Part shown: positions 1 to 63,229 of the stretch, piece after piece
Numbering within the stretch: position 1 is the first letter of the stretch
How the letters are laid out: every line of letters starts with the position of its first letter
Virus record (IMG/VR): IMGVR_UViG_3300012007_000011
Location: 64,155 to 127,383 of that record
Reading direction: 5' to 3' (one strand)
DNA length: 63,229 nucleotides
Source: a virus
Lineage: Duplodnaviria > Heunggongvirae > Uroviricota > Caudoviricetes
The notes under the pieces: model-generated
The model's input: the letters and a program-made list of their open reading frames with translations, nothing else
The model's database searches: none
What the model was told of the DNA's origin: nothing
Position numbers and translations under genes: made by a program

Positions 1-273
1 ATTATCAAGTATTTCATTTTTATTTTCTAAGTAGCCCCTTTCTTTTACTTCATAACCTCTGTCAGTAAGTTCTTCAATCAACTCATCACTGTCATATTGT
101 TCTAATGGATTAGAAACACCGTCTAATAGCGTTTCATCACTGACATCATTGAGAATATAAGGGTTATCTTCTATATATTCGACTATATCTTCTTTACCCA
201 TTTCATCTAATATTTCCTCATAGTCAAAAAAATCAATGAAACTTTTTAATAGATTTTTCTTTTCTTCTTCCAT
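1..273 (-). CDS. Hypothetical acidic protein, partial (runs off window start)
   Basis: Read manually: ATG at 273, MEEEKKNLLKSFIDFFDYEEIL..., open to base 1; TATATTTG promoter at 308-315. Confidence 0.7.
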   Translation of the reverse strand, partial: MEEEKKNLLKSFIDFFDYEEILDEMGKEDIVEYIEDNPYILNDVSDETLLDGVSNPLEQYDSDELIEELTDRGYEVKERGYLENKNEILDN

Positions 274-418
274 ATTTTACATTATTATTAATTTCCTTAT
301 TTGTTTGCAAATATAATAAAAAATATTGAAACCGCAAAATATTGACAATGTTTTTTTGAAAAATTAGAAATTTTTAACTATCTATTATAGAAATTATAAA
401 CATTAAAAACATAAAATT

Positions 419-619
419 ATGAATGAGAGTTATCCATATTTAGGGATTAGACAAATTAATGGTAAAAATTATGTAGTATTATTTACTGAAGAAGATACAG
501 GTGTTGTCGTAATGAATGAAACCGATAGTGAAAAAATAAAATTTGGACTTATTGGCAATTTTGATGAAACTGAATTTGAGAAATTACCACAAGACCAATG
601 TGTAAGACTTAATAACTAA
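419..619 (+). CDS. Hypothetical protein
   Basis: 66-aa ORF with a late-type motif (AACTATCTATTATAG) upstream. Confidence 0.6.
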   Translation: MNESYPYLGIRQINGKNYVVLFTEEDTGVVVMNETDSEKIKFGLIGNFDETEFEKLPQDQCVRLNN

Positions 620-638
620 ATCAAAAACTAAATTTCTT

Positions 639-1148
639 ATGAAAAAACCAAATGAAATTGATAAAATTGAAATCAAGTGGAATAATATACTTCCATTTCC
701 TGGATATCTTGCAATGACATTCTTTGGCAAAATGTGGATAAGAAAGTCAAATAAACAAAAATGGCAAAACTATATAAAATGGGGAAAATCCAATATTGTT
801 TTGAATCATGAACTCATACATGTGAAACAATCAATATCAACTAATAATTCATGGTGGAAATTCTACTTATTGTATATATGGGAATGGTTTAAGGCGAATC
901 CATTATTTAATGGCTTTAAATTCGCTTACAAAATGAATCCATTTGAACTTGAAGCATATGCTAATGAAAATGATTTAGATTATAATATTGTCAATAAAAA
1001 TGGTGCTATACAATGGAAACAATTCAAAACTATAAGTATTAAACAGCGCAAACAATTATGGAAATTTTTCAAAGAAAACAAATCTATGACGTTTAATTAC
1101 TTTGTAAATAACCATGTTATACCACTTTTATTAAAAAATAATGGATAG
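639..1148 (+). CDS. HExxH putative zinc metallopeptidase-like protein
   Basis: LNHELIHVKQ followed by downstream PFELEAY. Confidence 0.55.
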   Translation: MKKPNEIDKIEIKWNNILPFPGYLAMTFFGKMWIRKSNKQKWQNYIKWGKSNIVLNHELIHVKQSISTNNSWWKFYLLYIWEWFKANPLFNGFKFAYKMNPFELEAYANENDLDYNIVNKNGAIQWKQFKTISIKQRKQLWKFFKENKSMTFNYFVNNHVIPLLLKNNG

Positions 1149-1162
1149 GAAATTTCCTATCC
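1143..1162. terminator. Bidirectional intrinsic terminator
   Basis: GGATAGGAAA/TTTCCTATCC palindrome between convergent genes. Confidence 0.6.
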
Positions 1163-1169
1163 ATTTTAT

Positions 1170-1589
1170 TTACTTCAATTCAGTATTATTTACGATGTTC
1201 ATACTTAAAACCACTGCAAGTTGTCTAACCATATCAGGACTTTCCTCATAATTATAACTTCCAATGTTTACACCCACAAGTTCTTTTGTAACTTCACCAA
1301 CAGGATGTCTAACGGTATCAACAAAATAGAGTAAATAAGAAGAAGTCGAATCATCTTTCACTTCAATAATACAATCAAACTGGTTCTTAACCTTTGGAGT
1401 CATTTCCTTAATTACAGTTCCTTGTACTGTCTGTGTCCAGTTTTCAACGTACTCTGGATGATTCCAATCTCTAACATCAAATACATCACCTTTTATTGTT
1501 GGGGTAGACGGATTAACTACCATTGCAATTGCAACAAAAAATGCAATTACCACAACAAAGCATAATGCTAAAAATACATTCTTTTTCAT
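1170..1589 (-). CDS. Hypothetical membrane-anchored protein
   Basis: N-terminal hydrophobic segment VFLALCFVVVIAFFVAIAMVV. Confidence 0.65.
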   Translation of the reverse strand: MKKNVFLALCFVVVIAFFVAIAMVVNPSTPTIKGDVFDVRDWNHPEYVENWTQTVQGTVIKEMTPKVKNQFDCIIEVKDDSTSSYLLYFVDTVRHPVGEVTKELVGVNIGSYNYEESPDMVRQLAVVLSMNIVNNTELK

Positions 1590-1652
1590 TCGATATTGTT
1601 TTATTATTTATAGTTTACTTGTTTATAAATATACGTAAAAATGTGTTTAAAA

Positions 1653-2132
1653 TCAAGCAATATACTTTTGTAGCGTTTTAGATACAATTCTACCATTTAC
1701 AGAAGCATATTTTTGCTTTACAATATCAAGAATTGGCTTCATATCTTTCATTGAAAGATTACCACCCTTGACTGATAGATAGTCTTTAATAACTTCAGTA
1801 ACATAATCGGCAAGTTCCTCATCTGTTGGCTGTTTTGGAATGAATGTCTTAATGATTTCAAGTTCACCCATTTCCGCATTAGCAAGGTCTTCTCTTCCAC
1901 CATTTTTATATTGTGTAATTGAATCCTCACGTTGCGAAGCCATTTTAAGAAGAACTTTAATCTGTTCCTCCTCACTAAGTTCCTTTGTCTTACGACCAGG
2001 TTCTGTTTGCTTTTTCAAAAACTCTGCCTTAATAAGTTTCAAGACATTCAACAACTCTCTGTTCTTTTGATGCATCGCATCCTTAATTAATTCATCAATC
2101 TGTATCATAATTAAATATTTTTTTAAAATCAT
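1653..2132 (-). CDS. GatB/YqeY domain protein
   Basis: IKDAM...VLKLIK...QREDSITQYKNGGREDLANAEMGELEII..PKQ pattern; true start probably MIQIDEL. Confidence 0.85.
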   Translation of the reverse strand: MILKKYLIMIQIDELIKDAMHQKNRELLNVLKLIKAEFLKKQTEPGRKTKELSEEEQIKVLLKMASQREDSITQYKNGGREDLANAEMGELEIIKTFIPKQPTDEELADYVTEVIKDYLSVKGGNLSMKDMKPILDIVKQKYASVNGRIVSKTLQKYIA

Positions 2133-2766
2133 CCCCTTTCAATTCAGGGACTTCTATTTTAATAACCTCTTCTCTTCGTTTATTTTCTTCTTTTAATAGA
2201 AATGATTTCAAAAACTTCTCTTGTTCTAAAATAATATCAACAGCCTCTTGTAAACCATTTACCCTTGTGCAGAAGAAATCACAATTCTTGTTATAAGGCA
2301 TCCTAATCATAATCTTCCTCGACTTTTCCCTTTCGTCTGTTATAAACTCAGGATTATCATCAATCAACCAGTCACCTTGTACCATCCATTTGTCTCTTGT
2401 GAAACAAATATCGTCATAAGGTATTTTGTTCTTTTCAAAGAACATTAATGTGTAATATTTGTTTTGCAAAGTGAATTGCCAAGTCACAATGACAACCTTG
2501 TGACCGGCATCCCTTAGTTTCTGAATCGCTTCTCTGACACCATCATAAGGATTGCTGTGTAAGAAAACATTCCTTGAAGACCAATTGAAAAAATAATCAA
2601 CGGCAGTCATTCCGTATTCTTCCTTAATCCTCTTGAAAACTTTTTCAACATCATAGTCGAATATATCCTCAACGTTCAGATTTTCATCGAACAATTGATT
2701 ATACAATCCACATAATGTTTCGTTGATGTTTCTTATAACACCATCTACGTCAATCTTAATAATCAT
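2095..2766 (-). CDS. 5'(3')-deoxyribonucleotidase, HAD family
   Basis: IDVDGV motif I and WLIDDNP motif IV. Confidence 0.8.
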   Translation of the reverse strand: MIIKIDVDGVIRNINETLCGLYNQLFDENLNVEDIFDYDVEKVFKRIKEEYGMTAVDYFFNWSSRNVFLHSNPYDGVREAIQKLRDAGHKVVIVTWQFTLQNKYYTLMFFEKNKIPYDDICFTRDKWMVQGDWLIDDNPEFITDEREKSRKIMIRMPYNKNCDFFCTRVNGLQEAVDIILEQEKFLKSFLLKEENKRREEVIKIEVPELKGDDFKKIFNYDTD

Positions 2767-2777
2767 AATATTTTCTT

Positions 2778-3029
2778 TTAATCTACCGTAATTCTATACA
2801 AACGTTTAACTACATCTGAGCATACCTTATCAAACTCTTCTTTTGTGCTTAATTTCCATTCATAATCTTCGGCACGAAGAGTCAAATCTTTACCATTGTT
2901 ACCGTCAAAATAAATACGATAAACATAAGCAGCCATAATATTGACAAATTCTTGATATTCAAGAACTTTCGGTTCACGCACAATTTCCACCTCGTTAACC
3001 TCAACGTATTTCTTTCCTTCCATAATCAC
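2778..3029 (-). CDS. Hypothetical protein
   Basis: ORF tightly packed in the operon. Confidence 0.6.
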   Translation of the reverse strand: MIMEGKKYVEVNEVEIVREPKVLEYQEFVNIMAAYVYRIYFDGNNGKDLTLRAEDYEWKLSTKEEFDKVCSDVVKRLYRITVD

Positions 3030-4453
3030 TTTATTTTATAGCCTTTTATATGTTTTAATAATTCAGTTCTTGTAATCTTCGGATTGTTGTATGCTAACTT
3101 CATTGCGTATTCAAGACAATCCTTGACATCTCTACCAGGTTCAATACCCTTTATGAACATTACATCATCACCGTTGATAGGTAACTTATAGTCAAACATG
3201 TCTGTTTTGTCATCAACCATTCTATTTGTGAGTTTGTTTATTATATACACTTGATTAGGAAGACAATGGTCAATAGCATGAGATTTGTTATCTGCATCAA
3301 TTAATGTCAAAAGTTCAAAAAACCTTACATAACCACACTGATATTGAAGTTTTCTAAGTGTCTTGTCCTTCATATGCTCACAAGTATCACCCCATTGCTT
3401 TGTTCTCATATGATTCTCAATAAGAAACTTAACCCTATCAATAAAATCGTTTGAATATTTAAGTCTTCTTAAAATGATTTCGGCAATGTCAGCGCCTGCA
3501 AGTTCGTGTCCATAAAAGTGTACCCTACCCTTATCATCAACACTTTTTACATACGGTTTGCCAATATCGTGCAATAGTGCAGCCATTCTTACATCAAGGG
3601 AGGCAACTCCATAAAAAGGTCTCTTCGCAACCAAATTAAGTACATTCAACGTATGTTCCCAAACGTCATTTTCATGATACTCATTCTGTAAAACATCAAC
3701 AGTATCGTAAAGTTCTGGAATAACATACCTCATTGCTCCAATATCAACAAGCAAACGCATTGCACAAACAGGGTCATCGCACATAAGCATCTTGTTCAAC
3801 TCATCAGCAATACGCTCCTTTGTGATAATTCTAAGTCTATCAACCTTGTCGCACATACCTTTAAGTGTATCTTCCTCAATGTGCCAATCTTTATTTTCAG
3901 CATGAAACCTTGAATAAAATCTGACGCATCTAAGAATGCGTAAGGCATCATCGTCATATACGATATCAGGTGTTGAAGTAACCCTAATTCTATGTTCCTT
4001 TATGTCTTTCTGACCGCCACAGCAATCAACTATCTGATTTGTACTAATGTTCAAATATAAAGCATTGATTGTAAGGTCTCTGCGCATTGCATCCTCATAC
4101 AACGTTCCATATTCTGTTTCTGGATTACGGCTATTCTTGTCCTTATATTGTTCCTTTCTTGTCTGAACACATTCAATTTCAACCTCTGGATATTCATTCA
4201 GACGAAACATTGTAGTACCATAGGTAGGATAAGTTACAACGCTTCCGTGTGTATAACCATTCTCTTCCATCCATTTGGCAATTTCAATACCGCCATTTGG
4301 AAATTCAACAACAATGTCAACATCTTTGATTTCCTTATTCATCAGCAAATCTCTGACAGCACCACCCACCACATAGGTTTTGCCATCAAACTTTGTACCA
4401 TTGATAAGGTTTTTTATATATAATACAATTTTATGAAACTTATCCTCCGTCAT
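3026..4453 (-). CDS. cca: CCA-adding tRNA nucleotidyltransferase with HD domain
   Basis: VGGAVRDLL..DVDIV, DAMRRDLTINAL, DDALRILR, LLHDIGKP. Confidence 0.9.
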   Translation of the reverse strand: MTEDKFHKIVLYIKNLINGTKFDGKTYVVGGAVRDLLMNKEIKDVDIVVEFPNGGIEIAKWMEENGYTHGSVVTYPTYGTTMFRLNEYPEVEIECVQTRKEQYKDKNSRNPETEYGTLYEDAMRRDLTINALYLNISTNQIVDCCGGQKDIKEHRIRVTSTPDIVYDDDALRILRCVRFYSRFHAENKDWHIEEDTLKGMCDKVDRLRIITKERIADELNKMLMCDDPVCAMRLLVDIGAMRYVIPELYDTVDVLQNEYHENDVWEHTLNVLNLVAKRPFYGVASLDVRMAALLHDIGKPYVKSVDDKGRVHFYGHELAGADIAEIILRRLKYSNDFIDRVKFLIENHMRTKQWGDTCEHMKDKTLRKLQYQCGYVRFFELLTLIDADNKSHAIDHCLPNQVYIINKLTNRMVDDKTDMFDYKLPINGDDVMFIKGIEPGRDVKDCLEYAMKLAYNNPKITRTELLKHIKGYKIK

Positions 4454-4454
4454 A

Positions 4455-4751
4455 TTATTCTTTTCTTAAAAGTTTAACAGTTTCTGGTCCACAATATTCT
4501 GACATATAATCAATAATTTGTTCCTTTGTCATTGTGCAGTAATTCTCCAAACCCAAATCATTAAACTCTCCGTCATGATTAAATGCCACAATGGTTTCAG
4601 TACCAGTGGCAAAACAAGCGTCAAATAATGCAACCTGCTCTTCTGAGAAGCCTTTTGTCCTCATTAATTCTTGAACGGCTTTGTCTAAAAATGATTCTGA
4701 CTCGTTCTTATAATCTATTGCCTTTGATAACAATTTTCGCCACTTTTCCAT
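4455..4751 (-). CDS. Hypothetical protein
   Basis: ORF in operon. Confidence 0.6.
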   Translation of the reverse strand: MEKWRKLLSKAIDYKNESESFLDKAVQELMRTKGFSEEQVALFDACFATGTETIVAFNHDGEFNDLGLENYCTMTKEQIIDYMSEYCGPETVKLLRKE

Positions 4752-4754
4752 AAC

Positions 4755-5375
4755 TCAATAATATTTTTCTATGTACCATTTTGCAGCCTTTTCAGCCTCA
4801 CCCTTTGTATTCCATTTCTGTCTGCCAATCTCATCGGTAATATCCTCTTTGTTTATTTTGGCATACCAATGTTCACCACCATCCCACTGAATAAACCTTA
4901 CGTCATCTAATGTTGGTTTCTTAAAGTCAGGATATTCCAGTTTATCAGTATAATATCTCTCAACAATTTCAAAATGTTGATTTTTTGACGAGTAGCCAAA
5001 TTGTCTGACACCATCTTCAAGATAGACAGCCTCACCTTTGTCAATATCTTTAAGTCTGCCTTTAATAGCCGTTAATAACAATTCATTAGCAGTATCAAAA
5101 AGTGCCAATGGTGAAGAACGTTTATATCCTTTAATCTCTGTAATGGCTTCTATTGAAGAAGCAACCTCATTTGTGGGATGATTCATTATCCCACCATATT
5201 TAAAAATTGCTTCCACAGCATCATGTGCAGCACTATTATATCCCTCTTGCATCGTTGGTTTGAAAAACTTCTCGGCATGTTCCATAACTTGCCTTGCGGT
5301 TTTTGCTGCAAACCACCACTTGTGACTTTCTTCGTCTGTTGCTAAATTTTTAAACCTTACAAATTCGTATTCCAT
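4755..5375 (-). CDS. Hypothetical protein
   Basis: Start moved to MEYEFV because a TACCTTTG promoter lies at 5404-5411. Confidence 0.65.
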   Translation of the reverse strand: MEYEFVRFKNLATDEESHKWWFAAKTARQVMEHAEKFFKPTMQEGYNSAAHDAVEAIFKYGGIMNHPTNEVASSIEAITEIKGYKRSSPLALFDTANELLLTAIKGRLKDIDKGEAVYLEDGVRQFGYSSKNQHFEIVERYYTDKLEYPDFKKPTLDDVRFIQWDGGEHWYAKINKEDITDEIGRQKWNTKGEAEKAAKWYIEKYY

Positions 5376-5454
5376 TGTTTGATAATTTTTTAATTTTACA
5401 TTGCAAAGGTATAAATAAAAATACAAACGGCCAAAGATTTTATGTTAAAAAATG

Positions 5455-5634
5455 TTAATCTATTAACTTTTTATCAATTTCTTGCTGTATTTTACTGGCA
5501 AGGTCAACTGTTATTCTTGCTGCGCCTTCATGTAATGTTCTGTCAAACAGTTTTGTCAAGAATGAACTGTCAGAAGACATAATTCCATTAATTATTTGTC
5601 CTGATAGGACTACAAGTTCTTCTCTTCTATTCAT
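5455..5634 (-). CDS. Small hypothetical protein (59 aa), absent from ORF track
   Basis: MNRREELVVLSGQIINGIMSS...DKKLID; ATGA overlap with the HNH stop. Confidence 0.6.
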   Translation of the reverse strand: MNRREELVVLSGQIINGIMSSDSSFLTKLFDRTLHEGAARITVDLASKIQQEIDKKLID

Positions 5635-6017
5635 CTTTTTTTCTTTTTATTTTCCAATGTAAGCGGATTATTTGAATTTTCCTTTGGTGTTACCCACCTT
5701 AGATTACACGCTCTATTATCACTTCTTATTGTGTTAATATGGTCAACAAATAGTCCATTCTTGTAACCTTCTACTCCATGAAAGGCAATAGCAACAAGAC
5801 GATGAACAGGAACTGAATGCCTTCCCCAACCTCTATCAACCCAAACATAGACGTAGCCACTTTTCTGTAAGTATTGTTTTAATAATAATCCGTCTTTTTT
5901 GCGAACGACATTTCCTTGGTCTGATACTGCATAGTTTGGATAAAACTCGCAATCCCTCCATTCCTCTTCCTTATCCATTACAAAACTTTGAGTGAAACCA
6001 TTCATAAGCCTTGTCAA
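5631..6017 (-). CDS. NUMOD4/HNH endonuclease
   Basis: EEWRD..YAVSDQG, VHRLVAIAF, VDHINTIRSDNRACNLRW. Confidence 0.85.
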   Translation of the reverse strand: MTRLMNGFTQSFVMDKEEEWRDCEFYPNYAVSDQGNVVRKKDGLLLKQYLQKSGYVYVWVDRGWGRHSVPVHRLVAIAFHGVEGYKNGLFVDHINTIRSDNRACNLRWVTPKENSNNPLTLENKKKKR

Positions 6018-6402
6018 TTACCTCTTCGGGCGTATCTGCATCAAATCCCTTTATAGAATCACCATCTTCACAATGTATCCAATCAACATGCCAACTTCCG
6101 TCAAAGTGGTAGAGATTAGGTGTATATCCCCAATCTTCAACGGTTGATTTCATATCACCAGTAATATGCTGAAGCGTCTTGAACTTATCCAATGCTTCAT
6201 TATTAACAAGCGTTATTGGTGCGGTTGCTGTTACCTGTAATTTCCGATATTCTTCATATTGGTTTAAACGTTCCCTTATGAACGGTTCGAATATCGGCAT
6301 TATGGAATCCAAAATGTCATCAATGTTCCGTTTCAACATGTCCTTAATTGTGCATTCTATCGTCCTGTATAATGCAGTATCCTTAATTTCCATTTTTTCC
6401 AT
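5971..6402 (-). CDS. Hypothetical protein
   Basis: ORF in operon. Confidence 0.6.
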   Translation of the reverse strand: MEKMEIKDTALYRTIECTIKDMLKRNIDDILDSIMPIFEPFIRERLNQYEEYRKLQVTATAPITLVNNEALDKFKTLQHITGDMKSTVEDWGYTPNLYHFDGSWHVDWIHCEDGDSIKGFDADTPEEVIDKAYEWFHSKFCNG

Positions 6403-6406
6403 AATT

Positions 6407-6598
6407 CTACTCTATAATTGTCATCATTTTGAATATATAATACCACGCAAAACCATTAATTGCTGCTGTTAGTAATGTACCAAATATAAATCCAATATTA
6501 TATTTTGATATACCAATAATCTCTGACTTATATATGTGCTGTGTTCTGTAAAAACAGAAAAGTAATATTACACAAACAATTAAAATTACTATTTTCAT
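6407..6598 (-). CDS. Small membrane protein
   Basis: Two hydrophobic segments. Confidence 0.55.
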   Translation of the reverse strand: MKIVILIVCVILLFCFYRTQHIYKSEIIGISKYNIGFIFGTLLTAAINGFAWYYIFKMMTIIE

Positions 6599-6601
6599 AC
6601 T

Positions 6602-6868
6602 TTAATAAATTGAAATAAATTCTCCCTCTCCAAATATATGTCCTTCGTATTCGGGTTCATACAAATCACACCATCCTTGATATTGCACCCACGTTCTAAC
6701 TGGCAAGTTTCCGTGTTTGAACCAAAGTTTTATGAGTTTCCAGATAATTTGTCTAACGTTCATTTTCTTTGGTTCTCTTCTGTAACCACGTGAAAGAGCC
6801 GATTCCAAAGCGGTTTCATTTCTTTCACGTGTTTGTTCTGTCATATAGTTCTTAAAATTACTTCCCAT
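6602..6868 (-). CDS. Hypothetical protein
   Basis: ORF in operon. Confidence 0.55.
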   Translation of the reverse strand: MGSNFKNYMTEQTRERNETALESALSRGYRREPKKMNVRQIIWKLIKLWFKHGNLPVRTWVQYQGWCDLYEPEYEGHIFGEGEFISIY

Positions 6869-6873
6869 AACTT

Positions 6874-8214
6874 CTACAATCCAAGTTGTTCTTTTCTTAT
6901 CTTCAGCAACAAGTCATTTACAAACTCAACGTCAATCTTATCGGGAATTGTACTTTCAGCCATTGCCTTTTCCATTTCGTCTTTCTTACCTTCGATATAG
7001 TCAATGATTTCCTCATAAGACGTATTTCCAAGACGGATATTAAGAATGAAATCCCTATCAATGTTTGTTCTGTCAACATTGAACTGACCTGTCTTTGCAA
7101 GTTCAAGACCCATATGCAACAACCTCACAGAATGTGCAACATTCTTTCTGTCAAACATCTTTCCCTTGTTTTCAAGGTATCTCTGAGGATTGCGGTTTGC
7201 CTCCCATTCCTTTTGATTCTTATAATCAACACAATGGCTGGAATATCCATCCTTATTATAGGAAATCTGACAAATTGGCAAAACATCCTTTTCAACAGAA
7301 GACAAACGCAATTCATTTGAAGTTTCCTCTTCATTGGTCATACCTTTATAACCGATTGGTTTTTGGTTGTTAAACCATTCATTAAGCCTTCTTAATGTTT
7401 TCATTTTTGGAAAATATGCTGATGTTGAACATAAGTCATATTTCTCCATTATGAAATTGACCATATTCTTGAATTGTGCCTTACGGAGTTTCTTAAGCAA
7501 GTTAAGGTTCTTCTCACCATTTTTAAGACGTTTTACAATATTGATAGTATCATATACATTATCATCCAAATAGGCTTCTTTCAAATCCTTAAATGTCACG
7601 TTTTCATTAAGGAAATGGTTTCCCCAATCATAGAACACAGAATAGTTATCGTGCATATTGGGAACATTCACCAAACCACAATATTTCTGTTTAAGATTTC
7701 TGTATTCAAGCCAATTCTGAATCTTGCTACTACCCTGCTTGTGATAGGTATACACAAAATCAAGAATACCCTTGCGTTCAATCTTTTCCTGTAAGAAACG
7801 TTTATTAAGACCACGGCACTTCCTAATCTGTTCATAAGAATAACCAAGAATAGGTTTGAAACATTCCTTTGTAATAAACTTATCCCTATGTTTCTTAATT
7901 TCTGTCATAATAGGATGTTCATATTTAATACATCTTTCCGGTACAAACAAACTTTCAAGCACCGTTGGGTTTGATTTAAGCAACAATTGGAAGAACTTAT
8001 TAAGTTCATAACCGGTGTCATCATTTTTTTCACTTGAAATCTGTTCCTGATAGTCCAACCCCAAACCCAATAATTGTTCTGGTGGTGCTAAATATATAAA
8101 ACCGTGGTCTGTGTCTGAATTTTCTAAATCCAGACCATATGCTTTTGACCCCCTGATGTAATGGTATAAAAGTAAACCATTTTCTACAATGTCTTCAAAA
8201 CTATAATTTTTCAT
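6874..8214 (-). CDS. Pol-beta superfamily nucleotidyltransferase (RlaP/YcgL-like)
   Basis: IRGSKAYGL..SDTD, KSNPTVLE, C-terminal KNVAHSVRLL. Confidence 0.8.
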   Translation of the reverse strand: MKNYSFEDIVENGLLLYHYIRGSKAYGLDLENSDTDHGFIYLAPPEQLLGLGLDYQEQISSEKNDDTGYELNKFFQLLLKSNPTVLESLFVPERCIKYEHPIMTEIKKHRDKFITKECFKPILGYSYEQIRKCRGLNKRFLQEKIERKGILDFVYTYHKQGSSKIQNWLEYRNLKQKYCGLVNVPNMHDNYSVFYDWGNHFLNENVTFKDLKEAYLDDNVYDTINIVKRLKNGEKNLNLLKKLRKAQFKNMVNFIMEKYDLCSTSAYFPKMKTLRRLNEWFNNQKPIGYKGMTNEEETSNELRLSSVEKDVLPICQISYNKDGYSSHCVDYKNQKEWEANRNPQRYLENKGKMFDRKNVAHSVRLLHMGLELAKTGQFNVDRTNIDRDFILNIRLGNTSYEEIIDYIEGKKDEMEKAMAESTIPDKIDVEFVNDLLLKIRKEQLGL

Positions 8215-9613
8215 AATAATGCTTTATTTTTTCTAATATTTTTCTTTTAACACAAATTTGATATGCTTTTGATTGTTCACGAAATTCTTTATATGAATTA
8301 TATTTCTTATATTCTTTTTCTAACATTTCATCAGTCCAAGGTATATTTTTCTTTTTGCTATCATCTTTATTGAGATATTGTTTAAATTCTTCGATTCTTT
8401 TTTGTCCCTTTAACCACCAATAACAACCTCTTACAAATTTATCATCACTTTCTCTTAATTGTTGCATATAATTGTATTTTTGTACAACTTCCTTAACATT
8501 CCTTTCATTATATATTTTTCTTTCATCATTTAAATCACGCATATGAGAACAGACAGCATCAATCCATCCACGTTTTTGACAAACACCATAGCAGCCACAT
8601 GAACCCTCTCTAAATGTTTTTTTGGTGTCATATTTTAGAGCCTCTTGTTGTGCTTCTTCAAAAGTCCATTCATCACGCTGTAAAAGAGTTTTGTTTTTTC
8701 GCATTTCTTTTTGAAAGCCGTTTTTTATTAAAAATAAATACGCACCTCTATTCTTTTTAATGAATTCTTTTATTGTGTTATATTTTTCACTTTCTTCTAA
8801 TGCACTTTCTTTATTCCACTTTGCTTTTTTATGATACGTATTTCTGATTGTTAGAGGAAACATATCTTTTATCTTGTTAATTAAATTATGCTTTTTACAA
8901 TAATTTAATGCCCCGGCATAATTTTCATAAAATTCCTTATATGAAGAACATGTATTTGCAACTTCAATACATTTCTCTTCTGTCCACTTACGTATAATCT
9001 CATCTTTACTTCCAAGCCCACCGGTAGGTGCTCTATTTAACATTAGCCATCCATTATTTTTATATTCATTTAGAACTTCCCCTTCTTTAATTGCTGCTTC
9101 TTGATAATCAAGATATTCTGTTACTTGTTTGAATAATGGTTTTAAATTGCTTAAAGAAATATATTTAAAAATACTACTATCTTTATCTCTTAAATGGTCT
9201 TTTTTACGTTTTTCAAAATTATACGTCAACCCAACATATGCGTGATTATCAGAAAATTCACACACATAAATACATCTTTTATATTTACTACCAACGGGCG
9301 TAAAATATTGTAAAAGTTCATTATACCATCCACGCTTTTTGGCAATTGTCATTGCACCACAAAATTTACCATTGAACTCGCTTTTTGTTTTACATTGTTT
9401 GGCTGCTTCAATACAATTTTCTTTTGTCCATTTTGTAATGGTGTCCATTTTAATCATGTGTTCACATGCTTCATCCAACAACCCATTTTTATACAATACA
9501 GAATATGCTCTTCCTGATTCTTTTTTAAATGTTGAACGATGCTCATATTTTTTTGCTTCTTCAAAACATCTTTCAATAGTCCAATATCCTCTTTTCACTC
9601 TCTTTTTACACAT
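8201..9613 (-). CDS. GIY-YIG homing-type endonuclease with tandem helical repeats
   Basis: CIYVCEFSDNHAYVGLT..KRKKDH; repeats resembling WT.E.C..EA.KY....F; own TATTTATA motif near 9650. Confidence 0.75.
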   Translation of the reverse strand: MCKKRVKRGYWTIERCFEEAKKYEHRSTFKKESGRAYSVLYKNGLLDEACEHMIKMDTITKWTKENCIEAAKQCKTKSEFNGKFCGAMTIAKKRGWYNELLQYFTPVGSKYKRCIYVCEFSDNHAYVGLTYNFEKRKKDHLRDKDSSIFKYISLSNLKPLFKQVTEYLDYQEAAIKEGEVLNEYKNNGWLMLNRAPTGGLGSKDEIIRKWTEEKCIEVANTCSSYKEFYENYAGALNYCKKHNLINKIKDMFPLTIRNTYHKKAKWNKESALEESEKYNTIKEFIKKNRGAYLFLIKNGFQKEMRKNKTLLQRDEWTFEEAQQEALKYDTKKTFREGSCGCYGVCQKRGWIDAVCSHMRDLNDERKIYNERNVKEVVQKYNYMQQLRESDDKFVRGCYWWLKGQKRIEEFKQYLNKDDSKKKNIPWTDEMLEKEYKKYNSYKEFREQSKAYQICVKRKILEKIKHYYEKL

Positions 9614-9719
9614 TTATAATACAAATAAAAACATTATTATTTTCTTATAAATAGTGTTATACTCCAAAAAAATCTATAAAATAAACAACCACCAATGTAT
9701 ATTTCTTCATTTCTCAATT

Positions 9720-9992
9720 TTAAAAATCAATTAAACCTTGTGTTTCATAATCATATCCAAACGATACTTCTGTTTCTATCGGTTTGGTATTTCCACCGCC
9801 ATATAACTCTGTAAATTTATCGACAAATTCCTTACCGCCTACTGGTATCCACGAATGAATATCGTCAGAATCAATCATTGTTAGGATTTTATTATCCAAA
9901 TCATCAATAGTTGCATAACAGCAATCTGTCATATTATTATCAATCTGAAATGTATAAACCTCAGAAATTTCAATGATATATTTCTTTTTCAT
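9720..9992 (-). CDS. Hypothetical protein
   Basis: ORF in operon. Confidence 0.55.
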   Translation of the reverse strand: MKKKYIIEISEVYTFQIDNNMTDCCYATIDDLDNKILTMIDSDDIHSWIPVGGKEFVDKFTELYGGGNTKPIETEVSFGYDYETQGLIDF

Positions 9993-10204
9993 CTCTTCTT
10001 AACATTAAATTTTTCTGTTAATTTTTTCAATTGTTCTTCTGTAATATCAATATCATATCTTGTTTTTGGCTTATAATTACCAATAACGTCAAGATGGTCA
10101 ATAACTACAAATTTTTTAGCGAGGTGTTCAAGACGTTCTTGTTCACAGAACGGACATTTGTCACCACTATAAGAAAAACGATGAATTGGACAGATTTGTT
10201 TCAT
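9989..10204 (-). CDS. Hypothetical protein with small Cys/His cluster
   Basis: CPIH..CPFC. Confidence 0.55.
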   Translation of the reverse strand: MKQICPIHRFSYSGDKCPFCEQERLEHLAKKFVVIDHLDVIGNYKPKTRYDIDITEEQLKKLTEKFNVKKR

Positions 10205-10227
10205 TTTATTTATGTTTTAAATTAAAC

Positions 10228-10422
10228 TTACGGATTTACAACACTTCCACCACTTGTAATAGCGTTCGCAACACTTCCCAAACGTGTACGCAATTCTTTC
10301 ATTGCTTCTGTATTGTCACGCAATGACTGATTTTGTTTATCAATGTATTTATTGTGTTCTTTTAATACAGTAACAAGGTTACTTAAAACCTTCACCAAAT
10401 CTTGTGCTTCTTTTTTATCCAT
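10228..10422 (-). CDS. Hypothetical coiled-coil protein
   Basis: First gene after a TAGTTTTG promoter near 10460. Confidence 0.55.
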   Translation of the reverse strand: MDKKEAQDLVKVLSNLVTVLKEHNKYIDKQNQSLRDNTEAMKELRTRLGSVANAITSGGSVVNP

Positions 10423-10539
10423 ATTTTTAAAATTATATGTTTTTAATTCCGTTACAAAACTAATACATTATTTTCAAATATCAAAATATTATAAGTTAAT
10501 TTTTGCTAAAAACGAAAAAATCATCTATATTTATCATGT

Positions 10540-10875
10540 ATGAAAAACTATATGAAATCATATGTTTATTTAATTTGTGATTCAGCGCAAGACCTTTTTA
10601 AAATTGGAGTTACTAAAAATCTATATAGTAAAAGAATGAAACAACTCCAAACTGGTAATGGTACTGAATTACATATTGTTAATTACCACGAAACTTACTA
10701 CCCATATAGAATTGAACAATTGTTGCATAACAATTTTCATTTAAAGAGAGAACACGGAGAATGGTTTAGATTAACAATTGAAGACATTATTTCATTTAAA
10801 CCATTATGTGAGAAATTTGAACATTTAATTGAAGTAATGAAAAATAACCCGTTCTTTTCTAAGAATTTACATTAG
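10540..10875 (+). CDS. T5orf172/MUG113-like GIY-YIG family protein
   Basis: YVYLI...FKIGVTK...RMKQLQTGN...IEQLLH...HGEWF. Confidence 0.8.
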   Translation: MKNYMKSYVYLICDSAQDLFKIGVTKNLYSKRMKQLQTGNGTELHIVNYHETYYPYRIEQLLHNNFHLKREHGEWFRLTIEDIISFKPLCEKFEHLIEVMKNNPFFSKNLH

Positions 10876-11248
10876 TTTTCTTTTGTATTATATCTTTTAC
10901 CATACGTTTAGTACACTCTTGTCTTAAACGCTGTATTATATAATCACCATGACAACTTTCTTTCAAATTGCAATAACAGCCAATCCAAACTTCATCATAT
11001 TTCATACAAGCATCCACCATTTTCTCAAATTCTTCCCTAAACTCAGGAATTTCTTTTAGACAATTTTCAAAATATCTTTTATATCTTTCAATGGCTTCTT
11101 CTCTTGTTTTAACAACAATCATTGCTTTTGTGTGCTTGTTTTTAATGTGGGTATAAGGGTTGCCAAATAAATAGCCACGATGTACCCTAAATACGTTTTC
11201 TCCATTATGTTCTTCATTTAATACACAATATCTTTTTATCTGACTCAT
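10859..11248 (-). CDS. DUF4326-like protein
   Basis: RGYLFGNPY...REEAIERY...GCYC...CHGD. Confidence 0.7.
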   Translation of the reverse strand: MSQIKRYCVLNEEHNGENVFRVHRGYLFGNPYTHIKNKHTKAMIVVKTREEAIERYKRYFENCLKEIPEFREEFEKMVDACMKYDEVWIGCYCNLKESCHGDYIIQRLRQECTKRMVKDIIQKKTNVNS

Positions 11249-11320
11249 AATAAGAAGAAATTAAAAAGAGGTACGATATAACATACCGCACCTCATTATT
11301 TTGCAATTTTCAATTACCAA

Positions 11321-12367
11321 TTACTGTACGGTAACAACTGCCACACGATTAGAAGCCTCGCCAACTACACCACGTCCAACAATCTCAGTTACTGTAACAT
11401 TCTTTCCACGCAGATAATCAGCAACTGCATTTGCTCTACGCTGTGACAAATCCTTATTGTATTGCTCAGTACCCTCCGGTGAAGCATACGCATTAACCTT
11501 TACAGTTCCACTAACATTGTCAAGAGTTGCCTTTGCATCAGAAGTAAGCACGTCACTATTATAAGCGAAATATACTACATACTCATTGCCATTAACAACC
11601 TTAGTGACCTCCTTAACAATCTCTCGCTCACGTACAATCTCAGTAGGCTTCTTTGCAAGTTCCTCACGGAGACGGTTAATCTCATCCTGCATTGCACCAA
11701 CGTCATATACCTTAAAGTGACGTGTTCCATTTGAGGTCTTGAAATGATAGGTATAACCAACACCAAGATAAAGTTGAGCACTATTCTTGCAGAATGTCAA
11801 AGGCATTGTGTGTGAATGTGTTACATTCCAAAGTACGGCAGGACGTACACTAATTGTGTGTGCCTTCTCCTTACCAAGATTGAAAGCAAAATCCAAGCCA
11901 GTCTTTACACCAAGTCCGTTGTTAGCCTTATCACTCTGATTAGGTGTAAATGTGTGAATCCAACCAGTACCTGCAAGAGCACTCAACTCAAACTTACGTG
12001 GTGTTCCATTATAACCACACAAAAGATTTGTAAGGTTAACCAAACCATTTACGCCAACATAAAGTCCACGGAATGCATTATGTGCTCCATAAGTATCAAA
12101 GCGTGACAGTGTTCCACCGAAATCATGACTGCCAAACCACGCAGTACCCTCAACCTCTGCACCAATTACAGGTGTAAACAACTTACCAACGTGAAGCGTA
12201 GCGGTTGAATTAAGAGGGAAAACATGGTCAAATGCCAAAGGTGTCGCTACACCACCCTCAATACCAACATACGTATTGTCAAGAACCTTACTTGTCTGCA
12301 CAGCAGTCTGTGCGTTCACTACAATGGCACTAAATGCCATAATCATCATAAAAATAAACTTCTTCAT
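11321..12367 (-). CDS. ompA: OmpA-family outer-membrane protein
   Basis: Signal peptide, beta-barrel ending LGVGYTYHF, C-terminal VYFAYNSD..AYASPEG...NKDLSQRRANAV. Confidence 0.9.
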   Translation of the reverse strand: MKKFIFMMIMAFSAIVVNAQTAVQTSKVLDNTYVGIEGGVATPLAFDHVFPLNSTATLHVGKLFTPVIGAEVEGTAWFGSHDFGGTLSRFDTYGAHNAFRGLYVGVNGLVNLTNLLCGYNGTPRKFELSALAGTGWIHTFTPNQSDKANNGLGVKTGLDFAFNLGKEKAHTISVRPAVLWNVTHSHTMPLTFCKNSAQLYLGVGYTYHFKTSNGTRHFKVYDVGAMQDEINRLREELAKKPTEIVREREIVKEVTKVVNGNEYVVYFAYNSDVLTSDAKATLDNVSGTVKVNAYASPEGTEQYNKDLSQRRANAVADYLRGKNVTVTEIVGRGVVGEASNRVAVVTVQ

Positions 12368-12428
12368 TTTCTATTCTTTTTTAAAAGTTAAACAATTATT
12401 TTATTTATTTAAATGTAATATTTCTAAA

Positions 12429-12564
12429 TTTCGTTTGCAAATATAATGCTTATTTTTGAAACTTCCAAATTTTTTCTGTTAAAAAATGTATTTTTGATGT
12501 TTTAAAAACACGTTTTATCATTTTTCGTTTGCAAATATAATGCTTATTTTTGAAACAAACAAAT
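12429..12564 (-). promoter_or_regulatory. Tandem near-identical Bacteroidota-type promoters upstream of ompA
   Basis: Two copies of ATTTG..TTTCAAAAATAAGCATTATATTTGCAAACGAAA (-33 TTTG, -7 TAnnTTTG) at 12429-12470 and 12523-12564. Confidence 0.8.
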
Positions 12565-12653
12565 TTATATGTTTAAAATTTGTTAAACACATGTTTATTT
12601 TTGTTTTTTAACCAATATTTATAAGAAACATTAGTATTTTATCTTATAACACA

Positions 12654-12998
12654 ATGAATTTAAAAAGAATGATTGATGAATGTGTTAGAACCACATTAAA
12701 AAATACAATAATGGAACAAAGAATAAATAACATTGTTTCGGACGTAATAAAACACAATCTTTATGAATCAGATGACCAAAACACTGAGATGAAGCGTAAT
12801 GCTGTAATGAAAGCATTAAAAGACCCTAAATACAATCACGCACAGTTAGCATATACACTTTGGCCTGACATGGATAAGGACGCTGCTCGTTCATTATTTT
12901 CAAAAATGGCAACTGGTACACCTGATAATGACGGTGTTGTACGTCATTTTAATGATGAAGATATAAATACCCTTTATCAAGCAATCAGAAAGAGATAA
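12654..12998 (+). CDS. Hypothetical, probable late/virion protein
   Basis: Late-type AT motif upstream; N-terminus like head-cargo proteins. Confidence 0.6.
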   Translation: MNLKRMIDECVRTTLKNTIMEQRINNIVSDVIKHNLYESDDQNTEMKRNAVMKALKDPKYNHAQLAYTLWPDMDKDAARSLFSKMATGTPDNDGVVRHFNDEDINTLYQAIRKR

Positions 12999-13022
12999 AT
13001 AGCAAATATATTAATTTTAAAT

Positions 13023-13604
13023 ATGAAGAGAACTATCAGATTAACGGAAAGCGAACTCAGAAATATAATTTCGGAATCCGTGAAAAAGATATTAAAAGAA
13101 ACAAGGTTTGATAAAAATGATAATTATCCACGTTTAGGTTCTGAAAAAAGTAGACCTGACGATATTCCTCCTGGTGATGAAGACATATATTATCCGGGCG
13201 ATATTAATCCAGATGTGTGGAATGCTCTGCAAAGGGGAGACTATGGCGAAGAAAAAATAAATGAAGATGGTTATTCTTATAATGGTGAAGATTATAGAAA
13301 AGAATTATTATCCAAATATGGGGCAATAGTTGATAAAGAAAATAACTATAAAGAAAACATTACACGTTTTAAAAACGCTTTTAAAACTGTTTTACGTGAT
13401 TATAGTATTGTTATTGACCTTAAAAAAAGCAAAAAAACATCTGAAACTGCTAGAAGAGTCTTTACAATGACATCCTTTTTAAATTTTATTAAAAAAGAAG
13501 AAGGACAAACTTTATATGATAAAATATGGGAAAAATATGGTGGAGAATATGAAGAAATGGCAGACCAATATTTACAATATTGGGTTTTAAAATTAAGAAA
13601 ATAG
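13023..13604 (+). CDS. Hypothetical protein with MKRTIRLTESELR N-terminal tag
   Basis: Same leader as the ORFs at 36276 and 58387. Confidence 0.7.
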   Translation: MKRTIRLTESELRNIISESVKKILKETRFDKNDNYPRLGSEKSRPDDIPPGDEDIYYPGDINPDVWNALQRGDYGEEKINEDGYSYNGEDYRKELLSKYGAIVDKENNYKENITRFKNAFKTVLRDYSIVIDLKKSKKTSETARRVFTMTSFLNFIKKEEGQTLYDKIWEKYGGEYEEMADQYLQYWVLKLRK

Positions 13605-13615
13605 ATTCAACACAA

Positions 13616-13641
13616 AAAAGCAGTCAATTACGACTGCTTTT
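13616..13641. terminator. Bidirectional intrinsic terminator
   Basis: AAAAGCAGTC-aattac-GACTGCTTTT between convergent genes. Confidence 0.75.
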
Positions 13642-13642
13642 C

Positions 13643-14068
13643 TTATGCCTCTACCTCAATGCCACCATCACCCAAACATTGCGGTTTTACTGTCTCAACT
13701 TCCCCATCATATTTCCATATTCGCTGATAAGCAAGACAAGAATACTTTCCAGGCTTAATACCAACGTCACAGAACTGATGAAGGATTTCCTCAATAAATT
13801 CAAGATTTTCCACAATAAATCCGTCAATTTCATGCATTTTTCTTGTTGCTTCCTCATCATATTCAGCACCAAGAGGATTTTCCTCTGTACCCGCAATTTT
13901 ATGGTCTTGCAAACCAAGAACCAAAGCCATAAAATCAAATAGATGTGATTCAGGATAAAGTCCATAATTATCAAAACCAACCTTACTGTCATTAAACTTT
14001 TGAACTTTCATAAGTTTAATAAACTTGATAATGTCCTCTGTAAAGACCAAACTAATTTTATTACCCAT
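13643..14068 (-). CDS. Hypothetical protein
   Basis: ORF in operon. Confidence 0.65.
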   Translation of the reverse strand: MGNKISLVFTEDIIKFIKLMKVQKFNDSKVGFDNYGLYPESHLFDFMALVLGLQDHKIAGTEENPLGAEYDEEATRKMHEIDGFIVENLEFIEEILHQFCDVGIKPGKYSCLAYQRIWKYDGEVETVKPQCLGDGGIEVEA

Positions 14069-14087
14069 ATTTTTACGTTTTTTAAGT

Positions 14088-14978
14088 TTATTCGTTAACC
14101 ATTTTCTTAAACTGTCTCATTTTTCCAACAGCAACATTACAGATTTGTCTAACACGTTCACCTCCAAGGTCTAACTTCATACCAATTGTATCAAAACTCT
14201 CCTGTATGCAGTTAATGCCATAGTGATGTTCAACAATATATCTTTCTCTTTCATTGAGTTTACCAAGAAAGAAATCCAACTTATGCTTTTTATATTCCTT
14301 GTCAATATTTTCCTGTATATTGTTAGTACTTGTTTTTTCCACATAAAATGGTGATTCCTCTACTGTATCATCGTCATCAAGCACACTATATTTTTCATCA
14401 ATTGAAATTGAACGACCTAATTCAATGTCTTCAAGATTAGAAATATTGAAATTAAACTTTTTTCTAACTAAATCAGCGATTTCATGTGTAGTTGGGTTGC
14501 GCTCATTTTCTGCATAGAAATCCCTAACTACATTTCTAACATAATTATGGATTTTTAATGCATTTGGCGGAACTACCGGATTTAATTGTGTAATTAGGTA
14601 ATTGTTTATATAAGCAACAATCCACGACAATGCATATGTTATCAGATGGCATTCCTTATCAGCATTATACTTTTCAATTGCTTTAATAAGACCAATGTTT
14701 CCTTCACTTACCAAATCACAAAATGTCTCAGGTGTACCCAACTTTTTGGCAATTGATATAACAAAACGTAAATTACAATTGATAAGTTTTTCCTTTGCTT
14801 CTTGACGTTCTTTTTCTGTTGCACCATTCTTTAATTGCATGAATAACTGATATTCTTCCTCTTCAGAAAGAACAGGATAACGTCTTATTTCGTTGAAATA
14901 TGTATCAACTACATTATTATCACGATTAACGTAGAAACTTGTTTTACTTCCGCAATCAAATTTATATTTAAAACTCAT
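14088..14978 (-). CDS. Sigma-70 family RNA polymerase sigma factor
   Basis: LINCNLRFVISIAK, DLVSEGNIGLIKAIEKY, ERVRQI. Confidence 0.9.
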   Translation of the reverse strand: MSFKYKFDCGSKTSFYVNRDNNVVDTYFNEIRRYPVLSEEEEYQLFMQLKNGATEKERQEAKEKLINCNLRFVISIAKKLGTPETFCDLVSEGNIGLIKAIEKYNADKECHLITYALSWIVAYINNYLITQLNPVVPPNALKIHNYVRNVVRDFYAENERNPTTHEIADLVRKKFNFNISNLEDIELGRSISIDEKYSVLDDDDTVEESPFYVEKTSTNNIQENIDKEYKKHKLDFFLGKLNERERYIVEHHYGINCIQESFDTIGMKLDLGGERVRQICNVAVGKMRQFKKMVNE

Positions 14979-14985
14979 ATTTATA

Positions 14986-15534
14986 TTATTTCTTTTTAAA
15001 AATTACAATACTTTTTCTCTCTTCATCACGTGGTGCAGAATCAAAAGATACCAAACCACTGTCTAACATAATGGATATGAACTGATAGAAAGACTTTTTT
15101 GATTCTTCACGTCTGCTTAATTCACGTCCCTTTAAATTCAATACAACCTTTACCTTATCACCATTCTCGATAAAATCCTTTGCTTTATTTGCCTTAATAT
15201 TCAAATCATGAACAGAAATATTTGCTGATAATTGTATTTCTTTTAATGTCGTTGTATTCTTTTTTCTTTGTTTTAACTGTTTTTTCAACTCATACAAATA
15301 TTTTGAATAATCTTCAAGTTTGATTATCGGTGGGTTTGTTTTTGAATTGATTTCAATTAAATCAAGTCCTTTTTCTTTCGAAAGTGAAACTGCCTCACTC
15401 CATTTTACAACTTTATTGAAATCATTTTCAGATTGTCCGTCTCTATATTCTTTATAAATGAGACGTACTTCGTTATAACCTGTAATTTCCCTATTAATAC
15501 GTGGTTCTTTAAATGAATTGTTGTTATTTGCCAT
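14986..15534 (-). CDS. infC: Translation initiation factor IF-3
   Basis: PRINREI..EVRLI, GLDLIEI..PPIIKLEDYSKYLYE, KEIQLS..I..HDL..K..FIENGDKVKV. Confidence 0.9.
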   Translation of the reverse strand: MANNNNSFKEPRINREITGYNEVRLIYKEYRDGQSENDFNKVVKWSEAVSLSKEKGLDLIEINSKTNPPIIKLEDYSKYLYELKKQLKQRKKNTTTLKEIQLSANISVHDLNIKANKAKDFIENGDKVKVVLNLKGRELSRREESKKSFYQFISIMLDSGLVSFDSAPRDEERKSIVIFKKK

Positions 15535-15541
15535 ATTTTAA

Positions 15542-16183
15542 CTAAAAATTAAGAATATCATCATCTTTTTTCTCTTTTTTTGTTGTAAGATAAGAATCAG
15601 TTGGTAAAAATGCTTTTTTTCTCATTTCTATTGCGGTTTCTCTTATCTTTTTTAACATTTCTTTATTTCCTTTATATTTTTCTTTATATTTTCTGAAATA
15701 AGAATTTTGTAACCTAATTTCTTCTTTTATGGTAATTTGATTATAATCATAAACATATAAATCAAGATTTTTCGTACATTCCTCTATAATGGATAAACAC
15801 TTATCTCTATCACCACGGCCATCAAATTTTGTACTGCCTAATAAAGTTGACAATACTTTTTTACCACTAAATTCAACATTTGCTGCCTTTAAACATTTTT
15901 CTAATGCATCATAATCAATAAAATTGTCTTTTCTCGAAGGATATGTACATATATACATTAAACAAATAATTGGCTTTGTTTCGTCTATTGTAATTCTTTT
16001 TCCTAATTTTCTTAAATCACCATATGGTGTTTTATTAATAACCTTTTCAATAATTGGATATTTTACATTCATTTTTCCTTGAAAACTACCCATTAATGTA
16101 TTATGAGTTGATATACCCATTAAAACAACGTCATAATCCTCAACGTCATAAATTGCTTCTTTTCCCTTTATAATTTTAACCAT
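15542..16183 (-). CDS. Hypothetical protein, possible macro-domain-like fold
   Basis: KIIKGKE..YDV..GIS.HNTLMG, LG..I.., YDALEKCL pattern. Confidence 0.4.
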   Translation of the reverse strand: MVKIIKGKEAIYDVEDYDVVLMGISTHNTLMGSFQGKMNVKYPIIEKVINKTPYGDLRKLGKRITIDETKPIICLMYICTYPSRKDNFIDYDALEKCLKAANVEFSGKKVLSTLLGSTKFDGRGDRDKCLSIIEECTKNLDLYVYDYNQITIKEEIRLQNSYFRKYKEKYKGNKEMLKKIRETAIEMRKKAFLPTDSYLTTKKEKKDDDILNF

Positions 16184-16258
16184 TACTACGAATTTTCAAA
16201 ACTTATGCAAAGGTATTATAATTTTTCCATATAAACAAAAATTTTCAGTTAAAAATAG

Positions 16259-16699
16259 TTAACTGACTAATTCTATTATTTGTTCATAAAAGTTAATATG
16301 CATTGGATGGGTCTTTTCTTTCAACACATCAAATGTAAACCAAGCATATTTATCAATCTCTGGACATAAGCCATTGTCAGCCATATTTGAAAAACATTTT
16401 TCTGGGTCTATATTCGGATAATATAATCCAAAAGCAACAACAATTTTATGTTTATTTTGTTTGGATGTTCCAAGTGGAATAAGATTTTTTTCTGTTATTC
16501 CTTCAAGTTTTAAACCACTTTCTTCCCTAAACTCACGAAGAGCAGTTTCTTCCCAAGTTTCTTCTCCTTCAACACCACCTTTAAGATAAGCCCAATAATC
16601 TTTCCATTGCCATCCAACTCCACCAGGATGACCAACAAAAAATTCTACTTCACCTTTACTATTTCTGCGAAAAGGAATTATACCAGCACTATAAATCAT
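16259..16699 (-). CDS. NUDIX hydrolase
   Basis: KGGVEGEETWEETALREFREESG Nudix box. Confidence 0.9.
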   Translation of the reverse strand: MIYSAGIIPFRRNSKGEVEFFVGHPGGVGWQWKDYWAYLKGGVEGEETWEETALREFREESGLKLEGITEKNLIPLGTSKQNKHKIVVAFGLYYPNIDPEKCFSNMADNGLCPEIDKYAWFTFDVLKEKTHPMHINFYEQIIELVS

Positions 16700-16702
16700 A
16701 AT

Positions 16703-17773
16703 TTACTTAAACATTTTTGATTTTTTTAATTTATTTAATATTTTTTTATCTTCTTCAGATAATGATGTGGGCATTATTTGTTCGATTTTAATGTACAAAT
16801 CTCCAACATAACTACCAACCTTAAAACCTTTTCCTTGTAGCCTATATAATTTACCATTTGGTGTACATTCACTAATGTTAATGCTATAAGTTTTACCGTC
16901 AAGATGTGTAATATTTAGATTTGTCCCAAGCAAACAATCTATAATAGGTACTTTAACTGTTTTAATAACATCCAATACATTATTTGAACTGATTTCATAT
17001 TCATTGTCCTTAACAATATTGAATGTAAACCTTAAGTCACCATTGACACCAAGGCCATGTTCGCAACTGTGTCCACCACCTTTGTGTATAAATGATTGCT
17101 GTAATACCTCATATATCGATGGTACTTTTATTGTCAATGTTTCTTTTGTTTCAACAACACCACTACCATTACAATGTGGACATTTATCCTTTACAATTTT
17201 TCCAATACCGCCACAATGAGGACAAGTTGTTATGCTTTCCATATAACTACCGATACCAATCTGTTGCTTTTGGCGAATCTGTCCGGTGCCATTACAGTAA
17301 GGGCAGTCTTCTGTTTTACCACTTTTACTTCCGCTTCCCTTACATTTTTCACATTTACGATTTACATTATATGTTATGTCCTTTGTAACATTATTATATA
17401 TTTCTTTTAAAGTAACGTTAACTTTAAGAACTTTATCCCTACCTTTGAAAACACGTTGGTGTGGTTCGTCATCAAAACCAAAACCATGATGCATTTTCAT
17501 AAATTGTGCAAAAATATCTTCCGGATTAATATCCATTCCACCAAAATTATCATCAACAGTACCATATGTATCATAACGTTGACGTAAATCTTTATTTGAA
17601 AGAACACGATATGCTTCCGAAACCTCTTTGAATTTTTCTTCTGCTTCTTTATTTCCAGGATTTTTGTCCGGATGAAATTTTAACGACAACTTGCGGTAAG
17701 CAGATTTGATTTGCTTATCGTCAGCAGTCTTATCAATACCTAAAATATTATAATAGTCTTTATTTTGTGCCAT
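16703..17773 (-). CDS. dnaJ: Chaperone DnaJ
   Basis: J domain with HPD and four CxxCxGxG repeats; start moved to MAQNKDYY because a promoter lies at 17792-17823. Confidence 0.95.
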
Positions 17774-17821
17774 TATTAAATTATTTATTTGCAAATATAC
17801 GTATTTTTCTTTAAATAGCCA

Positions 17822-17860
17822 AACATTATGTGTTAAAAAATATTAAAAACACATAATGTT
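17822..17860. repeat. Perfect 13-bp inverted repeat between dnaK and dnaJ
   Basis: AACATTATGTGTT-N13-AACACATAATGTT. Confidence 0.8.
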
Positions 17861-17872
17861 CAGCCTTAAAAA

Positions 17873-19813
17873 TTATACCTCTTCAACATCTTCAACATTT
17901 GTTTTGGTTTCTGTCTTCTGATTGTTTCCACTATTGAAAACATCATTAAAATTAGAATTTTTGAAATCAAAACCTTGTTGGCCAAAACCAAACGGATTTG
18001 AACCATTCTGTTGACCATTGGTGTAAACCCTTGAACCAACACTTGCAAGACGTTGATTAACCTCATTAATCAATTTGTCAGCATTTGCCAAATCACCATC
18101 ACGAACAGTTTTAAGTTCATTAATTTTGTTTTCAAAATAAGTTTTATCTTCCTCAGTAAGAATGTCCGTCTTATCCTTATAATCTTCGACAAATTTCTCA
18201 ACTTGATAAACTGTTCCGTCTATCTGATTCTGCTTATCAAGACGCTCTTTTGTTTTTGCATCCTCTGCTGCATGTTCCTCTGCCTCACGTTTAATTCTAT
18301 CAATTTCATCCTGTGACAAAGTATGTTTATTCTCAATTGTGATATGCTGTTCCTTACCAGTTGCATTATCTGTAGCACTAACCGAAAGAATACCATTAGC
18401 ATCAATATCAAACTTTACTTTAATTTGAGGAACACCTCTTCTTGCAGGTGCAATACCATCCAAATTGAATAGTCCAATTTGCTTATTATCTTTCGCCATT
18501 GGACGTTCACCTTGTAATACATTAATAGTTACTGCTGTCTGATTATCAACTGCTGTACTAAAAATTTGTTCTTTTGAACAGGGAATTGTTGTATTTGATT
18601 CAATCAATGTTGTCATAACACCACCCATAGTCTCAATACCAAGACCTAAAGGACATACATCGAGAAGCAGAATTTCACTATTTGTATTACCAGCAAGAAC
18701 ATCCGCTTGTATTGCAGCACCTTCCGCAACTGCAAGGTCGAGATTAGCACTCTTAATCAGTTTGTCACCAAAGTTTTTAACTAATTCATCTTGTACTTTT
18801 GGTATACGACAAGAACCACCGACAAGTAAAATACCATCCAAATCACTTGCATTTAAATTAGCCTTTTCAAGTGCTGTTTTACCACAATTAATTACTTTTT
18901 CAACAATTGGTGAAATAATTTGTTCAAACTTGGCTTTTGTAACGGTCATTGTTAAATGTTGTGGAGCATTATCCTTAACACAAATATAAGGAAGATTTAA
19001 TTCGCTGCTTGAACTGTTGGATAATTCTATCTTTGCTTTCTCAACTGCCTCATATATACGTGACATTGCCATTGAATCACTTGTCAAATCAATTCCGCTT
19101 TCCTCTTTATATGTAGCAACCACATAATTAGAAATAAGTTTATCAATATCACTACCACCAAGATAAACATCGCCATAAGAAGCAAGAATTTCTACAACAT
19201 TATCAGATACATCAGCAACCGAAAAATCCAGAGTCGAACCACCAAAATCCACAACAAGATATTTACCATCTTTCTTTTTGTCAATATTAGAAGCAAGTAA
19301 AGCGGCTGTTGGTTCTGAAATAATACGAAGTACATTCAAGCCAGCAAGTTCGCCCGCTTGTTTTGTTGCACTTTTTGCAGCATCACTGAAAAATGCAGGA
19401 ACGGTAATAACAGCATCTGTGACATCACTTCCAAGATAGTCTTCTGCAATTTTTTTCATTTTTGTCAAAATCATTGCAGACAATTCCTCAGGCGAATATT
19501 TTCTTCCGTTAACTAAAATACGTGGAAGACCATTGTCATTTACAACATCATACTGTACGTGTTTAATTGCATCTTGTACCTCATCATAAGTTCCACCCAT
19601 AAACCTCTTTATAAGATTAATAGTTTCCTTTGGTGAAACAACCATTTGTCTCTTTGCTGAATTTCCAATCTTTGGATTACCTTCTTTAAGAGAAATGACG
19701 GAAGGTGTTGTATAACTACCTTCCTCATTTGCAATCACACTTGGTTTACCACCCTCAATTACACTTACTTCACTAAGTGTGCTACCAAGGTCAATTCCTA
19801 TTGCTTTACTCAT
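17873..19813 (-). CDS. dnaK: Chaperone DnaK/Hsp70
   Basis: [41 protein letters not shown]. Confidence 0.97.
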
Positions 19814-19825
19814 AATTTCTTTAAA

Positions 19826-20308
19826 TTAAAATAACTTCTTTATATTATTCAATTTATTAGTAAGTTCTTTATTTTTATGAATGAGACTTTCCAAATCGTT
19901 ATTTTGTTTCTCAATTGTTAACTCATTATCACGATTATAATCCTTAAGATGTTTAATAGTCTCATTTTTCTTTTCAATTTCTTTAAGCAAACGTTCATTT
20001 TCTGCCTTCAATTCTCTAATCTGTCTCTCTGTATTGAACTGTTTGTTTTCTTGATTTTCAATTGCCTTATTTTCACCCTGTTTAACTGTAAGACAATTAT
20101 CATTGATGTCTTTAATTACTTTACCATCTTTTACCTCTTTTTCCTTATGAAGAACATGTTTACCGTCTTCATACTCATCTTCGATTGCATGGAAATAAGA
20201 TTTACCATCATTTTCTGCATTGTTTTTCTTTTCAAAATCTTTCATTTTCTCAGCGAACTTTTCCCAATCAATATCGCCAAAAAGTTCATTAAAAAGTGTT
20301 TCAAACAT
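19826..20308 (-). CDS. Hypothetical coiled-coil protein upstream of dnaK
   Basis: ORF with C-terminal heptads; first gene after a promoter near 20355. Confidence 0.65.
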   Translation of the reverse strand: MFETLFNELFGDIDWEKFAEKMKDFEKKNNAENDGKSYFHAIEDEYEDGKHVLHKEKEVKDGKVIKDINDNCLTVKQGENKAIENQENKQFNTERQIRELKAENERLLKEIEKKNETIKHLKDYNRDNELTIEKQNNDLESLIHKNKELTNKLNNIKKLF

Positions 20309-20369
20309 AACTTAAACTATTTTTTATTAATTTATTTTCTAATATACTATATACAAATAACATGCCAAA

Positions 20370-22526
20370 TTACATATTTAATATTGCATCATGATAAAAT
20401 TTCTCATTACGGCCTGTAATTTTGACAGTATCTGACACTTTGTCATATATTTCTTTCATTTTATCTTTTGGCATTGCTGAATTTTCGCACAAATATATTG
20501 CGCTTTCTTTCAACATTTTCTTCCATTCTTCTGCTTGCAATGTGTGAAATACTTCCAACTCAGACTGTTCAATAATATCACGAATTTCCTTATTAATGTA
20601 ATTTTGATTATCTTCATTAAGCAAAAATCCAAAGTTGTCATCCGGTGCATCAGTATTAGTGGTAACGCTTGTATTATTTCCCATTCCAAACCTTCTTACC
20701 AATCTTGAAGCAAGTTGTGTTGCACGATACAAATCATTTGAAGCACCGCTTGTCATTTGTTCGCCAAATACAACCTTTTCTGCAACATAGCCACCTAAAA
20801 GAACTTGTATTTCATTAAGCATATCTTTTTTGGAAATCTTCCTTTTGGAATTATCAATGTCTTCCATCATAAAACCACCGGTATTAGTATCCGTAGTTCT
20901 TGAAACAAGTTTTTCTGGCAATTTGTTAAACAACTTGGCGTACATAACAAAATGTCCACTCTCATGCAAAGCACATAATGCTTGTTCCTCATCATTAATG
21001 TCACTGTCTCTAAGTTTCTTTAACCTTAACTTAATTTCAAATTTAATATCACTGATAGCAAACCCATGTATATCATACAAATTTATAACAATTAAGTTTG
21101 TCTCATCATTGAATGTGTATTGAATTTTGTAAACTCTATCTTTAAGATTATTTTCACAAATATACCTTATAATATTTGGAAACCTACTCTTAACAATTTC
21201 GTGTACTGTTGAAAATATTGGTCTTGTCCCATGAGTAGGATATACACCCTCTTCATATATAATTTTCTTAATTGTATCATCAAATGACAATTCATATCCA
21301 CTTAATTCAAAAGCCTCTTTCTTATAAGCATTAAGCGATAAATCTATGATATCCTTAAAGTTTTGTTCAGAAAAAGACGGATAAATAACATGAATATTTC
21401 CCAAACGAGCAATCTGTTCATTTCTGAAACGTCTTTTTAGTGCATCCTTAATATCAACAATACTTATTTTTTCTGTTATTTTCCTAAATTGGTCAGGTGA
21501 CATATCAGGATTTACATTGAAACTCATTTCATATGCTTCATCCAAATTACCTATAACAAATATAATACTGTCATTGAACTTTAAGTCATATCCCTTTCTT
21601 GCATTTTCATACACCAAAGAAATAAATTCCATCAATTCATCATAATTCATTTTTTCCAACTTATGATAAACTTCTATCTTATCAGAAATTTTACCTGTTG
21701 TTGTATCATATAAATCAATTATTTTTTCAAGATAATATTCTTTAATAAAAAATGGTAAAATAGTCTTTTCTTCATTTAAAATATCACCCTTTAATGATTG
21801 TTCTTCACCATTTTCAATAATATTTTGTTTTAATATTTTATTTTTGGGTGTTGTTTCCTTTATTTTATTTGTATCATATTCAAAATTAAACACTTCACTA
21901 AACTTCTGAATATCATATGGTTTAAAATATGACAAACATTCATCAGCGTTAACCCAAACACCATTTTTGATTTCCATTTGATTCTTTATGCTGATTTTAA
22001 CCATATACTCTATTACTTTAAGAGGCAATCTAACATTCCAAAACTCACCCCTTTTATGTAATAAACCACTATCCAATAACTCCCAAAATGGTTTTAAACC
22101 ACTCTTATTATCTCTTTCCTCACCTGTTTTTGGATTAATGGTTGCTGCATATTGGAACTCATCATATACAAACATACGATTGCTCTTTTCATTTGATAAT
22201 TCTTCTTCTATCTGATTCTCTATCTCCCAAGAAGAACTCTCACTTATGGAAGCAAAATTAAAATAAACATAATCTTTTTCAATATCAAGCAACTGTGAAA
22301 TTCTTTTAACTAAACTTGTTTTGCCAATACCAGACATTCCAAATAGATTGACAACCAACGGTCTAACTTGCAATTGTGGATATATGTACCAAGTACGTAC
22401 ATTGTCCATAATTTCATCAATCTGTTTATCTATACCAACAAATTCTTTTTTCAAAATAATGATAGCATTATCAACTATCTTATTCTTACTTTCAATTTCT
22501 TGAATATTTATTTTTTTGTTTACCAT
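20370..22526 (-). CDS. AAA+ ATPase fused to FtsH-like peptidase M41, no transmembrane segment
   Basis: Walker A GMSGIGKTS, Walker B MFVYDEF, HESGH, LLGGYVAE, GASNDL; start moved to MVNKKI. Confidence 0.8.
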   Translation of the reverse strand: MVNKKINIQEIESKNKIVDNAIIILKKEFVGIDKQIDEIMDNVRTWYIYPQLQVRPLVVNLFGMSGIGKTSLVKRISQLLDIEKDYVYFNFASISESSSWEIENQIEEELSNEKSNRMFVYDEFQYAATINPKTGEERDNKSGLKPFWELLDSGLLHKRGEFWNVRLPLKVIEYMVKISIKNQMEIKNGVWVNADECLSYFKPYDIQKFSEVFNFEYDTNKIKETTPKNKILKQNIIENGEEQSLKGDILNEEKTILPFFIKEYYLEKIIDLYDTTTGKISDKIEVYHKLEKMNYDELMEFISLVYENARKGYDLKFNDSIIFVIGNLDEAYEMSFNVNPDMSPDQFRKITEKISIVDIKDALKRRFRNEQIARLGNIHVIYPSFSEQNFKDIIDLSLNAYKKEAFELSGYELSFDDTIKKIIYEEGVYPTHGTRPIFSTVHEIVKSRFPNIIRYICENNLKDRVYKIQYTFNDETNLIVINLYDIHGFAISDIKFEIKLRLKKLRDSDINDEEQALCALHESGHFVMYAKLFNKLPEKLVSRTTDTNTGGFMMEDIDNSKRKISKKDMLNEIQVLLGGYVAEKVVFGEQMTSGASNDLYRATQLASRLVRRFGMGNNTSVTTNTDAPDDNFGFLLNEDNQNYINKEIRDIIEQSELEVFHTLQAEEWKKMLKESAIYLCENSAMPKDKMKEIYDKVSDTVKITGRNEKFYHDAILNM

Positions 22527-22589
22527 ATTCACTATTTTTATTATTACGTTTACAAATATAATACAATTTCTCAATATTACCAAAATTTG

Positions 22590-23597
22590 TCATCCATTTT
22601 TATCCGCCCAAAAACAATAAAGGCATTTGTTATTTTTAAGGTTTCCATAATGGTCCGTTTGAACCCACAAAATATTAGCATCACCATAAATTTCTTTCAA
22701 AATAATATTAGAATTTATATATTTTTTAAATCGTTTTTCAATCATATAAAATATGGTAAGATTGTTTTCAATAATTAAATTCTTTTTCTTTTTATCTCTT
22801 TCTATTGTGTCCACAAAACGATTAATGCCCCCAAAATGTTTAACTGGCTTAAAATGTTGTTCTCCTTGACATTCGATAACGATGTTATATTGTGGCAAAT
22901 AGAAATCCAAACTTTGTCTATTTAACCATTCAAAATAATCATTTTTAATCTGCCATTCAAATTCTATGTTTTTTTCTTTTAAAAAATCTTTTAATCCAAG
23001 TTCTAATTTAGATAAATGACATTTTGGGCATCCGTTACCCTGTAATATATTTGGAGGAGACATTAACCACTCATGACCACATTGTTTACATTTTACCATC
23101 ATTTTGACATTATAACCCAAATAAAGATTATCTTTTATTTCTATATTTGGGTTTTTCTTTATTTGCACTTGTTGAAAAAATTCTTCGGTTGTCAATTTAT
23201 TGCTAAGATTGACTTTTTTAATAGCGCACATTGGACAGCCACTGTGTTTATTTAAAAGATTGTTTGGTGTTGCTCTCCATTCATAACCACACACCTTACA
23301 ATGACACAAAACTTTTTTACAATTTTTTTCATATTCTTCCATTATTTTTATGTCCGGTGATATTTTTGCCATTTCTTTAACAAAACGTTCATTTGTTTTA
23401 ATGGTACCGGTACAATTAGGACAAGTTCTTTTTGAATTGACAATGTGATTTGGCGTTGAATACCATTCATAACCGCATTTTTTACATTTAAAAAGTGTCC
23501 TTTCATCCATACCATGATATTCTTCAAGTATTTCAACATCATCCCTAACAGAATTTAACAATTCCAAAAACTCTTTGTTTGTATATTTTCTTGCCAT
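22590..23597 (-). CDS. Zinc-ribbon repeat PD-(D/E)xK endonuclease (homing-type)
   Basis: Three CKxCGxEW...CPxC repeats, LDFYLP..IVIECQGEQH; start moved to MARKYTN. Confidence 0.75.
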   Translation of the reverse strand: MARKYTNKEFLELLNSVRDDVEILEEYHGMDERTLFKCKKCGYEWYSTPNHIVNSKRTCPNCTGTIKTNERFVKEMAKISPDIKIMEEYEKNCKKVLCHCKVCGYEWRATPNNLLNKHSGCPMCAIKKVNLSNKLTTEEFFQQVQIKKNPNIEIKDNLYLGYNVKMMVKCKQCGHEWLMSPPNILQGNGCPKCHLSKLELGLKDFLKEKNIEFEWQIKNDYFEWLNRQSLDFYLPQYNIVIECQGEQHFKPVKHFGGINRFVDTIERDKKKKNLIIENNLTIFYMIEKRFKKYINSNIILKEIYGDANILWVQTDHYGNLKNNKCLYCFWADKNG

Positions 23598-23662
23598 AAT
23601 AAAAAAAAAAAATATTTTCCATTTGCAATAAATATATTGTTTTTGGAAAAAAGTTAAAAAAT

Positions 23663-24409
23663 TTACCATTTTATATAACAATATTTACAACCATTTCCAC
23701 ATTTTTTCTTGAAACCTTCTTTAATTAATTCTTTTTTATTACTCGGACAACCACAATTACTTCTTTGCCCCTTATTACCAATAAGTTTTATCTTATCTGT
23801 TAAACCAAGTATATCAATATCTTTCTGAGACAAACAAGGAATACTCTCAATGTCAGGCTCGGCACATGCTTCAACATCAAAATGATATTGTAACCCAATA
23901 TCAACAAGTAAGTCATAAATATTTTTCCTAATTTCCAAAGGCGCATGAAATGTATCAAATGGTAACGCTATATTTTTCTCTTTAAAACGCTTTTTAACGT
24001 GGTCATACATGTCTAAAACAGAAAACCTAATCCTTTGTATTCCTGTATCAGAAAATAGTCTTAATACACCAAACATATGGTCAATTCCTTCTTCTGTTGG
24101 TATTATAGGGTCAATTCTCAATACGCATTGTTCAATAGGAAAACCTTTTTCCAATAACTGACCGAATTTTTTCCTTGTTGTCTCAGCAGACGGTACAAAA
24201 GGTTCTAACTCACTTCCTCCCCAACCTGTAACAGTAAGATGAAGTATTATCTTATCTTTGTTTTGCACCAGTTTGTCAATTAAAGCATTGGTCAATCTTT
24301 TAGTTATAATAATGTTTGCATTATATAATCTATCAAAAACATCAAGGTTAAAAGAAACCTCAGACGCTTCAGTAATTCCAACCATCTGTGACCTATCAAT
24401 CTTTTCCAT
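23663..24409 (-). CDS. DUF1848-like protein with C-terminal Cys cluster
   Basis: LHLTVTGWG, LRIDPIIP, QRSNCGC...CGNGCKYCY. Confidence 0.65.
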   Translation of the reverse strand: MEKIDRSQMVGITEASEVSFNLDVFDRLYNANIIITKRLTNALIDKLVQNKDKIILHLTVTGWGGSELEPFVPSAETTRKKFGQLLEKGFPIEQCVLRIDPIIPTEEGIDHMFGVLRLFSDTGIQRIRFSVLDMYDHVKKRFKEKNIALPFDTFHAPLEIRKNIYDLLVDIGLQYHFDVEACAEPDIESIPCLSQKDIDILGLTDKIKLIGNKGQRSNCGCPSNKKELIKEGFKKKCGNGCKYCYIKW

Positions 24410-24482
24410 ATTTTACATTAAATCTTTTACGTTTACAAATATAATACAAAAAATGCAAACAACAAAATATTGCTTGCATCAT

Positions 24483-24815
24483 TTAACCATTAAGAATTGA
24501 AGTTATATTAACATTTTTTGGTTTTATAATAACAGGTATTTTTCCCTTTTTTGAATCAATTAATAAAACCCCAATAATAACATTATCATTTTGTACTTCA
24601 CTTTCAATATATCTTTTGAAATCGTTAAGATTTACACCTTCAACTTTATCAAGTATCGCAAATTCAAGATTGTCAATGTCACTGTCATAGCCTAATTTAC
24701 TAAGATTATAAGTGTATCTCTCTTCATCTGCAAAATTATATATTGTAAATAACATATCCTTAAATGGTTTATCAAACATTTGTTTGGTTAAACCGTTAAA
24801 ACTTTTTAATAACAT
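24483..24815 (-). CDS. Hypothetical protein
   Basis: ORF. Confidence 0.55.
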   Translation of the reverse strand: MLLKSFNGLTKQMFDKPFKDMLFTIYNFADEERYTYNLSKLGYDSDIDNLEFAILDKVEGVNLNDFKRYIESEVQNDNVIIGVLLIDSKKGKIPVIIKPKNVNITSILNG

Positions 24816-24835
24816 TTTCTTTCTTTTTTATTTTC

Positions 24836-25120
24836 TTATTTTTCTTCCGGTACCTTTAGCAAAATTTCATTACCGTTTACTTTCATTTTCATTCTTTTGC
24901 TACTACAGACACCATTATTATCAACACTAACAACATACAAATCCCCATTTGGTGCTTTGCATACATTACTAAAACCATTTAATTCACTTATAGGAGTTTT
25001 TCCATCACCAACGAAAAATTCATTTGTATCATATCCATAAGCAAGTTCACCGTCAGAAGGTATAAACTTACTGCCACTTCCCTTATTATGTCCTCTTTTT
25101 ACAAAAACCTTCATTTCCAT
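24836..25120 (-). CDS. Small protein with Mtd-N/hyaluronidase-N-like motif
   Basis: PSDGELAYGYDTNEFFVGDGKTPISEL. Confidence 0.55.
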   Translation of the reverse strand: MEMKVFVKRGHNKGSGSKFIPSDGELAYGYDTNEFFVGDGKTPISELNGFSNVCKAPNGDLYVVSVDNNGVCSSKRMKMKVNGNEILLKVPEEK

Positions 25121-25156
25121 ATTAAATACATTTTAACTTTTTATATAAAAACAGAT

Positions 25157-25181
25157 AATACCAGCCGTTAAGGCTGGTATT
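25157..25181 (-). terminator. Hairpin terminator closing the Y-RNA triplet
   Basis: AATACCAGCC-gttaa-GGCTGGTATT. Confidence 0.6.
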
Positions 25182-25217
25182 CTTAATACATATTGGAACA
25201 AAATTATAAACCTAAAA

Positions 25218-25349
25218 ATGAGGGAAAATTATTAAGAGAGACAAACATGTAATAACATGCCGAATCGGAATCGAACCGATAATCTAAAACTTAAAAGGTT
25301 TTTGCTTTATCCATTAAGCCATCGAAGTAACTCTTAAACCGCCACTCAT
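25218..25349 (-). ncRNA. Y-RNA-like element Y1 with tRNA-Lys(UUU)-like cargo
   Basis: AUGAG/CUCAU stem, UGGCGG loop, UUAAGAG/CUCUUAA stem, UUACUUCG, then D arm, AAAAC-CUUUUAA-GUUUU, T arm AUCGG-UUCGAUU-CCGAU. Confidence 0.7.
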
Positions 25350-25360
25350 GTATATTTTAA

Positions 25361-25496
25361 AAACCGAAGAATAATAAGAAGTCTAAAACTATAAATGTTT
25401 AAGTTGGACTTGAACCAACAATCTTAATTTCCCATAAATTACGTCTTTACCATTTTGACTATTAAACGAAGTAAGACTATCTTCCGCTATCGGTTT
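25361..25496 (-). ncRNA. Y-RNA-like element Y2 with tRNA-like cargo (UGG loop)
   Basis: AAACCGA/UCGGUUU, UAGCGG, AAGAUAGUCU/AGACUUCUU, UUACUUCG, D arm, UAAUU-UAUGGGA-AAUUA, GUUGG-UUCAAGU-CCAAC. Confidence 0.7.
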
Positions 25497-25517
25497 GTTT
25501 GTTTTTATTTATTAAAA

Positions 25518-25602
25518 ATCAGAGAAAAACATTCAGACTATAATCTAATACTATAAAAACCCATTCTTTATCATTCGAAGTAAGTCTGAAACCACTACTG
25601 AT
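25518..25602 (-). ncRNA. Y-RNA-like element Y3, minimal; identical to 33460-33544
   Basis: AUCAG/CUGAU, UAGUGG, UUCAGACU/AGUCUGAA, UUACUUCG, AU-rich loop. Confidence 0.7.
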
Positions 25603-25606
25603 TTCT

Positions 25607-25648
25607 TTTCATTTGCAAATATAATGCTTATTTTTGAAACTTCCAAAT
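25607..25648 (-). promoter_or_regulatory. Bacteroidota-type promoter driving Y3-Y2-Y1
   Basis: Nearly identical to the ompA promoter repeat (TTTG-N19-TATATTTG). Confidence 0.75.
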
Positions 25649-25712
25649 ATTTTTGAAGAAAAAATCAAAGAAATATATATTTTTAATAAAAATTAAGAGG
25701 AAATCGGCAACG

Positions 25713-25805
25713 TCAGTTTGTCAAATTCCCTCTCATTAACAATTCACCCTGTATTTCAAGTAATGAACGTAAATGTTTTTTAACATTATTAAAAATTTTC
25801 TTCAT
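25713..25805 (-). CDS. smORF, 30 aa
   Basis: MKKIFNNVKKHLRSLLEIQGELLMRGNLTN. Confidence 0.5.
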   Translation of the reverse strand: MKKIFNNVKKHLRSLLEIQGELLMRGNLTN

Positions 25806-25839
25806 AAAAATCGTTTTTAAATTAAACTTATTTTTTTTT

Positions 25840-25947
25840 TTAATCAACCTTATTAACATTATAAGGTATCATTCCTGTTGGCAAAAACGCATTGTTTAAA
25901 ATGGCGTTCTGCCATGTCTTGTTACAAAATTTTAAAATTTTCTTCAT
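25840..25947 (-). CDS. smORF, 35 aa
   Basis: MKKILKFCNKTWQNAILNNAFLPTGMIPYNVNKVD. Confidence 0.5.
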   Translation of the reverse strand: MKKILKFCNKTWQNAILNNAFLPTGMIPYNVNKVD

Positions 25948-25978
25948 AATATTTATCATCTTTAAAAGTTTAAAAAAG

Positions 25979-26077
25979 TTATTTTCCTAAATTGTTCAGA
26001 AATTTAAAAGTGTAATAAAGACTGCCACATATTGCAACAGTATATACACCCAATAAATACGCTATCTCAATTGTCAT
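25979..26077 (-). CDS. smORF, 32 aa, single transmembrane segment
   Basis: MTIEIAYLLGVYTVAICGSLYYTFKFLNNLGK. Confidence 0.5.
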   Translation of the reverse strand: MTIEIAYLLGVYTVAICGSLYYTFKFLNNLGK

Positions 26078-26268
26078 AATCATTATCTATTTAACAAAAT
26101 TATTTTCTAACAATTAGACAAAACTGAACTCATTAAGCCGATTTCCTCTTTAAATCTTTATAAACTTTATATATAAATAGTTCTGTGTTCGCACACAAAC
26201 AAGTTATAACGCTTGTTTTTAACAATTACAAGTAATTTTATGACATATATCAAGATGTTTTGAAAAAT

Positions 26269-26362
26269 AAGGTGGCTCAGGGCGCCTGTTTCTACTGATT
26301 TAAGCCTGATTAACTCAACAACAATCCTTTTAGTTTCTGTCTATAAATCCAGACACCACCTT
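26269..26362 (-). ncRNA. Candidate small structured RNA
   Basis: AAGGUGG/CCACCUU closing stem with inner UGUCU/AGACA and UCAGG/CCUGA hairpins. Confidence 0.35.
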
Positions 26363-26373
26363 AATATGTTATG

Positions 26374-26457
26374 CTCGCAGAGTGCGATTCGAACACACGG
26401 TAGCAATGCTACGGCAGTTTTGGAGACTGCTGGGTTAAACCACTCCCCCATCTGCGA
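26374..26457 (-). tRNA. tRNA with CCA (Trp) anticodon and long variable arm
   Basis: UCGCAGA/UCUGCGA, GCAGU-CUCCAAA-ACUGC, variable arm GUAGC-AUU-GCUAC, G73. Confidence 0.85.
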
Positions 26458-26463
26458 ATGTTT

Positions 26464-27180
26464 TTATAAACCTAAATATTTTTTTAATTCTTGTTTCTTT
26501 GTTGGTAAACCATAATGGGCAAACCATTTGGTTATTGCTTTGTCTGATACATTATATAACTTACCAACACCCCTAAAACTACCAACTTCTTTAAAAATTT
26601 CACACAACGTTTCTTTTGAAGGATGATTTTTAGACCATCTATTTTCTAAAAAAGTCAGCCATTTTTCTTTTTCTATGTGTTTTTTAGAAATATTATTAGA
26701 ATAAGTTGTTGTTTTCTCTTTATTAGCATTTTTACCCGCATATGTATCTGTTTGACTGTGGCAATTAGGACATAGTAATTGTAAATTTTCCAATCTATTG
26801 TCATGGTGATTACCATTAATGTGATGTAATTGCAATGATATTGGTTTTCCATGCCATTCTGATAACCCACATTCTGGATTTTCACATTTATATTTTTTAA
26901 TACCCTCTTTAATTAATCTTTCTTTGAGTCTATTTGTGCTTTTATATGAACTATTTTCCACTAAAATATCCTTTAAGTCCATTGGTGGATTATTTTTATT
27001 CCAATAAACTTTCTTATATGAAAAAACTAATTCAATGCCCAACTCTTTTGCTAAATTACGCACTTCCTTATAATCTTCACCACCAACATTTTTAATCCCC
27101 ATTCTATGACAAAGGTCTAACATATTAACACATTTGTCAGCATTCTCAATAAGTTTATCTATTGCGTATTCACGTTTCAT
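26464..27180 (-). CDS. HNH endonuclease (free-standing, homing-type)
   Basis: CENPECG..LQLHHINGNHHDNRLENLQLLCPNCHSQT; start moved to MKREYA. Confidence 0.9.
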   Translation of the reverse strand: MKREYAIDKLIENADKCVNMLDLCHRMGIKNVGGEDYKEVRNLAKELGIELVFSYKKVYWNKNNPPMDLKDILVENSSYKSTNRLKERLIKEGIKKYKCENPECGLSEWHGKPISLQLHHINGNHHDNRLENLQLLCPNCHSQTDTYAGKNANKEKTTTYSNNISKKHIEKEKWLTFLENRWSKNHPSKETLCEIFKEVGSFRGVGKLYNVSDKAITKWFAHYGLPTKKQELKKYLGL

Positions 27181-27284
27181 ATCTATAATCCTTTTTATTA
27201 TAAATATTACGTAAATTTCAAAAATCGAACTTATTTGGAAAATTATTTTGGTTCGATTTACCAATTAAAACTATCTATTTAAAA

Positions 27285-27545
27285 AGCCTACAAGTTGTCA
27301 TCTTATAGGCCAAACTTTCACAACGATGAAAGTAAAAAGTGGTTGGTTTACCTTTAGTCTCCACTTAAACCACAGAGAAATTTGAGACTGTCTATGTATT
27401 ACTTTTGTCACAGACAACAAATGTCGTTTATAACACCCAAACAACATTCAAAACGTTTCTTTTTAAGGATGCAAGAAAATAACCTCACTTTGTTTACAGA
27501 TAAAGTTACGAAATACATTATCCACGTCTTTCCGTGCTGTCAGAC
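27285..27545 (-). ncRNA. Candidate structured RNA or trailer downstream of tRNA-Ala, ending in a terminator
   Basis: Starts GUCUGACAGCACGGAAAGACGUG; ends GCCUAUAAG/CUUGUAGGC-UUUUU. Confidence 0.35.
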
Positions 27546-27547
27546 TG

Positions 27548-27620
27548 TGGACCGTATCGGATTCGAACCGCAAATCTTCCGTGCAAGGGAAGTGTGTTAG
27601 CCAATTACACCATACAGCCC
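27548..27620 (-). tRNA. tRNA-Ala(TGC)
   Basis: Cloverleaf, CU-UGC-AC loop, G3:U70. Confidence 0.9.
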
Positions 27621-27643
27621 ATTTAAACGAATATTAAGCCATG

Positions 27644-27717
27644 TACCCCCAGTAGGATTCAAACCTACAACTTTCAGATTAGAAGTCTGATACTCTATTC
27701 AGTTGAGTTATAGGGGC
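27644..27717 (-). tRNA. tRNA-Arg(TCT)
   Basis: UCAGA-CUUCUAA-UCUGA. Confidence 0.9.
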
Positions 27718-27719
27718 TT

Positions 27720-28679
27720 TTAATTAACACAATATAATTTGTCTATTTTTTCATTGTATCTATAAAATTTACATTTTAATTCATTTATTATTTGTTTCTG
27801 TCTTTTTATATCTTTCTCTTTCAATATGTTATTATAAACATCTTTATAATGTTTCGGTTCATCATATTCAAAAGCAATATTTAGTTGTTCATCATAACCA
27901 TCTAGAAAGAAGCCACAAACTTGTTTTTCTCCACCATTTTCTGCATGTATTAAATTCCATCCATTTTTACTATTCAAAAAATCAATATATTTGCATGCAT
28001 TCTTTGAATAGTGTTGTCCAAAATCTCCATTACCATTCTTTTTAATATATTCAATCATTTTTTCACGCAATATTTGTTTTGTTTCTTCTGTGTGTGGTTT
28101 GCCATTAATCTTGAATTTTCCGTCTTCAAAAGATTTTTTACGTGTTTCCGTTTGTTTCAATATTCTAACATCATCTTTTGCTGTTTTTCCTTTGTTCCAT
28201 ATTGTATGTCCGTTTGCATTTCCACCGTTTCCTTTCCGATTTGGACATTTTGTTCTATTTGGATTTTCACAACATGCTTCTTCGTGTATTGCTAAACAAC
28301 CAGGATTTTTTACTTTTTTTCCACAAAATCTACATGAATATTCTGATGTATCATTGTGAATATGTTCTCTGGCATTTTTTGTATTCTCAAGATTGGCAAT
28401 ATACTTCGGATTCTTTTTACAATATGTTACATGACCCCCCAATTTATATTTATTATCAAAAACTTTGCCACAATACTTACAAACATATTTTGGTTTTTCA
28501 TAACTGTAAAATTGTTTTGTTTTCTTATCTATAATTTGTATACCTAACTTAATAGCAATTTTCTTTATGTGACTTCCTCTTTTTATACCGTATAAATCGG
28601 CAATTGTTTGATAAGGAACTCTTTTTTCTATTAAGGCACGCAAATTATCTTTTTCGTTTTGCCAATTAATTCTATGCAT
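27720..28679 (-). CDS. Zinc-finger/NUMOD-type PD-(D/E)xK endonuclease (homing-type)
   Basis: CKYCGK/CRFCGK, IWNKGKT, KPHTEETKQ, FLDGYD..IAFEYDEPKH. Confidence 0.75.
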   Translation of the reverse strand: MHRINWQNEKDNLRALIEKRVPYQTIADLYGIKRGSHIKKIAIKLGIQIIDKKTKQFYSYEKPKYVCKYCGKVFDNKYKLGGHVTYCKKNPKYIANLENTKNAREHIHNDTSEYSCRFCGKKVKNPGCLAIHEEACCENPNRTKCPNRKGNGGNANGHTIWNKGKTAKDDVRILKQTETRKKSFEDGKFKINGKPHTEETKQILREKMIEYIKKNGNGDFGQHYSKNACKYIDFLNSKNGWNLIHAENGGEKQVCGFFLDGYDEQLNIAFEYDEPKHYKDVYNNILKEKDIKRQKQIINELKCKFYRYNEKIDKLYCVN

Positions 28680-28755
28680 ATTAATAACTATATTTCCTAT
28701 TTATTTATAAATATCAACAATAAGTGTAAAATACATCTTTAATTCAAAAAAATTG

Positions 28756-28785
28756 ACCTTGTTCTATCCATTGAACTATCGGAAG
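28756..28785 (-). pseudogene. tRNA 5'-half remnant
   Basis: CUUCCGA UA GUUC AAUGGAUA GAAC AAGGUC with no T arm or 3' acceptor strand. Confidence 0.55.
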
Positions 28786-28933
28786 AAATTTTGTTTTCAG
28801 GCATGAAACAATAACCGGTTTTATATTCTCGCCATATTCCTTTAACGAGCAATTCGTATCTTTTCAGGGATTGCCACCTCTTGATATGTTACCACATCAA
28901 GTTGTACCTTTTATTATTAGGTAGGCACTGACC

Positions 28934-29278
28934 TTATCTGTTCATTAGTCTTCTGTATGCCTCGTCATAACCCTCCATGAATCCTTTTTTCCATTCATCA
29001 AGATTCTCGTTCACGGGTTGTTTCTTTTCAACAAGATTGCCATTGATAAGCACTGACCTGTCTAATTTTTCATTGACTTTCTTCATAGCATCAATTCGTT
29101 CTTGACCGCCAATTCTTCTAATGAAGGCATCCATATCCAAAGCTTCATACTCACCTACTTTATCATTGACTTCCTTATGAAATTTCTTCTCATCTTCCTT
29201 GAACCTTTGCAGAACCTCTTCATCAGTTAGAGATTCATCATTAAGTTGCTTCTTGTAATCTTCCAATAAACTACCCAT
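28934..29278 (-). CDS. Hypothetical protein
   Basis: 114-aa ORF with typical composition. Confidence 0.65.
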   Translation of the reverse strand: MGSLLEDYKKQLNDESLTDEEVLQRFKEDEKKFHKEVNDKVGEYEALDMDAFIRRIGGQERIDAMKKVNEKLDRSVLINGNLVEKKQPVNENLDEWKKGFMEGYDEAYRRLMNR

Positions 29279-29307
29279 AATATCAAAACGTTTTATATTT
29301 TATTTTG

Positions 29308-29389
29308 TGCTCACGAAGGGATTCGAACCCATACGCCTTACGACACTTGGTCCTTAGCCAAGCCTGTCTACCATTTCCAGCACGTGAGC
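29308..29389 (-). tRNA. tRNA-Leu(AAG)
   Basis: CUUGG-CUAAGGA-CCAAG, class II variable arm, A73. Confidence 0.85.
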
Positions 29390-29395
29390 AAATTG

Positions 29396-29470
29396 TACTC
29401 CCAATGAGATTCGAACTCATATCTTTGCCTTGAGAGGGCAACCACCTAAACCGATTAGTATGATGAGAGC
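29396..29470 (-). tRNA. tRNA-Glu(CTC)
   Basis: UUGCC-CUCUCAA-GGCAA. Confidence 0.85.
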
Positions 29471-29579
29471 ATATAAAAGGTTGGAACTCTTGCAAGATAA
29501 TCACTGTACCCCTCTTTTCGGTCCTCCAACTTAATGGCAACCCCTACTTATACTCATACATGATTAAATTCCAACTTTG

Positions 29580-29657
29580 TACTCCAAGTAGGACTCGAAC
29601 CTACACCCGAAGACTTGATTTTGAATCAAGCGTGTCTACCAATTCCACCATTGGAGC
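29580..29657 (-). tRNA. tRNA-Leu(CAA)
   Basis: CUUGA-UUCAAAA-UCAAG. Confidence 0.9.
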
Positions 29658-29836
29658 ATTACACATTCTCTACATAGGATTTCCTTTTTTAAAGAGCAAC
29701 TGCAATAATCTCTTCCTATGGTCATTGAAAATGCTTTTAATATGGTTTTAGTTTGAACATCAATTGTAGTACTACTTGATATTTTCAATATACTATACAC
29801 TCCGAAAACTCATATCTTAAATGTGTGCAGTATTCG

Positions 29837-29907
29837 TTGGGTTATCCGGATTCGAACCGAAACTAACAGAACCAAAATCTGTGGTGCTACCATTACACCA
29901 TAACCCA
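29837..29907 (-). tRNA. tRNA-Gln(TTG)
   Basis: ACAGA-UUUUGGU-UCUGU. Confidence 0.9.
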
Positions 29908-29949
29908 TTGTAAATCAATAATTTACAAAAGTTTGTTAAAGTAAATCTG

Positions 29950-30036
29950 CGGAGAGCAGTGGAGTCGAACCACACCCATGTTACTGAGCGAAGCAGGTTA
30001 GCAATCTGTCCCTATCACCGTCAAGGTTTACTCTCC
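29950..30036 (-). tRNA. tRNA-Ser(GCT), weak anticodon stem
   Basis: UU-GCU-AA loop, long variable arm, G73; two mismatches in the anticodon stem. Confidence 0.75.
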
Positions 30037-30040
30037 AAAG

Positions 30041-30113
30041 TACCCCGAAAAGGAATCGAACCCTTACCGTGACATCCGTAGTGTCGTATTCTAATCCGTT
30101 AAACTACCGGGGC
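30041..30113 (-). tRNA. tRNA-Arg(ACG)
   Basis: GACA-CUACGGA-UGUC. Confidence 0.9.
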
Positions 30114-30128
30114 ATCTATCCTTTCTTG

Positions 30129-30219
30129 CGGAAGTAGAGGGACTCGAACCCCCACACCGTTATTCACGATTACTAGCGGTTTTCAAGACCGCTGCCTTAC
30201 CAATTAGGCTTATACTTCC
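30129..30219 (-). tRNA. tRNA-Ser(TGA)
   Basis: GCGGU-CUUGAAA-ACCGC, long variable arm. Confidence 0.9.
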
Positions 30220-30790
30220 TTGTACGGGAATTTGTTTAATTGTTTCTCCAAAGTTTATCCCGAAACTACTCTCTGGATATTTGGGTGCGACCCAACCTCC
30301 GTTTTTGTATACTGAATGAGCCTAAAATGAAATTCTTGCAAGAATATTGATGATTCGAACACCTACCTAGTACAATTGCTAGATACCCCATTGCCATCGA
30401 GGAATATAATTTCAAATTAGACATTTATAACTTATCCTCTCCCCTTATTACCATCACTTCTGTAGAGAGTTTACCCGCCCGATATAAGTCATTTTGCTCA
30501 GTATATAATATGTGTCGTTATTTCTCTAACATATAAAAATGAAAGGTCAACCGTATTCCCTTTCGTGTACCGATAAGTTTTTCATTGTGTTCAAGGCACA
30601 CAACTGCGCAAGCAACGAGGGCGGTATTTCAACTTAAACCTCAGTCAGACGGAAATAAATAGCATATAGATAGGACGTTTTTTAGGACTTTCACCTATAG
30701 TTTTATACTTTTCAGATTTCGCTGAAACATCACCATTGATTCAAGGTGTGAACCCTGTGCAGAATTGTTAAACAGTAATTATTGTTTTAC
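30220..30790 (-). ncRNA. Probable ROOL large ncRNA (boundaries approximate)
   Basis: About 570-nt ORF-free structured tract between tRNAs, with GAUGUUUCAGCGAAAUCUGAAAAGU near the 5' end and GGAGGUUGGGUCGCACCC..AUCCAGAGAGUAGUUUC near the 3' end, matching ROOL sequences as I recall them. Confidence 0.6.
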
Positions 30791-30859
30791 GGCTACTGCA
30801 TTTTGCCAACCTATCATTCTCGGGTTAAACGTTTTTGCATATACTATTGTTTTAAAAAG

Positions 30860-30933
30860 GGTGACGTGTTGGATTCGAACCAACGTAAACAAGTGCCACA
30901 AACTTGCGCTTAAGCCACTCAGCCAACGTCACC
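30860..30933 (-). tRNA. tRNA-His(GTG)
   Basis: CAAGU-UUGUGGC-ACUUG, G-1:C73. Confidence 0.9.
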
Positions 30934-30948
30934 ATATTATTAGATATG

Positions 30949-31019
30949 TGTACCCACTGGGAATCGAACCCAGGTCACGTGATTAAAAGTCACGGGCTTT
31001 ACCCCTAAGCTATGAGTAC
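30949..31019 (-). tRNA. tRNA-Lys(TTT)
   Basis: CGUGA-CUUUUAA-UCACG. Confidence 0.9.
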
Positions 31020-31025
31020 AAAAAG

Positions 31026-31099
31026 CGGAACGTGGGAGATTCGAACTCCGAACTTCACTGTGACAGAGTGATATGTTAGCCAATTACACTACACGCTCC
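31026..31099 (-). tRNA. tRNA-Asp(GTC)
   Basis: UCACU-CUGUCAC-AGUGA. Confidence 0.9.
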
Positions 31100-31110
31100 A
31101 TTATTTTTTG

Positions 31111-31184
31111 TGGTCACGGACAGACTTGAACTGCCGACCCCCATCTTATCAGGATGGTAATCTAACCAACTGATATACGTGACC
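31111..31184 (-). tRNA. tRNA-Ile(GAT)
   Basis: CCAUC-CUGAUAA-GAUGG. Confidence 0.9.
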
Positions 31185-31284
31185 ATTATATAAATGAGGG
31201 TTTCTTGCTATTTACTACCCACAAATGTCAACGACACCCAATTATTCCTTAAATGTTCTCCCGGCTTTCGTTCTTGGAGCCCAG

Positions 31285-31370
31285 TAGCCGAAGCGGGACT
31301 CGAACCCGCACAGGCATTACTGCCCCTCAGATTTTAAGTCTAATGTGTCTACCGGTTCCACCATTCGGCC
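31285..31370 (-). tRNA. tRNA-Leu(TAA)
   Basis: UUAGA-CUUAAAA-UCUGA, class II. Confidence 0.9.
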
Positions 31371-31372
31371 AA

Positions 31373-31690
31373 CTATTTATCAAAATACATATATTCAAAA
31401 TTTTCGTTAATTGGTGCATTTTTACTGATTAAATCTGTTCTTTTAATCTTCCTACCTAATGCCTTTTCCATACATTCATAGCATAAATATAAATGTTCTT
31501 CATCTTTATGTTTAGCCCTCAAACCACTTCTATAATAATGTTCGATAAACTTATTATGTGCTTCCCTTTCATAATTTTCCAAACCATAAAAATGAACAAC
31601 TTCTTCCCACTTTTTGTCTTTTAACATTGGAGATTGACAATCTCCATAAATGAATTTTCTTCCACAAACCTTACATTGACATCTACCCAT
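31373..31690 (-). CDS. Hypothetical Cys-containing protein inside the tRNA array
   Basis: CQCKVC..CYEC; start moved to MGRCQC because the longer start overlaps tRNA-Thr. Confidence 0.65.
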   Translation of the reverse strand: MGRCQCKVCGRKFIYGDCQSPMLKDKKWEEVVHFYGLENYEREAHNKFIEHYYRSGLRAKHKDEEHLYLCYECMEKALGRKIKRTDLISKNAPINENFEYMYFDK

Positions 31691-31716
31691 AATATTAAAC
31701 CTTTTAATTATTTTTG

Positions 31717-31788
31717 AGCCGGTGATGGGGGTCGAACCCACAGCCTACTGATTACAAATCAGTTGCACAACCATCGTGCTCCACCGGC
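31717..31788 (-). tRNA. tRNA-Thr(TGT)
   Basis: ACUGA-UUUGUAA-UCAGU. Confidence 0.9.
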
Positions 31789-31800
31789 AAATTTATCTTG

Positions 31801-31873
31801 TGGGAAGGGGTGGAATCGAACCACCATAGCCAGATTTTCAGTCTGGTGCATTGACCAACTTTGCTACCTTCCC
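31801..31873 (-). tRNA. tRNA-Phe(GAA)
   Basis: CCAGA-CUGAAAA-UCUGG. Confidence 0.9.
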
Positions 31874-31875
31874 AA

Positions 31876-32058
31876 TTGTACGTTTTGATAAGGAGAACGT
31901 ACAAACTCATCTCGGATTGTATATAATGTCCTTATTGAAATTCTTGCAAGATTACCCTTGGCAGTGTTCCAATACACGTTATTATTCCGGACTGACTCTG
32001 ACCTTAACCGAACCAAAGATAAATTTCAACTTGAACACCCTTCCAAATCCCTTTATCT
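31876..32058 (-). ncRNA. Candidate structured RNA sharing motifs with the ROOL tract and 34035-34140
   Basis: UGUUCAAGUUG ... CUUGCAAGAAUUUCA; terminal UUGUACGUU/AACGUACAA hairpin. Confidence 0.45.
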
Positions 32059-32074
32059 ATTTTTTTTTTCTATG

Positions 32075-32145
32075 AGTTCCCTATTGGAGTTGAACCAATC
32101 TGAACGGTTTTGCAGACCGCTACCTAACCGCTCGGTCAAGGAAAC
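32075..32145 (-). tRNA. tRNA-Cys(GCA)
   Basis: GCGGU-CUGCAAA-ACCGU, U73. Confidence 0.9.
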
Positions 32146-32252
32146 AAAAAATGTCTGCTACAAACGATAGACGCACGTCTCACAGACTATGATGGTTAGC
32201 CGAAGCCTTATTAAGTGTTGCGCACCACACCACCAAGACTTTAATTATTGTG

Positions 32253-32327
32253 TACTCCCTGGGAGACTCGAACTCCATCATTTCTGCCGTGAAAGGGCAA
32301 CGTCCTAACCTATTAGACGAAGGGAGC
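32253..32327 (-). tRNA. tRNA-Glu(TTC)
   Basis: UUGCC-CUUUCAC-GGCAG. Confidence 0.9.
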
Positions 32328-32339
32328 ATCTATAAAGAT

Positions 32340-32760
32340 AAAAACAATGTCTCGGCTAAAATAAATTCTTATGACGAATTAATTACTGCATTGTAGTTTG
32401 TGGCTAAGAATTGCGTTGTCACAACTGCCCTTCCTGAATTTATGGTATTGGGCATATTCGGTTTTACAAACCGATAAAACTTAATTCCAATTTCCGCTTG
32501 TACTGTCGGAACTTACAGTAATTACATCACAACAGGTATCAATACTCAGAATGTGAAGGAAACTTAAATAACCATTTCAGATTACTTTAAATCAAGAATG
32601 TTTGCAACCATTCAAGTCACATTATGTGAGATAAACACCTTTACCCTGTTGCTCTTCGTTTGGGTATTTAGAATGCCCTTGGCCAATTCTACCGCATTCT
32701 ATCTTGAATCCTCTGTACCTGCGGATTCTTCCCAATTGAAACCACTGTCCTTAATCTTTA
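32340..32760 (-). ncRNA. Candidate large structured RNA (about 420 nt)
   Basis: Serial hairpins GAAUCC/GGAUUC, GAAUGC/GCAUUC, UCACAU/AUGUGA, GAAUG/CAUUC, UACUGU/ACAGUA, UCGGUUU/AAACCGA. Confidence 0.45.
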
Positions 32761-32765
32761 TAATG

Positions 32766-32849
32766 TGGGAGTGGAGGGATTCGAACCCCCTAAACCGAAA
32801 GGCAACGGATTTACAGTCCGTCCCAACTCACCATCGTTGGCGCACTCCC
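32766..32849 (-). tRNA. tRNA-Tyr(GTA)
   Basis: ACGGA-CUGUAAA-UCCGU, class II. Confidence 0.9.
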
Positions 32850-32961
32850 ATGAATATTTAAAGTAGTCTTGCAAGTACGCAGACAGTAACCTGTTCTCCA
32901 GGTATCTCACGCTAATTTTCAACTGTCATGCACTACTCTAAATACATTTCATAATTATTTG

Positions 32962-33036
32962 TGGGTCTTGTTAGGCTCGAACTAACGACTTCCACCTTGT
33001 AAGGGTGACACTCTAAACCAACTGAGTTAAAGACCC
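32962..33036 (-). tRNA. tRNA-Val(TAC)
   Basis: UCACC-CUUACAA-GGUGG. Confidence 0.9.
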
Positions 33037-33382
33037 GAAATGTTGAACCTTCGGTCTTCTTTTGGTAGTCCAACGTTGTTAGGTATTCCCTTAACCTAAA
33101 CCATTGTTCACGGGTTTCATTTAATACAAATGTATCAGTGATGTTTCCATATTTTCCCCAACAATCGTTATTTACTCTCAGTGCATGGAAATTTGCTACT
33201 TTCAATAACCAACTGAAAATGACAATGTAATACGATAATACAGATTACACGGCCTTACCACTCTCCACTTATTTCAACCTGCGGAGATACAGCCCCTAAA
33301 ACCACCAAAACAATGACTCGCAAGCAGGTCTCTACTATCATCAACCTTTCCATATTATTATATTACATTATATATAGAATTG

Positions 33383-33454
33383 AGCAGGTGAACAGAATCG
33401 AACTGTCATCCTCTGCTTGGAAGGCAGACGCACTAGCCATTGTGCTACACCTGC
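33383..33454 (-). tRNA. tRNA-Gly(TCC)
   Basis: UCUGC-CUUCCAA-GCAGA, U73. Confidence 0.9.
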
Positions 33455-33459
33455 AAAAA

Positions 33460-33544
33460 ATCAGAGAAAAACATTCAGACTATAATCTAATACTATAAAA
33501 ACCCATTCTTTATCATTCGAAGTAAGTCTGAAACCACTACTGAT
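33460..33544 (-). ncRNA. Y-RNA-like element Y4, exact 85-bp copy of Y3
   Basis: Identical to 25518-25602. Confidence 0.7.
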
Positions 33545-33558
33545 ATGCTGTAAAAAAT

Positions 33559-33710
33559 AACAGAGGACATCTAAAAAAACTGAAGACTTTTATAAATTCT
33601 TTTTGCCAAGAACTGCGTATACCATTTCGCCAAATTTCTGATTTTATGGTAGAAATTATCGGATTCGAACCGATATTATATTCGAAGTAAGTTTTTTTAC
33701 CACTACTGTT
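33559..33710 (-). ncRNA. Y-RNA-like element Y5 with circularly permuted tRNA domain (YrlA-type order T, acceptor, D)
   Basis: AACAG/CUGUU, UAGUGG, UAAAAAAAC/GUUUUUUUA, UUACUUCG, AUCGG-UUCGAAU-CCGAU, AUUUCU-ACCA..AGAAAU, GCG-AAAUGGUAUA-CGC. Confidence 0.75.
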
Positions 33711-33722
33711 ATATTCTTTTAG

Positions 33723-33794
33723 TGGGGGGAGTAGGATTTGCACCTACGACTTACTGCTTATGAGACAGTCACGCTACTACTGCGTCATCCCCCC
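33723..33794 (-). tRNA. tRNA-Met/Ile2(CAT), atypical
   Basis: CU-CAU-AA loop; T loop UGCAAAU; D loop lacks GG. Confidence 0.75.
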
Positions 33795-33806
33795 TTATTA
33801 TATAAA

Positions 33807-33942
33807 AAACCGAAGAATAATAAGAAGTCTAATTTTAAAGATAAATGTGGGACTCGAACCCACGATTTTAAGTACCCAAAAAACTTACGTATTAACCACT
33901 ATACAAATTCATCGAAGTAAGACTATCTTCCGCTATCGGTTT
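33807..33942 (-). ncRNA. Y-RNA-like element Y6, Y2 scaffold with a different tRNA-like cargo
   Basis: Ends identical to Y2; cargo GUAU-AGUGGUUA-AUAC, UAAGU-UUUUUGGGU-ACUUA, GUGGG-UUCGAGU-CCCAC. Confidence 0.7.
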
Positions 33943-33959
33943 TATTTTTTAGGCATAAA

Positions 33960-34140
33960 AAGGAAATCCATTACATTCCACTATCCTGTACAACTGTCAA
34001 TCAAGCGTTGCCTACAGTAACTTCTTCTGTTTATCTAAAAGTTGAAATTCTTGTACAAGTGGGGATGAAAAGGATGGGTAAATTTATCAAGTCCGTAAAT
34101 CCCAATTCCAACTTGAACAATGACAGATGTTTCCTTTATG
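33960..34140 (-). ncRNA. Candidate structured RNA related to 31876-32058
   Basis: AUAAAGG..UGUUCAAGUUG..CUUGUACAAGAAUUUCAA..UUGACAGUUG. Confidence 0.4.
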
Positions 34141-34159
34141 GATTTTTTTTTTATTAAAT

Positions 34160-34370
34160 GAGTAAGTAAATTTACGAGCCACGGACTGTTGAGGATTTAC
34201 AGAAAAAAAACACACCTCATCTGTTGCGTTGCCTCTTATGATACCTCACGGTAATCAACACGTTTCAACAAGCTGACGGTCACATTTAGTGCCGATGACT
34301 ACGTTTCACACAATTGACTAGTATAATGTAAAACTTACCTTGTTCACTACTAAGTGGTCTGTACTTACTC
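34160..34370 (-). ncRNA. Candidate 211-nt structured RNA
   Basis: 9-bp closing stem GAGUAAGUA/UACUUACUC and GNRA-capped hairpins (ACC-GUGA-GGU and others). Confidence 0.5.
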
Positions 34371-34464
34371 AAAAAGCCAAAAATAAGTTTCCGTTACGCA
34401 AATTTCTCCATCTTGCTTGATGGGCTGTTGTGTTCATCCTTATTCATTTTATGGCTTTTATAAG

Positions 34465-34536
34465 CGGGGAAGGGGAATTACGATATCCCGACCTACTGAT
34501 TAACAGTCAGTTGCTCTGCCTCTGAGCTACTTCCCC
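34465..34536 (-). tRNA. tRNA-Asn(GTT), atypical T arm
   Basis: ACUGA-CUGUUAA-UCAGU; T arm GGGAU-AUCGUAA-UUCCC; G73. Confidence 0.85.
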
Positions 34537-34558
34537 ATTGTTTAAAACAAACAATGGA

Positions 34559-34584
34559 ATTCTAATTTTACTGAACTAAATCCG
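34559..34584 (-). pseudogene. Degenerate copy of the tRNA-Pro 5' half
   Basis: CGGAUUUAGUUCAGUAAAAUUAGAAU versus tRNA-Pro CGGAGUUUAGUUCAGUAGGUUAGAAU. Confidence 0.55.
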
Positions 34585-34589
34585 TACAC

Positions 34590-35120
34590 CAATTTAAAAT
34601 TCTTGCATTATATCAACGTATAGTTTTATGCTACCCATCTAATGATGTCGTTGAAGTCTAAAAACTCTTGGTAACGGATTGTGGTTTTTCACCTAACCTC
34701 TCCAATATCTGTTTAAAATGTATTGTTGCTACATCTGTCATAGAGCAATTAACTTTTTTAAAAGTGCAGATTCTCACTGCTTTTCTCTTTCACAGTCTCC
34801 ATCACGTTGCTTTACGTATCACACTGACCTCAATCACGTGTTTGCCACTATAAGGTCTTTCAACTGTCAATTCAGTATGCCCATTGAGTTCTCAGGATTC
34901 TTCATCGCTTAATTCAAACTCACCCTCACAACAACACGAAATAAGACTTCCTAACAACGCTCCTATGGAATTACCCAATGGTCTGTCACCTTCAAGCTTT
35001 CTCTTGGTAAAATCCAAGGCTTGGGATAAGGTTCAAGGTTCTTGGTTTGAAGTCTTCCTACTATAAACCTTTTTTCGGATTTCTCTGAGACCATTGTTAT
35101 CACAACAAAATCTCAAAGAA
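34590..35120 (-). ncRNA. Candidate large structured RNA (about 530 nt)
   Basis: No credible ORF; UGAGA/UCUCA, AAGACUUC/GAAGUCUU and CACGU/ACGUG helices; carries the UUGACAGUUG and UGCAAGAAUUU motifs. Confidence 0.45.
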
Positions 35121-35220
35121 TTATGCCTTAATTTATATAATTTTGTTCCAATATGTCAAAGAACGTTTCGAAAGAACTTACATTCAATAATGTTGCCATT
35201 AAATCATTGTCTTTCTGAAT

Positions 35221-35260
35221 TTCGTTTGCAAAGGTAATACATATTTTTGGATTTACCAAA
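35221..35260 (-). promoter_or_regulatory. Bacteroidota-type promoter for the RNA island
   Basis: TTTGG-N19-TACCTTTGCAAACGAA. Confidence 0.75.
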
Positions 35261-35297
35261 TATTTTATGTTAAAAAACCTTAATACAATCAATTTTG

Positions 35298-35478
35298 TCG
35301 GAGTTGTGTGACTCGAACACACGACCACTGCATCGCTGTATAAATGGTAATCGCAACCATTTTTAATCCTTATGAGGATTAGAATTATCTAAATATATTC
35401 TATATACAGTTTCATTTTTTTCAGTCTTTTGTTGACTGTATCCAAATGCAGCATTCTAACCTACTGAACTAAACTCCG
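35298..35478 (-). tRNA. tRNA-Pro(TGG) interrupted by a 107-nt insert (35335-35441)
   Basis: 5' exon CGGAGUU UA GUUC AGUAGGUUA GAAU G CUGCA UUUGG and 3' exon GA UGCAG UGGUC GUGUG UUCGAGU CACAC AACUCCG A join into a perfect cloverleaf. Confidence 0.9.
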
Positions 35479-35507
35479 TTTTTCAAAGAACTCTTTATCA
35501 TTTCTGA

Positions 35508-35548
35508 TTTCGTTTGCAAAGGTAAGTCATTTTTTTGACTTGGCCAAA
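35508..35548 (-). promoter_or_regulatory. Bacteroidota-type promoter upstream of tRNA-Pro
   Basis: TTTGG-N19-TACCTTTGCAAACGAAA. Confidence 0.75.
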
Positions 35549-35693
35549 CTTTTCATTAACTTTTTTCATTTGTTATTTGTGTTTTAACGTTTCTTTACGT
35601 TTTTATACAAAAAGAAAACCTTGATTTCAACTTTTTGTGGGAGTTTCTTTCAAGGCTTTCAGGGAAATATATATTGAGTTTAAAACGGATTGT

Positions 35694-35873
35694 CTATGCT
35701 ATCATCCTAAGTTTTGTTTTATTTCTCTTATATACCTTTTTTATTCCTCCACTGTTTGCATCATTATACCAAAAATGTTTTGGTTCTGATTGCAATGTAC
35801 ATGGTAAATATTGGGGAACTAACTGTTCTGTTCCTCTACTAATAAAACCATATGTATTATCAAAACTAAACAT
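35694..35873 (-). CDS. Small hypothetical protein (59 aa), absent from ORF track
   Basis: MFSFDNTYGFISRGTEQLVPQYLPC...; TATTTATA motif near 35910. Confidence 0.45.
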   Translation of the reverse strand: MFSFDNTYGFISRGTEQLVPQYLPCTLQSEPKHFWYNDANSGGIKKVYKRNKTKLRMIA

Positions 35874-35958
35874 TCTTTAATATTATTTGTTGAAATCAAT
35901 TATCGTATTATAAATATATAGCAATTTTCAAAAAGTTTCAAAAATTAAGAAAATTTTT

Positions 35959-36276
35959 TTACTCATCACCATCAGAAAAGCCATTATTCATTAACTCTTC
36001 ATATAAAGCTTCAAGATTTTGGTCAACACTAAGACTTGGGTCAACCTCTATTGTAACTCCCATACATGACATGGTTTGCTTGTTGGGGTCATATTCGATT
36101 TCACCATACTGCCATTCACCTTCTTGATTTTTCATTTCAAATCCCCAAAGAGGTCTATTATAATTTTGTCTGGCTGTATTATAGTCTTGTTCAAAATCTT
36201 CTTTTAATACTCTCTTCACTGATTCAGAAATCATATTTCTGAGTTCGCTTTCAGTAAGTCTAATTGTTCTCTTCAT
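35959..36276 (-). CDS. Hypothetical protein with MKRTIRLTESELR tag
   Basis: Shared leader; AACTATTTATATAG upstream. Confidence 0.75.
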   Translation of the reverse strand: MKRTIRLTESELRNMISESVKRVLKEDFEQDYNTARQNYNRPLWGFEMKNQEGEWQYGEIEYDPNKQTMSCMGVTIEVDPSLSVDQNLEALYEELMNNGFSDGDE

Positions 36277-36315
36277 ATATTGTTTTCTTATCTCCTTTAT
36301 TTTCTATATAAATAG

Positions 36316-37758
36316 TTAACTTTTGTCAAAAAAGTGTTTTTCTGTACAATAATTAAGCCACATTTCAAGTTCTTTTGAAGAAAATGTATAATAACCACCA
36401 TTTTTATATTTGCCAACAGCCTTGATATATTCAACAAAATCATTTGAAAGGTCAAGTCTGATTTTTTCCATAACTTTAGTTTCAACGTCTCTATTGTATA
36501 ATGGTATATAATAGCCGCTATATACACCTGTTTGTTCTCCTCCCACAATAAAATATAACTTTATATCATCACTGTTTCGTATAAGATTATTAATGGCTAC
36601 TTTATCATATTTAACATCATTTAATGCTTGTGTCCTGCCATATAAGTACCAAGCAGGATTTTCAGTATTGACTTCCATTTCTATGGCTTTGTTTCTCATG
36701 AAATCAACCAAATTATTATCAATGTCCAACAAACTCAAAGGTTTTCCATTTTCATCATACGGATAAAAGAAATAATGTGTTTCACCATTCGATGCTTTAT
36801 AAACAGTTATAATGTTTTTATCTTCTTTATTTGGATAATCATCAATAATAAAGAATTTATCATTCAATGTTGCAAAACCATTCTTAACCCTTATTCTGTT
36901 TTTATCTTTCTTATCAATATTCTCAATATCTGAAAGCATTTTCAATGTGTTTCTATCTGTAAGATATATTTTTCCATTTACCATGCAGTCTTCAAGTTTT
37001 TCCATTGTCTGAATAAATTTTAAATCTGTATCAGACGTATTTCTATAACAGACAAATATATTATTCGTTTTCGGTGTCTTGGATAACAGCGTTATGCAAG
37101 TATATGTGTTAAACCCCTCAAAAACTTTATAATGTCCATATTGATATATTTCAAGCAATGTCTTGCTTTCCTTAAGATAATTTCTGAAATTAGTTCCTGC
37201 TGTACTTGTAAGCCAACTATTTGGTGTAATATATGCAAGTTTTCCATTTTCATTTAACATGCTTATCCCTATTTCAAAGAAAACAAGATACATATCCGTC
37301 ATTCCACCATTGGCAAACTTATATTTTTTTACGATATCTCTTTTTACCTTTGATATATCATGTATATTACAATAAGGTGGATTGCCGATAACATAATCCA
37401 TTTTATTGTCAAAATAACTAACAAACATCGCATCATCACAAATGATGTCCCAGTCAACTGAACCCAATGAATATTCTTCGGCTATCTTATTGAGGTTATT
37501 AATGGTTTCTCTGACTAATTTTGCATCAATCTCGATTCCGTGTATATATGTCTCAAGTTCCTTAATTGTTTCCTCTTTCGGTAAACCACACATAATACAT
37601 ACATTGATATATGTTCTGACAACTTTTTTCAATATTGCACCATTGCCACAACTATTATCAATTATATGTTTCTTTCTTATTTTATCACATTTATATTCCA
37701 ATTCCTCAAACATTGTATCAACCACATGTTCTGGAGTAAAAACCTGCTCATTATGCAT
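36316..37758 (-). CDS. Eco57I/type IIG-like N6-adenine DNA methyltransferase
   Basis: IDNSCGNGAIL and IGNPPY motifs. Confidence 0.85.
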   Translation of the reverse strand: MHNEQVFTPEHVVDTMFEELEYKCDKIRKKHIIDNSCGNGAILKKVVRTYINVCIMCGLPKEETIKELETYIHGIEIDAKLVRETINNLNKIAEEYSLGSVDWDIICDDAMFVSYFDNKMDYVIGNPPYCNIHDISKVKRDIVKKYKFANGGMTDMYLVFFEIGISMLNENGKLAYITPNSWLTSTAGTNFRNYLKESKTLLEIYQYGHYKVFEGFNTYTCITLLSKTPKTNNIFVCYRNTSDTDLKFIQTMEKLEDCMVNGKIYLTDRNTLKMLSDIENIDKKDKNRIRVKNGFATLNDKFFIIDDYPNKEDKNIITVYKASNGETHYFFYPYDENGKPLSLLDIDNNLVDFMRNKAIEMEVNTENPAWYLYGRTQALNDVKYDKVAINNLIRNSDDIKLYFIVGGEQTGVYSGYYIPLYNRDVETKVMEKIRLDLSNDFVEYIKAVGKYKNGGYYTFSSKELEMWLNYCTEKHFFDKS

Positions 37759-37763
37759 AAATT

Positions 37764-38693
37764 TTAACCTTTTAATTCCGGTAATTTTCCATTAAAGTTA
37801 TTAAGTGTATTCCCATAATCTAAATACTCATAAGCAATCTTTGGTATAAACCTATTCATATGTCTTTCTATTTCCTTATATTTCTTGTTAATATAATTTA
37901 CAAAATTTTTATAAGTTCTGAATTTTAGATTAGAAAGGTCTGATACCCACGATAAAACAATATTTTGTGATTTTTCATCACTAATATTACTGAAAAAATC
38001 TATATAACTTTTTATTAAACTATAACGTTTATACACATCAGTTTTTCTTAGAAAATCAACTATTTGTTGTATATTAACAAAATATTTATCACAATTTTGC
38101 AATTCACCTTTTAATTGCGATAAGTGAGCATTTACTTCAAAATCTGTAAGATAATATAAAATATATGATATATATTTCTTTTCATTATCATAGTTTCCGA
38201 CTGAATTGTTTAAATAATATCCGTTATCTAATGCTTTGTCAGTAATACTTGGCTTAACATTTATTTTTCTATTATAGTCTTCATAAGCATGTGTCAATTC
38301 GTGCATAAGATTAATAACAATGTTATTGGATGCTAAATTCACACTTAATTTTAATGGCAAATATTTACGTGTATTATTAACTGACTTAACAATTTGTGAA
38401 GACGTATTATAAGCGGCACCTGTATTGGAGTTTTCATCATAATAAACCATTATTTCGAACGTTTCTATCCACTTACAGTTTTTTGTGTGCAAATTTAAAA
38501 CTCTACTTTCGCCACTTTTCAAATTTATTTCTTTAATATTGTTGTAAATTTGTTTTGCAAGTTCGTAACAGCCATCAAAAACACCATAACTCTCATTAAG
38601 TTTTCTGAAAGTTAACTTTGAATTATGTTCATTAAGGAATTTTCCATTCCTATAATAAAATTCAATAAAAATATGTGTAAATAGATTATTCAT
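37764..38693 (-). CDS. HExxH-containing hypothetical protein, possibly virion-associated
   Basis: LMHELTHAYED ... FEVNAH. Confidence 0.6.
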   Translation of the reverse strand: MNNLFTHIFIEFYYRNGKFLNEHNSKLTFRKLNESYGVFDGCYELAKQIYNNIKEINLKSGESRVLNLHTKNCKWIETFEIMVYYDENSNTGAAYNTSSQIVKSVNNTRKYLPLKLSVNLASNNIVINLMHELTHAYEDYNRKINVKPSITDKALDNGYYLNNSVGNYDNEKKYISYILYYLTDFEVNAHLSQLKGELQNCDKYFVNIQQIVDFLRKTDVYKRYSLIKSYIDFFSNISDEKSQNIVLSWVSDLSNLKFRTYKNFVNYINKKYKEIERHMNRFIPKIAYEYLDYGNTLNNFNGKLPELKG

Positions 38694-38724
38694 TTTTTTT
38701 TTGGTTAAACCATTAATTTAAAAA

Positions 38725-38758
38725 GCCCACAGAGCAGAAGTAACCCTGTTCCGTGAGC
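38725..38758 (-). terminator. Terminator of the Ro60 gene containing GUUACUUC
   Basis: GCUCACGGA..UCUGUGGGC-UUUUU. Confidence 0.6.
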
Positions 38759-38782
38759 AAACAATAGAAGTTTCACTGAAGT

Positions 38783-40456
38783 CTAAATCTCAATTGCTTC
38801 AATTTCTTTGATGATAGCGTCCCAACCTCGGCACTGAGACTTGATAGTGTCAAAAATTTTGTCACTCCAACCAGCAATGTTAAGGATTCGCTGTGACTTG
38901 TCGAATACACTCGTTCCGCCACTCTGACGAATATTTACCACAATGAAGTTGGCATTCGGATTAATTTTTCTGAACTCTTTGAAAAGTTCATGGAAATGCT
39001 CACTTTTTTCGCCATATGTATGTCCATACCAAGCGGTAAATGGGCCACCACGTCCAATCTGACAATCTGAGAAGACAATAATATTGTCAATCTTCTTTCT
39101 TTCCTTTACAACATTCTCAAGGAATGTGTAAATACCCGCTTCAGTTGCACCTCCGCAACGTCCACCAATCTCATATGATTCCTTATTGAAATCAAGGAGT
39201 TTCACATTACGCTTGTAAGGTACTTGGATAAGTCTGTCACCGAACAAACCAACATACACATCATGCTGTCTCCAAGCCATCATGCTTGCGAACAAATGCG
39301 CAATCATTGAAGAATTAGTTTTGCTGAATGCAGAGACACGTGAATGTCCACCAGCATCACCACGCATAGAACCGCTATCATCTACAAGGATTGCACAATT
39401 ACCATCCAATACAGGAATGTTCTGGCAAGCAATCTCAATGGCCGTCTCAATTGCATCAAGCAAGTTCTTCTTCAGTTCATTAAACTTACTCTCACTAACT
39501 TGCTGCTTTGACTCTTCGCTCTCAAAGACAATACTGGTTGTCGGCTTTGTCTTTGTATCAGCATACATTACCTTCTCAATCTCAGCGTAAGCGGTTGCGA
39601 AGCGGAATGGAAGAAGCCTTGAATTGAGAATCTTCTTTTCAATTGTCAGTTGCTCACAAGCATCATTCACCTTATCAGGAGCATATAAGAGAATGTTTCT
39701 GAGGTTGCGAAGCAGGTTCATAACAGGCATACCCTTAACATTGTCAAGAACTGCTGTAATTGCCTCACGCTTTGCCTCCATCTTTTCTTCCTGTGTAGCA
39801 TCCTTTGTTGTCTGTCCTGCCTTAGTCATTTCCTTTTCAAGAACCTTGCTCTCATAAAGGTCTGCAAGACTTTCACCGTTTACCAGACGCTTGTATGCCT
39901 CTGCATTCTTCTGATTACCCTTTGGGTGGAAAAGACGCACAAGGTCAATAAGTGAAACCTCACGATTCTGCATCTTATACTTGTCAATCTGATAAGCATC
40001 AAGACGTTCCAATGCCTCCTTGAAGCCTTTCTTGATTGAATTTGGAATCTTCTTAAGGTCATTAAGTCCCATTCCATTAAGGTTAGCATATGCTGACACG
40101 ATTTCACTCATGTCATCCGGACGCACAACGATTCGGTTATAGAAACGCTTACCCCAATCAGTACCACCAACATACTTTGCAAGCAATGCAGATACAAGGT
40201 GAGTTACTGAACGAAGATTACCCTCGTTACGTGCATAGATTGCCAACTTAGCAGCAAACAGTGGGTCAACCTTATCAACAAGGTCTGTAATGCGCTTAAC
40301 AATCTCACCCTCTCGCTCATAGTATGAGTTCTGCAAAAATGTAGTCATTACAGTTGACACCAACAACTCCTTATCTGCCAACTTAAATGCCATCTCACCC
40401 ATGTAGTTCACTTCTGTTGGCTTAACACTCTCTTTCTTTGAATTGTACTTTCCCAT
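38783..40456 (-). CDS. rsr: Ro60/TROVE-domain ribonucleoprotein with vWA domain
   Basis: N-terminal NYMGEMAF..KELLV, AIYARNEGNLRSV, ALLRNLRN-like NLLRNLRN, LLPFRF, MIDAS LVDDSGSM, IIVFSDCQ, IAGWSD. Confidence 0.9.
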   Translation of the reverse strand: MGKYNSKKESVKPTEVNYMGEMAFKLADKELLVSTVMTTFLQNSYYEREGEIVKRITDLVDKVDPLFAAKLAIYARNEGNLRSVTHLVSALLAKYVGGTDWGKRFYNRIVVRPDDMSEIVSAYANLNGMGLNDLKKIPNSIKKGFKEALERLDAYQIDKYKMQNREVSLIDLVRLFHPKGNQKNAEAYKRLVNGESLADLYESKVLEKEMTKAGQTTKDATQEEKMEAKREAITAVLDNVKGMPVMNLLRNLRNILLYAPDKVNDACEQLTIEKKILNSRLLPFRFATAYAEIEKVMYADTKTKPTTSIVFESEESKQQVSESKFNELKKNLLDAIETAIEIACQNIPVLDGNCAILVDDSGSMRGDAGGHSRVSAFSKTNSSMIAHLFASMMAWRQHDVYVGLFGDRLIQVPYKRNVKLLDFNKESYEIGGRCGGATEAGIYTFLENVVKERKKIDNIIVFSDCQIGRGGPFTAWYGHTYGEKSEHFHELFKEFRKINPNANFIVVNIRQSGGTSVFDKSQRILNIAGWSDKIFDTIKSQCRGWDAIIKEIEAIEI

Positions 40457-40516
40457 ATTCGTTACACTATTTAATTTGTTATTAAAAGAAATTAACTAAC
40501 TCTCATTTGAAATTTA

Positions 40517-40596
40517 ATCAGAGAAAAACATTCAGACTGTTATCAATTTTTTAAGCCTGTTCATAATATCGAAGTAAGTCTGAAACCACTACTGAT
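40517..40596 (-). ncRNA. Y-RNA-like element Y7 in the leader of the Ro60 gene
   Basis: Scaffold ends identical to Y3/Y4 with a different loop; 60 nt upstream of the ATG. Confidence 0.75.
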
Positions 40597-40600
40597 TTGA

Positions 40601-40641
40601 TTTCGTTTGCAAAGGTAAGTCAAATTTTTGAAACCACCAAA
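40601..40641 (-). promoter_or_regulatory. Bacteroidota-type promoter for Y7-Ro60
   Basis: TTTGG-N19-TACCTTTGCAAACGAAA. Confidence 0.75.
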
Positions 40642-40679
40642 TTTATTTTGTTAAAAATTGTAAAAATCTTAAAAATTCT

Positions 40680-40925
40680 TCAAGGTCTGCTATCAACCAC
40701 CTCTGAAAACTCGTCTTTTGTAAGATACCAGAACGGTTTCTTACCATCCTCATATTGCATTTTTATAAAATCATTGGGGTGCAATGCTAAATGGCATAAA
40801 ACTCTAAATACATTAAAGATATTACTATCGTCCCATCCTGTCTTTCTTGCTCTAAGATAAATCACAATTGGCACTAACAATATACCAATTATTAAGCCTA
40901 AAATAAATAATAATACATAAATCAT
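40680..40925 (-). CDS. Small membrane protein
   Basis: N-terminal transmembrane segment. Confidence 0.6.
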   Translation of the reverse strand: MIYVLLFILGLIIGILLVPIVIYLRARKTGWDDSNIFNVFRVLCHLALHPNDFIKMQYEDGKKPFWYLTKDEFSEVVDSRP

Positions 40926-40935
40926 AATTTTCTTT

Positions 40936-41889
40936 TTAATACAAATCCTTTATTATTGCTTCGTCAGGTATCCATGTTGTTACACTTCCAATTTTTGCAT
41001 CAACAGGTACTCTGATTTTCTTATAACCGACTTCCTTACGATACCAAAGTCCATCTTCCCTTTGTTCGCTATCATTTGTATATGTCCAATACCATTCAAC
41101 CTCTTCACCGTTTGTTAACACTGATTTATGATGATGTTCTAAATCAAACAAATGTACTAAATCATTCCATACAAATAAATCATCAATATCATGAAAATAA
41201 AAATAATCAGGATTTGGATAAGTGCGAATAACCCATCTGATTCTGGAATCTATATTATCAATATTATTTTTCTGCTTATATTTTATCCATTCTATAATAT
41301 TATCAACACTATATTCCTCTATATCATCTCCGTATATTTCATGAAATGTTGGAATCATTGATGAAATTTTTTCTTCCCAAGTTGTTGTTTCAATTTTATA
41401 GCCACGTTCATTATCTGTAAGAATAACGTCAATTGTATAATATTTAAGATAGTCTTCTTTTGACTTAATATCATAATCTTCAATAAACTGACAGAATATG
41501 TCTATTGCACTTGTATAAATCCTATTCATTGATGTAATAGGAAAATGCCACTCAGGACCATTTCCAAACTGCAACTTCTGTTCAATTTCTCTATTAATAT
41601 CAAATGCAGTAAAAATTGAACGTTCATTCGTCATTCGTCCATAACAATGTGTTCCAATATCGCCTGCTCTCATATGTGCTGCTATTGTATGCCTTCCTAT
41701 ACAATAACGATAAGACATCCACATTGAATCTTCCTCATAACCATTAAAGTCAGTTAAAGAAGTGTTCTTTTTAACAAAATAATTAAAAAATGATAATATA
41801 ACATTCTGTTTTTCAATTGGCATGTCAACCCCAAAAGTTTTAGTACCAACTTTTACAGTATTCTTTTCGGTGTCATAAACTATCTTCAT
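40936..41889 (-). CDS. Hypothetical protein
   Basis: 317-aa ORF. Confidence 0.7.
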   Translation of the reverse strand: MKIVYDTEKNTVKVGTKTFGVDMPIEKQNVILSFFNYFVKKNTSLTDFNGYEEDSMWMSYRYCIGRHTIAAHMRAGDIGTHCYGRMTNERSIFTAFDINREIEQKLQFGNGPEWHFPITSMNRIYTSAIDIFCQFIEDYDIKSKEDYLKYYTIDVILTDNERGYKIETTTWEEKISSMIPTFHEIYGDDIEEYSVDNIIEWIKYKQKNNIDNIDSRIRWVIRTYPNPDYFYFHDIDDLFVWNDLVHLFDLEHHHKSVLTNGEEVEWYWTYTNDSEQREDGLWYRKEVGYKKIRVPVDAKIGSVTTWIPDEAIIKDLY

Positions 41890-41907
41890 AATTTTTCTTT
41901 TTTTTTG

Positions 41908-42258
41908 TTATTGTTTGTGCTTCATAATTTCCATTGAAATTTCTTCAATATAGCCGTGATGGAAGCCAAGTTCACCGAGCCAATGCGCATAATCCATTGC
42001 AGCACATATATCTGTTTCACACTCAACAGGATAAAAATTACCAAGAAGTTGATGCGTTGTCATTTTAAACTTTTGGCCAAGATTATTATCACTCCTTACC
42101 TCATATTCTCCATCATTGTGATATTCAAACCAATATGTTTCACCTTTTTTCATCCAACTAAGAAATGGTCTCACACATCTGAAGAACTGTTGACTAACAT
42201 AATTAGATATTTCATTTTCTGTAAAAAAATCTCTACTATCAGGTATTAAAGCATCCAT
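41908..42258 (-). CDS. Hypothetical protein
   Basis: ORF in operon. Confidence 0.6.
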   Translation of the reverse strand: MDALIPDSRDFFTENEISNYVSQQFFRCVRPFLSWMKKGETYWFEYHNDGEYEVRSDNNLGQKFKMTTHQLLGNFYPVECETDICAAMDYAHWLGELGFHHGYIEEISMEIMKHKQ

Positions 42259-42270
42259 AAAAATCTTATA

Positions 42271-43104
42271 TTAGTTTTTTATATATAAACTCTCATAAAC
42301 CATTGCATTTTTATCTGTCTCTTTTAGTCTTTTAAAAGAACTGTTTCCACTTGAAAGATAATAATGTTCATCATATAAATGTTTTGGCACTTCAAAAGTA
42401 TTGTCTTTATTACCACTTTTACCATCATATGATAAAGCCCATTTACAATCAATGTTGTTTAGCCAATTAAAGAATCTATCATTATCAAAATTGTTATTAT
42501 ACATCCCATTTGTATTAGCATAAGGTGGGTCAAGATAAAGAAAATCATTTTCTTTCGGTCTTATCCACTGATAAGTTAACATTTTAAATTCTACGTTATG
42601 GTTATTTAAAAGTTCTGACCATTCAATGATGATTTTTTCAAGAGTATTTGGCTTTATACCCCCTCTATTTATATGAAATGGTGAATTAAACTCTCCATTT
42701 TTATTATATCTTATTAAACCATTAAAGCATGTTCTATCTAAAAACATAAAATCCAATGGATTTTTTTCTTTATTAAATTTTTCTCTGATTTTCTCATAAA
42801 ACCTTTTTTGCCCTTCAATATCAGCAATTGCATTTAATTGTTCCCATAACTTTTTATATTCTGTTACAACAAGTTTTGGGTTTGTTTTAATCATTTGCCA
42901 TAGGCTAATCAACGTTATATTAATATCAGAACATATAAAATTATTAACCTTAATATCCGTATTAAAAATCGCTCTTAATACAGAACATCCACCACAAAAT
43001 GGTTCATAATATGTGTCAATTTCCCGTGGAAAAAAACTTACTATATTTGAAGCTTGACTTCTTTTGCTTCCACTCCATTTAATTGCTGGTTGAAATGTTT
43101 TCAT
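42271..43104 (-). CDS. Dam-like (D12 class) DNA adenine methyltransferase
   Basis: IKWSGSK, YYEPFCGG, FNGLIRYN, LYLDPPY; start moved to MKTFQP. Confidence 0.9.
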   Translation of the reverse strand: MKTFQPAIKWSGSKRSQASNIVSFFPREIDTYYEPFCGGCSVLRAIFNTDIKVNNFICSDINITLISLWQMIKTNPKLVVTEYKKLWEQLNAIADIEGQKRFYEKIREKFNKEKNPLDFMFLDRTCFNGLIRYNKNGEFNSPFHINRGGIKPNTLEKIIIEWSELLNNHNVEFKMLTYQWIRPKENDFLYLDPPYANTNGMYNNNFDNDRFFNWLNNIDCKWALSYDGKSGNKDNTFEVPKHLYDEHYYLSSGNSSFKRLKETDKNAMVYESLYIKN

Positions 43105-43355
43105 AAACTTTGTTTTTTCAATAATTCCCATTTTAATTGTTCTGCCCAATGTGCGGCATGTCCCAATGCCTTACATAAATCATCAACTATTATAAAAATA
43201 TCAATATCTTCTTTTTTGTTCTCATTTAATAGTTGTACTTTAATATTTTCGGCTATATTTCTAACTTTATCCACTGATTCAATACAATCTTCAAAACTCT
43301 TTTTCTCCATATAATAAAACATTATAACTATATAATATACATAAAGCACTATCAA
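43101..43355 (-). CDS. Hypothetical protein
   Basis: Probable start MEKKSF. Confidence 0.5.
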   Translation of the reverse strand: MIVLYVYYIVIMFYYMEKKSFEDCIESVDKVRNIAENIKVQLLNENKKEDIDIFIIVDDLCKALGHAAHWAEQLKWELLKKQSL

Positions 43356-43608
43356 GTTCTTGTATTGTCATAACAGTGCCAACTGTTTCATTTGGCTTAT
43401 TTTCAAACCTTAATGTATAATATCCGTAATAGTCAGGACAAGGGTCTGTTCTTTCACACGAATATTCATCATGATAATCTTGCCAATCAACATAAAGTTT
43501 ACATTCATTATACATGTTTATATCTTTTATATCTTCTAAAAGAGAATCAAACAATAGTTGCTGTTCAATTGGAATAATATTTCTAAAATTTCCCTCTGTT
43601 AACCTCAT
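43291..43608 (-). CDS. Hypothetical protein
   Basis: First gene after a TATATTTG promoter near 43635. Confidence 0.6.
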   Translation of the reverse strand: MRLTEGNFRNIIPIEQQLLFDSLLEDIKDINMYNECKLYVDWQDYHDEYSCERTDPCPDYYGYYTLRFENKPNETVGTVMTIQELDSALCILYSYNVLLYGEKEF

Positions 43609-43717
43609 AATTTTTGTTTTATTCTTTTTGACAAATATAATACAAAAAATTGGATAAACAAAGAATTTTTGACTAATATTTATATAATAGATATAATTTT
43701 AATGAAATTTAACAAAA

Positions 43718-44125
43718 ATGAGTTATCAAGAAACTTGTGATATGATTTTCAAGTTGTATCTTTATGCCGATACTGCAAAAATGATACATTATTCAATTGA
43801 TAGTATGCATGGCCACGAATTAGCCGATGAAGTAAGAGATACTATTATTGAATTTGCTGATGAACTTGCTGAACAATATTTTGGTTATTATGGTAAACCA
43901 CGTTTCGGTCAATTATCAATAAAGCACGACATTAAAATTGAAGAAGACATTAATAAACTTTGTCAGAACTGTCTTGATATGGTTGAGATTGTCAGAACGG
44001 AATGTAGCAAAAATAATAAATTATCCGGTATAGTTTCATTAGTTGATGGTTTCAAGGAAAAAATGAGTAAACTTGTCTTTTTGGGTACTTTTGATAAAGT
44101 GTCAAATACAAAATTAGGAAAATAA
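43718..44125 (+). CDS. Ferritin/Dps-like four-helix protein (DUF5856-like)
   Basis: AKMIHY...GHELAD....DELAEQYFGYYG; TATTTATA upstream. Confidence 0.6.
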   Translation: MSYQETCDMIFKLYLYADTAKMIHYSIDSMHGHELADEVRDTIIEFADELAEQYFGYYGKPRFGQLSIKHDIKIEEDINKLCQNCLDMVEIVRTECSKNNKLSGIVSLVDGFKEKMSKLVFLGTFDKVSNTKLGK

Positions 44126-44150
44126 CATTATTTAAAATATTATATATATT

Positions 44151-44282
44151 ATGGGATGTAATTGTGGTAAAAAAAGAGCAACGGCACAGCCTAAACAGAT
44201 TGTTAAACAACCGCAGGCAAAACAACAGCCAATCAATCAAAGAAGTGCTCTTAGAAGAGTAATCAGAAGAAGTGCCAATTAA
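44151..44282 (+). CDS. Small basic protein (43 aa), absent from ORF track
   Basis: MGCNCGKKRATAQPKQIVKQPQAKQQPINQRSALRRVIRRSAN; followed by a terminator hairpin. Confidence 0.6.
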   Translation: MGCNCGKKRATAQPKQIVKQPQAKQQPINQRSALRRVIRRSAN

Positions 44283-44417
44283 AATAAAAGAGTTAGTCGT
44301 TTTTGACTAACTCTTCTTTTTTTTGTTGTTTTAACCATTCATCTCTTTGACGTTTCATTTTTTCAAGTTCTTTTTGAATAATCTCACCCATATCATGAGA
44401 AAATGTTTCACCATTTC

Positions 44418-44822
44418 TTATTGTCTCATTATATATACCTTCAAAGAAATCCCATCCGTAGTTAATTTTTTTTTTCGCTCATTATATAGTTCCTTTTTAA
44501 TACCGGTTATTCGTTTAATTTCTTCTTTTAGTACTGATATATGCATTTCGGTATTTCTTAAATCTAATTCTAAATCACCTATTTTATTATCAATAAGACT
44601 TTTCAGACATTCTTTTGCTGTTTCTTCATCTTCATAGACATATTGATTGACAAATAGTTCACCGTTTGTTGTTACATTATCATCATACATTTCATATTTA
44701 ATGCGAGACATAAGGTAATTAGGGTTTTTTGCATCACCAAGATGTTTACATTTATAGACATTATAGCCAAATATTATATAAAATGTATCACCTTCTTTCA
44801 GATTATTGAGCCAAATCTTCAT
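44418..44822 (-). CDS. Hypothetical protein
   Basis: ORF after clpP. Confidence 0.6.
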   Translation of the reverse strand: MKIWLNNLKEGDTFYIIFGYNVYKCKHLGDAKNPNYLMSRIKYEMYDDNVTTNGELFVNQYVYEDEETAKECLKSLIDNKIGDLELDLRNTEMHISVLKEEIKRITGIKKELYNERKKKLTTDGISLKVYIMRQ

Positions 44823-44825
44823 TTT

Positions 44826-45512
44826 TTATGGTAGAACTTTATGTTTCTTATTCATTACAATAGAATCTACAAAACCATAATCAACCGCCTCTTGTGCTGT
44901 TAATATAGTATCTCTATCACACATTTTTTCTATTGTTTCATAATTCTGTCCACTATTTTCAGCAAGAACATGTTGCAATTCCTCTTTTAATATCTGTATT
45001 TCCTTTGCTTCAATCTGTATATCTGAACATTGTCCTTTTGTACCACCAAGGGGTTGATGAACCAAGAATCTTGAATGCGGAAGAATGAATCTTTTTCCCT
45101 TTGTTCCACTGCTTGCAATTACAGAAGCCATAGAAGCAACCATACCCATAGAAACAGTAGAGATTTCGGGTTTTATAAATTGCATTGTGTCAAGTATCTG
45201 GTATCCACTATATATGCTTCCACCAGGACTTGCAATGTGTATTGTTATATCTTTATCACTCTGTTGTTCCAACCACAATAATTGTGCCGATACTATATTT
45301 GCAACTTCATCGTTTATCTCACTTCCAATAAATATGATTCTATCAAGCATAAGTCTTGAAAAGACACTCAATGTTGTGATATTCATTGCACGTTCTTCTA
45401 TAACATATGGGTCAACATATGCCATTCTGTTATTATACTTATCATATTCATTTAGCAAATGACTTCCAATACCTTTACTCAATGCAAATTTTTCAAAATC
45501 AGTTTTTGCCAT
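44826..45512 (-). CDS. clpP: ATP-dependent Clp protease proteolytic subunit
   Basis: SVFSRLMLDRIIF, IASPGGS, GMVASMAS, RFLVHQPLGG, DRDTILTA. Confidence 0.95.
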   Translation of the reverse strand: MAKTDFEKFALSKGIGSHLLNEYDKYNNRMAYVDPYVIEERAMNITTLSVFSRLMLDRIIFIGSEINDEVANIVSAQLLWLEQQSDKDITIHIASPGGSIYSGYQILDTMQFIKPEISTVSMGMVASMASVIASSGTKGKRFILPHSRFLVHQPLGGTKGQCSDIQIEAKEIQILKEELQHVLAENSGQNYETIEKMCDRDTILTAQEAVDYGFVDSIVMNKKHKVLP

Positions 45513-45621
45513 TTTCTATTCTATCTTTTTCAATATTATAATAATTCTCGTCAATTTCGACACCTTTATCAATAAGTTGACGCATTATCTTGATACCGTC
45601 ATCATTATACAATTCAATCAT
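45499..45621 (-). pseudogene. Internally deleted N6/N4 DNA methyltransferase remnant (40 aa)
   Basis: MIELYNDDGIKIMRQLIDKGV (typical N-terminus) fused to EIDENYYNIEKDRIE (typical C-terminus). Confidence 0.5.
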
Positions 45622-46079
45622 TGTTTATCCTTTTTCTTATTTGCCTTTTCCAATTCTTTTTGTTCACGCTTTTCATCTTCAACTTGTTGAATTGCAAGGA
45701 CACCGGTTTCAGCGGCATTAATAAGGTCTTCACCATATTTCATTCTACCAGCAACAGTAACAACAATTTGTGGTGCTCCAATACTGATTTTATCCTTCTC
45801 ATCATCATAAAATACAACACCGAAAGCATCTGTTAACAATAAACGCTTAGTTCTTTCATCAAGACGGTCAAAGGCATCCTCATATATTGCACAGACTATT
45901 GTATCCGGACATTTTCCAACATACTCAGCAAGGGGATTTGCCTTAGATACTTTAATCAGTTCTTTTGCCTTTGACACACCAACCATTTTCAAATTCATAT
46001 AATTATGCATTCCTGTATCTTGGAAAACATCATTAACCAATGTTTGATTCTCATCTGTAAGTTCAAAAAATTTTGCCAT
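45618..46079 (-). CDS. Hypothetical protein, possible phage metallopeptidase-like
   Basis: KVSKANPLAEY...D..CAIYEDAF pattern; weak. Confidence 0.4.
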   Translation of the reverse strand: MAKFFELTDENQTLVNDVFQDTGMHNYMNLKMVGVSKAKELIKVSKANPLAEYVGKCPDTIVCAIYEDAFDRLDERTKRLLLTDAFGVVFYDDEKDKISIGAPQIVVTVAGRMKYGEDLINAAETGVLAIQQVEDEKREQKELEKANKKKDKQ

Positions 46080-46180
46080 TTTAATAAGTTTTAATATGTT
46101 ATTTTCGTTTGCAAATATAATACATTATTTCTATTTATCCAAATATTTATAGTTACAAAATAACGTAAAAATAAACAAAT

Positions 46181-47086
46181 ATGGGTTATGGTCCAAAACG
46201 GCTTGCTGAAATTGAAGCCGCAAGAAAAGCAAGAAAAGAAGAAAAAGCAAGATTAAAAAAGGAGAAAGAAAAAGAAAAAAAACGTATCAAAGCATTGGAA
46301 CGTAAAAAAAGACTTAAACGTTTAAATAATAAAAGAGCATATTTAAAACGAAGACAAGCACAACTTGACATGTTAAAAAAGACCGGAGACGAAGGTGGTT
46401 ATTATACAATAATAATAACGAAAAATAACAAAAAAATAAGGTCAATTGGCATGGAAAGATGGAAATTAAAAGCATATGAAACATATAATGATATAGTAGA
46501 AAAGAATCGTCAGAAAACAATTTTTCCAAAAACTATTATGACAAACAGGAAAAATGGTCTACATGAAGAACAATCAGCAAAATATGAAATTTTATTAGTT
46601 AAAAAGGTAAATGAGGGTGAAAATACTGAAAATTCGTTTAGAAATAAAGACGGTAAATTTACCAAAAACATAATTACAGATTGGAAAAATCATATTATTT
46701 TAGAAAAAAATGATTGGCTTGTTGAGGAAAAATTCGGTGTGTATGGTTATCACCCAGTAAAAGATAGAAAACCTTATACCTTTATTTTAAATGAATTACT
46801 GTTGAATAACGAAGATGTCGGGGAAGAAATGAGACGTGTAATGGTTTTTAAGAACAAATTAATAATCCAATATCTTGATGATTTTGATTTTGTCACTTGT
46901 TATAACAACAAGCAAGCAAAAACATTATACGACAAACTTGAAAAAGACATATCAAAACTTAATAAGAAATATATTGTATTTATGGGAGAAACAAAGGCAA
47001 CAAATATAAGAAGATGGTTAGATAAAATGGAAGATAAAACAGGATGGAAAAGAAACTCACTAATGCATAAAACAACAGCATATTAA
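46181..47086 (+). CDS. Hypothetical protein with basic N-terminus
   Basis: 301-aa ORF with TATTTATA upstream. Confidence 0.7.
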   Translation: MGYGPKRLAEIEAARKARKEEKARLKKEKEKEKKRIKALERKKRLKRLNNKRAYLKRRQAQLDMLKKTGDEGGYYTIIITKNNKKIRSIGMERWKLKAYETYNDIVEKNRQKTIFPKTIMTNRKNGLHEEQSAKYEILLVKKVNEGENTENSFRNKDGKFTKNIITDWKNHIILEKNDWLVEEKFGVYGYHPVKDRKPYTFILNELLLNNEDVGEEMRRVMVFKNKLIIQYLDDFDFVTCYNNKQAKTLYDKLEKDISKLNKKYIVFMGETKATNIRRWLDKMEDKTGWKRNSLMHKTTAY

Positions 47087-47106
47087 AAGGCTGAACTAAT
47101 CAGCCT

Positions 47107-47376
47107 TTAATTCTGTTCTTCATTTTCCTTTTGTATCTCCGACAAAATTCTAAACTTTATGCCATTTATGTTTGCGTTTACAACATCTGAATGCACGAAT
47201 CCTTCATATGACTTATTATGTGTCAAAAAATAGAACTCTTTATCAATGCCATAAAATGTTGTCGGACTAAACAACATTGTTATTTCCATTTTATCTACCA
47301 CTTCACTTGGTAAATTTTCATTTTTAATATTATGTTGTATTATCTCAGATAATTTATATAAGTGTCTTAATTCCAT
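47107..47376 (-). CDS. Hypothetical protein
   Basis: ORF in operon. Confidence 0.6.
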   Translation of the reverse strand: MELRHLYKLSEIIQHNIKNENLPSEVVDKMEITMLFSPTTFYGIDKEFYFLTHNKSYEGFVHSDVVNANINGIKFRILSEIQKENEEQN

Positions 47377-47377
47377 G

Positions 47378-47623
47378 TTATAATCCTAATACATTATTTA
47401 TTTTATTAAAAAATTCCTTAATTTTCATAGAAAATGGCTTTTTAAGTTTTATTGGTTTGTTCAATTCTTTGAAATCCATTTTCATTTCATCGCCAAAAGT
47501 GTTTTTTAATTCATTTATAAATTTATCTTTTGCTGAATTAAGTTCTTGTTTAACTATAATTTCATCCGTCTTGTTTTTTGCTATCTCTAATGCAATTTCC
47601 TTATCATTCGTCATTATCCTCAT
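47378..47623 (-). CDS. Hypothetical protein
   Basis: ORF in operon. Confidence 0.55.
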   Translation of the reverse strand: MRIMTNDKEIALEIAKNKTDEIIVKQELNSAKDKFINELKNTFGDEMKMDFKELNKPIKLKKPFSMKIKEFFNKINNVLGL

Positions 47624-47984
47624 TATTAGTTGAATTATTAACCAAATAGTCTTCTATACGGAACAACATCCAAGTTATACCTGAGCCATATAGTCCATCA
47701 AGCAAAATTATAAGCCACCATAACCCTTTGCCACCTAATATTAGATTAAACGGTGTAAATGCGATTGACGGTAAAACAATTAAATTTAAAGCAGAAATGA
47801 AGAATGATACCCATGTGGAAGTACAGGCTTCACAACTCACTAATTCTGCTAATTGGTCACTTGTTTTTTGCATTAAGTGTCTGAATTTTTCAAATATATG
47901 AAACGGTCCGTTAAGATATACAATCATTTGTGTGGCAGAATAACATATAAATGAAAAAAGAAACAATATAAAAATATAATACAT
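47604..47984 (-). CDS. DUF1360-like membrane protein
   Basis: GPFHIFEKFR..ELVSCEACTSTWVS with transmembrane segments. Confidence 0.6.
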   Translation of the reverse strand: MYYIFILFLFSFICYSATQMIVYLNGPFHIFEKFRHLMQKTSDQLAELVSCEACTSTWVSFFISALNLIVLPSIAFTPFNLILGGKGLWWLIILLDGLYGSGITWMLFRIEDYLVNNSTNNEDNDE

Positions 47985-48004
47985 TATTTTTTTAATTTAA
48001 TTAA

Positions 48005-48634
48005 TTATTTTCGCTCTAACTCTTCAAAATAATCATTTGACATAACTACAACATCATCATTTTTATCATAATCAGTTGTTTCAATGTGGTTTAAATCGTT
48101 CTCGACTATTTCTTTTGCTTTATCTTTTGTTTCTTGTATCTCTGTTTTTGGTTTTTTCTTTGTTGTGTTTCTTTTTGGCTTCTCTTGTGTTTTCTTTTTA
48201 GGTTTTTTAACTGTTTTCTTTTTGGATTCCTTCTTTGTTATTTTAAACTCTATGGTTTTAAGCGTTTCATAGTCTTCATTAGAAAAAATTTCTTGTAATT
48301 CTTCAGTTTTTTCTCTAAACAATATTAACTTCTTTTGTAAATCCAAATTATATTCAATAGTTGCATCAATAATATTGAATAAATCATCCATTTTGACATT
48401 ATCAGCAGATGCTATATAATGATGAAATCCGTTTTTTTCTTGTATGTAAATGTTTTCGTTATCTGAATCAAGAATAGACCATCCATCATCATATTTTAAG
48501 GCGATATGGTAATATCCTTGTTTTATTTCAAACGAAACATCATAATCGTTTAATTTCTTCAATCTATTTTCCCAATCCATAACTAAAACATCTAAACTAA
48601 AATTATTGTCAATATATAAGAAATTGAAGCCCAC
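48005..48634 (-). CDS. Hypothetical protein
   Basis: Probable start MDWENR; Lys-rich linker. Confidence 0.6.
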   Translation of the reverse strand: MGFNFLYIDNNFSLDVLVMDWENRLKKLNDYDVSFEIKQGYYHIALKYDDGWSILDSDNENIYIQEKNGFHHYIASADNVKMDDLFNIIDATIEYNLDLQKKLILFREKTEELQEIFSNEDYETLKTIEFKITKKESKKKTVKKPKKKTQEKPKRNTTKKKPKTEIQETKDKAKEIVENDLNHIETTDYDKNDDVVVMSNDYFEELERK

Positions 48635-48780
48635 AAGCCAAACATTCTAAGATTGCTAATTTCATATCTCTCAACACGTCTATAACATTGATAAAAATAA
48701 TATATTTCCCTTAAAACATTAAGAGAAGTGAAACATAGGATGAAAATCAAAAGTCCATTTATAAGTAAACTCATAATCAT
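48592..48780 (-). CDS. Small membrane protein
   Basis: Two transmembrane segments. Confidence 0.55.
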   Translation of the reverse strand: MIMSLLINGLLIFILCFTSLNVLREIYYFYQCYRRVERYEISNLRMFGLWASISYILTIILV

Positions 48781-48882
48781 TATTAATATTATTATTTACA
48801 TAAAAATAATAAAAAACTCCCCCACTTTCAAGAAAAAAGGGAGGGAGAAACGTAAAAATTATGAATAGGAAAAAGAAGAAAT

Positions 48883-49572
48883 CTATTTAAACTGATAACC
48901 AACACCTACACCGACATAAGTGTCTACTTTTCGGTTAATCATACCATATCCAACACCTATTTGTGGACTTATAGTAAACCTTTGATACCACTTCTTTGTA
49001 TCTTTTCTGTGCCACATTGTTGTACTCTCAATTGTGGCATTGTCTGAATGATTAATAAATGTTTGGTTAACACCGTTCTTTTCACGGTTAATAATCATAA
49101 ATTGGTCATTAATAGTAAAATCGGCCTTACACCACTGTAACTCTTTTGCTTTAATATCTATATCTAAATTAACGGTGTCATTATTCTGTGTATAATGATA
49201 AATCGAATCAACACTTTCATAAACTTTATTGTTCTCAGCGACTACTCTTATAGTATCTCTTTGGACAACGAACTTATCAACCATGATTGTATCTGTTACA
49301 TAATGTTCACGAAATTTGATAACCATTCCGCTTTCAACATCATTCAATTTTTTAATTGAATCATATAATTCTCTGTTTTCACGCTTTAACTTATCCAAAC
49401 GTTGACTTTCATAAATTCTCACATATGTGTTTTCTTTATTATATTCAGCACTTGTCACTAAATCTTTTTTTGCTTGCTGATAATGTACACCTTGTATAAC
49501 AAGCATTGCAATGAGACCAATAATGAAAATCCATTGGATAATATCAATTGTTTTCTGTGTGAACCATTTCAT
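48883..49572 (-). CDS. Membrane-anchored protein, possible spanin-like lysis protein
   Basis: N-terminal TM, coiled coil, C-terminal beta hairpin GVGYG...YVGVGVGYQF. Confidence 0.45.
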   Translation of the reverse strand: MKWFTQKTIDIIQWIFIIGLIAMLVIQGVHYQQAKKDLVTSAEYNKENTYVRIYESQRLDKLKRENRELYDSIKKLNDVESGMVIKFREHYVTDTIMVDKFVVQRDTIRVVAENNKVYESVDSIYHYTQNNDTVNLDIDIKAKELQWCKADFTINDQFMIINREKNGVNQTFINHSDNATIESTTMWHRKDTKKWYQRFTISPQIGVGYGMINRKVDTYVGVGVGYQFK

Positions 49573-49576
49573 AGTA

Positions 49577-50305
49577 CTATATTGTTGATGTGTCTTTATT
49601 CAAAAGTTTAGAAAGTTTTTGAACTGCATGAAGAATGAACTCCATTTGTTCCTTGTTACCAAAATCATGTTTTTCATCATCATAATAGATAAAGCCAAAA
49701 TAACCAATTTCATAGTTATCTGACCTAATCGTTGTCATTACGATATATGTTGCGCCATTATGCTGTAATCTTCCACCCATTTTTGGGTCAAATTTAACAA
49801 ATTCATCAATTGTTCCATACCATAATTCATGTTTGTGTAAATATTCTGAGAACACAAATCTTGTAAGTGAAATATTTTGGTAATCTTCATCTACCGGTTC
49901 AATATTTCTACCAACCGCTTCATATGTCATGCTTGCATGAATAAATGGAAGTCCTGCTGTGTTATTAGAACCATTATGCAATTCAATAACAAAAGCCCTT
50001 CCACACCCCATTTCAATCAACGTATTATTAAGCACTTCCATAACATAAGGTTTTATGTTTCTTCTTTGCTCAATTTTCTCGTTATGTTCTAAAAACATTT
50101 GTTGGTTATTTTCTTGTAAAACCTCAACCATTACCTCTTTTTGGCGTTCAAATGAATATGATTCTCCAAAATTCTTTGCCAAAAAAAGTATTGCTACAGC
50201 AAACGCCACAAATAAGACAAGTTTAGTTAAATTCCAATAACCATGTTTGTCTTTAAATTTCATGAGACGTTCCCAAAACCCCAATGTTTCTCTTTCAAGT
50301 GCCAT
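49577..50305 (-). CDS. TM plus GAF-like domain protein, possible T4-T-type holin
   Basis: Single TM then GCGRAFVIELHNG...SMTYE...IGYFGFIY. Confidence 0.45.
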   Translation of the reverse strand: MALERETLGFWERLMKFKDKHGYWNLTKLVLFVAFAVAILFLAKNFGESYSFERQKEVMVEVLQENNQQMFLEHNEKIEQRRNIKPYVMEVLNNTLIEMGCGRAFVIELHNGSNNTAGLPFIHASMTYEAVGRNIEPVDEDYQNISLTRFVFSEYLHKHELWYGTIDEFVKFDPKMGGRLQHNGATYIVMTTIRSDNYEIGYFGFIYYDDEKHDFGNKEQMEFILHAVQKLSKLLNKDTSTI

Positions 50306-50380
50306 TTAATAAAATAAGTTGTTAATGTTCTTATATATTTTAAATCCCACAAGACTTATAAAGCCTCATGTGGGATTATA

Positions 50381-51274
50381 TTAGTTTTTCTTTGTATCTT
50401 GTTTAACAAATAATTTCTCTTTACTTTCAGAAATCATCTTGCCAACCATTTCATTTTCGTATTTTCCAGAATTTTGATTATTGTTTTCACTTTTATAACC
50501 ATATAATTCTTTCATACGGTTGAAGGTTTCATTAATTTTTTCCTTATTTCTATAGTCGATAACATTTGTATGTATTACGTCATTAAGCACTTTGTCTTTA
50601 ACACATTCAATAAGATATTCATTACCGGCAGAATCTTTCATCAAAAACTTATTGCCATCAATCTTCATATCATCAGGAATTTTCTTAATCATTTGTTCTT
50701 CATTAAGAAATATTGTTTTATTAAAGTGTAATCTCTTCATTTTACTCTCGTTTTGTTTAAATAATGTTTTATCTTTAAATTCTTTGTCGAAATCTTTATC
50801 TTTCGCTAATTCCTTTGACTGTAAACCAGAAGTTTTCAGTTCATATTTTCTATCAGCACGTTTTTGTGCAATTTCTTGTCTTGTTTTATAAAATTCTTTG
50901 TTTCCTTCAAAATCAAGACCTTTGTTTTCGTCTTCAATCTTAGTGTTTTTTGCATTTTCGGCTGAAAATTTGCCTTCAACTTCTGCTTTAACTTTTGCCT
51001 TATAAGAATCATTTGGCTCAAAGTCAAAATCAACATCGAGAGTTGTCTTATTAAAATCATCGGTATCACGTGGGTCTTCTCTCTTTGGATTGTTTTGAAT
51101 ACCACCGTCATACTTTTGGTCAAGAATATCCTTCACAGCCTTTCCGTTGTTTTTCTTGTCCTCATTATCAACATTTTCACCTTTTTTGGCGTTGAACTCT
51201 TGTTTAGACTGTTGACTTTCCCTGAGAACTCTGCAAAATTCGCTGAGATTATAAACTTTATTCTTTTCTAACAT
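50381..51274 (-). CDS. Hypothetical, probable virion protein
   Basis: xLxE motifs; late-type operon. Confidence 0.6.
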   Translation of the reverse strand: MLEKNKVYNLSEFCRVLRESQQSKQEFNAKKGENVDNEDKKNNGKAVKDILDQKYDGGIQNNPKREDPRDTDDFNKTTLDVDFDFEPNDSYKAKVKAEVEGKFSAENAKNTKIEDENKGLDFEGNKEFYKTRQEIAQKRADRKYELKTSGLQSKELAKDKDFDKEFKDKTLFKQNESKMKRLHFNKTIFLNEEQMIKKIPDDMKIDGNKFLMKDSAGNEYLIECVKDKVLNDVIHTNVIDYRNKEKINETFNRMKELYGYKSENNNQNSGKYENEMVGKMISESKEKLFVKQDTKKN

Positions 51275-51297
51275 TTCTATTATTGTTTATTTTTTAT

Positions 51298-51501
51298 TCA
51301 AAAGTAAAAATTTCTATTATTAAATAATGTATTCAACTTCAAACCTTGAATCATTTGAGCATACATTAGTCTTAATTCTTTTTCTTTGTCTCGCTCACCT
51401 TTATCTTTATTTTGCTCTTCTTCAAGTTTTGACGAAATTTCTGCAAGTTTGTTATATATCACATCCTTGTCAAAATCATTATTATAATTGAATTGATTCA
51501 T
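51298..51501 (-). CDS. Hypothetical protein
   Basis: GATATTTATATA upstream. Confidence 0.55.
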   Translation of the reverse strand: MNQFNYNNDFDKDVIYNKLAEISSKLEEEQNKDKGERDKEKELRLMYAQMIQGLKLNTLFNNRNFYF

Positions 51502-51540
51502 TTCTATATATAAATATCCTTAATAAATACAAAATTCAAA

Positions 51541-52689
51541 TTATTTTGGTATTTGTCTCCTTATTACTGGTGACATTGGTGCAATAAATGTCCCACCTGC
51601 TGCACCAGTTGGTCCGCAACCTGTTGCTTCATCAACTTCAGTGTTTTCGGTTTTTCTTTGCGGAAGATTCTTTTGAAACATTTTAATATATAGTTTTTTT
51701 AACTTCCTATCAAAATTTTTCTTCGCACACATATAATCTGGTTTATCACCGCCTTCAGAACGTTTAAAATCAGGACGCTCAAATGACACTTTCATTGTTG
51801 CTGTTTTTGGGTTGCCATTTTCATCACGGTCTGATATTTTTTGTTTCCTTTTCAATATCGGGTCTTTTCCCCCCAATAAGTATGTAAGTAAGGATGAACG
51901 GTTATAACCTTTCTGTGCAAAAATAAACGGTACTTTTGCATTAACCGGGTCTTGTAATAATTGAGATATAAACAATTTGATATTATCAAAGAATTTTTGT
52001 TCCGTCATTTTAAGATTATCTTCAATTTTTGATAAATCTGTCTCATTTATAATGATAACATGATTTCTATTTTCATTAACATTTGGAATTATTCTCCACA
52101 AATCTGTATCAAGTTTATATCTTCCCTTTATTAACCCCTTTATTACTTTATCAGTATGTATTTTTTTAATATCAGCATACTTTTTAATTGCTTGCATGGC
52201 AAAAGTTAAAAAATGATTGTCTTCATTTGGATAAAGTTCTCTGACTTTTTCGCCAAAATCAAGCATTTTGTCTTCACTGCGTTGGAAATTTTTATTAATT
52301 TGTCCATCCTGTCTAAAAATTTTAGGGTTGCGTGGTAAATGTTGTCCCTTTAAAGGTAATTCTTCATTAGGTTTATAACCTCTTAGTTCCAAAACGCCAT
52401 TTTCATTGCGTCTTATATCAATGTTACCAAGGTCTTCTTGATTATAAACTTGTGTACGGCCGAAAACTTTCTTTTTCGCTGTTAAATGGTCAACAATCTT
52501 TGCCATTTCTTGTATTGAACCATTAGCAGCATTACATATACATGTTAACATTTCATTTAAAGAAAAATCTTTCATTTTAAGATTTTTCCAGTCTACTAAA
52601 GCAAAGCATTTATTTCTATACTTTGTTTTAAATTCCTTGATTTTATCTTCAACATTAAACATTTTTAAGTTCTCCTTTCCAAAATCCAC
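51541..52689 (-). CDS. Hypothetical, probable virion protein
   Basis: 382-aa ORF with C-terminal VDEATGCG..GGTFIAP. Confidence 0.6.
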   Translation of the reverse strand: MDFGKENLKMFNVEDKIKEFKTKYRNKCFALVDWKNLKMKDFSLNEMLTCICNAANGSIQEMAKIVDHLTAKKKVFGRTQVYNQEDLGNIDIRRNENGVLELRGYKPNEELPLKGQHLPRNPKIFRQDGQINKNFQRSEDKMLDFGEKVRELYPNEDNHFLTFAMQAIKKYADIKKIHTDKVIKGLIKGRYKLDTDLWRIIPNVNENRNHVIIINETDLSKIEDNLKMTEQKFFDNIKLFISQLLQDPVNAKVPFIFAQKGYNRSSLLTYLLGGKDPILKRKQKISDRDENGNPKTATMKVSFERPDFKRSEGGDKPDYMCAKKNFDRKLKKLYIKMFQKNLPQRKTENTEVDEATGCGPTGAAGGTFIAPMSPVIRRQIPK

Positions 52690-52912
52690 GTTTATTATAC
52701 ATCATCCTAAAAAATTTTTCCATTGCGTCAGTTGTGATTTCTCTAACACGTTTCTCAAATTCCTTTTCTTTAATATATTCAGAAACCTTGCTATCTATCA
52801 TACTGCGTATTTCATTTTTTGTAATCTCTTCAGTCAATCTATTCATTGCAATATCAAATTGTACTTTAAATATAAATATCAAAAAAATGGAAGAATAATG
52901 AACTTCTTCCAT
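52655..52912 (-). CDS. Hypothetical protein
   Basis: Probable start MNRLTEE downstream of a TATTTATA motif. Confidence 0.55.
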   Translation of the reverse strand: MEEVHYSSIFLIFIFKVQFDIAMNRLTEEITKNEIRSMIDSKVSEYIKEKEFEKRVREITTDAMEKFFRMMYNKRGFWKGELKNV

Positions 52913-52940
52913 TTGTAAAACATTAGTTTTTCCTAAACTA

Positions 52941-53348
52941 TTATTCGTTCTTCATATTCATTGGTTTTTTATCTGATAAACCATTGATTTCCTGTTTCCA
53001 ATTTTTATATACACCATACATTCTTGTTATGGTAGTAAGATTTTCATCATTTAATTTAACTTGTCCATCACCACTCCAAAAATTACAGCCATTTTTATAT
53101 GAAAACTGAAATTTTGCATCATTTAATGAAGGAATTATTCCAGAAAGAGTTATATCTCCATCCTGTCTATAATAAAACATTGGTGTTTTTATAGAAGAAA
53201 AATCTGCACCGAATGCCTCAGTCGCTGATTGCATACTTGTTTGCAGAATTTCATCTTGCTGTGTATAAGGTACACCATTTTGTTTTTCTTCTGTTTCGTT
53301 CAAAGCATCTCTAAAACGTTTAAAAACATCTCTAATATCATTACTCAT
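52941..53348 (-). CDS. Hypothetical protein
   Basis: ORF in operon. Confidence 0.6.
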   Translation of the reverse strand: MSNDIRDVFKRFRDALNETEEKQNGVPYTQQDEILQTSMQSATEAFGADFSSIKTPMFYYRQDGDITLSGIIPSLNDAKFQFSYKNGCNFWSGDGQVKLNDENLTTITRMYGVYKNWKQEINGLSDKKPMNMKNE

Positions 53349-53360
53349 AATAAATTCATA

Positions 53361-53879
53361 TTAACAACTGAAACCATAACCCATCCAAGTGTGACCAAAC
53401 ATTTCTTCGTAAGTCATGCGTTTGCTTTTATTTTCTTTTTTTGGTTCTTCTTTGATTTCCTCTTCTTGAACTAATTCCTCTGTTTGTTTTTCCTCAACCT
53501 GTTGAATCTCATCTTCTTCATTTACTGAAACAACCTCATCAACAGTTTCTTCGTTTTCATTTAACGTTTCTACTATATCATTTGTTTCTTGTTTTTCTGT
53601 TTCAATTAAAGTTGTATTTTCAGCAATAAGATTTATATCAAATGATGACTCTTTTAGATTTTCTTTTTCTTCTACATCGTCAATTGTATCTGTGGTATTT
53701 TCATTGTTTAATACCAAATTCTTCATATCTTCAAACATTGCATCAATGTTGTTAATATCAATGTCATTTTCTACTTTTTTAGGTTTCTGTGGTTTTGTTT
53801 GTTTTTTCCTTGACATAAACTTTTGTTTTTTAAAACTTATTCTTTTATAAATATAGAAAGAAAGAAAATATGTTTTCAA
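53361..53879 (-). CDS. Hypothetical acidic protein
   Basis: Probable start MSRKKQ. Confidence 0.6.
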   Translation of the reverse strand: MKTYFLSFYIYKRISFKKQKFMSRKKQTKPQKPKKVENDIDINNIDAMFEDMKNLVLNNENTTDTIDDVEEKENLKESSFDINLIAENTTLIETEKQETNDIVETLNENEETVDEVVSVNEEDEIQQVEEKQTEELVQEEEIKEEPKKENKSKRMTYEEMFGHTWMGYGFSC

Positions 53880-53882
53880 AAA

Positions 53883-54593
53883 TTATCTTAATTCCCGATA
53901 AGTTTCATATTCATTAGAACATAATGCCTCACATTTTAATTTAACTAATGCATCGTCTTTTATCTGTCGCACTCTCTCTTTTGTTAAAGACATTTCTTTA
54001 CTGATTTCATCCAAATTCATTTCTTTTGAATTTTCACCAAGTCCATAAAACAATATTATAATCTTTTTTTCACGTTCTTCAAGACATTTGATTAAATCTT
54101 CTATTGCACTTTGTCTGCTTTGCAGATTGTTCATTTTTTTCTCAAATTCCTCATTGACCTCATCATATAGGTAATCTTTTTCAGAAAGTTTCAAAATCTG
54201 ACTATCTTCAGTTACATTATATTCTATTCCATCTTTATAATGTTCTATACACTCATTAATGCAGGCTTTTATCCACCATACTGCGTATGACGAAAACTTT
54301 ATATTTCTAGTTGGGTCGAACTTTTTGGCTGCTTTTATCAAACCTATATTACCCTCAGATATTAAATCTGCAAACGATACATCTGTTTTACTTCTGTATT
54401 TTTTAGCAACACTAATAACGAATCTCAAATTATGTTTTACAAGTTTATCAAGTGCATTTTTGTCACCTTCTTTAATTCTATACCCTAATTTTATTTCTTC
54501 TTCACGTGTCAGACGCTTATTATATTTTTTAACATCTTCGAAATATTGGTCTAATCCCTCTATATACTCATATTTTTTAACTTCATTCGGCAT
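53883..54593 (-). CDS. Second sigma-70 family sigma factor
   Basis: LVKHNLRFVISVAKKY, DLISEGNIGLIKAAKKFD, FSSYAVWWIK, TKERVRQI. Confidence 0.9.
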   Translation of the reverse strand: MPNEVKKYEYIEGLDQYFEDVKKYNKRLTREEEIKLGYRIKEGDKNALDKLVKHNLRFVISVAKKYRSKTDVSFADLISEGNIGLIKAAKKFDPTRNIKFSSYAVWWIKACINECIEHYKDGIEYNVTEDSQILKLSEKDYLYDEVNEEFEKKMNNLQSRQSAIEDLIKCLEEREKKIIILFYGLGENSKEMNLDEISKEMSLTKERVRQIKDDALVKLKCEALCSNEYETYRELR

Positions 54594-54618
54594 TTGTTTT
54601 TAAATTGTTAATACTATT

Positions 54619-56988
54619 TTATTTTAACTCGATTTTACTAATATTTTTTTCTTTTACGATTGTCACTGTTAAATCATGATAACTTTCTAATGCATTGTCA
54701 TGACAAATATGTATAATACTGTCATAATTTGGTAACATTCTTCTAAAAAGTTTAAATACATTTTCAGCATTTTCCGAACTTACTCCCGCAAGAACTTCAT
54801 CTAAGACTAACATATTGCTTCTTGGAAGTGTGGCAACAGAGGCTAATGCTGAACGTAAAGCAAGGCTTGAAATTGTGCCCTCCCATCCACTGGCGGCAAT
54901 ACCCAAATCCATTTTTACACCATCTCTAAGCAAGTCTAAACAAATCTTATTGTTTTCGTCAATTGAAAGTTTTACCTCAAAATCACATAATCCATTTAGC
55001 AACCTTGCTATCTCATTATTCAGAATAGGTAAAGCACGTTTAAGTACAATTTTAATAATACCATTCTTTCCTATAAGTTCTTGATAGATATTCCAATTTC
55101 TGATTTTTGTTTCTTCCTCCAACAGTTTCTTTATAATTATGTTACGTTCATCTATTTGTTTATTGTATTGCGTAATTTCATTTTTATAATTTTGCACTAA
55201 ACGTATTTGCTGTTCTTTAATATTTGTCTCAACCTTTATGTTTTCATCAACAATACGTATTTTATTATCTATTTCATTATTATATTTGATATTTTCCTTG
55301 TTGGTTTCAATCTCTGCCTTTTTACGCTCTAAATCAGCAATCATAAGTTTGAAATTATCAATCTGAACTTTAATAGCACTCATTTCTGGTTTAAGACGAT
55401 TAAGTTCATTTTCCTCCGCACGTTTTTGTTCCAAAACCAATATTTCTTTCTTGATTTCTTCAAGTTTCTTTTTGTTATCTATACCACTATTGGTATATTC
55501 TTTTATCTTATTGTTGTTTTTTTCAATAAAAGAACTTTGTTCAACCAAATCAATCTCATGGCCACAAGTAGGACAAGTTTTCTTTTCAACAAGGGCTTCA
55601 ATACGTTTATTATCTTCTTTTAAGGAAACTATTTTTGTCCTTAATTCTGCTTGTTGTATTTCAATGTTACGTTCCTCTTCTTTTTTCTTGTTATATTCTT
55701 CAACATTAAATACAGAATCTTTAATCTGCATATAACGTTCCTTTTTTGTTTTCATTATTGCACGTTGCTGTGCTAAATTTTCATTGCAATAATTTGTCTG
55801 ATTTTCTATTGTAGTAACATCTGCACGAATAAGTTCTTCCTTAATTTCCTTTCTATTTTTAATTATATCAAGTTTTTCTTTATTATATTTCTCAATATTA
55901 TCATTTGCCTTATTCATTTTCTCTTGTGATTCAATAATTGATTTATTATCATTATCAATAACAATCTTCATATCATTTATTTCTGTTTCAAGAGAAACCT
56001 TGTTATATCTATTTGAAAGTAAAGTTTGGCTTTCTTTCTTCCATAAATCTTTGGCTATTTTTTCTTTTTCCTCTATGGATAACAAACCTAACCATCGTGA
56101 AAATAGTTTTCCCTTATCGGTTTGCCCCATTCTTAACAAATTACCTAACGTATACGCTGTTGCTGATATAACAAGGTCAAAATCCTCAATATTACCAACA
56201 GTTTCCCTAATAATATTGTTGGTTTGTGTTCCACTTTCACCCTCACAGTTTTCAATTTCCTCATAATCACCATTTATGAGTTTAAAATATTCAACCTTTT
56301 GTTTGGCTTTGCTCTTAGAAGTTCTTCTGTTTTTTGCCGGACGTGTAACAGTTCTTCGTATAACATAATCAACACCCTCAATTTCAATTCCTGCCTCTAC
56401 TTTAACCTCTGTTTCATTTTCAAGATATGTGTTAAACACACTATCAAGAGTTGGTGATTTCTCGGCTTTTCCAAAAAGGGCAAAACGTAACAAATCAATT
56501 GCTAAAGTTGTTTTACCTGAAGTATTTTCTGGTTGTCCTGTCAATAATACAAGCCCCTTTAATTTTGTAAAATCAAAATAATTATCTTTACCGTATGAAA
56601 GATAATTATCCCATTTCAAATATTTGATTTTATATGGTTTATATTTGGCATAAGAATTAAAATCAACAAAATTATTGACTTGTTTATCAATATTAAGCAA
56701 TTCTTCAAAATTATAATTCTCAACTTTTTTGGCTTCCAAATAATCTTTAAATAATTGCTGTTGAAACTTTGGGTCTTGAATATTTGTAATAATATCAGAA
56801 GCCAAAGAAATTTTATCACCACTATCATTAACAGTTATCGGTATGAAATTTATCTCAACATTTTTTAATGGAACACCATATTTTTCAGCAATTTCATTTC
56901 TTAAACTTTCTTTCTTCGATTCATTAAAATCAATTTGGAACATTTCCAAATCAAAAACTAATTTGTCTGTTGAATTTACTTTAACCAT
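54619..56988 (-). CDS. SbcC/Rad50/gp46-like ATPase
   Basis: GQPENTSGKTT Walker A, CPTC zinc hook, ASGWE signature, VLDEV. Confidence 0.9.
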   Translation of the reverse strand: MVKVNSTDKLVFDLEMFQIDFNESKKESLRNEIAEKYGVPLKNVEINFIPITVNDSGDKISLASDIITNIQDPKFQQQLFKDYLEAKKVENYNFEELLNIDKQVNNFVDFNSYAKYKPYKIKYLKWDNYLSYGKDNYFDFTKLKGLVLLTGQPENTSGKTTLAIDLLRFALFGKAEKSPTLDSVFNTYLENETEVKVEAGIEIEGVDYVIRRTVTRPAKNRRTSKSKAKQKVEYFKLINGDYEEIENCEGESGTQTNNIIRETVGNIEDFDLVISATAYTLGNLLRMGQTDKGKLFSRWLGLLSIEEKEKIAKDLWKKESQTLLSNRYNKVSLETEINDMKIVIDNDNKSIIESQEKMNKANDNIEKYNKEKLDIIKNRKEIKEELIRADVTTIENQTNYCNENLAQQRAIMKTKKERYMQIKDSVFNVEEYNKKKEEERNIEIQQAELRTKIVSLKEDNKRIEALVEKKTCPTCGHEIDLVEQSSFIEKNNNKIKEYTNSGIDNKKKLEEIKKEILVLEQKRAEENELNRLKPEMSAIKVQIDNFKLMIADLERKKAEIETNKENIKYNNEIDNKIRIVDENIKVETNIKEQQIRLVQNYKNEITQYNKQIDERNIIIKKLLEEETKIRNWNIYQELIGKNGIIKIVLKRALPILNNEIARLLNGLCDFEVKLSIDENNKICLDLLRDGVKMDLGIAASGWEGTISSLALRSALASVATLPRSNMLVLDEVLAGVSSENAENVFKLFRRMLPNYDSIIHICHDNALESYHDLTVTIVKEKNISKIELK

Positions 56989-56989
56989 T

Positions 56990-57421
56990 CTATTTTACCT
57001 TTAATGTTCTTTTCCTTATTTTTGACTGACCAACATTATCATTTGTATTAACAGTGTCCTCAACCCTTACTAAAAATTCTTCATTTTTTTCATCAAAAAC
57101 AAAATCACCTAACTTATTTTCAATTGGTGACACCACTTCTTCTTTTACCTTTTTTGGTCTTCCGACTTTCTTCTTTTCAGTCTTATTTTCATTTTCTTTT
57201 TTATTTTCAGATAATTCATTTTTCTTTTTTTCCAATAATTCTGTATATTTCTCTTCAAATGTGGTCTTATTTAACTTCTCATTTAAATCACCATACTTTC
57301 TTGTAAAGAAATCATCTTCAACACATTGAACTATATATTCTTCAATCGCAATTTTGTTAAATTCACAAAACTCCTTTATTTGCTCATAGTTTCTGTCTAT
57401 TATTTCAATTGTAATTTTCAT
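56990..57421 (-). CDS. Hypothetical protein
   Basis: First gene after a promoter near 57450. Confidence 0.6.
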   Translation of the reverse strand: MKITIEIIDRNYEQIKEFCEFNKIAIEEYIVQCVEDDFFTRKYGDLNEKLNKTTFEEKYTELLEKKKNELSENKKENENKTEKKKVGRPKKVKEEVVSPIENKLGDFVFDEKNEEFLVRVEDTVNTNDNVGQSKIRKRTLKVK

Positions 57422-57525
57422 TTAATTAATAGTTTAATACTCATATACAAATATAATGCAAAAAAATTGCATATCCAAAAATATAACCTATTTATTGTTA
57501 ATAACAAATCTAAAAAAGAAACTAA

Positions 57526-58347
57526 ATGAATACTTTAAAAAAAGGTAGTAAAGGTGAAGATGTAAAAACCCTACAAAAAGCATTAATTAAACTTGGTTTC
57601 AGTTTAACCGCAGATGGTGATTTCGGTGCTAAAACAGAAACAGCAGTAAAATCATTCCAAAAATCAAAAGGGATTGTTGCTGATGGAATTGTTGGTAATA
57701 AAACATGGCAACTTTTAGGTGTAACAGAACAAACAAACTCAAAGTCAGTTGATTCAAGCGTTTTATATTCACCGTTAAACGTACACATAACAAAATCATT
57801 AAATAGACCAATCACCTATATAGCAATACACTATACAGCAGGTGGTTCTTCTAAAAAAGGAAATGCCCTCAATGTAAAAAAAGTGTTCCAAAGTAGAAAT
57901 GCTTCAGCCGATTTCTGCATTGATGATGAAACAATAGTACAATTTAATCCAGACCTTAAAAACTATTATTGTTGGGCAGTTGGTGATAAAAAATACAAAT
58001 ATTCAAAAGGAGGTTCGCTATATGGTAAAGCCACCAATAGAAACACAATCAGTATTGAAATGTGTTCAAACCTTAAAAAAGGTACTTCTGCTGAAGCCGC
58101 AAACCACGAAGGATGGTATATAACTGACGAAACAATAAAACAATGTGTAAAATTGGTAAAAATCTTAATGAAAAAATATAATGTACCAATTGATAGAGTT
58201 ATCAGACATTATGATGTATCTGGTAAATTATGCCCCGGTATTATTGGTTGGAACAATGAACTTATTTATACAACTGACGGTAAAACAACAAAAAAATATA
58301 GTGATAGTTCAAAATGGTTGGACTTTAAGAAATTATTGCAAAAATAA
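57526..58347 (+). CDS. Endolysin: peptidoglycan-binding domain plus amidase_2
   Basis: LKKGSKGEDVKTLQ..DGDFG..DGIVG; IAIHYTAG, ASADF, VIRHYDVSGKLCPG. Confidence 0.9.
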   Translation: MNTLKKGSKGEDVKTLQKALIKLGFSLTADGDFGAKTETAVKSFQKSKGIVADGIVGNKTWQLLGVTEQTNSKSVDSSVLYSPLNVHITKSLNRPITYIAIHYTAGGSSKKGNALNVKKVFQSRNASADFCIDDETIVQFNPDLKNYYCWAVGDKKYKYSKGGSLYGKATNRNTISIEMCSNLKKGTSAEAANHEGWYITDETIKQCVKLVKILMKKYNVPIDRVIRHYDVSGKLCPGIIGWNNELIYTTDGKTTKKYSDSSKWLDFKKLLQK

Positions 58348-58386
58348 GAATATTTATAATTAAATATTGTTAAAATCGAAAAATAT

Positions 58387-58776
58387 ATGAAGAGAACAAT
58401 CAGATTAACGGAAAGCGAACTCAGAAATATAATTTCTGAATCAGTGAAAAGAGTTTTAATGGAAGGTGGTCATCTTTATCACAAGGATGAAGATGGAAAA
58501 GTATATACAAATTCAAAAGAAACATACCGTGGTGTTCCTGGTTCAGTATTTATTTCGCATGGAGAATGGGCTGATGCTGAAATATTATGGGATGGTGTTG
58601 AACTCAATGCGAATGATGTAGAAGAGGGATTATGGTATTCTTATAAAGATGATTGCGAAGAAAATGGAGAACAACCAACAGAACAAGGTTATGAAGCATG
58701 GTTGGAAAAAATGGGAACTGAATATATTGCTTCTCAACTCGATGACCTTGCTTGGGCTGCAAACGGAAATCCATAA
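58387..58776 (+). CDS. Hypothetical protein with MKRTIRLTESELR tag
   Basis: Shared leader. Confidence 0.75.
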   Translation: MKRTIRLTESELRNIISESVKRVLMEGGHLYHKDEDGKVYTNSKETYRGVPGSVFISHGEWADAEILWDGVELNANDVEEGLWYSYKDDCEENGEQPTEQGYEAWLEKMGTEYIASQLDDLAWAANGNP

Positions 58777-58830
58777 TATTTTCCAAAACAAACATATATA
58801 AGAGAGGTTTTTTTTTAACCTCTCTTTTTC

Positions 58831-59832
58831 TTACACAGCAACTGAAACCAATTCAAATTCCTCAATTTCTTTTGCTCTCTGCATTAACTTTCTTATACCC
58901 TTTTTACCGAATTTCTGATATATGTCAGAGGCATCATAGCCATCTGGACATTCAATTAATCTAACCCTTCCTTTTAAATTTGTGGAAGATAATAACTTAT
59001 AAATTTTCTTTGCATCATTTAATGCATCATCATCAAGTAAAACATTAACATTTGCTTTTGCCTTAGTTATAACAGTATTAAAAGTTGCATAATCACGCTT
59101 CAATGTTTTTCCGAGTAATGGTATAGAATTTGGTACTACCATATGGTCAAATGCGCCTTCGACAAGTGTAACGTCCTCATACCAATTTATTTTATCCTCA
59201 TTAAACACAAAATCTGTTTTCTTGATATCTGGATTATTGTATTTACGTAATTTTCTTTTACCTGTATAATCTCTTGCAACAAAATAATTTAACTCGCCAA
59301 ATTCATCATATGACGGTATTACAATTCGATTTCTCATTTCCTTGTCCTTAGACCAATATGGAACATAACCAATGTTATAATAATCAATTAAATACCAACT
59401 AATATTACGTTTCTGCAAGTAATCAATTGCTTCTTTTGCATATTTGTCATTTTTAGATATTTTTCTGTAATCATTTGGTAATTTAACAGTATTTTCAATT
59501 TGAAAATCCCCAAAATCACTACCAAAATCAAACTGATACAACAGTGAACTCTTAATATTTTTAAGTTCATTATAATATTTGGATAAATCACCACTATTAC
59601 CAAAATCTTTTATCAATTTTGACAATTTACCCGAAGTGCCGCATCTCCAACAATGGAAAAACGGTTTTGTTTTTAAATTTTCACCGTAATTAACGGCTAA
59701 ATTGTATTTACCATCACTCTCAACACCTTTTTCTAAAGCACAATAAGGGCAGTTATATTCCATCCACCCTTCATTATCTCTTCGTGGCGTTCCAATACTA
59801 TTTTCTACTATTTCCCTTATAACTTCAAACAT
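58831..59832 (-). CDS. DNA primase (zinc finger plus TOPRIM)
   Basis: CPYC..CWRCG, YLQKRNI, RIVIPSY, LVEGAFD, LLDDDA. Confidence 0.85.
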   Translation of the reverse strand: MFEVIREIVENSIGTPRRDNEGWMEYNCPYCALEKGVESDGKYNLAVNYGENLKTKPFFHCWRCGTSGKLSKLIKDFGNSGDLSKYYNELKNIKSSLLYQFDFGSDFGDFQIENTVKLPNDYRKISKNDKYAKEAIDYLQKRNISWYLIDYYNIGYVPYWSKDKEMRNRIVIPSYDEFGELNYFVARDYTGKRKLRKYNNPDIKKTDFVFNEDKINWYEDVTLVEGAFDHMVVPNSIPLLGKTLKRDYATFNTVITKAKANVNVLLDDDALNDAKKIYKLLSSTNLKGRVRLIECPDGYDASDIYQKFGKKGIRKLMQRAKEIEEFELVSVAV

Positions 59833-59907
59833 AAATCCTATATCTACAAATCACTTGCAAATATAGGACAAAAAAACTAAATAACAAAATCTAAAAAACT
59901 TAAAAAA

Positions 59908-60684
59908 CTACAAATCAATTATTTTCTCAAATTCCTTTTCACAGAATTTAACTTTGTATTTGTATCTATTAATTATAGTATTATTTATTTTTATATTTTC
60001 TTCCTTATAATCTATTATTTGAGGTGCATCATCATGATATTTCTCTTTATTGAGAAACCCTAAGACACAAACCAATGAGTCAGAAGCATCAAAATTTTCC
60101 GTTTTCAATTCACCTTTTTTGTTATATATCCATTCTATATCGGGATATAACTCACTTATTTTATTCCATACAATATGTTTTTTCTCACAATCAAATGGAT
60201 AATCGCCATATAATACTAATTCATTATTTTTTAGGGCATTCTTAATCTTTTTCTCATTGTATCTTTCTCCCTTTTTATTAAATTTTCTTACTGACATTAA
60301 TTCTGGAAAAGCATACTTTCTTGCATCATATGAGGAAATATATTTAGGAACAACACCAGTTGCTTCATATATTGATTGTGAAATCATTCCATTAAAACGT
60401 AGAAGTGTTGTAACAGTATTATTGTTTTGCGAATTAGGTAAAGGTTCTTCAATAATAATATCAGTTAGTCCAATATCTTTATATTTTTCTATGAACTGTT
60501 CCTTAAATTGTTTAGTTTTCATAAATAAAGACTCAGTTCCTTTTATCTTACGTGAAATTTTAGGTTTCACGTGTGATATCTTTAATATCTCCACATTAGT
60601 TCCATCATATCTTGCCAATGATACTCCCAAACAAGCAGTTGATATATCAATGCCTAAAATGATTCTTATGTTTTTTTCTTCCAT
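59908..60684 (-). CDS. RuvC-like resolvase
   Basis: ILGIDISTACLG, IIIEEP, FDASDS. Confidence 0.7.
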   Translation of the reverse strand: MEEKNIRIILGIDISTACLGVSLARYDGTNVEILKISHVKPKISRKIKGTESLFMKTKQFKEQFIEKYKDIGLTDIIIEEPLPNSQNNNTVTTLLRFNGMISQSIYEATGVVPKYISSYDARKYAFPELMSVRKFNKKGERYNEKKIKNALKNNELVLYGDYPFDCEKKHIVWNKISELYPDIEWIYNKKGELKTENFDASDSLVCVLGFLNKEKYHDDAPQIIDYKEENIKINNTIINRYKYKVKFCEKEFEKIIDL

Positions 60685-60761
60685 TTATATGAAAAATAAT
60701 TTTGTTCTATACAATAAATGTATTATATTTGTATTTGAAAATCAAAATTAATAAGGAAAAA

Positions 60762-61589
60762 ATGATTAAAACAATATTTCATATTGCTGACATCCATATA
60801 CCGAATGAGGAAAAAAACCGTCCTTATATGGAGATGTTAAAACAAGCACTTGCCGAGTTACTAAAAGAAACCAAAAAATATAATAAAGATGAATATCGCA
60901 TTGTACTTGCAGGAGATATTTTTCACAATAAAATTAAAACGACTAATGAAGCCAAAAAAACATTTCATGAAACTTTAAACTATCTTAATGCAATTGGCAA
61001 AACAATAATAATAGCAGGTAATCATGATATGTTAGAGAACAACCATGATAGGGTTGATTCAATTTCTCCAACTTTTGACATTAAAGATGTTTACCCAAAC
61101 ATTACATATGCTGATAAGGTACTTAACTATAAGAGTGGTTATATAAAAGATGATAACGTGATATGGGCACTTTATTCAATGTATGATAAATTTGCCAAAC
61201 CAAATATTGAAGGTTTAAAAGAACAATATGAAGATGTCAAAATAATCGGCCTTTATCATGGGGACATTGCCGGTGCTGTTACTGATACAGGTAGAATGTC
61301 AGAAAATGGCATTGATACAAATGTTTTTAAAGAATGTGACTGTGTAATGGCTGGACATATACATAAGTTTCAAGAAATAAAAAAGAATGGAGTGCCAATT
61401 GTATATGCAGGAAGTCTTTTTCAACAAGATAGTGGTGAAAATACAACAGGTCATGGTTTTGTAATTTGGGATATTGAAAAAAACAAATATACTTTCCATG
61501 AAGTGACCAACAATTATAAAATTTACAAATTCAAAATATCATCCTATGACGATATAAAAGAAGATAATGAAAAACTGATAAATTTATAA
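60762..61589 (+). CDS. SbcD/Mre11/gp47-like metallophosphoesterase nuclease
   Basis: HIADIH, AGDIFH, AGNHD, MAGHIH; start moved to MIKTIF. Confidence 0.9.
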   Translation: MIKTIFHIADIHIPNEEKNRPYMEMLKQALAELLKETKKYNKDEYRIVLAGDIFHNKIKTTNEAKKTFHETLNYLNAIGKTIIIAGNHDMLENNHDRVDSISPTFDIKDVYPNITYADKVLNYKSGYIKDDNVIWALYSMYDKFAKPNIEGLKEQYEDVKIIGLYHGDIAGAVTDTGRMSENGIDTNVFKECDCVMAGHIHKFQEIKKNGVPIVYAGSLFQQDSGENTTGHGFVIWDIEKNKYTFHEVTNNYKIYKFKISSYDDIKEDNEKLINL

Positions 61590-61608
61590 AACAGAAAAAG
61601 CAGTAATT

Positions 61609-62769
61609 TTACTGCTTTTTTATATTTTTGACAATAAATGACTTATATATTTCGGGAAAATCTATTATACTAACTTTTATGAAAGATTTACGTACCCCAA
61701 CAGGTTTGTCATAAATACTTATTAAAAGTCTCCTATTAGTATAATCTGTTTTTACTGAACACCATTTTGCACTTGAAAATGTTTTTACCATTAAGTCACT
61801 TTCTTCACCATTTTTTAGGACTTCAAAACTTAATACAACATCAGTTCTTTGATTTTCAATAATAATTTCATCATTAATAATGACTTCATTGAACTTTATT
61901 TCATATAAATTTTGTTCTTTCTCAATATTTAATGGCTTTGGTGTATATTTTTCAATAATCGCATTATAAGGTAAATATATATCAGATATTTGTGGCTGAA
62001 TTTTCTTTTTTGATTTTCTTTTAGTAGTTCTTTTAGTTAATGCTCTTGTTAGTTGACTATATTTTAATAAAAGTTCAAGACTTACCTCCCTATAATCTTC
62101 ATGACATAATCTTAACAGATAATACCCATTTTCATCAGAAAAAGGTCTTCCATAATTGGTTATTATCAACTTATCATCATATTTGTTATAAATGAAACCA
62201 TTATCAAAATTTCCATAACGTATAGAATCTCCGTCAACAAAGCATTTTAATATACTTTCAATTCTATATTTTTTACTACCGCCAACAACATTTATTTTAA
62301 TCTCATTTTTTTCATAATAATCATAGTTATCATAATCATCATTTTCTTTTGTGACAAATGGGTTTTGAATTATGCTTTGCAACATTTTTTCATATTGGTT
62401 TGTCTCACTATTTAATGTTGCACCATCAGTGATTTCCAACTTAAATTCTTCTGCCTTTTGTGTAATTTGTATTTCTATGTAAGTATCAATATCATTTGAA
62501 TGTGTACATTTAATTGTAAAATCTTTGTCATATGGTGTTTTATTCTCTTCAATGTAAACTTCAAGATTGCAACGATTAACATTAACACTTATTTCACCCT
62601 CGCCATAATATTCAGTTTTATAACTGAAATTATCTTGCACATTATTACATTCAATGAAGAAAGTTGCACGAATCTCTTTATTATCGGTTTCAACCGTCTT
62701 TTCTTCACCAAATGTCTTTTCTGTACCATTCAGAATATATGATTTACAATCAATTGTGTATAAATTCAT
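61609..62769 (-). CDS. Hypothetical protein with Ig/BACON-like domains
   Basis: Beta-rich, with SSAKWCSV..LISIYD..RKSFIKV pattern. Confidence 0.5.
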   Translation of the reverse strand: MNLYTIDCKSYILNGTEKTFGEEKTVETDNKEIRATFFIECNNVQDNFSYKTEYYGEGEISVNVNRCNLEVYIEENKTPYDKDFTIKCTHSNDIDTYIEIQITQKAEEFKLEITDGATLNSETNQYEKMLQSIIQNPFVTKENDDYDNYDYYEKNEIKINVVGGSKKYRIESILKCFVDGDSIRYGNFDNGFIYNKYDDKLIITNYGRPFSDENGYYLLRLCHEDYREVSLELLLKYSQLTRALTKRTTKRKSKKKIQPQISDIYLPYNAIIEKYTPKPLNIEKEQNLYEIKFNEVIINDEIIIENQRTDVVLSFEVLKNGEESDLMVKTFSSAKWCSVKTDYTNRRLLISIYDKPVGVRKSFIKVSIIDFPEIYKSFIVKNIKKQ

Positions 62770-62773
62770 CTAT

Positions 62774-63229
62774 TTAATTTGTTTCACCATTATCAATCCA
62801 ATTTATCGTGTATTCCGGTATCTTGATAAAATCAACGCTTTCATTAACAACATAAGTTGAAAAATCAATTTGTGTTTTGTTACTATCACCTCTTACATAC
62901 CAACTTATATTTGGGTTCGGATTTGTTGTTTTTTGCTCTTCTGCTACTGATTGTTCATACAATGTCTGTGTTGAACTTTCATCTTCAAAATAACGTACTG
63001 TATAATAAGTAATTGGTGCTGTATATTTTACAAATTCAGTGTCTTGTGTAATACGATATGGTAAACTTGCAATCGTTTGTGGACTACTCATTAAGCACCA
63101 ATATCCTGACTTGGTAACACTTTGTCCATAAATTATATTACTCTGTATCTCTGGATTAGTGTCATCCTCGCTTTGATACCATTTTACTGTATATGTTGTA
63201 ACTTTTACAAATTCCTCATTCTGTTGTGC
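62774..63229 (-). CDS. Partial repeat protein (InlB B-repeat-like), open to window end
   Basis: Frame stays open upstream of ATG 63091; repeats YTVKWY, YTVRYF, YTINWI. Confidence 0.6.
   Translation of the reverse strand, partial: AQQNEEFVKVTTYTVKWYQSEDDTNPEIQSNIIYGQSVTKSGYWCLMSSPQTIASLPYRITQDTEFVKYTAPITYYTVRYFEDESSTQTLYEQSVAEEQKTTNPNPNISWYVRGDSNKTQIDFSTYVVNESVDFIKIPEYTINWIDNGETN

What the first reader, a model, noticed from the sequence alone, without database searches (positions are those of the whole stretch)
25218..40596. Phage Ro60 plus a seven-member Y-RNA-like family with a conserved scaffold and swappable cargo
Seen in sequence: seven minus-strand elements (25218, 25361, 25518, 33460, 33559, 33807, 40517) share one architecture. 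It is an outer stem, a 5' URGYGG internal loop, an inner stem, then invariant UUACUUCG. Stem sequences differ but always pair (AUGAG/CUCAU, AAACCGA/UCGGUUU, AUCAG/CUGAU, AACAG/CUGUU; UUAAGAG/CUCUUAA, AGUCU/AGACU, UUCAGACU/AGUCUGAA, UAAAAAAAC/GUUUUUUUA), which is covariation within one genome. The enclosed cargo comes in three types: a normal D-anticodon-T tRNA mimic, a permuted T-acceptor-D mimic, or a bare AU-rich loop. One copy sits in the leader of a Ro60/TROVE gene. Established: bacterial Ro60 (Rsr) binds Y RNAs, YrlA RNAs mimic tRNA, and Y RNAs tether Rsr to effectors such as PNPase. Inference: a modular Ro60 RNP toolkit in which one scaffold displays different tRNA-like effectors or decoys. 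I know of no description of this many topologically different Y RNAs dispersed through a phage tRNA island.
Basis: partly seen in the sequence, partly recalled or inferred. Interest (0 to 1): 0.92.

Follow-up and report, generated by a model that had tools for sequence, protein, structure and literature searches.

The report
Phage Ro60 partner RNAs displaying tRNA mimics
A large gut phage encodes the ring-shaped RNA-binding protein Ro60 plus seven small RNAs that share one conserved two-helix "handle" but carry different inserts (whole, rearranged or no tRNA look-alikes); the same handle sits beside Ro60 genes in many other phages and some bacteria, so it is very probably an under-described, modular branch of the known Ro60/Y-RNA particle.

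Summary
Seven minus-strand elements share an outer stem, a bulged U, two covarying pairs (RG:CY), an asymmetric loop, an inner stem and an invariant UUACUUCG. The cargo comes in three kinds.

The handle is not a quirk of this genome. It recurs, usually in 2-7 copies, in all 16 related Ro60 loci. It is in 9 of 9 viral contigs found by the RNA pattern alone, all of which encode a TROVE protein; 0 of 6 chance-pattern contigs do. It is also in GenBank phages (Caulobacter CcrColossus, Xanthomonas Tenjo, crAss-like cr111_1, csAssE-Sib) and in Lachnospiraceae bacterium A4.

Covariation is strong: 54 distinct sequences, 91% of cells paired against 59% when shuffled.

Rfam YrlA misses the window but scores below threshold inside the same handle in relatives. 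I therefore read it as a divergent, fuller form of the YrlA Ro60-binding module. It carries bare hairpins, permuted tRNAs or normal-order tRNA mimics.

Many mimics have defective acceptor stems or odd anticodon loops. In one ortholog pair the only two differences lie in the anticodon.

I found no paper describing this. The scan has noted the same kind of locus on other DNA before. Verdict: a new variant of a known kind.

The parts
40514..40599 (-). E1: scaffold RNA with a bare 33-nt loop, in the 5' leader of the Ro60 mRNA
   Evidence: CM R1 66.8 bits; fold; closure 15/15; 60 nt upstream of the Ro60 ATG
33806..33943 (-). E2: scaffold RNA (same stems as E6) with normal-order tRNA-like cargo. ARAGORN calls it Gln UUG, but it is really a Pro(UGG)-type body with an expanded 9-nt loop, UUUUUGGGU
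   Evidence: CM R1 30 bits; Rfam tRNA 55.3 bits; acceptor 7/7; alignment A5
33556..33713 (-). E3: scaffold RNA with a circularly permuted tRNA (T arm, acceptor closed by a loop, D arm, anticodon-arm-like hairpin)
   Evidence: Closure 15/15; fold; rotated sequence is read as a tRNA by ARAGORN; weak Rfam tRNA hit 33650-33717
33457..33547 (-). E4: scaffold RNA with a bare 38-nt loop, identical to E5; directly abuts tRNA-Gly
   Evidence: CM R1 60.4 bits; sequence
25515..25605 (-). E5: scaffold RNA with a bare loop; first gene of a three-element operon
   Evidence: CM R1 63.5 bits; promoter motif at 25647-25616
25358..25497 (-). E6: scaffold RNA with normal-order tRNA-Pro(UGG)-like cargo; A instead of U at position 33; acceptor 6/7
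25215..25352 (-). E7: scaffold RNA with tRNA-Lys(UUU)-like cargo. The acceptor is only a short helix made with the conserved motif (5/7 pairs), followed by an extra hairpin
   Evidence: CM R1 47.3 bits; Rfam tRNA 56.2 bits; acceptor count
38783..40456 (-). Ro60 (TROVE + vWA) protein gene, 557 aa
   Evidence: PF05731 E 1.5e-19, weak PF25045; PDB 9KOP/9L5Y E 5e-13 and 1YVP E 3.5e-4
40610..40641 (-). Bacteroidota-type promoter motif (TTTG...TAnnTTTG) driving E1 and Ro60
   Evidence: 20 such motifs on the minus strand, 2 on the plus strand, about 1.7 expected
25616..25647 (-). Bacteroidota-type promoter motif driving E5-E6-E7
25157..25181 (-). Intrinsic-terminator-like hairpin closing the E5-E6-E7 unit
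38729..38749 (-). Terminator-like hairpin just after the Ro60 stop; its loop contains UUACUUC
   Evidence: it sits where relatives L010-L015 carry a second scaffold RNA

Best explanation
The seven elements are genes for Y-type small RNAs that partner the phage's Ro60.

The shared scaffold is the Ro60-binding handle. It consists of a closing helix, a bulged U, two pairs (RG:CY), an asymmetric UGA(YGG)/U-rich loop, a 7-9 bp inner helix and an unpaired WUACUUC. It is a divergent, fuller version of the Rsr-binding module and 'anticodon stem' of YrlA RNAs.

The variable insert is the effector module. It is a plain hairpin (YrlB-like), a circularly permuted tRNA (YrlA-like, here with an extra anticodon-arm-like hairpin) or a normal-order tRNA body tied into the handle by its acceptor end.

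The RNAs are made from polycistronic transcripts. E1 is made with the Ro60 mRNA. E5-E6-E7 come from their own promoter. E2-E4 lie inside the tRNA operon.

Most likely the Ro60-bound RNAs present tRNA or anticodon-loop shapes to tRNA-binding proteins. My favoured use is as baits or competitive inhibitors of host tRNA-cleaving defence enzymes. The alternative is as adaptors that bring Ro60, and a nuclease such as PNPase, to tRNA-related substrates.

Shown: the family, its structure, its linkage to Ro60 genes and the tRNA-like nature of the cargo. Inferred: Ro60 binding, processing and biological role.
For: - **Structure.** 39 distinct instances close at 14 or more of 15 pairs, against a 4.4% null rate. 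There are 29 unique scaffolds, 98% paired against 62% when permuted. On the CM-based alignment of 54 distinct sequences, 91% of cells pair against 59% shuffled. The covariation score is 0.838 against 0.214 (0 of 500 shuffles reach it), and slid controls give 0.11-0.19. RG:CY is AG:CU or GG:CC without exception.
- **Linkage to Ro60.** All 16 Ro60-relative loci carry the scaffold on the Ro60 strand, often in its leader. Whole-record scans find 2-6 copies against 0-1 for the reversed pattern. Of contigs found only by RNA pattern plus closure, 9 of 9 encode TROVE. Of chance-pattern contigs, 0 of 6 do. Small 43-50 kb phages also place the arrays directly upstream of Ro60.
- **Relation to Y RNA.** Rfam YrlA scores full-length but below threshold inside the scaffold: Tenjo 55.9 bits, CcrColossus 42.3, L004 34.5, L017 29.4. 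WUAC sits where YrlA has its conserved YUAY, which begins the variable loop (PMC4201824; bioRxiv 10.1101/312249). Phage Ro60 has been shown to bind two upstream Y-like RNAs in Thermus phage phiLo (PMC12135203).
- **Cargo looks like mimics.** Free tRNAs have 7/7 acceptor pairs in 136 of 148 cases; scaffolded ones in 7 of 15. All four Lys(UUU) cargos are truncated. E6 has A33, while 99% of free tRNAs have U33. All three anticodons duplicate island tRNAs. L007 and L016 differ at 2 of 126 nt, both in the anticodon, while their flanks are only 85% identical.
- **The decoy idea has precedent.** It was raised for YrlA in PMC7790460.
Against:
- Rfam YrlA and Y_RNA give no hit in the window even at E<=10.
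- The YrlA motif GNCGAAN0-1G is not conserved across the family.
- About half of the normal-order cargos (the Pro, Asn and Gln types) have intact 7-bp acceptor stems. They could simply be tRNA precursors released by RNase P.
- The Ro60-negative control set is small (6 contigs).
- Two borderline pattern hits with atypical 3' loops lie in incomplete contigs without TROVE.
Confidence: 0.75

Rival explanations
1. RYPER-type tether. The RNAs bind Ro60 through the handle. The cargo serves mainly as a stable fold or docking site that couples Ro60 to host PNPase or another exonuclease for structured-RNA decay. It is not a decoy for tRNA-directed enzymes.
For: - D. radiodurans Y RNA tethers Rsr to PNPase, as summarised in PMC4201824.
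- Thermus phage phiLo Ro60, its Yrl RNAs and host PNPase form complexes in vitro (PMC12135203).
- Bare-loop members (E1, E4, E5 and both copies in L010-L015) have no full tRNA body.
Against: - Many 'bare' loops and permuted cargos still show canonical 7-nt anticodon-type loops such as CUGUUAA, CUGUAAA and CUUUUAA.
- The anticodon is the fastest-changing part in orthologs.
- Both points suggest the anticodon loop is itself read by something.
Confidence: 0.3
2. tRNA-precursor cassettes. The paired leader and trailer are a processing, stability or expression signal for a subset of phage tRNAs. The normal-order cargos are released as working tRNAs. Ro60 is only a neighbour, or a quality-control factor for these precursors.
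For: - Cargos of E2, E6 and E7 pass Rfam tRNA gathering.
- 7 of 15 scaffolded tRNAs have perfect acceptor stems.
- The tRNA starts exactly at the G (or C) that ends the conserved motif.
- M. smegmatis YrlA is cut by RNase P and receives CCA (PMC4201824).
- The phage encodes a CCA-adding enzyme.
- GenBank records annotate such cargos as tRNA genes.
Against: - It does not explain the bare-loop and permuted members on the same handle.
- It does not explain arrays next to Ro60 in small phages without tRNA islands.
- Defective acceptors in 8 of 15 cargos, and A33 or a 9-nt loop in the window's own copies, argue against working tRNAs.
- Every cargo anticodon here duplicates a canonical island tRNA.
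Confidence: 0.15
3. Repeated DNA with no RNA function: a dispersed repeat, a transposon end or a recombination site in the tRNA island.
For: E4 and E5 are exact duplicates, and E2 and E6 share identical ends. HNH and GIY-YIG endonuclease genes lie in the region.
Against: Stems change sequence while keeping pairing across 29 unique scaffolds. The strand always matches Ro60. Promoters and terminators bracket the units.
Confidence: 0.02

Closest known systems
YrlA / YrlB Y RNAs of bacterial and phage Ro60 (Rsr) loci (Chen et al. 2014, PMC4201824; Rfam RF02553; structure in bioRxiv 10.1101/312249)
   Same: - Encoded next to and on the strand of Ro60.
- The 5' and 3' ends pair into a handle with an internal loop.
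- A conserved YUAY-like WUAC precedes the tRNA-like part.
- E3-type members have the T arm, closed acceptor and D arm order.
- Plain-hairpin members parallel YrlB.
- Several copies per locus.
- Rfam YrlA gives full-length sub-threshold hits inside the same handle in relatives.
   Different: - No Rfam hit in this window.
- The handle has its own consensus (bulged U, RG:CY, UGA/U-rich loop, WUACUUC) and lacks a family-wide GNCGAAN0-1G.
- The cargo repertoire is wider: permuted tRNAs that keep an anticodon arm, so that the handle leaves from the variable-loop position; normal-order whole tRNA bodies; and isolated anticodon-stem-loop mimics.
- Up to seven copies, partly dispersed through a tRNA operon.
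Thermus phage phiLo Ro60 with Yrl1 and Yrl2 (PMC12135203; PDB 9KOP, 9L5Y)
   Same: A phage Ro60, the closest solved relative of this protein, with Y-like RNAs immediately upstream. Binding has been shown by EMSA and cryo-EM.
   Different: The phiLo RNAs were picked by a CGAA motif and a stem-bulge-stem fold. No tRNA-like cargo or multi-topology family was described. I could not compare their sequences with this scaffold.
Metazoan and Deinococcus Y RNAs (Ro-binding bulged helix; Green et al. 1998 and Stein et al. 2005, as cited in PMC4201824 and PMC12135203)
   Same: The architecture of the handle: terminal helix, a single bulged pyrimidine, two further pairs, an asymmetric internal loop, then a second helix. 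The detailed comparison rests on my own knowledge of the vertebrate helix.
   Different: No sequence match (no GGUCCGA). No Rfam Y_RNA hit. The vertebrate RNAs have no tRNA-like module.
Phage-encoded tRNAs that counter tRNA-cleaving defences (PMC10264068; PMC11555353)
   Same: tRNA-shaped phage RNAs whose anticodon loops deviate from or match host targets. Lys(UUU), Gln, Tyr, Asn and Arg types recur among the cargos.
   Different: Those are free, functional tRNAs. Here the tRNA body is locked into a Ro60-linked handle and often cannot have a free acceptor end.

Membership tests
YrlA-type Y RNA (Rfam RF02553) | Scores at or above the Rfam gathering threshold (69 bits) | tested here: not met
   No YrlA hit in the window at E<=10. 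The own genome's best hit is 12.7 bits. Relatives' scaffolded RNAs reach 29-56 bits, below threshold.
YrlA-type Y RNA (Rfam RF02553) | Encoded within a few kb of, and on the same strand as, a Ro60/TROVE gene | tested here: met
   E1 lies 60 nt upstream of Ro60. All seven are on its strand, though E2-E7 lie 5-15 kb away. The rule holds in 25 other contigs.
YrlA-type Y RNA (Rfam RF02553) | 5' and 3' ends pair into a stem with an internal loop (the Ro60-binding module) | tested here: met
YrlA-type Y RNA (Rfam RF02553) | GNCGAAN0-1G motif near the 5' end | tested here: inconclusive
   The window copies read UUCGAAUG or UUCGAUNG after UUAC, and the CM aligns ACUUCGA to model positions 1-7 in L004. 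Family-wide, only UACUUC is conserved; the next bases are G, A or U. A different register is used for Tenjo.
YrlA-type Y RNA (Rfam RF02553) | tRNA-like module in the order T arm, closed acceptor stem-loop, D arm | tested here: met
   Met for E3 only. Not met for E1, E4 and E5 (no tRNA body) or for E2, E6 and E7 (normal order).
YrlA-type Y RNA (Rfam RF02553) | Bound by Ro60/Rsr in vivo | not testable with these tools
   Needs immunoprecipitation or EMSA.
tRNA (Rfam RF00005), for the cargos of E2, E6 and E7 | Cloverleaf scoring above gathering, with a 7-bp acceptor stem and a canonical 7-nt anticodon loop (U33, purine 37) | tested here: inconclusive
   Scores are 55.3, 47.7 and 56.2 bits against a threshold of 29. 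Acceptor pairs are 7/7, 6/7 and 5/7. E6 has A33. E2 has a 9-nt loop or a mismatched stem. E7's loop is canonical. Free ends would need processing, which was not tested.
Metazoan-type Y RNA (Rfam RF00019) | Conserved GGUCCGA/UUGACU bulged helix; Rfam match | tested here: not met
   No Y_RNA hit at E<=10. Only the architecture (bulged pyrimidine plus 2 bp plus loop) is alike.

The most novel reading that the evidence does not exclude
The Ro60 handle is a general display platform. Phages, and some mobile bacterial modules, use it to present tRNA or anticodon-loop baits. The anticodons of these baits are retuned quickly to match whichever host tRNA-cleaving or tRNA-modifying defence they face. On this reading the Ro60 RNP is an anti-defence device rather than an RNA quality-control machine.
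Probability: 0.3. Interest if true: 0.9.

Novelty: new variant of a known kind. Interest (0 to 1): 0.68.

Why it matters
Ro60 and Y RNAs are conserved from bacteria to humans, where Ro60 is a lupus and Sjogren autoantigen. What the variable 'effector' half of a Y RNA does is still largely unknown.

A family in which one handle carries whole tRNAs, inside-out tRNAs, anticodon hairpins or nothing gives natural swap experiments. Arrays sit beside Ro60 in cultivable phages (Caulobacter CcrColossus, Xanthomonas Tenjo), so the question can be tested at the bench.

It also bears on why large phages carry Ro60, and on the phage-host arms race over tRNA cleavage.

On the practical side, several 'tRNA genes' annotated in GenBank phage genomes are cargo of these RNAs. 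The Rfam YrlA model misses most of the family.

Tried and rejected
- **Rfam on the window.** Gathering and E<=10 searches give only tRNA hits for these elements, with no YrlA, Y_RNA, ROOL or GOLLD.
- **'E6 is the phage's only tRNA-Pro, hence a real tRNA'.** Rejected. A canonical tRNA-Pro(UGG) interrupted by a 107-nt insert lies at 35298-35478 (lead from note e1-5431512).
- **Internal ACCA in E3 as a sign of a processed permuted tRNA.** It is not conserved in any of seven related permuted cargos.
- **RtcB linkage, as in Salmonella rsr-yrlBA-rtcBA.** There is no RtcB in the 127-kb record, which is only 34% complete. The Lachnospiraceae module has no RtcB nearby either.
- **The 309-aa ORF after Ro60 as a conserved partner.** It is found only in L006.
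- **CM R1 with filters off.** It lost the long-cargo members. With default filters it still missed E3 and E6. A regex plus closure test was more sensitive for long cargo.
- **Borderline pattern hits.** Two hits with atypical 11-12 nt 3' loops (L153, L161) lie in contigs without TROVE and are treated as chance matches.
- **Two reviews could not be read.** PMC10870794 and PMC6047535 are not held.


Full report
**What the window is**

The window is the second half of a 127-kb IMG/VR virus record (GC 31%, CheckV 34% complete). It carries a 26-tRNA island on the minus strand. It has a strongly strand-biased Bacteroidota-type promoter motif: 20 on the minus strand against 2 on the plus strand. It also encodes a 557-aa TROVE/Ro60 protein at 38783-40456 (PF05731, E 1.5e-19). 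That protein's closest solved relative is Thermus phage phiLo Ro60.

The nearest Ro60 proteins in GenBank phages belong to crAss-like phage cr111_1 (59% identity) and phage csAssE-Sib. A 118-kb 'Prevotella sp. CAG:1092' scaffold is a very close relative.

**The observation**

TTACTTCG occurs seven times, all on the minus strand, against 1.3 expected. Each copy is preceded by T[AG]G[CT]GG. Folding each element alone recovers one architecture:
- a closing helix,
- a bulged U,
- two pairs, RG:CY,
- an asymmetric loop (YGG opposite 5-8 U-rich bases),
- a 7-9 bp inner helix,
- UUACUUCG, then the cargo.

E4 and E5 are identical, and E1 shares their stems. E2 and E6 share stems. So this genome holds four independent stem versions.

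- Normal-order tRNA-like bodies in E2, E6 and E7 (Rfam tRNA 55, 48 and 56 bits).
- A permuted T arm, closed acceptor and D arm body with an extra hairpin in E3.
- Bare loops in E1, E4 and E5.

**Transcription units**

- A promoter motif at 40641-40610 is followed by E1, Ro60 and a terminator-like hairpin at 38749-38729.
- A second promoter motif at 25647-25616 is followed by E5, E6, E7 and a strong terminator at 25181-25157.
- E2-E4 are embedded between tRNA-Asn, tRNA-Met and tRNA-Gly, and E4 abuts tRNA-Gly.

**Conservation elsewhere**

Sixteen viral contigs encode relatives of this Ro60 at 26-65% identity. All carry the same scaffold on the Ro60 strand, often in the Ro60 leader.

Whole-record pattern scans give 2-6 copies per genome, against 0-1 for the reversed pattern.

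A rigid closure test (6 + 2 + 7 pairs) is passed at 14 or more of 15 by 39 distinct instances, against 4.4% of random positions. Twenty-nine unique scaffolds are 98% paired against 62% after permuting partners.

I built a covariance model from 15 short members (R1). It retrieved 65 matches, 54 of them distinct. On that alignment:
- 91% of cells pair, against 59% shuffled.
- 339 cells show changes on both sides, against 105 shuffled.
- The covariation score is 0.838 against 0.214 (0 of 500 shuffles reach it), and slid controls give 0.11-0.19.
- The alignment is fitted to the model, so these figures lean its way. The independent regex-and-closure statistics agree.

The consensus is: N6-R-G | U | R-G | U-G-A | 8-bp stem | W-U-A-C-U-U-C | cargo | stem | R-A-U-U-U-U | C-Y | N6. 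The invariant bases are the G:C of the RG:CY pair and UAC.UC.

**Linkage to Ro60**

The link holds in both directions. I scanned IMG/VR with a 14-base pattern and filtered by closure. This found nine further contigs not reached through the protein. All nine encode a TROVE protein: eight above Pfam's cut-off, and the ninth at E 8.6e-5 in a 551-aa ORF. The RNAs often lie directly upstream of it. Three of these contigs are complete genomes of 50, 100 and 299 kb.

Six long contigs with chance pattern hits and no closure have no TROVE gene. Two borderline hits with atypical 3' loops also lack TROVE. Because small phages without tRNA islands carry the arrays next to Ro60, the link is to Ro60 and not to tRNA islands.

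**Relation to known Y RNAs**

Rfam YrlA does not match the window. It does give full-length, sub-threshold hits exactly inside the scaffold in relatives:
- L004, 34.5 bits, and L017, 29.4 bits.
- Xanthomonas phage Tenjo, 55.9 and 38.8 bits.
- Caulobacter phage CcrColossus, 42.3, 30.5 and 29.9 bits.

Reading those loci shows tandem arrays of the same handle directly upstream of the TROVE gene. CcrColossus has at least six and Tenjo four or five. Their sequences are GC-rich and have GG:CC pairs. CcrColossus is one of the phages already reported to have Y RNA-like RNAs (PMC12135203, citing Chen et al. 2014).

The handle therefore corresponds to the Ro60-binding module plus 'anticodon stem' of YrlA. 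WUAC falls where YrlA has its conserved YUAY at the start of the variable loop. The register of the YrlA GNCGAAN0-1G motif is ambiguous: the CM used two different registers. That motif is not conserved in the family.

The layout of helix, bulged pyrimidine, two pairs, asymmetric loop and second helix also parallels the vertebrate Ro-binding helix. That comparison rests on my own knowledge and was not tested here.

The same handle also occurs twice upstream of Ro60 in the isolate genome Lachnospiraceae bacterium A4, next to a serine recombinase. It occurs in cr111_1, csAssE-Sib and a 635-kb uncultured phage.

**Cargo**

The three classes recur in relatives.

- *Short 'bare' cargos.* These often fold into a 5-bp stem with a canonical 7-nt anticodon-type loop. 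Examples are CUGUUAA in L010-L015, Tenjo and CcrColossus, and CUGUAAA in L169.
- *Permuted cargos.* These come in two topologies. One is YrlA-like without an anticodon arm. In the other, a complete anticodon arm follows the D arm and the handle leaves from the variable-loop position. Rotated sequences of the second kind are read by ARAGORN as Tyr, Leu, Lys, Cys and Ser tRNAs.
- *Normal-order cargos.* These either start at the base after UUACUUC with a full acceptor stem (Pro UGG recurrently, also Asn and Gln), or use UUCG of the motif as a 4-5 bp acceptor remnant (all four Lys UUU cargos, plus Gly and Ile).

Free tRNAs in the same loci have 7/7 acceptor pairs in 136 of 148 cases. Scaffolded ones do in 7 of 15.

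In the window, E6 has A33 and E2 has an expanded UGG-containing loop. All three cargo anticodons duplicate island tRNAs. These include a canonical tRNA-Pro(UGG) that carries a 107-nt insert.

Orthologous elements in L007 and L016 differ at only 2 of 126 nt. Both differences are in the anticodon (GAU against UCU), while the surrounding 1.8 kb is 85% identical. L013 has UUU at that position. So the body is under purifying selection and the anticodon is not.

**Interpretation**

I conclude with about 0.75 confidence that these are Ro60-partner Y RNAs built on a conserved handle with modular effector inserts.

What the inserts do is inferred. Their tRNA and anticodon-loop mimicry, the defective acceptor ends and the anticodon turnover make presentation to tRNA-binding proteins the most economical reading. 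Host tRNA-cleaving defence enzymes are the most attractive target:
- The decoy idea was raised for YrlA in PMC7790460.
- Phage tRNAs are known to counter such defences (PMC10264068, PMC11555353).
- The phage also carries RlaP and a CCA-adding enzyme.

A PNPase-tethering role, as in Deinococcus and phiLo, and release of some cargos as working tRNAs both remain open.

**Novelty**

I found no paper describing this handle consensus, the multi-topology cargo or such arrays. The library is incomplete, and two reviews could not be read.

Known already are Ro60/Y RNA modularity, YrlA tRNA mimicry, the YrlA/YrlB pair, multiple YrlA-like RNAs per locus, and phage Ro60 with two Yrl RNAs. Hence my classification as a new variant of a known kind.

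Earlier AI notes of this scan describe the same kind of locus in several other phage genomes. I did not rely on them as evidence.

Noticed in passing
window 35298-35478 (-): A canonical tRNA-Pro(UGG) with a perfect 7-bp acceptor is interrupted just 3' of the anticodon by a 107-nt insert. Rfam tRNA scores 48.5 bits across the gap. ARAGORN misses it.
   Followed up: partly
window 38729-38749 (-): The terminator-like hairpin right after the Ro60 stop codon has UUACUUC in its loop. Relatives L010-L015 have a full second scaffold RNA at this position. It may be a miniature or remnant Ro60 site.
   Followed up: no
window 40457-40513 (-) and the 60 nt before the Ro60 ATG in L002-L006: The Ro60 leader between E1 and the ATG is conserved among relatives (UUUCUUUUAAUAAC...AAAUAGUGA). 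It ends with a UAGUGA-like word like the handle's 5' motif, next to the start codon. This may be an autoregulatory site.
   Followed up: no
window 36316-37758 (-): An Eco57I/N6_Mtase-family methyltransferase sits directly downstream of Ro60. The adjacency is conserved at 40-44% identity in L002-L006 and L183, which hints at a functional link, possibly to RNA rather than DNA.
   Followed up: partly
L005 about 9860-9990 (Ro60 leader of IMGVR_UViG_3300028048_000064): In this relative the Ro60 leader holds a different, GC-richer structured sequence closed by AGAAAGAUAA/UUAGUCUUUCU instead of the scaffold RNA. The usual scaffold array lies about 20 kb away.
   Followed up: no
L175 10917-10992; L176 11666-11738 and 11811-11884; L179 2137-2204: GenBank records of cr111_1 (tRNA-Gln), csAssE-Sib (tRNA-Tyr, tRNA-Lys) and CcrColossus (tRNA-Gln) annotate as ordinary tRNA genes what are cargos or parts of scaffold RNAs upstream of Ro60.
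   Followed up: partly
window 3026-4453, 6874-8214, 16703-22583, 44826-45512 (-): The phage encodes a CCA-adding enzyme with an HD domain, an RlaP RNA-repair nucleotidyltransferase, DnaJ, Hsp70, an FtsH-like AAA protease and ClpP. No RtcB is present in the 127-kb record.
   Followed up: partly
window 29950-30037 (-) and 30220-30790: There is a weak tRNA-Sec-like match (33.4 bits, below the threshold of 47).
   Followed up: partly
window 33655-33632 (-), inside E3: The closed acceptor of E3 reads AAUUUCU-ACCA-UAAAAUC-AGAAAUU. That is an encoded discriminator plus CCA. It is not conserved in the permuted cargos of relatives.
   Followed up: yes
L192 3700-3970 (Lachnospiraceae bacterium A4, KE159560.1): A compact module of two scaffold RNAs plus Ro60 lies next to a serine recombinase in a bacterial chromosome scaffold. 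One RNA is a Pro(UGG) mimic whose acceptor is CUUCG/CGAAG. This suggests the RNP travels as a mobile unit.
   Followed up: partly

What the first reader, a model, noticed from the sequence alone, without database searches (positions are those of the whole stretch)
25218..25349. Y1 carries a tRNA-Lys(UUU) anticodon stem-loop: possible decoy for anticodon nucleases
Seen in sequence: the cargo has a canonical D arm, AAAAC-CUUUUAA-GUUUU and a canonical T arm. Its acceptor stem is short and continues into the scaffold, so it has no free 3' end and cannot be aminoacylated. The loop CUUUUAA is identical to that of the real tRNA-Lys at 30949. Established: tRNA-Lys(UUU) is the target of PrrC and of PARIS AriB. 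Inference: a non-chargeable, Ro60-stabilised sponge for anti-phage anticodon nucleases.
Basis: partly seen in the sequence, partly recalled or inferred. Interest (0 to 1): 0.75.

Follow-up and report, generated by a model that had tools for sequence, protein, structure and literature searches.

The report
Phage Y-RNA displaying lysine anticodon arm
A giant gut/rumen phage encodes a small RNA that is a lysine-tRNA look-alike locked into the handle shared by the likely partner RNAs of its Ro60 protein, so it cannot carry an amino acid. Related phages keep the body but swap the anticodon letters, which fits, but does not prove, a bait for tRNA-cutting defence enzymes.

Summary
At 25217-25350 (minus strand) lies a 134-nt RNA with a complete tRNA core: D arm, anticodon arm with the Lys(UUU) loop, and T arm. 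This core sits inside a two-stem scaffold shared by six other elements in the window. The acceptor is only a 4-bp helix that runs into the scaffold, so Y1 is not a chargeable tRNA. The scaffold family covaries strongly. It co-occurs with Ro60 (TROVE) genes even in phage contigs that were found through the RNA motif alone.

Close orthologues occur in seven contigs as four sequence variants. Three variants keep UUU and one has GUU (Asn) on the same stem. In the wider class the anticodon varies (Lys, Asn, Gly, Leu, Cys, Gln, Ile, Arg) while the bodies stay under strong purifying selection. In one pair the element is 98% identical, its flanks are 66-84% identical, and both differences lie in the anticodon.

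The decoy reading is plausible (about one in three) but untested. The general idea was already floated for YrlA in 2020. What is new is the topology: the scaffold joins at the acceptor end and the anticodon arm is intact and switchable. Published YrlA lacks an anticodon loop.

This scan has already noted similar anticodon-arm mimics on Ro60-partner RNAs in other phages.

Verdict: a new variant of a known kind.

The parts
25217..25350 (-). Y1: whole scaffolded RNA (134 nt)
   Evidence: Full-length match to covariance model R1, 167 bits; stem detection
25256..25328 (-). tRNA-like core of Y1 (D arm, anticodon arm, T arm, 4-bp acceptor-like helix)
   Evidence: Rfam tRNA 56.2 bits; ARAGORN tRNA-Lys(ttt)
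25291..25297 (-). 7-nt anticodon loop; anticodon UUU at 25293-25295; stem strands at 25298-25302 and 25286-25290
   Evidence: the stem covaries across the class (helix 5)
25260..25263 (-). 3' strand of the 4-bp acceptor-like helix; pairs with 25322-25325, which is part of the invariant UUCG motif
   Evidence: helix 3
25246..25259 (-). Small 3' hairpin between the acceptor-like helix and the inner stem
   Evidence: Compensatory changes among orthologues (helix 7)
25331..25337 (-). Inner scaffold stem, 5' strand; pairs with 25232-25238
   Evidence: helix 2: all 7 pairs show compensatory change
25342..25349 (-). Outer scaffold stem, 5' strand, with bulged U at 25344; pairs with 25218-25224
   Evidence: helix 1
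25362..25495 (-). Y2: sibling scaffold RNA with Pro(UGG)-like cargo; A at loop position 33; 6/7 acceptor
   Evidence: 47 bits, full length
25517..25603 (-). Y3: sibling scaffold RNA with plain hairpin cargo; a copy lies at 33459-33545
25157..25181 (-). Intrinsic-terminator-like hairpin plus U run, just downstream of Y1
   Evidence: also present after the Y1 orthologue in L293
25616..25623 (-). TAnnTTTG motif (Bacteroidota-type -7 box, from my own knowledge) about 12 nt upstream of Y3; suggests one Y3-Y2-Y1 transcript
   Evidence: Sequence; conserved in L307; overlaps a sigma-70-like -10 hit
38783..40456 (-). Ro60 orthologue (557 aa, TROVE plus Ro60-type vWA)
   Evidence: Pfam TROVE 1.5e-19; PDB phage phiLo Ro60 9KOP/9L5Y at 5e-13 and Xenopus Ro 1YVP at 3.5e-4
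40516..40597 (-). Scaffold RNA with hairpin cargo, 60 nt upstream of the Ro60 ORF on the same strand
33808..33941 (-). Scaffold RNA with Gln(UUG) cargo and a full 7/7 acceptor
33558..33711 (-). Scaffold RNA with permuted cargo (T arm, closed acceptor stem-loop, D arm, anticodon-like arm)
30949..31019 (-). Ordinary phage tRNA-Lys(UUU): 7/7 acceptor, same 7-nt loop, different stem

Best explanation
Y1 is a small non-coding RNA, not a working tRNA. A conserved handle (outer stem, bulged U, URGYGR internal loop, inner stem, invariant UUACUUCG) holds a faithful tRNA body. That body has the elbow and a complete Lys(UUU) anticodon arm, but its acceptor is only a 4-bp helix fused to the handle. The handle is most likely the docking site for the phage's Ro60 protein, so Y1 would be a Y RNA of a new topology (inferred, about 0.75). 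Y1 is probably made as the last unit of a Y3-Y2-Y1 transcript, between a Bacteroidota-type promoter and a terminator (inferred). In the cell the Ro60-Y1 particle would present an authentic-looking but unusable tRNA-Lys anticodon arm to a factor that reads anticodons. The candidate I rank first is a host tRNA-cleaving defence nuclease. Y1 would occupy it as a competitive pseudosubstrate, while the phage's own tRNA array and RNA ligases keep translation going. Related phages retune the bait by changing only anticodon positions 34-36. Shown here: the anatomy, the family, the link with Ro60 genes, the lack of a chargeable end, and the anticodon switching. Inferred: Ro60 binding, the transcript, and the nuclease target (about 0.3-0.35).
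For: Anatomy, and non-chargeability:
- tRNA core at 56 bits; acceptor 4 bp plus mismatches.
- Positions 1-3 are unpaired in all orthologues.
- All 23 ordinary tRNAs in the window have 7/7 acceptors.

The family is real:
- 21 of 37 motif seeds close perfectly, against 1 of 370 shuffles.
- 98.2% of stem cells pair against 64% in shuffles; 34 of 37 pairs are compensatory.
- Ordinary tRNAs match only the core of the model.

Link to Ro60:
- A TROVE ORF lies in the window, with a sibling RNA 60 nt upstream of it.
- Siblings lie within 1 kb upstream of Ro60 in L001, L004, L009, L011, L013 and L016.
- 6 of 10 contigs found by the RNA motif alone carry a TROVE ORF; the other four are 5-31% complete fragments.
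- By contrast, only 61 of 50,697 phage records match this Ro60.

Anticodon identity matters:
- Bodies are 92-98% identical where flanks are 65-88% identical, and the differences concentrate in the anticodon.
- U33 is invariant and the wobble base is U or G in nearly all motif-verified members.
- Position 37 changes together with position 36: UGG/G37 to UGU/A37, and UUG/G37 to UUA/A37.
- Loops equal those of the phage's real tRNAs, including the non-trivial Gln and Glu loops.

Context:
- The genome carries 23 ordinary tRNAs, a CCA-adding enzyme, RlaP and two RNA ligases.
- tRNA-Lys is a known target of PrrC and AriB.
- Competitive inhibition of an anticodon nuclease by YrlA has been proposed in print (PMC7790460).
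Against: - No binding or cleavage data exist.
- A cleavable decoy cannot protect against a multiple-turnover nuclease unless it binds tightly or is repaired.
- The Y1 anticodon stem (four A-U pairs and one C-G) matches no cellular tRNA in 185,579 species genomes. T5 escapes AriB through stem-loop substitutions, so a nuclease that reads the stem may ignore Y1.
- The rate of anticodon change is roughly what the flank divergence predicts for unconstrained sites. The switching could therefore reflect relaxed constraint rather than an arms race.
- My pair-wise P values were computed on pairs picked because their anticodons differ.
- At least 15 different anticodons occur, more than any known set of nuclease targets requires.
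- Some siblings have perfect 7/7 acceptors, and one has an encoded CCA, which a pure decoy would not need.
- Y1 lies 13.4 kb from the Ro60 gene.
- No Rfam Y RNA or YrlA match at E up to 10.
Confidence: 0.35

Rival explanations
1. Generic Ro60 tether. Y1 works like YrlA: the tRNA-shaped body (elbow, D and T arms) recruits some tRNA-binding effector or an RNA-repair or RNA-decay enzyme to Ro60. The anticodon letters are a leftover of the tRNA gene from which the cargo arose and carry no specific meaning.
For: Published models see Ro60 with a tRNA-like partner as an RNA repair or decay platform (PMC7824862, PMC12135203). The same handle carries hairpins, YrlA-like cargo without an anticodon arm (L293), and tRNA-like cargo, so the anticodon arm is dispensable for at least some members. 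Anticodon change rates are near the flank divergence.
Against: Loop framework positions 32, 33, 37 and 38 are tightly kept, the wobble base is almost always U or G, and position 37 tracks position 36. This is not expected if the loop were meaningless. Everything else in the element is under strong purifying selection.
Confidence: 0.25
2. Bait for another anticodon reader. Y1 titrates or recruits an anticodon-loop modification enzyme (for example the t6A37 or xm5U34 machinery), lysyl-tRNA synthetase, or the ribosomal decoding site, and so reshapes host translation or tRNA modification rather than blocking a nuclease.
For: The features that are kept (U33, U/G at 34, purine 37 matched to base 36, the L-shape nucleotides) are those read by modification enzymes and synthetases. 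Salmonella YrlA is a substrate of tRNA modification enzymes (PMC4201824). Many within-lineage switches stay among NNU anticodons with A37, which is the t6A class by my own knowledge.
Against: There is no obvious benefit to the phage. The displayed anticodons duplicate tRNAs the phage already supplies. No data exist.
Confidence: 0.2
3. Stored precursor of a working tRNA-Lys. RNase P, RNase Z and the phage CCA-adding enzyme cut the cargo out of the handle when needed, as happens with Mycobacterium smegmatis YrlA.
For: M. smegmatis YrlA is cleaved by RNase P and receives CCA. The phage encodes a CCA-adding enzyme. Sibling cargos have 7/7 acceptors (33808-33941, L144, L175). The cr111_1 Gln cargo has a C1-A72 mismatch, G73 and an encoded CCA.
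Against: For Y1 itself only 4 acceptor pairs exist, and positions 1-3 are unpaired in every orthologue. Chen et al. tie RNase P cleavage to a 7-bp acceptor. An ordinary tRNA-Lys(UUU) already exists at 30949. The whole short-acceptor class shares this 4-bp design.
Confidence: 0.05
4. Decaying tRNA-Lys pseudogene that lies between chance inverted repeats.
For: The acceptor is imperfect and the anticodon stem is AT-rich.
Against: The element is 87-97% identical where flanks are 57-82% identical. There are compensatory changes in every helix. The family recurs in many phages with the same handle.
Confidence: 0.02

Closest known systems
YrlA, the tRNA-like Y RNA of bacteria and mycobacteriophages (Chen et al. 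2014, PMC4201824; Wang et al. 2018, bioRxiv 10.1101/312249)
   Same: A small RNA encoded with Ro60 on the same strand. Its 5' and 3' ends pair into a handle, a CGA(A)-type motif sits near the 5' side, and it has a tRNA-like module with genuine D and T arms and no free CCA end. Several Y RNAs occur per genome, some without the tRNA module (YrlB-like).
   Different: In YrlA the Ro60 stem takes the place of the anticodon stem, the acceptor is a closed stem-loop, and 'YrlA lacks the anticodon loop'. In Y1 the handle joins at the acceptor end and a complete 5-bp/7-nt anticodon arm is displayed. No Rfam YrlA or Y_RNA match was found. Permuted siblings such as 33558-33711 keep the YrlA order but add an anticodon arm.
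Proposal that YrlA competitively inhibits an anticodon nuclease (Hughes et al. 2020, Cell Rep, PMC7790460)
   Same: The same functional idea: a non-cleavable tRNA-like Y RNA domain competes with tRNAs for a tRNA-cleaving enzyme.
   Different: That was one sentence of speculation about a cellular Y RNA without an anticodon loop. Here the RNA is phage-encoded and carries a specific, switchable anticodon.
Phage tRNAs that resist or replace tRNAs cut by host nucleases (T5 tRNA-Lys against PARIS AriB; T4 Pnkp/Rnl1 repair against PrrC)
   Same: A phage countermeasure centred on the tRNA-Lys(UUU) anticodon loop. The same genome carries a large tRNA array and RNA ligases.
   Different: Those are functional, chargeable tRNAs or repair enzymes. 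Y1 cannot be charged and would act by occupancy, if at all.
Phage phiLo Ro60 with Yrl1/Yrl2 (NAR 2025, PMC12135203)
   Same: A phage Ro60 (the best PDB match to this ORF) with stem-bulge-stem partner RNAs carrying a CGAA motif, encoded next to the gene.
   Different: The passages I retrieved from the paper describe stem-bulge-stem RNAs with a CGAA motif and mention no tRNA-like or anticodon module. The proposed role there is hijacking host PNPase.

Membership tests
Functional tRNA | Cloverleaf core with D arm, 5-bp/7-nt anticodon arm, T arm and the conserved tertiary nucleotides | tested here: met
   Rfam tRNA 56.2 bits; ARAGORN Lys(ttt); U8, A14, G18-G19, U33 and the T-loop UUC are invariant in the class
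Functional tRNA | 7-bp acceptor stem with free ends that can receive CCA and an amino acid | tested here: not met
   4 pairs, then 2 mismatches. Positions 1-3 are unpaired in L301 and L307. Both strands continue into the scaffold. All 23 ordinary tRNAs in the window have 7/7
Y RNA (Ro60 partner RNA) | 5' and 3' ends pair into a stem interrupted by a bulge or internal loop | tested here: met
   Outer stem, bulged U, 2 bp, asymmetric loop, inner stem. 21/37 perfect closures against 1/370 shuffles; helices 1 and 2 have 13 of 14 pairs compensatory
Y RNA (Ro60 partner RNA) | Encoded together with a Ro60/TROVE gene, usually on the same strand | tested here: met
   Ro60 ORF at 38783-40456 on the same strand, with a sibling 60 nt upstream of it. 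TROVE is present in 6 of 10 contigs found by the RNA motif alone. Y1 itself lies 13.4 kb away
Y RNA (Ro60 partner RNA) | Ro60-binding sequence (metazoan GGUCCGA bulged helix; bacterial GNCGAAN0-1G / CGAA) | tested here: inconclusive
   UUACUUCG, usually followed by A, is nearly invariant, and a URGYGR loop is conserved. This resembles the published motifs but does not equal them
Y RNA (Ro60 partner RNA) | Physical binding to Ro60 | not testable with these tools
   Needs pull-down or gel shift
YrlA subfamily (Rfam RF02553 by name) | T arm, closed acceptor stem-loop, D arm; the Ro60 stem replaces the anticodon stem; no anticodon loop | tested here: not met
   Definition. Y1 has the normal tRNA order, an open acceptor fused to the handle and an intact anticodon arm. 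No Rfam hit other than tRNA at E up to 10
Anticodon-nuclease decoy / competitive inhibitor (functional class) | Presents the same anticodon stem-loop as the nuclease's tRNA target | tested here: inconclusive
   The 7-nt loop is identical to a genuine tRNA-Lys(UUU) loop. The stem matches no cellular tRNA in 185,579 genomes, and stems covary freely in the class
Anticodon-nuclease decoy / competitive inhibitor (functional class) | Binds or inhibits the nuclease and protects tRNA or phage growth | not testable with these tools
   Requires biochemistry or genetics

The most novel reading that the evidence does not exclude
Gut and rumen phages carry a panel of Ro60-docked RNAs that each display a genuine tRNA anticodon arm without a chargeable end. 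They retune the three anticodon letters between strains to neutralise whichever tRNA-cutting immune nuclease their host carries. This would be an RNA-based, programmable anti-defence system, and the first clear function for the tRNA-like part of a Y RNA.
Probability: 0.3. Interest if true: 0.9.

Novelty: new variant of a known kind. Interest (0 to 1): 0.68.

Why it matters
The function of the tRNA-like domain of bacterial and phage Y RNAs has been open since 2014. These phage RNAs add the one part that YrlA lacks, a real anticodon arm. They also show that evolution edits only the anticodon while freezing the rest. That turns a vague question into a testable one, because natural UUU and GUU versions of the same RNA exist for specificity experiments. 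If the nuclease-bait idea holds, it adds a new class of RNA counter-defence alongside resistant phage tRNAs and tRNA repair. It would also mean that several tRNA genes annotated in crAss-like and jumbo phage genomes (for example a tRNA-Gln of cr111_1) are not ordinary tRNAs.

Tried and rejected
- blastn of the Y cluster against 50,697 phage records found no match.
- An Rfam E-value search found only tRNA and noise, with no Y_RNA or YrlA hit.
I replaced it with longer patterns.
- Minimum-free-energy and RNAalifold folds did not recover the cloverleaf of this AT-rich core. I therefore tested my own structure through a covariance model and pair counts.
- A partner-swap control for stem closure was contaminated by paralogues that share stems. 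I replaced it with shuffles.
- A search for a cellular tRNA with the Y1 anticodon stem-loop found none.
- RtcB is absent from the 34%-complete genome record.
- The Annual Review on bacterial Ro60 (PMC10870794) is not held.
- Diversity-generating retroelement mutagenesis of the anticodon was suggested by a weak Mtd_N hit in the next ORF. I rejected it because the changes are not adenine-specific.
- Gene conversion from the phage's real tRNAs was rejected because the stems stay unchanged while only 1-3 loop letters differ.
- The tally of anticodons from the large model alignment A3 is contaminated by ordinary tRNAs with loosely aligned flanks. I used it only qualitatively.

Full report
**What is there.** All features lie on the minus strand. 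ARAGORN calls 25255-25329 tRNA-Lys(UUU) and 25395-25468 tRNA-Pro(UGG). These sit apart from a 24-gene tRNA array at 26373-34536. Rfam's tRNA model scores the Lys-like element 56.2 bits, inside the range of the other tRNAs. The model alignment shows a canonical D arm, a 5-bp anticodon stem with a 7-nt loop, and a canonical T arm. The acceptor is poor: four contiguous pairs next to the T stem, then two mismatches. The loop is identical to that of the ordinary tRNA-Lys at 30949-31019, while the stems differ. All 23 ordinary tRNAs in the window have 7/7 acceptor pairs; only Y1 and its neighbour Y2 do not. Outside the core, the flanks pair into an outer stem, a bulged U, two more pairs, an asymmetric internal loop and a 7-bp inner stem. 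A small hairpin lies between the acceptor-like helix and the inner stem.

**The scaffold is a family.** A regular expression for the two conserved 5' blocks (URGYGR and WUWCWUCG) finds seven elements in the window. All seven scaffold elements of the 127-kb genome record lie in the window. Their cargo differs:
- plain hairpins at 25517-25603, its copy at 33459-33545, and 40516-40597;
- tRNA-like cargo in normal order in Y1, Y2 and 33808-33941;
- a permuted cargo at 33558-33711.

I took 37 seeds defined by the 5' motif alone, from the window and from loci fetched through Ro60. Of these, 21 close with a perfect 14 of 14 scaffold pairs, against 1 of 370 shuffled controls. The closing seeds use 19 different outer-stem sequences. 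I built a covariance model from four Y1 orthologues with my structure. It finds Y1 at 167 bits and full-length class members in other phages at 53-71 bits. Ordinary tRNAs match only model positions 26-91. On the 17 best matches, 98.2% of stem cells pair against 64% in shuffles and 37-51% when partners are slid. Compensatory change is seen in 34 of 37 pairs, in all seven helices. This alignment was fitted to the model, which favours the structure. The shuffle test does not share that bias.

**Link to Ro60.** The ORF at 38783-40456 is a 557-aa TROVE protein (Pfam 1.5e-19). Its best solved relatives are the Thermus phage phiLo Ro60 and Xenopus Ro60. One scaffold RNA lies 60 nt upstream of it on the same strand. 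The same arrangement recurs in crAss-like phage cr111_1 and in IMG/VR relatives. As an independent test, I took ten IMG/VR records found only through the RNA pattern. Six encode a TROVE ORF of 484-552 aa, and the four that do not are 5-31% complete fragments. Ro60 relatives are rare in phages: 61 of 50,697 records. The nearly invariant UUACUUCG, usually followed by A, resembles the CGAA-type motif used to recognise bacterial and phage Y RNAs. It is not identical to that motif, and binding is inferred, not shown.

**Not a working tRNA.** In Y1 and its close orthologues only four acceptor pairs exist, and positions 1-3 never pair. The same design recurs in a wider short-acceptor class: the invariant UUCG pairs with CGAR directly after the T stem, usually followed by a small hairpin. 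Chen et al. found RNase P cleavage only for the one YrlA with a 7-bp acceptor. Y1 therefore almost certainly cannot be processed and charged. This conclusion does not extend to every sibling. The cargos at 33808-33941 and in L144, L175 and L183 have 7/7 acceptors. The cr111_1 Gln cargo has a C1-A72 mismatch, G73 and an encoded CCA.

**Is the Lys loop conserved?** A metagenome scan with the Y1 anticodon stem and three free anticodon letters returned six true-orthologue contigs (parsed).
- With the window that makes seven contigs and four sequence variants.
- Three variants carry UUU and one (L301) carries GUU (Asn) on the same stem and body.
- The 3' hairpin covaries among the variants.
- In the two related jumbo phages the equivalent element shows UUU (G001) and UCC (G002).
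- Elsewhere the short-acceptor class displays UAA, UAU, GCA and UUG.

Other orthologue groups also switch:
- GAU, UCU and UUU in cr111-like phages;
- UCU and GUU in L175/L197 against L183;
- UUG and UGG in G004 against G003;
- UUG and UUA in L174/L180 against L189.

The clearest case is L007 against L016. The flanks are 84% and 66% identical and the 122-nt element is 98.4% identical. Both differences are anticodon positions 34 and 35. Elements are in general much better conserved than their flanks.

**How to read the switching.** The P values are post hoc. The per-site rate of anticodon change is about what the flank divergence predicts for free sites. Positive selection is therefore not demonstrated. 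The loop is not drifting either:
- U33 is invariant in the class alignment;
- the wobble base is U or G in nearly all motif-verified members;
- position 37 changes with position 36, as in real tRNAs;
- the 7-nt loops equal those of the phage's own tRNAs, including the distinctive Gln and Glu loops.

The RNA thus appears to be selected to look like some genuine tRNA anticodon arm, and which one differs between strains.

**Mechanism.** The best-supported reading is a Ro60-docked, non-chargeable tRNA mimic that offers an anticodon arm to a protein that reads anticodons. I rank a host tRNA-cleaving defence nuclease first, at about one in three, for four reasons:
- tRNA-Lys(UUU) is a proven target of such nucleases;
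- the phage invests heavily in tRNA supply and RNA repair (and earlier notes of this scan);
- strain-level retuning of a specificity element is what a conflict with variable host nucleases predicts;
- the Wolin laboratory has already suggested competitive inhibition of an anticodon nuclease by YrlA.

Against it:
- there are no data;
- a cleavable bait is a poor defence against a catalytic enzyme;
- the anticodon stem of Y1 matches no cellular tRNA;
- the range of displayed anticodons is very broad.

The rivals are a generic tether whose anticodon is incidental, a bait for modification enzymes, a synthetase or the ribosome, a tRNA precursor (unlikely for Y1), and a pseudogene (excluded).

**Comparison with what is known.** Y RNAs with a tRNA-like domain next to Ro60, including in phages, are known. 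Jumbo-phage TROVE proteins with a tRNA-like partner have also been noted. Published YrlA, however, has the Ro60 stem in place of the anticodon stem, a closed acceptor and no anticodon loop. Y1 is the inverse: the handle joins at the acceptor and the anticodon arm is intact. I found no paper describing this topology or the anticodon switching. Earlier notes of this scan report similar anticodon-arm mimics on Ro60-partner RNAs in other phages. The phenomenon is therefore recurrent and is not unique to this window.

**Context.** The genome record is a 34%-complete jumbo phage from gut or rumen samples. Family members also sit in scaffolds binned to Prevotella and Paludibacteraceae. A TAnnTTTG box precedes Y3 and a terminator follows Y1. 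This fits a Bacteroidales host and a single Y3-Y2-Y1 transcript.

Noticed in passing
L189:1495-1630 (IMG/VR 3300037346_000623) versus L174 and L180: A scaffolded cargo with a near-perfect acceptor carries anticodon UUA with A37, where its orthologues carry UUG with G37. It looks like an ochre-suppressor derivative of a Gln-type cargo and may bear on stop-codon recoding in these phages.
   Followed up: partly
L001:18890-19019 (= MT774387.1, annotated tRNA-Gln at 79185-79260): The tRNA-Gln annotated next to the Ro60 gene of crAss-like phage cr111_1 is embedded in the same scaffold. It has a C1-A72 mismatch, G73 and an encoded CCA. It may be a real tRNA-Gln carried in a Y-type handle, or a mis-annotated Y RNA.
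   Followed up: partly
L293:2230-2377 versus window 25517-25603: The same scaffold stems (Y3 position) hold a YrlA-like cargo (T arm, closed acceptor, D arm, no anticodon arm) in the rumen relative and a plain hairpin in the window. Cargo is swapped within one handle.
   Followed up: partly
window 25362-25495 (Y2); L297:2804-2937; L307:2421-2552: The Y2 loop has A instead of U at position 33. Its orthologues show UGG/G37 (window, L293), UGU/A37 (L297, whose Y1 is identical to the window's) and UUC (L307).
   Followed up: partly
window 33459-33545 and 25517-25603: Two copies of the hairpin-cargo RNA, 8 kb apart, are identical apart from the first bases of the outer stem. One lies inside the tRNA array, the other at the head of the Y3-Y2-Y1 cluster.
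   Followed up: no
window 33558-33711; L144:1597-1743; L156; L157: Permuted cargos keep the YrlA order but add an anticodon-like arm, so the handle leaves the tRNA body at the variable-loop position. Orthologues differ in that loop (AAG against GCA; GUA against UUU).
   Followed up: partly
L317 (HF994194.1, Prevotella sp. CAG:1092 scaffold, 118 kb): At least five full-length matches to the Y1 model lie within 8 kb of a scaffold binned to Prevotella. This is probably a related phage, and a hint at the host.
   Followed up: no
window 24836-25120 (-): The 94-aa ORF just downstream of the Y cluster has a sub-threshold match to the N-terminal domain of the Bordetella phage tropism determinant Mtd (23.8 bits, cut-off 26.3).
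   Followed up: no
window 3026-4453, 6874-8214, 16703-22583: The same window encodes a CCA-adding enzyme with an HD domain, an RlaP-family nucleotidyltransferase (RNA-repair-associated), and DnaJ, DnaK and an FtsH-like AAA protease.
   Followed up: no

Follow-up and report, generated by a model that had tools for sequence, protein, structure and literature searches.

To our knowledge, bacteria and phages are thought to have tRNA introns of the self-splicing kind only. The tRNAs of Lak megaphages carry "enigmatic", highly conserved introns that have no Rfam match (Devoto et al., 2019, Nat Microbiol, PMC6784885). These were reported in "Tyr(GTA)", Phe, Thr and Gly tRNAs (Table S6 and Figure 4 of PMC6784885); Pro is not listed among the hosts, and neither a common architecture nor a mechanism is given. 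The Thr intron "itself may encode a tRNA", a possibility raised for Thr alone, and alignment of this intron to intron-less alleles moves the tRNAscan junction by one base (PMC6784885).

Here we describe an intron of this class in a tRNA-Pro(UGG) gene. The window, by which we mean the whole 63,229-nt stretch of DNA analyzed, is the final 63 kb of a 127-kb IMG/VR phage record, for which CheckV gives a completeness of 34% and hence a genome estimate of ∼375 kb. The phage apparently uses the standard genetic code, as long ORFs are open under table 11. A tRNA gene array spans 10 kb on the minus strand of the window.

The interrupted tRNA-Pro(UGG) gene

The Rfam tRNA model RF00005 matches the minus strand across the whole interrupted gene (48.5 bits, model positions 1–71, E 5e-8 in 13 kb), with 109 nt replacing two loop positions of the model, which gives an insert of 107 nt (Table 1). 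Removal of the insert restores a canonical 7-nt anticodon loop, both in the Rfam alignment and by comparison with two intron-less homologs in IMG/VR (L113 and L114), which have nearly the same exons and the anticodon loop UUUGGGA. Given a first base of A or U and a last base of C in the insert, this loop can arise from one placement of the cut only, and the junction lies between G36 and G37. The RF00005 match and the loop of the homologs thus agree with the original prediction, made from the sequence alone, of a split tRNA-Pro(UGG) with the insert 3′ of the anticodon and followed by G37.

ARAGORN does not call the interrupted gene in bacterial mode. With introns allowed, it calls the gene with the junction slid by 1 nt and names it tRNA-Ala(UGC). 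We reject this name, since the gene is without G3·U70, has C1-G72 and A73, and has intron-less homologs that read UGG. The pair C1-G72 together with A73 marks bacterial tRNA-Pro identity. The spliced molecule combines these marks with a cloverleaf, a UGG anticodon and G37, and with no G3·U70 it is a tRNA-Pro by established identity rules. Standard tRNA finders therefore miss or misname such genes, which distorts phage tRNA inventories.

Table 1. Features of the interrupted tRNA-Pro(UGG) locus (positions are those of the window)
Feature	Position	Strand	Basis
Whole interrupted tRNA-Pro(UGG) gene, 181 nt	35298–35478	minus	Rfam RF00005 match; outer stems covary
Exon 1, tRNA nt 1–36, ends ...CUGCA UUUGG	35442–35478	minus	Rfam alignment; intron-less L113 and L114
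Intron, 107 nt, begins AUAC, ends GC	35335–35441	minus	Rfam alignment; homologous inserts in relatives
Exon 2, tRNA nt 37–73, begins GA UGCAG, no encoded CCA	35298–35334	minus	
5′ terminal AUA (class consensus WUA; U+2 and A+3 invariant)	35439–35441	minus	Alignment; Table S6 of PMC6784885
Hairpin P1, CAGUC/GACUG, loop AACAAAA	35422–35438	minus	100% paired, compensatory changes in 3/5 pairs
A-rich linker AAAAAAAUGAAA	35410–35421	minus	Invariant among Pro introns
Inner tRNA-like module, final C at discriminator position	35335–35409	minus	Covarying helices
Putative Bacteroidota-type promoter: TTTG (35545–35548), 20-nt spacer, TAccTTTG (35517–35524)	35517–35548	minus	Sequence read

Relatives were found in IMG/VR with a pattern built on the exons only; the remaining matches were due to chance and lie inside ORFs. 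Inserts at the same site of tRNA-Pro occur in several gut or rumen contigs, with lengths of 91 nt (L002, L102 and L110), 109 nt (L081) and 96 nt (L088 and L109, both from human gut); in L099, the intron is identical to that of the window and the acceptor stem differs. There are six distinct Pro-intron alleles in unrelated contigs, whose sequences diverge widely and whose layout is kept. Other searches recovered little: blastn of the locus against GenBank phages gave a chance 44-nt match only, scans of IMG/VR with intron motifs returned the window locus and L002 only (the other 66 loci being chance matches in ORFs), and a scan of GTDB genomes with the exon pattern found no true member, a match in a Prevotellaceae MAG not being a tRNA.

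The outer cloverleaf of the six intron-bearing Pro alleles is 99.2% paired, and its acceptor and T stems hold seven compensatory pairs. Because the host tRNA's own stems covary while the intron is present, the gene is under selection and is very unlikely to be a pseudogene, in keeping with the earlier view against a decayed copy. The gene also seems to have its own promoter, as had been proposed: a TTTG/TAccTTTG block, which we take to be a promoter from general knowledge of Bacteroides promoters, lies ∼39 nt upstream of the tRNA +1 position and is conserved in L081 and L099.

Among the ordinary tRNAs of the window, 19 amino acids are represented; for Pro, the interrupted gene is the only source. 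The claim that this is the sole full-length Pro tRNA holds for the 127 kb: a second Pro(UGG) call (25395–25468) is defective, with A33 and a C1/A72 mismatch, and is preceded by the scaffold motif UUACUUCG. This is one of three minus-strand calls by ARAGORN and Rfam, the others being tRNA-Lys (25255–25329) and tRNA-Gln (33839–33913), that each follow ...GAUAGUCUUACUUC or a variant of it and have a defective acceptor end or A33. All three look like the tRNA-like parts of Y-RNA-like elements rather than decoding tRNAs.

Several further features of the array and of related contigs were noted. Between tRNA-Gln and tRNA-Arg there is a weak tRNA-Sec-like match (29950–30037, minus strand; 33.4 bits against a gathering score of 47) with no ARAGORN call. 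A 266-amino-acid ORF inside the array (26464–27264, minus strand) has weak matches to HNH endonucleases, below the Pfam cut-offs, and may be a free-standing homing nuclease. In the Lak-like contigs (L002:4308–4388, minus strand, and also L102 and L110), the intron-bearing tRNA-Pro has, directly upstream, an 81-nt tRNA whose anticodon is UGG and which carries A37 and a long variable arm. Outside the window, a tRNA-shaped RNA (L240; G000:C1:46566–46771, plus strand) lies behind a TAnnTTTG promoter and has an acceptor stem, D arm and T arm with ∼110–130 nt between; an Rfam scan of this RNA gave no match, and it falls outside the Lak-type intron class.

Intron architecture and class membership

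The 3′ two-thirds of the intron follow the outline of a tRNA, with an acceptor stem, positions 8–9, a D arm, a T arm and a discriminator. In the window's copy, this inner module comprises a 7-bp acceptor-like stem (CUGUAUA/UAUACAG), UA, a 4-bp D-like hairpin, an extra hairpin found in the window's lineage only, and a T-like arm with a 6-bp stem and the 7-nt loop UGCGAUU. The acceptor-like and T-like helices would stack to 13 bp (7+6), as against the canonical 12 bp (7+5). The inserts share a common layout: WUA; P1, of 5–6 bp with an A-rich 7-nt loop; a linker ending AAAUGAAA; a 7-bp helix starting with C-G; UA; a hairpin of 4 bp; a middle part that varies; a stem of 6 bp closed by a 7-nt loop, which is degenerate in L088; the second (3′) strand of the 7-bp helix; and a last base C. 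The class consensus just 5′ of the inner module is AAAUNAAA. The linker is reminiscent of the 5′ leader of the outer tRNA gene itself, where a small hairpin and an A-rich tract, UGAAAAA, directly precede +1.

A single base separates the acceptor-like helix from exon 2 in each of the seven intron types read. On the Rfam tRNA model, the Lak Thr intron's inner module reaches 30.7 bits (gathering score 29), and position 71 of that model, the discriminator, lands on the last base of the intron. The window's own inner module has no Rfam tRNA match at E ≤ 10, so that "tRNA-like" is, for this copy, an architectural description.

The original prediction had described a folded insert, and its hairpins are present, with covariation backing CAGUC/GACUG, GAAU/AUUC and AAUGGU/ACCAUU as well as the helix CUGUAUA/UAUACAG; it had missed the tRNA shape of the 3′ two-thirds and the fact that this shape ends at the 3′ splice site. 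Covariation among orthologous inserts, which it had proposed to look for, is found: when the alignment is restricted to the five Pro introns, pairing is complete (100% of cells), with compensatory changes in 14 of the 27 pairs. The two most similar introns, those of the window and L081, already differ in this compensatory way in P1, the acceptor-like helix and the T-like stem. In a nine-sequence alignment, 99.1% of cells are standard pairs and 22 of 27 pairs have changed on both sides. Shuffled controls all fall short of these values, and sliding the structure by 1–3 columns lowers pairing to 25%–41% of cells. The alignments were fitted to the model, which favors the structure; the margin over the controls is large. 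The fold is also more stable than those of shuffled sequences (z = −3.4).

Several other pairings and repeats were considered and rejected. The repeat of ATACAG at the two ends of the intron is present in the window's copy, as had been noted, and is absent from L002 and L088, which excludes it as a target-site duplication or guide. Likewise, an internal CUGUAU can pair with the 5′ junction in the window's copy; this pairing, and with it the earlier idea of pairing with either junction, is not conserved in L002 and L088, and we reject it. Pairing of AAAUG in the linker with CAUUU in the exon cannot form in the Gly, Thr and Phe hosts. An extension of P1 to the 5′ splice site, as in an RNase P-type minihelix, pairs inconsistently across intron types.

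All four introns in Table S6 of PMC6784885 show, by eye, the layout of the window's intron. Homology was assessed with a covariance model (R1) built from the Pro introns of the window and L081 only, with the structure drawn here. It matches the other Pro introns at 72–86 bits and, with filters off, the Lak Thr (58.1 bits), Gly (35–37 bits) and "Tyr" (29.1 bits) introns. The Lak matches are full length, running from anticodon stem to anticodon stem with exact intron boundaries. A match of the same model in a complete 96-kb phage (G002) is noise, as there is no tRNA at the site. The Lak Gly intron is also present in L002 and L110, and the Lak Thr and "Tyr" introns in L112; by eye, the L110 and L112 sequences are identical or nearly so to Table S6 entries. 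The shared introns identify the L002, L110 and L112 contigs as Lak phages or close kin.

The window's intron is therefore Lak-type. It had been said to belong to no recognized intron class, which the full-length covariance-model matches contradict, since the class has been described, if not explained (PMC6784885). What is new is the host tRNA, Pro(UGG), and a phage with an apparently standard code.

A broader model (R2), run over ∼100 other phage tRNA clusters, returned ordinary tRNAs with their 5′ leaders as the best non-members, a result that fits the view of the intron as a "leader plus tRNA" unit. On the phage's own 127 kb, R2 found no second copy of the intron; it gave partial matches to the tRNA-like parts of Y-RNA-like elements, among them two of the three defective Lys, Pro and Gln calls.

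The ends of the intron are constant across the class, an invariant WUA opening it and an invariant G-C closing it. This bears on the Lak "tRNA-Tyr(GTA)" (L112:1487–1691, minus strand; Table S6 of PMC6784885), which has a short variable arm and G73. Among intron-less phage tRNAs that share its exon-2 signature, the anticodon is GUU in 122 of 122 and GUA in none. When the class-wide ends AUAC...GC are applied to the "Tyr" intron, the mature loop becomes CUGUUAA and the intron lies at 35/36, and we conclude that this gene is most likely a tRNA-Asn(GUU). If so, the published Lak Tyr assignment is corrected. The published one-base shift of the Thr junction can be read in the same way, from the unaligned entry in Table S6, as the same intron ends (UUAC...GC) and a loop CUUGUAA. 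The intron thus lies at 36/37 in Pro, Thr, Gly and Phe and at 35/36 in the Lak "Tyr". Since its ends are constant and its position in the loop moves, the splice sites are dictated by the intron itself rather than by the tRNA that hosts it.

Proposed routes of intron removal

Rfam scans and structure agree with the earlier exclusion of group I introns, bulge-helix-bulge introns and any Rfam family. There is no group I match in Rfam, and the intron is too short and has no core; the base that closes exon 1 varies with the host tRNA (G, C, U or A), and the last intron base is C. A bulge-helix-bulge cannot be drawn because the 3′ end of the intron is held in the covarying 7-bp acceptor-like helix, and PF01974 (tRNA_int_endo) is absent from the 127-kb record. 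A cmscan at E ≤ 10 for known small ribozymes (hammerhead, twister, pistol, hatchet, HDV-like and hairpin) gave no family match. A hammerhead reading of CUGA...GAAAC was rejected, being far below threshold and having core letters that the Lak Gly and Thr introns lack. As a conserved intron with no known ribozyme interrupts the only tRNA-Pro, something else must remove it.

We searched for proteins that might do so. The phage encodes two ATP-dependent RNA ligases (PF09414; positions 24505–26280 and 27105–27785 of the genome record), a CCA-adding-type enzyme (positions 68137–68532 of the genome record, within the window ORF 3026–4453) and one ORF with an AAA_33 kinase domain. A 557-amino-acid TROVE/Ro60 protein (window 38783–40456, minus strand; 70.9 bits) is encoded 3.3 kb upstream of the tRNA-Pro gene. 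The 127-kb record contains no RtcB, RNase Z or RNase E/G; a Bacteroides thetaiotaomicron control genome has matches to all three families, with no cut-off status claimed for the latter two. The original prediction had called for a search for RtcB, Rnl or an endonuclease, and in these 127 kb the ligases were found and RtcB and a splicing endonuclease were not. PF09414 is absent from the complete phage G002, which has no intron, and from a Lak fragment (G001), whose completeness of 14% makes its result uninformative.

The structure of the intron, its conservation, its exact junctions and selection on the host tRNA are established; the enzymatic steps that follow are all ones that we infer. Our preferred reading, held tentatively and at rather less than an even chance, is that this is a working tRNA-Pro(UGG) gene with a Lak-type tRNA-inside-tRNA intron that is cut out by tRNA-trimming enzymes and sealed by a ligase. 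In the array (26373–34536, minus strand), the discriminator of the ordinary tRNA genes is nearly always followed by C and A (N73-C-A), and a full CCA never occurs. With no encoded CCA, the ordinary tRNAs must be cleaved behind the discriminator and then given a CCA. A host enzyme of the RNase Z type, which trims the 3′ ends of CCA-less tRNAs, would cut after the inner discriminator, that is, at the 3′ splice site, and would leave a 5′-phosphate on G37 of exon 2. A 5′-phosphate is the end that an ATP-dependent ligase requires. With a 13-bp stack, the site at which RNase Z cuts could be displaced. RNase P would act at the 5′ edge of the inner module, before its C+1.

RNase P and RNase Z alone would not suffice, because the 5′ splice site is ∼32 nt upstream of the predicted RNase P site. 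The WUA-P1-linker segment would be left on exon 1, so that a third precise cut is needed. A third endonuclease would cut N|WUA just upstream of P1, leaving G36 with a 3′-OH, and one of the phage's ATP-dependent RNA ligases would then seal the anticodon-loop nick to give UUUGGGA. RNase E/G-type enzymes prefer U at +2, and the invariant U+2 of the intron suggests such an enzyme as a candidate, as a lead only; a dedicated nuclease encoded in the unseen two-thirds of the genome is equally possible. The wider proposal, that trimming enzymes and one nuclease excise a tRNA-shaped intron, that a phage ligase rejoins the exons and that the intron's fold sets the sites, so that this would be a further tRNA-splicing route, we hold to be rather unlikely. 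The intron itself is probably a mobile element, one that spread from anticodon loop to anticodon loop in the tRNA genes of megaphages.

Other accounts of the locus have to be weighed against trimming and ligation. A dedicated endonuclease, encoded by the phage in the unseen part of its genome or by the host, might read the folded intron, with host RtcB or a phage kinase/phosphatase and ligase joining the exons. This is in essence the route of the original prediction, whose general idea of cleavage and ligation by proteins is plausible. The invariant WUA and G-C ends and the conserved fold offer a possible protein recognition surface, the AAA_33 kinase-domain ORF and the RNA ligases would supply parts of such a pathway, RtcB is present in the B. 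thetaiotaomicron control and the record holds only 34% of the phage genome. We nevertheless consider this account unlikely, as neither tRNA_int_endo nor RtcB occurs within the 127 kb, the bulge-helix-bulge cannot form with the 3′ end locked in a covarying helix, and the conserved tRNA shape with its end at the discriminator position would be left unexplained. A new small self-cleaving or self-splicing ribozyme, with the A-rich loop, linker and helices as its core, is a good deal less probable. It would accord with the strongly conserved structure, with a stability above that of shuffled sequences and with the retention of the unpaired WUA, P1 loop and AAAUNAAA across five host tRNAs; against it, no ribozyme family matches (the best score being 14.3 bits for Hammerhead_3, with a gathering score of 48.5), the lack of U at the last exon base and of a terminal G rules out group I, and the unpaired letters that are conserved consist almost wholly of A and U, in a genome that is AT-rich. 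The conserved helices, moreover, correspond exactly to those of a tRNA, for which tRNA-processing enzymes are the simpler account.

The RNA might also never be spliced, the intron being a selfish, inactivating insertion or the 181-nt RNA being functional as it is, as a decoy, as a Ro60 ligand or by hiding the anticodon. The same phage encodes Ro60 and has tRNA-like modules in Y-RNA-like elements, which would suit such a role. Yet compensatory changes keep the outer acceptor and T stems in the intron-bearing alleles, the exons retain the identity marks of tRNA-Pro in the sole Pro tRNA of an otherwise complete set, and the intron-less orthologs are ordinary tRNAs; we rate this as the least probable of the alternatives, with little chance of being correct. 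Trimming and ligation remains the reading that we prefer, and the shared architecture, constant intron ends, phage ligases and CCA-adding enzyme make removal testable in vitro.

Comparison with known systems

A real, conserved intron in a functional tRNA-Pro extends a class unexplained since 2019 to a new host tRNA. The Lak introns and the one described here are alike in their site in the anticodon loop of a megaphage tRNA, in architecture, in having no Rfam family and in the coexistence of intron-plus and intron-minus alleles. They differ in that the Lak host tRNAs are other than Pro and the Lak phages are alternatively coded, whereas this phage, of ∼375 kb, apparently has the standard code; the class thus reaches beyond alternatively coded Lak phages.

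Group I introns, such as those of cyanobacterial tRNA-Leu(UAA) and Azoarcus tRNA-Ile, likewise occupy the anticodon loop and have a mobile, patchy distribution. In contrast to the 107 nt found here, they are ∼200 nt or more, and the present intron is without the P3–P9 core, the U·G at the 5′ site and the terminal G. Archaeal and eukaryal tRNA introns, removed by an endonuclease and RtcB or Trl1, share the site beside the anticodon and, probably, the logic of cutting and joining by proteins. Here, however, there is no bulge-helix-bulge and no EndA/Sen homolog in the 127 kb, and the splice sites, which in eukaryotes are measured from the tRNA body, are set by the conserved structure of the intron.

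For the proposed cuts, the closest parallels are mitochondrial tRNA punctuation and the mascRNA of MALAT1, in which RNA ends are defined by RNase P and RNase Z. As in these systems, a tRNA-shaped element after an A-rich tract would recruit the two enzymes; there, ends are released and the flanks stay unjoined, whereas here the flanks must be ligated. For the proposed last step, the parallel is Pnkp/Rnl1 of phage T4, in which a phage RNA ligase seals a nick in the anticodon loop. T4 mends damage done by a host nuclease, whereas the break here would belong to programmed intron removal, and the ligases of this phage are of the PF09414 family (Rnl2/Rnl5-like) rather than the Rnl1 family of T4.
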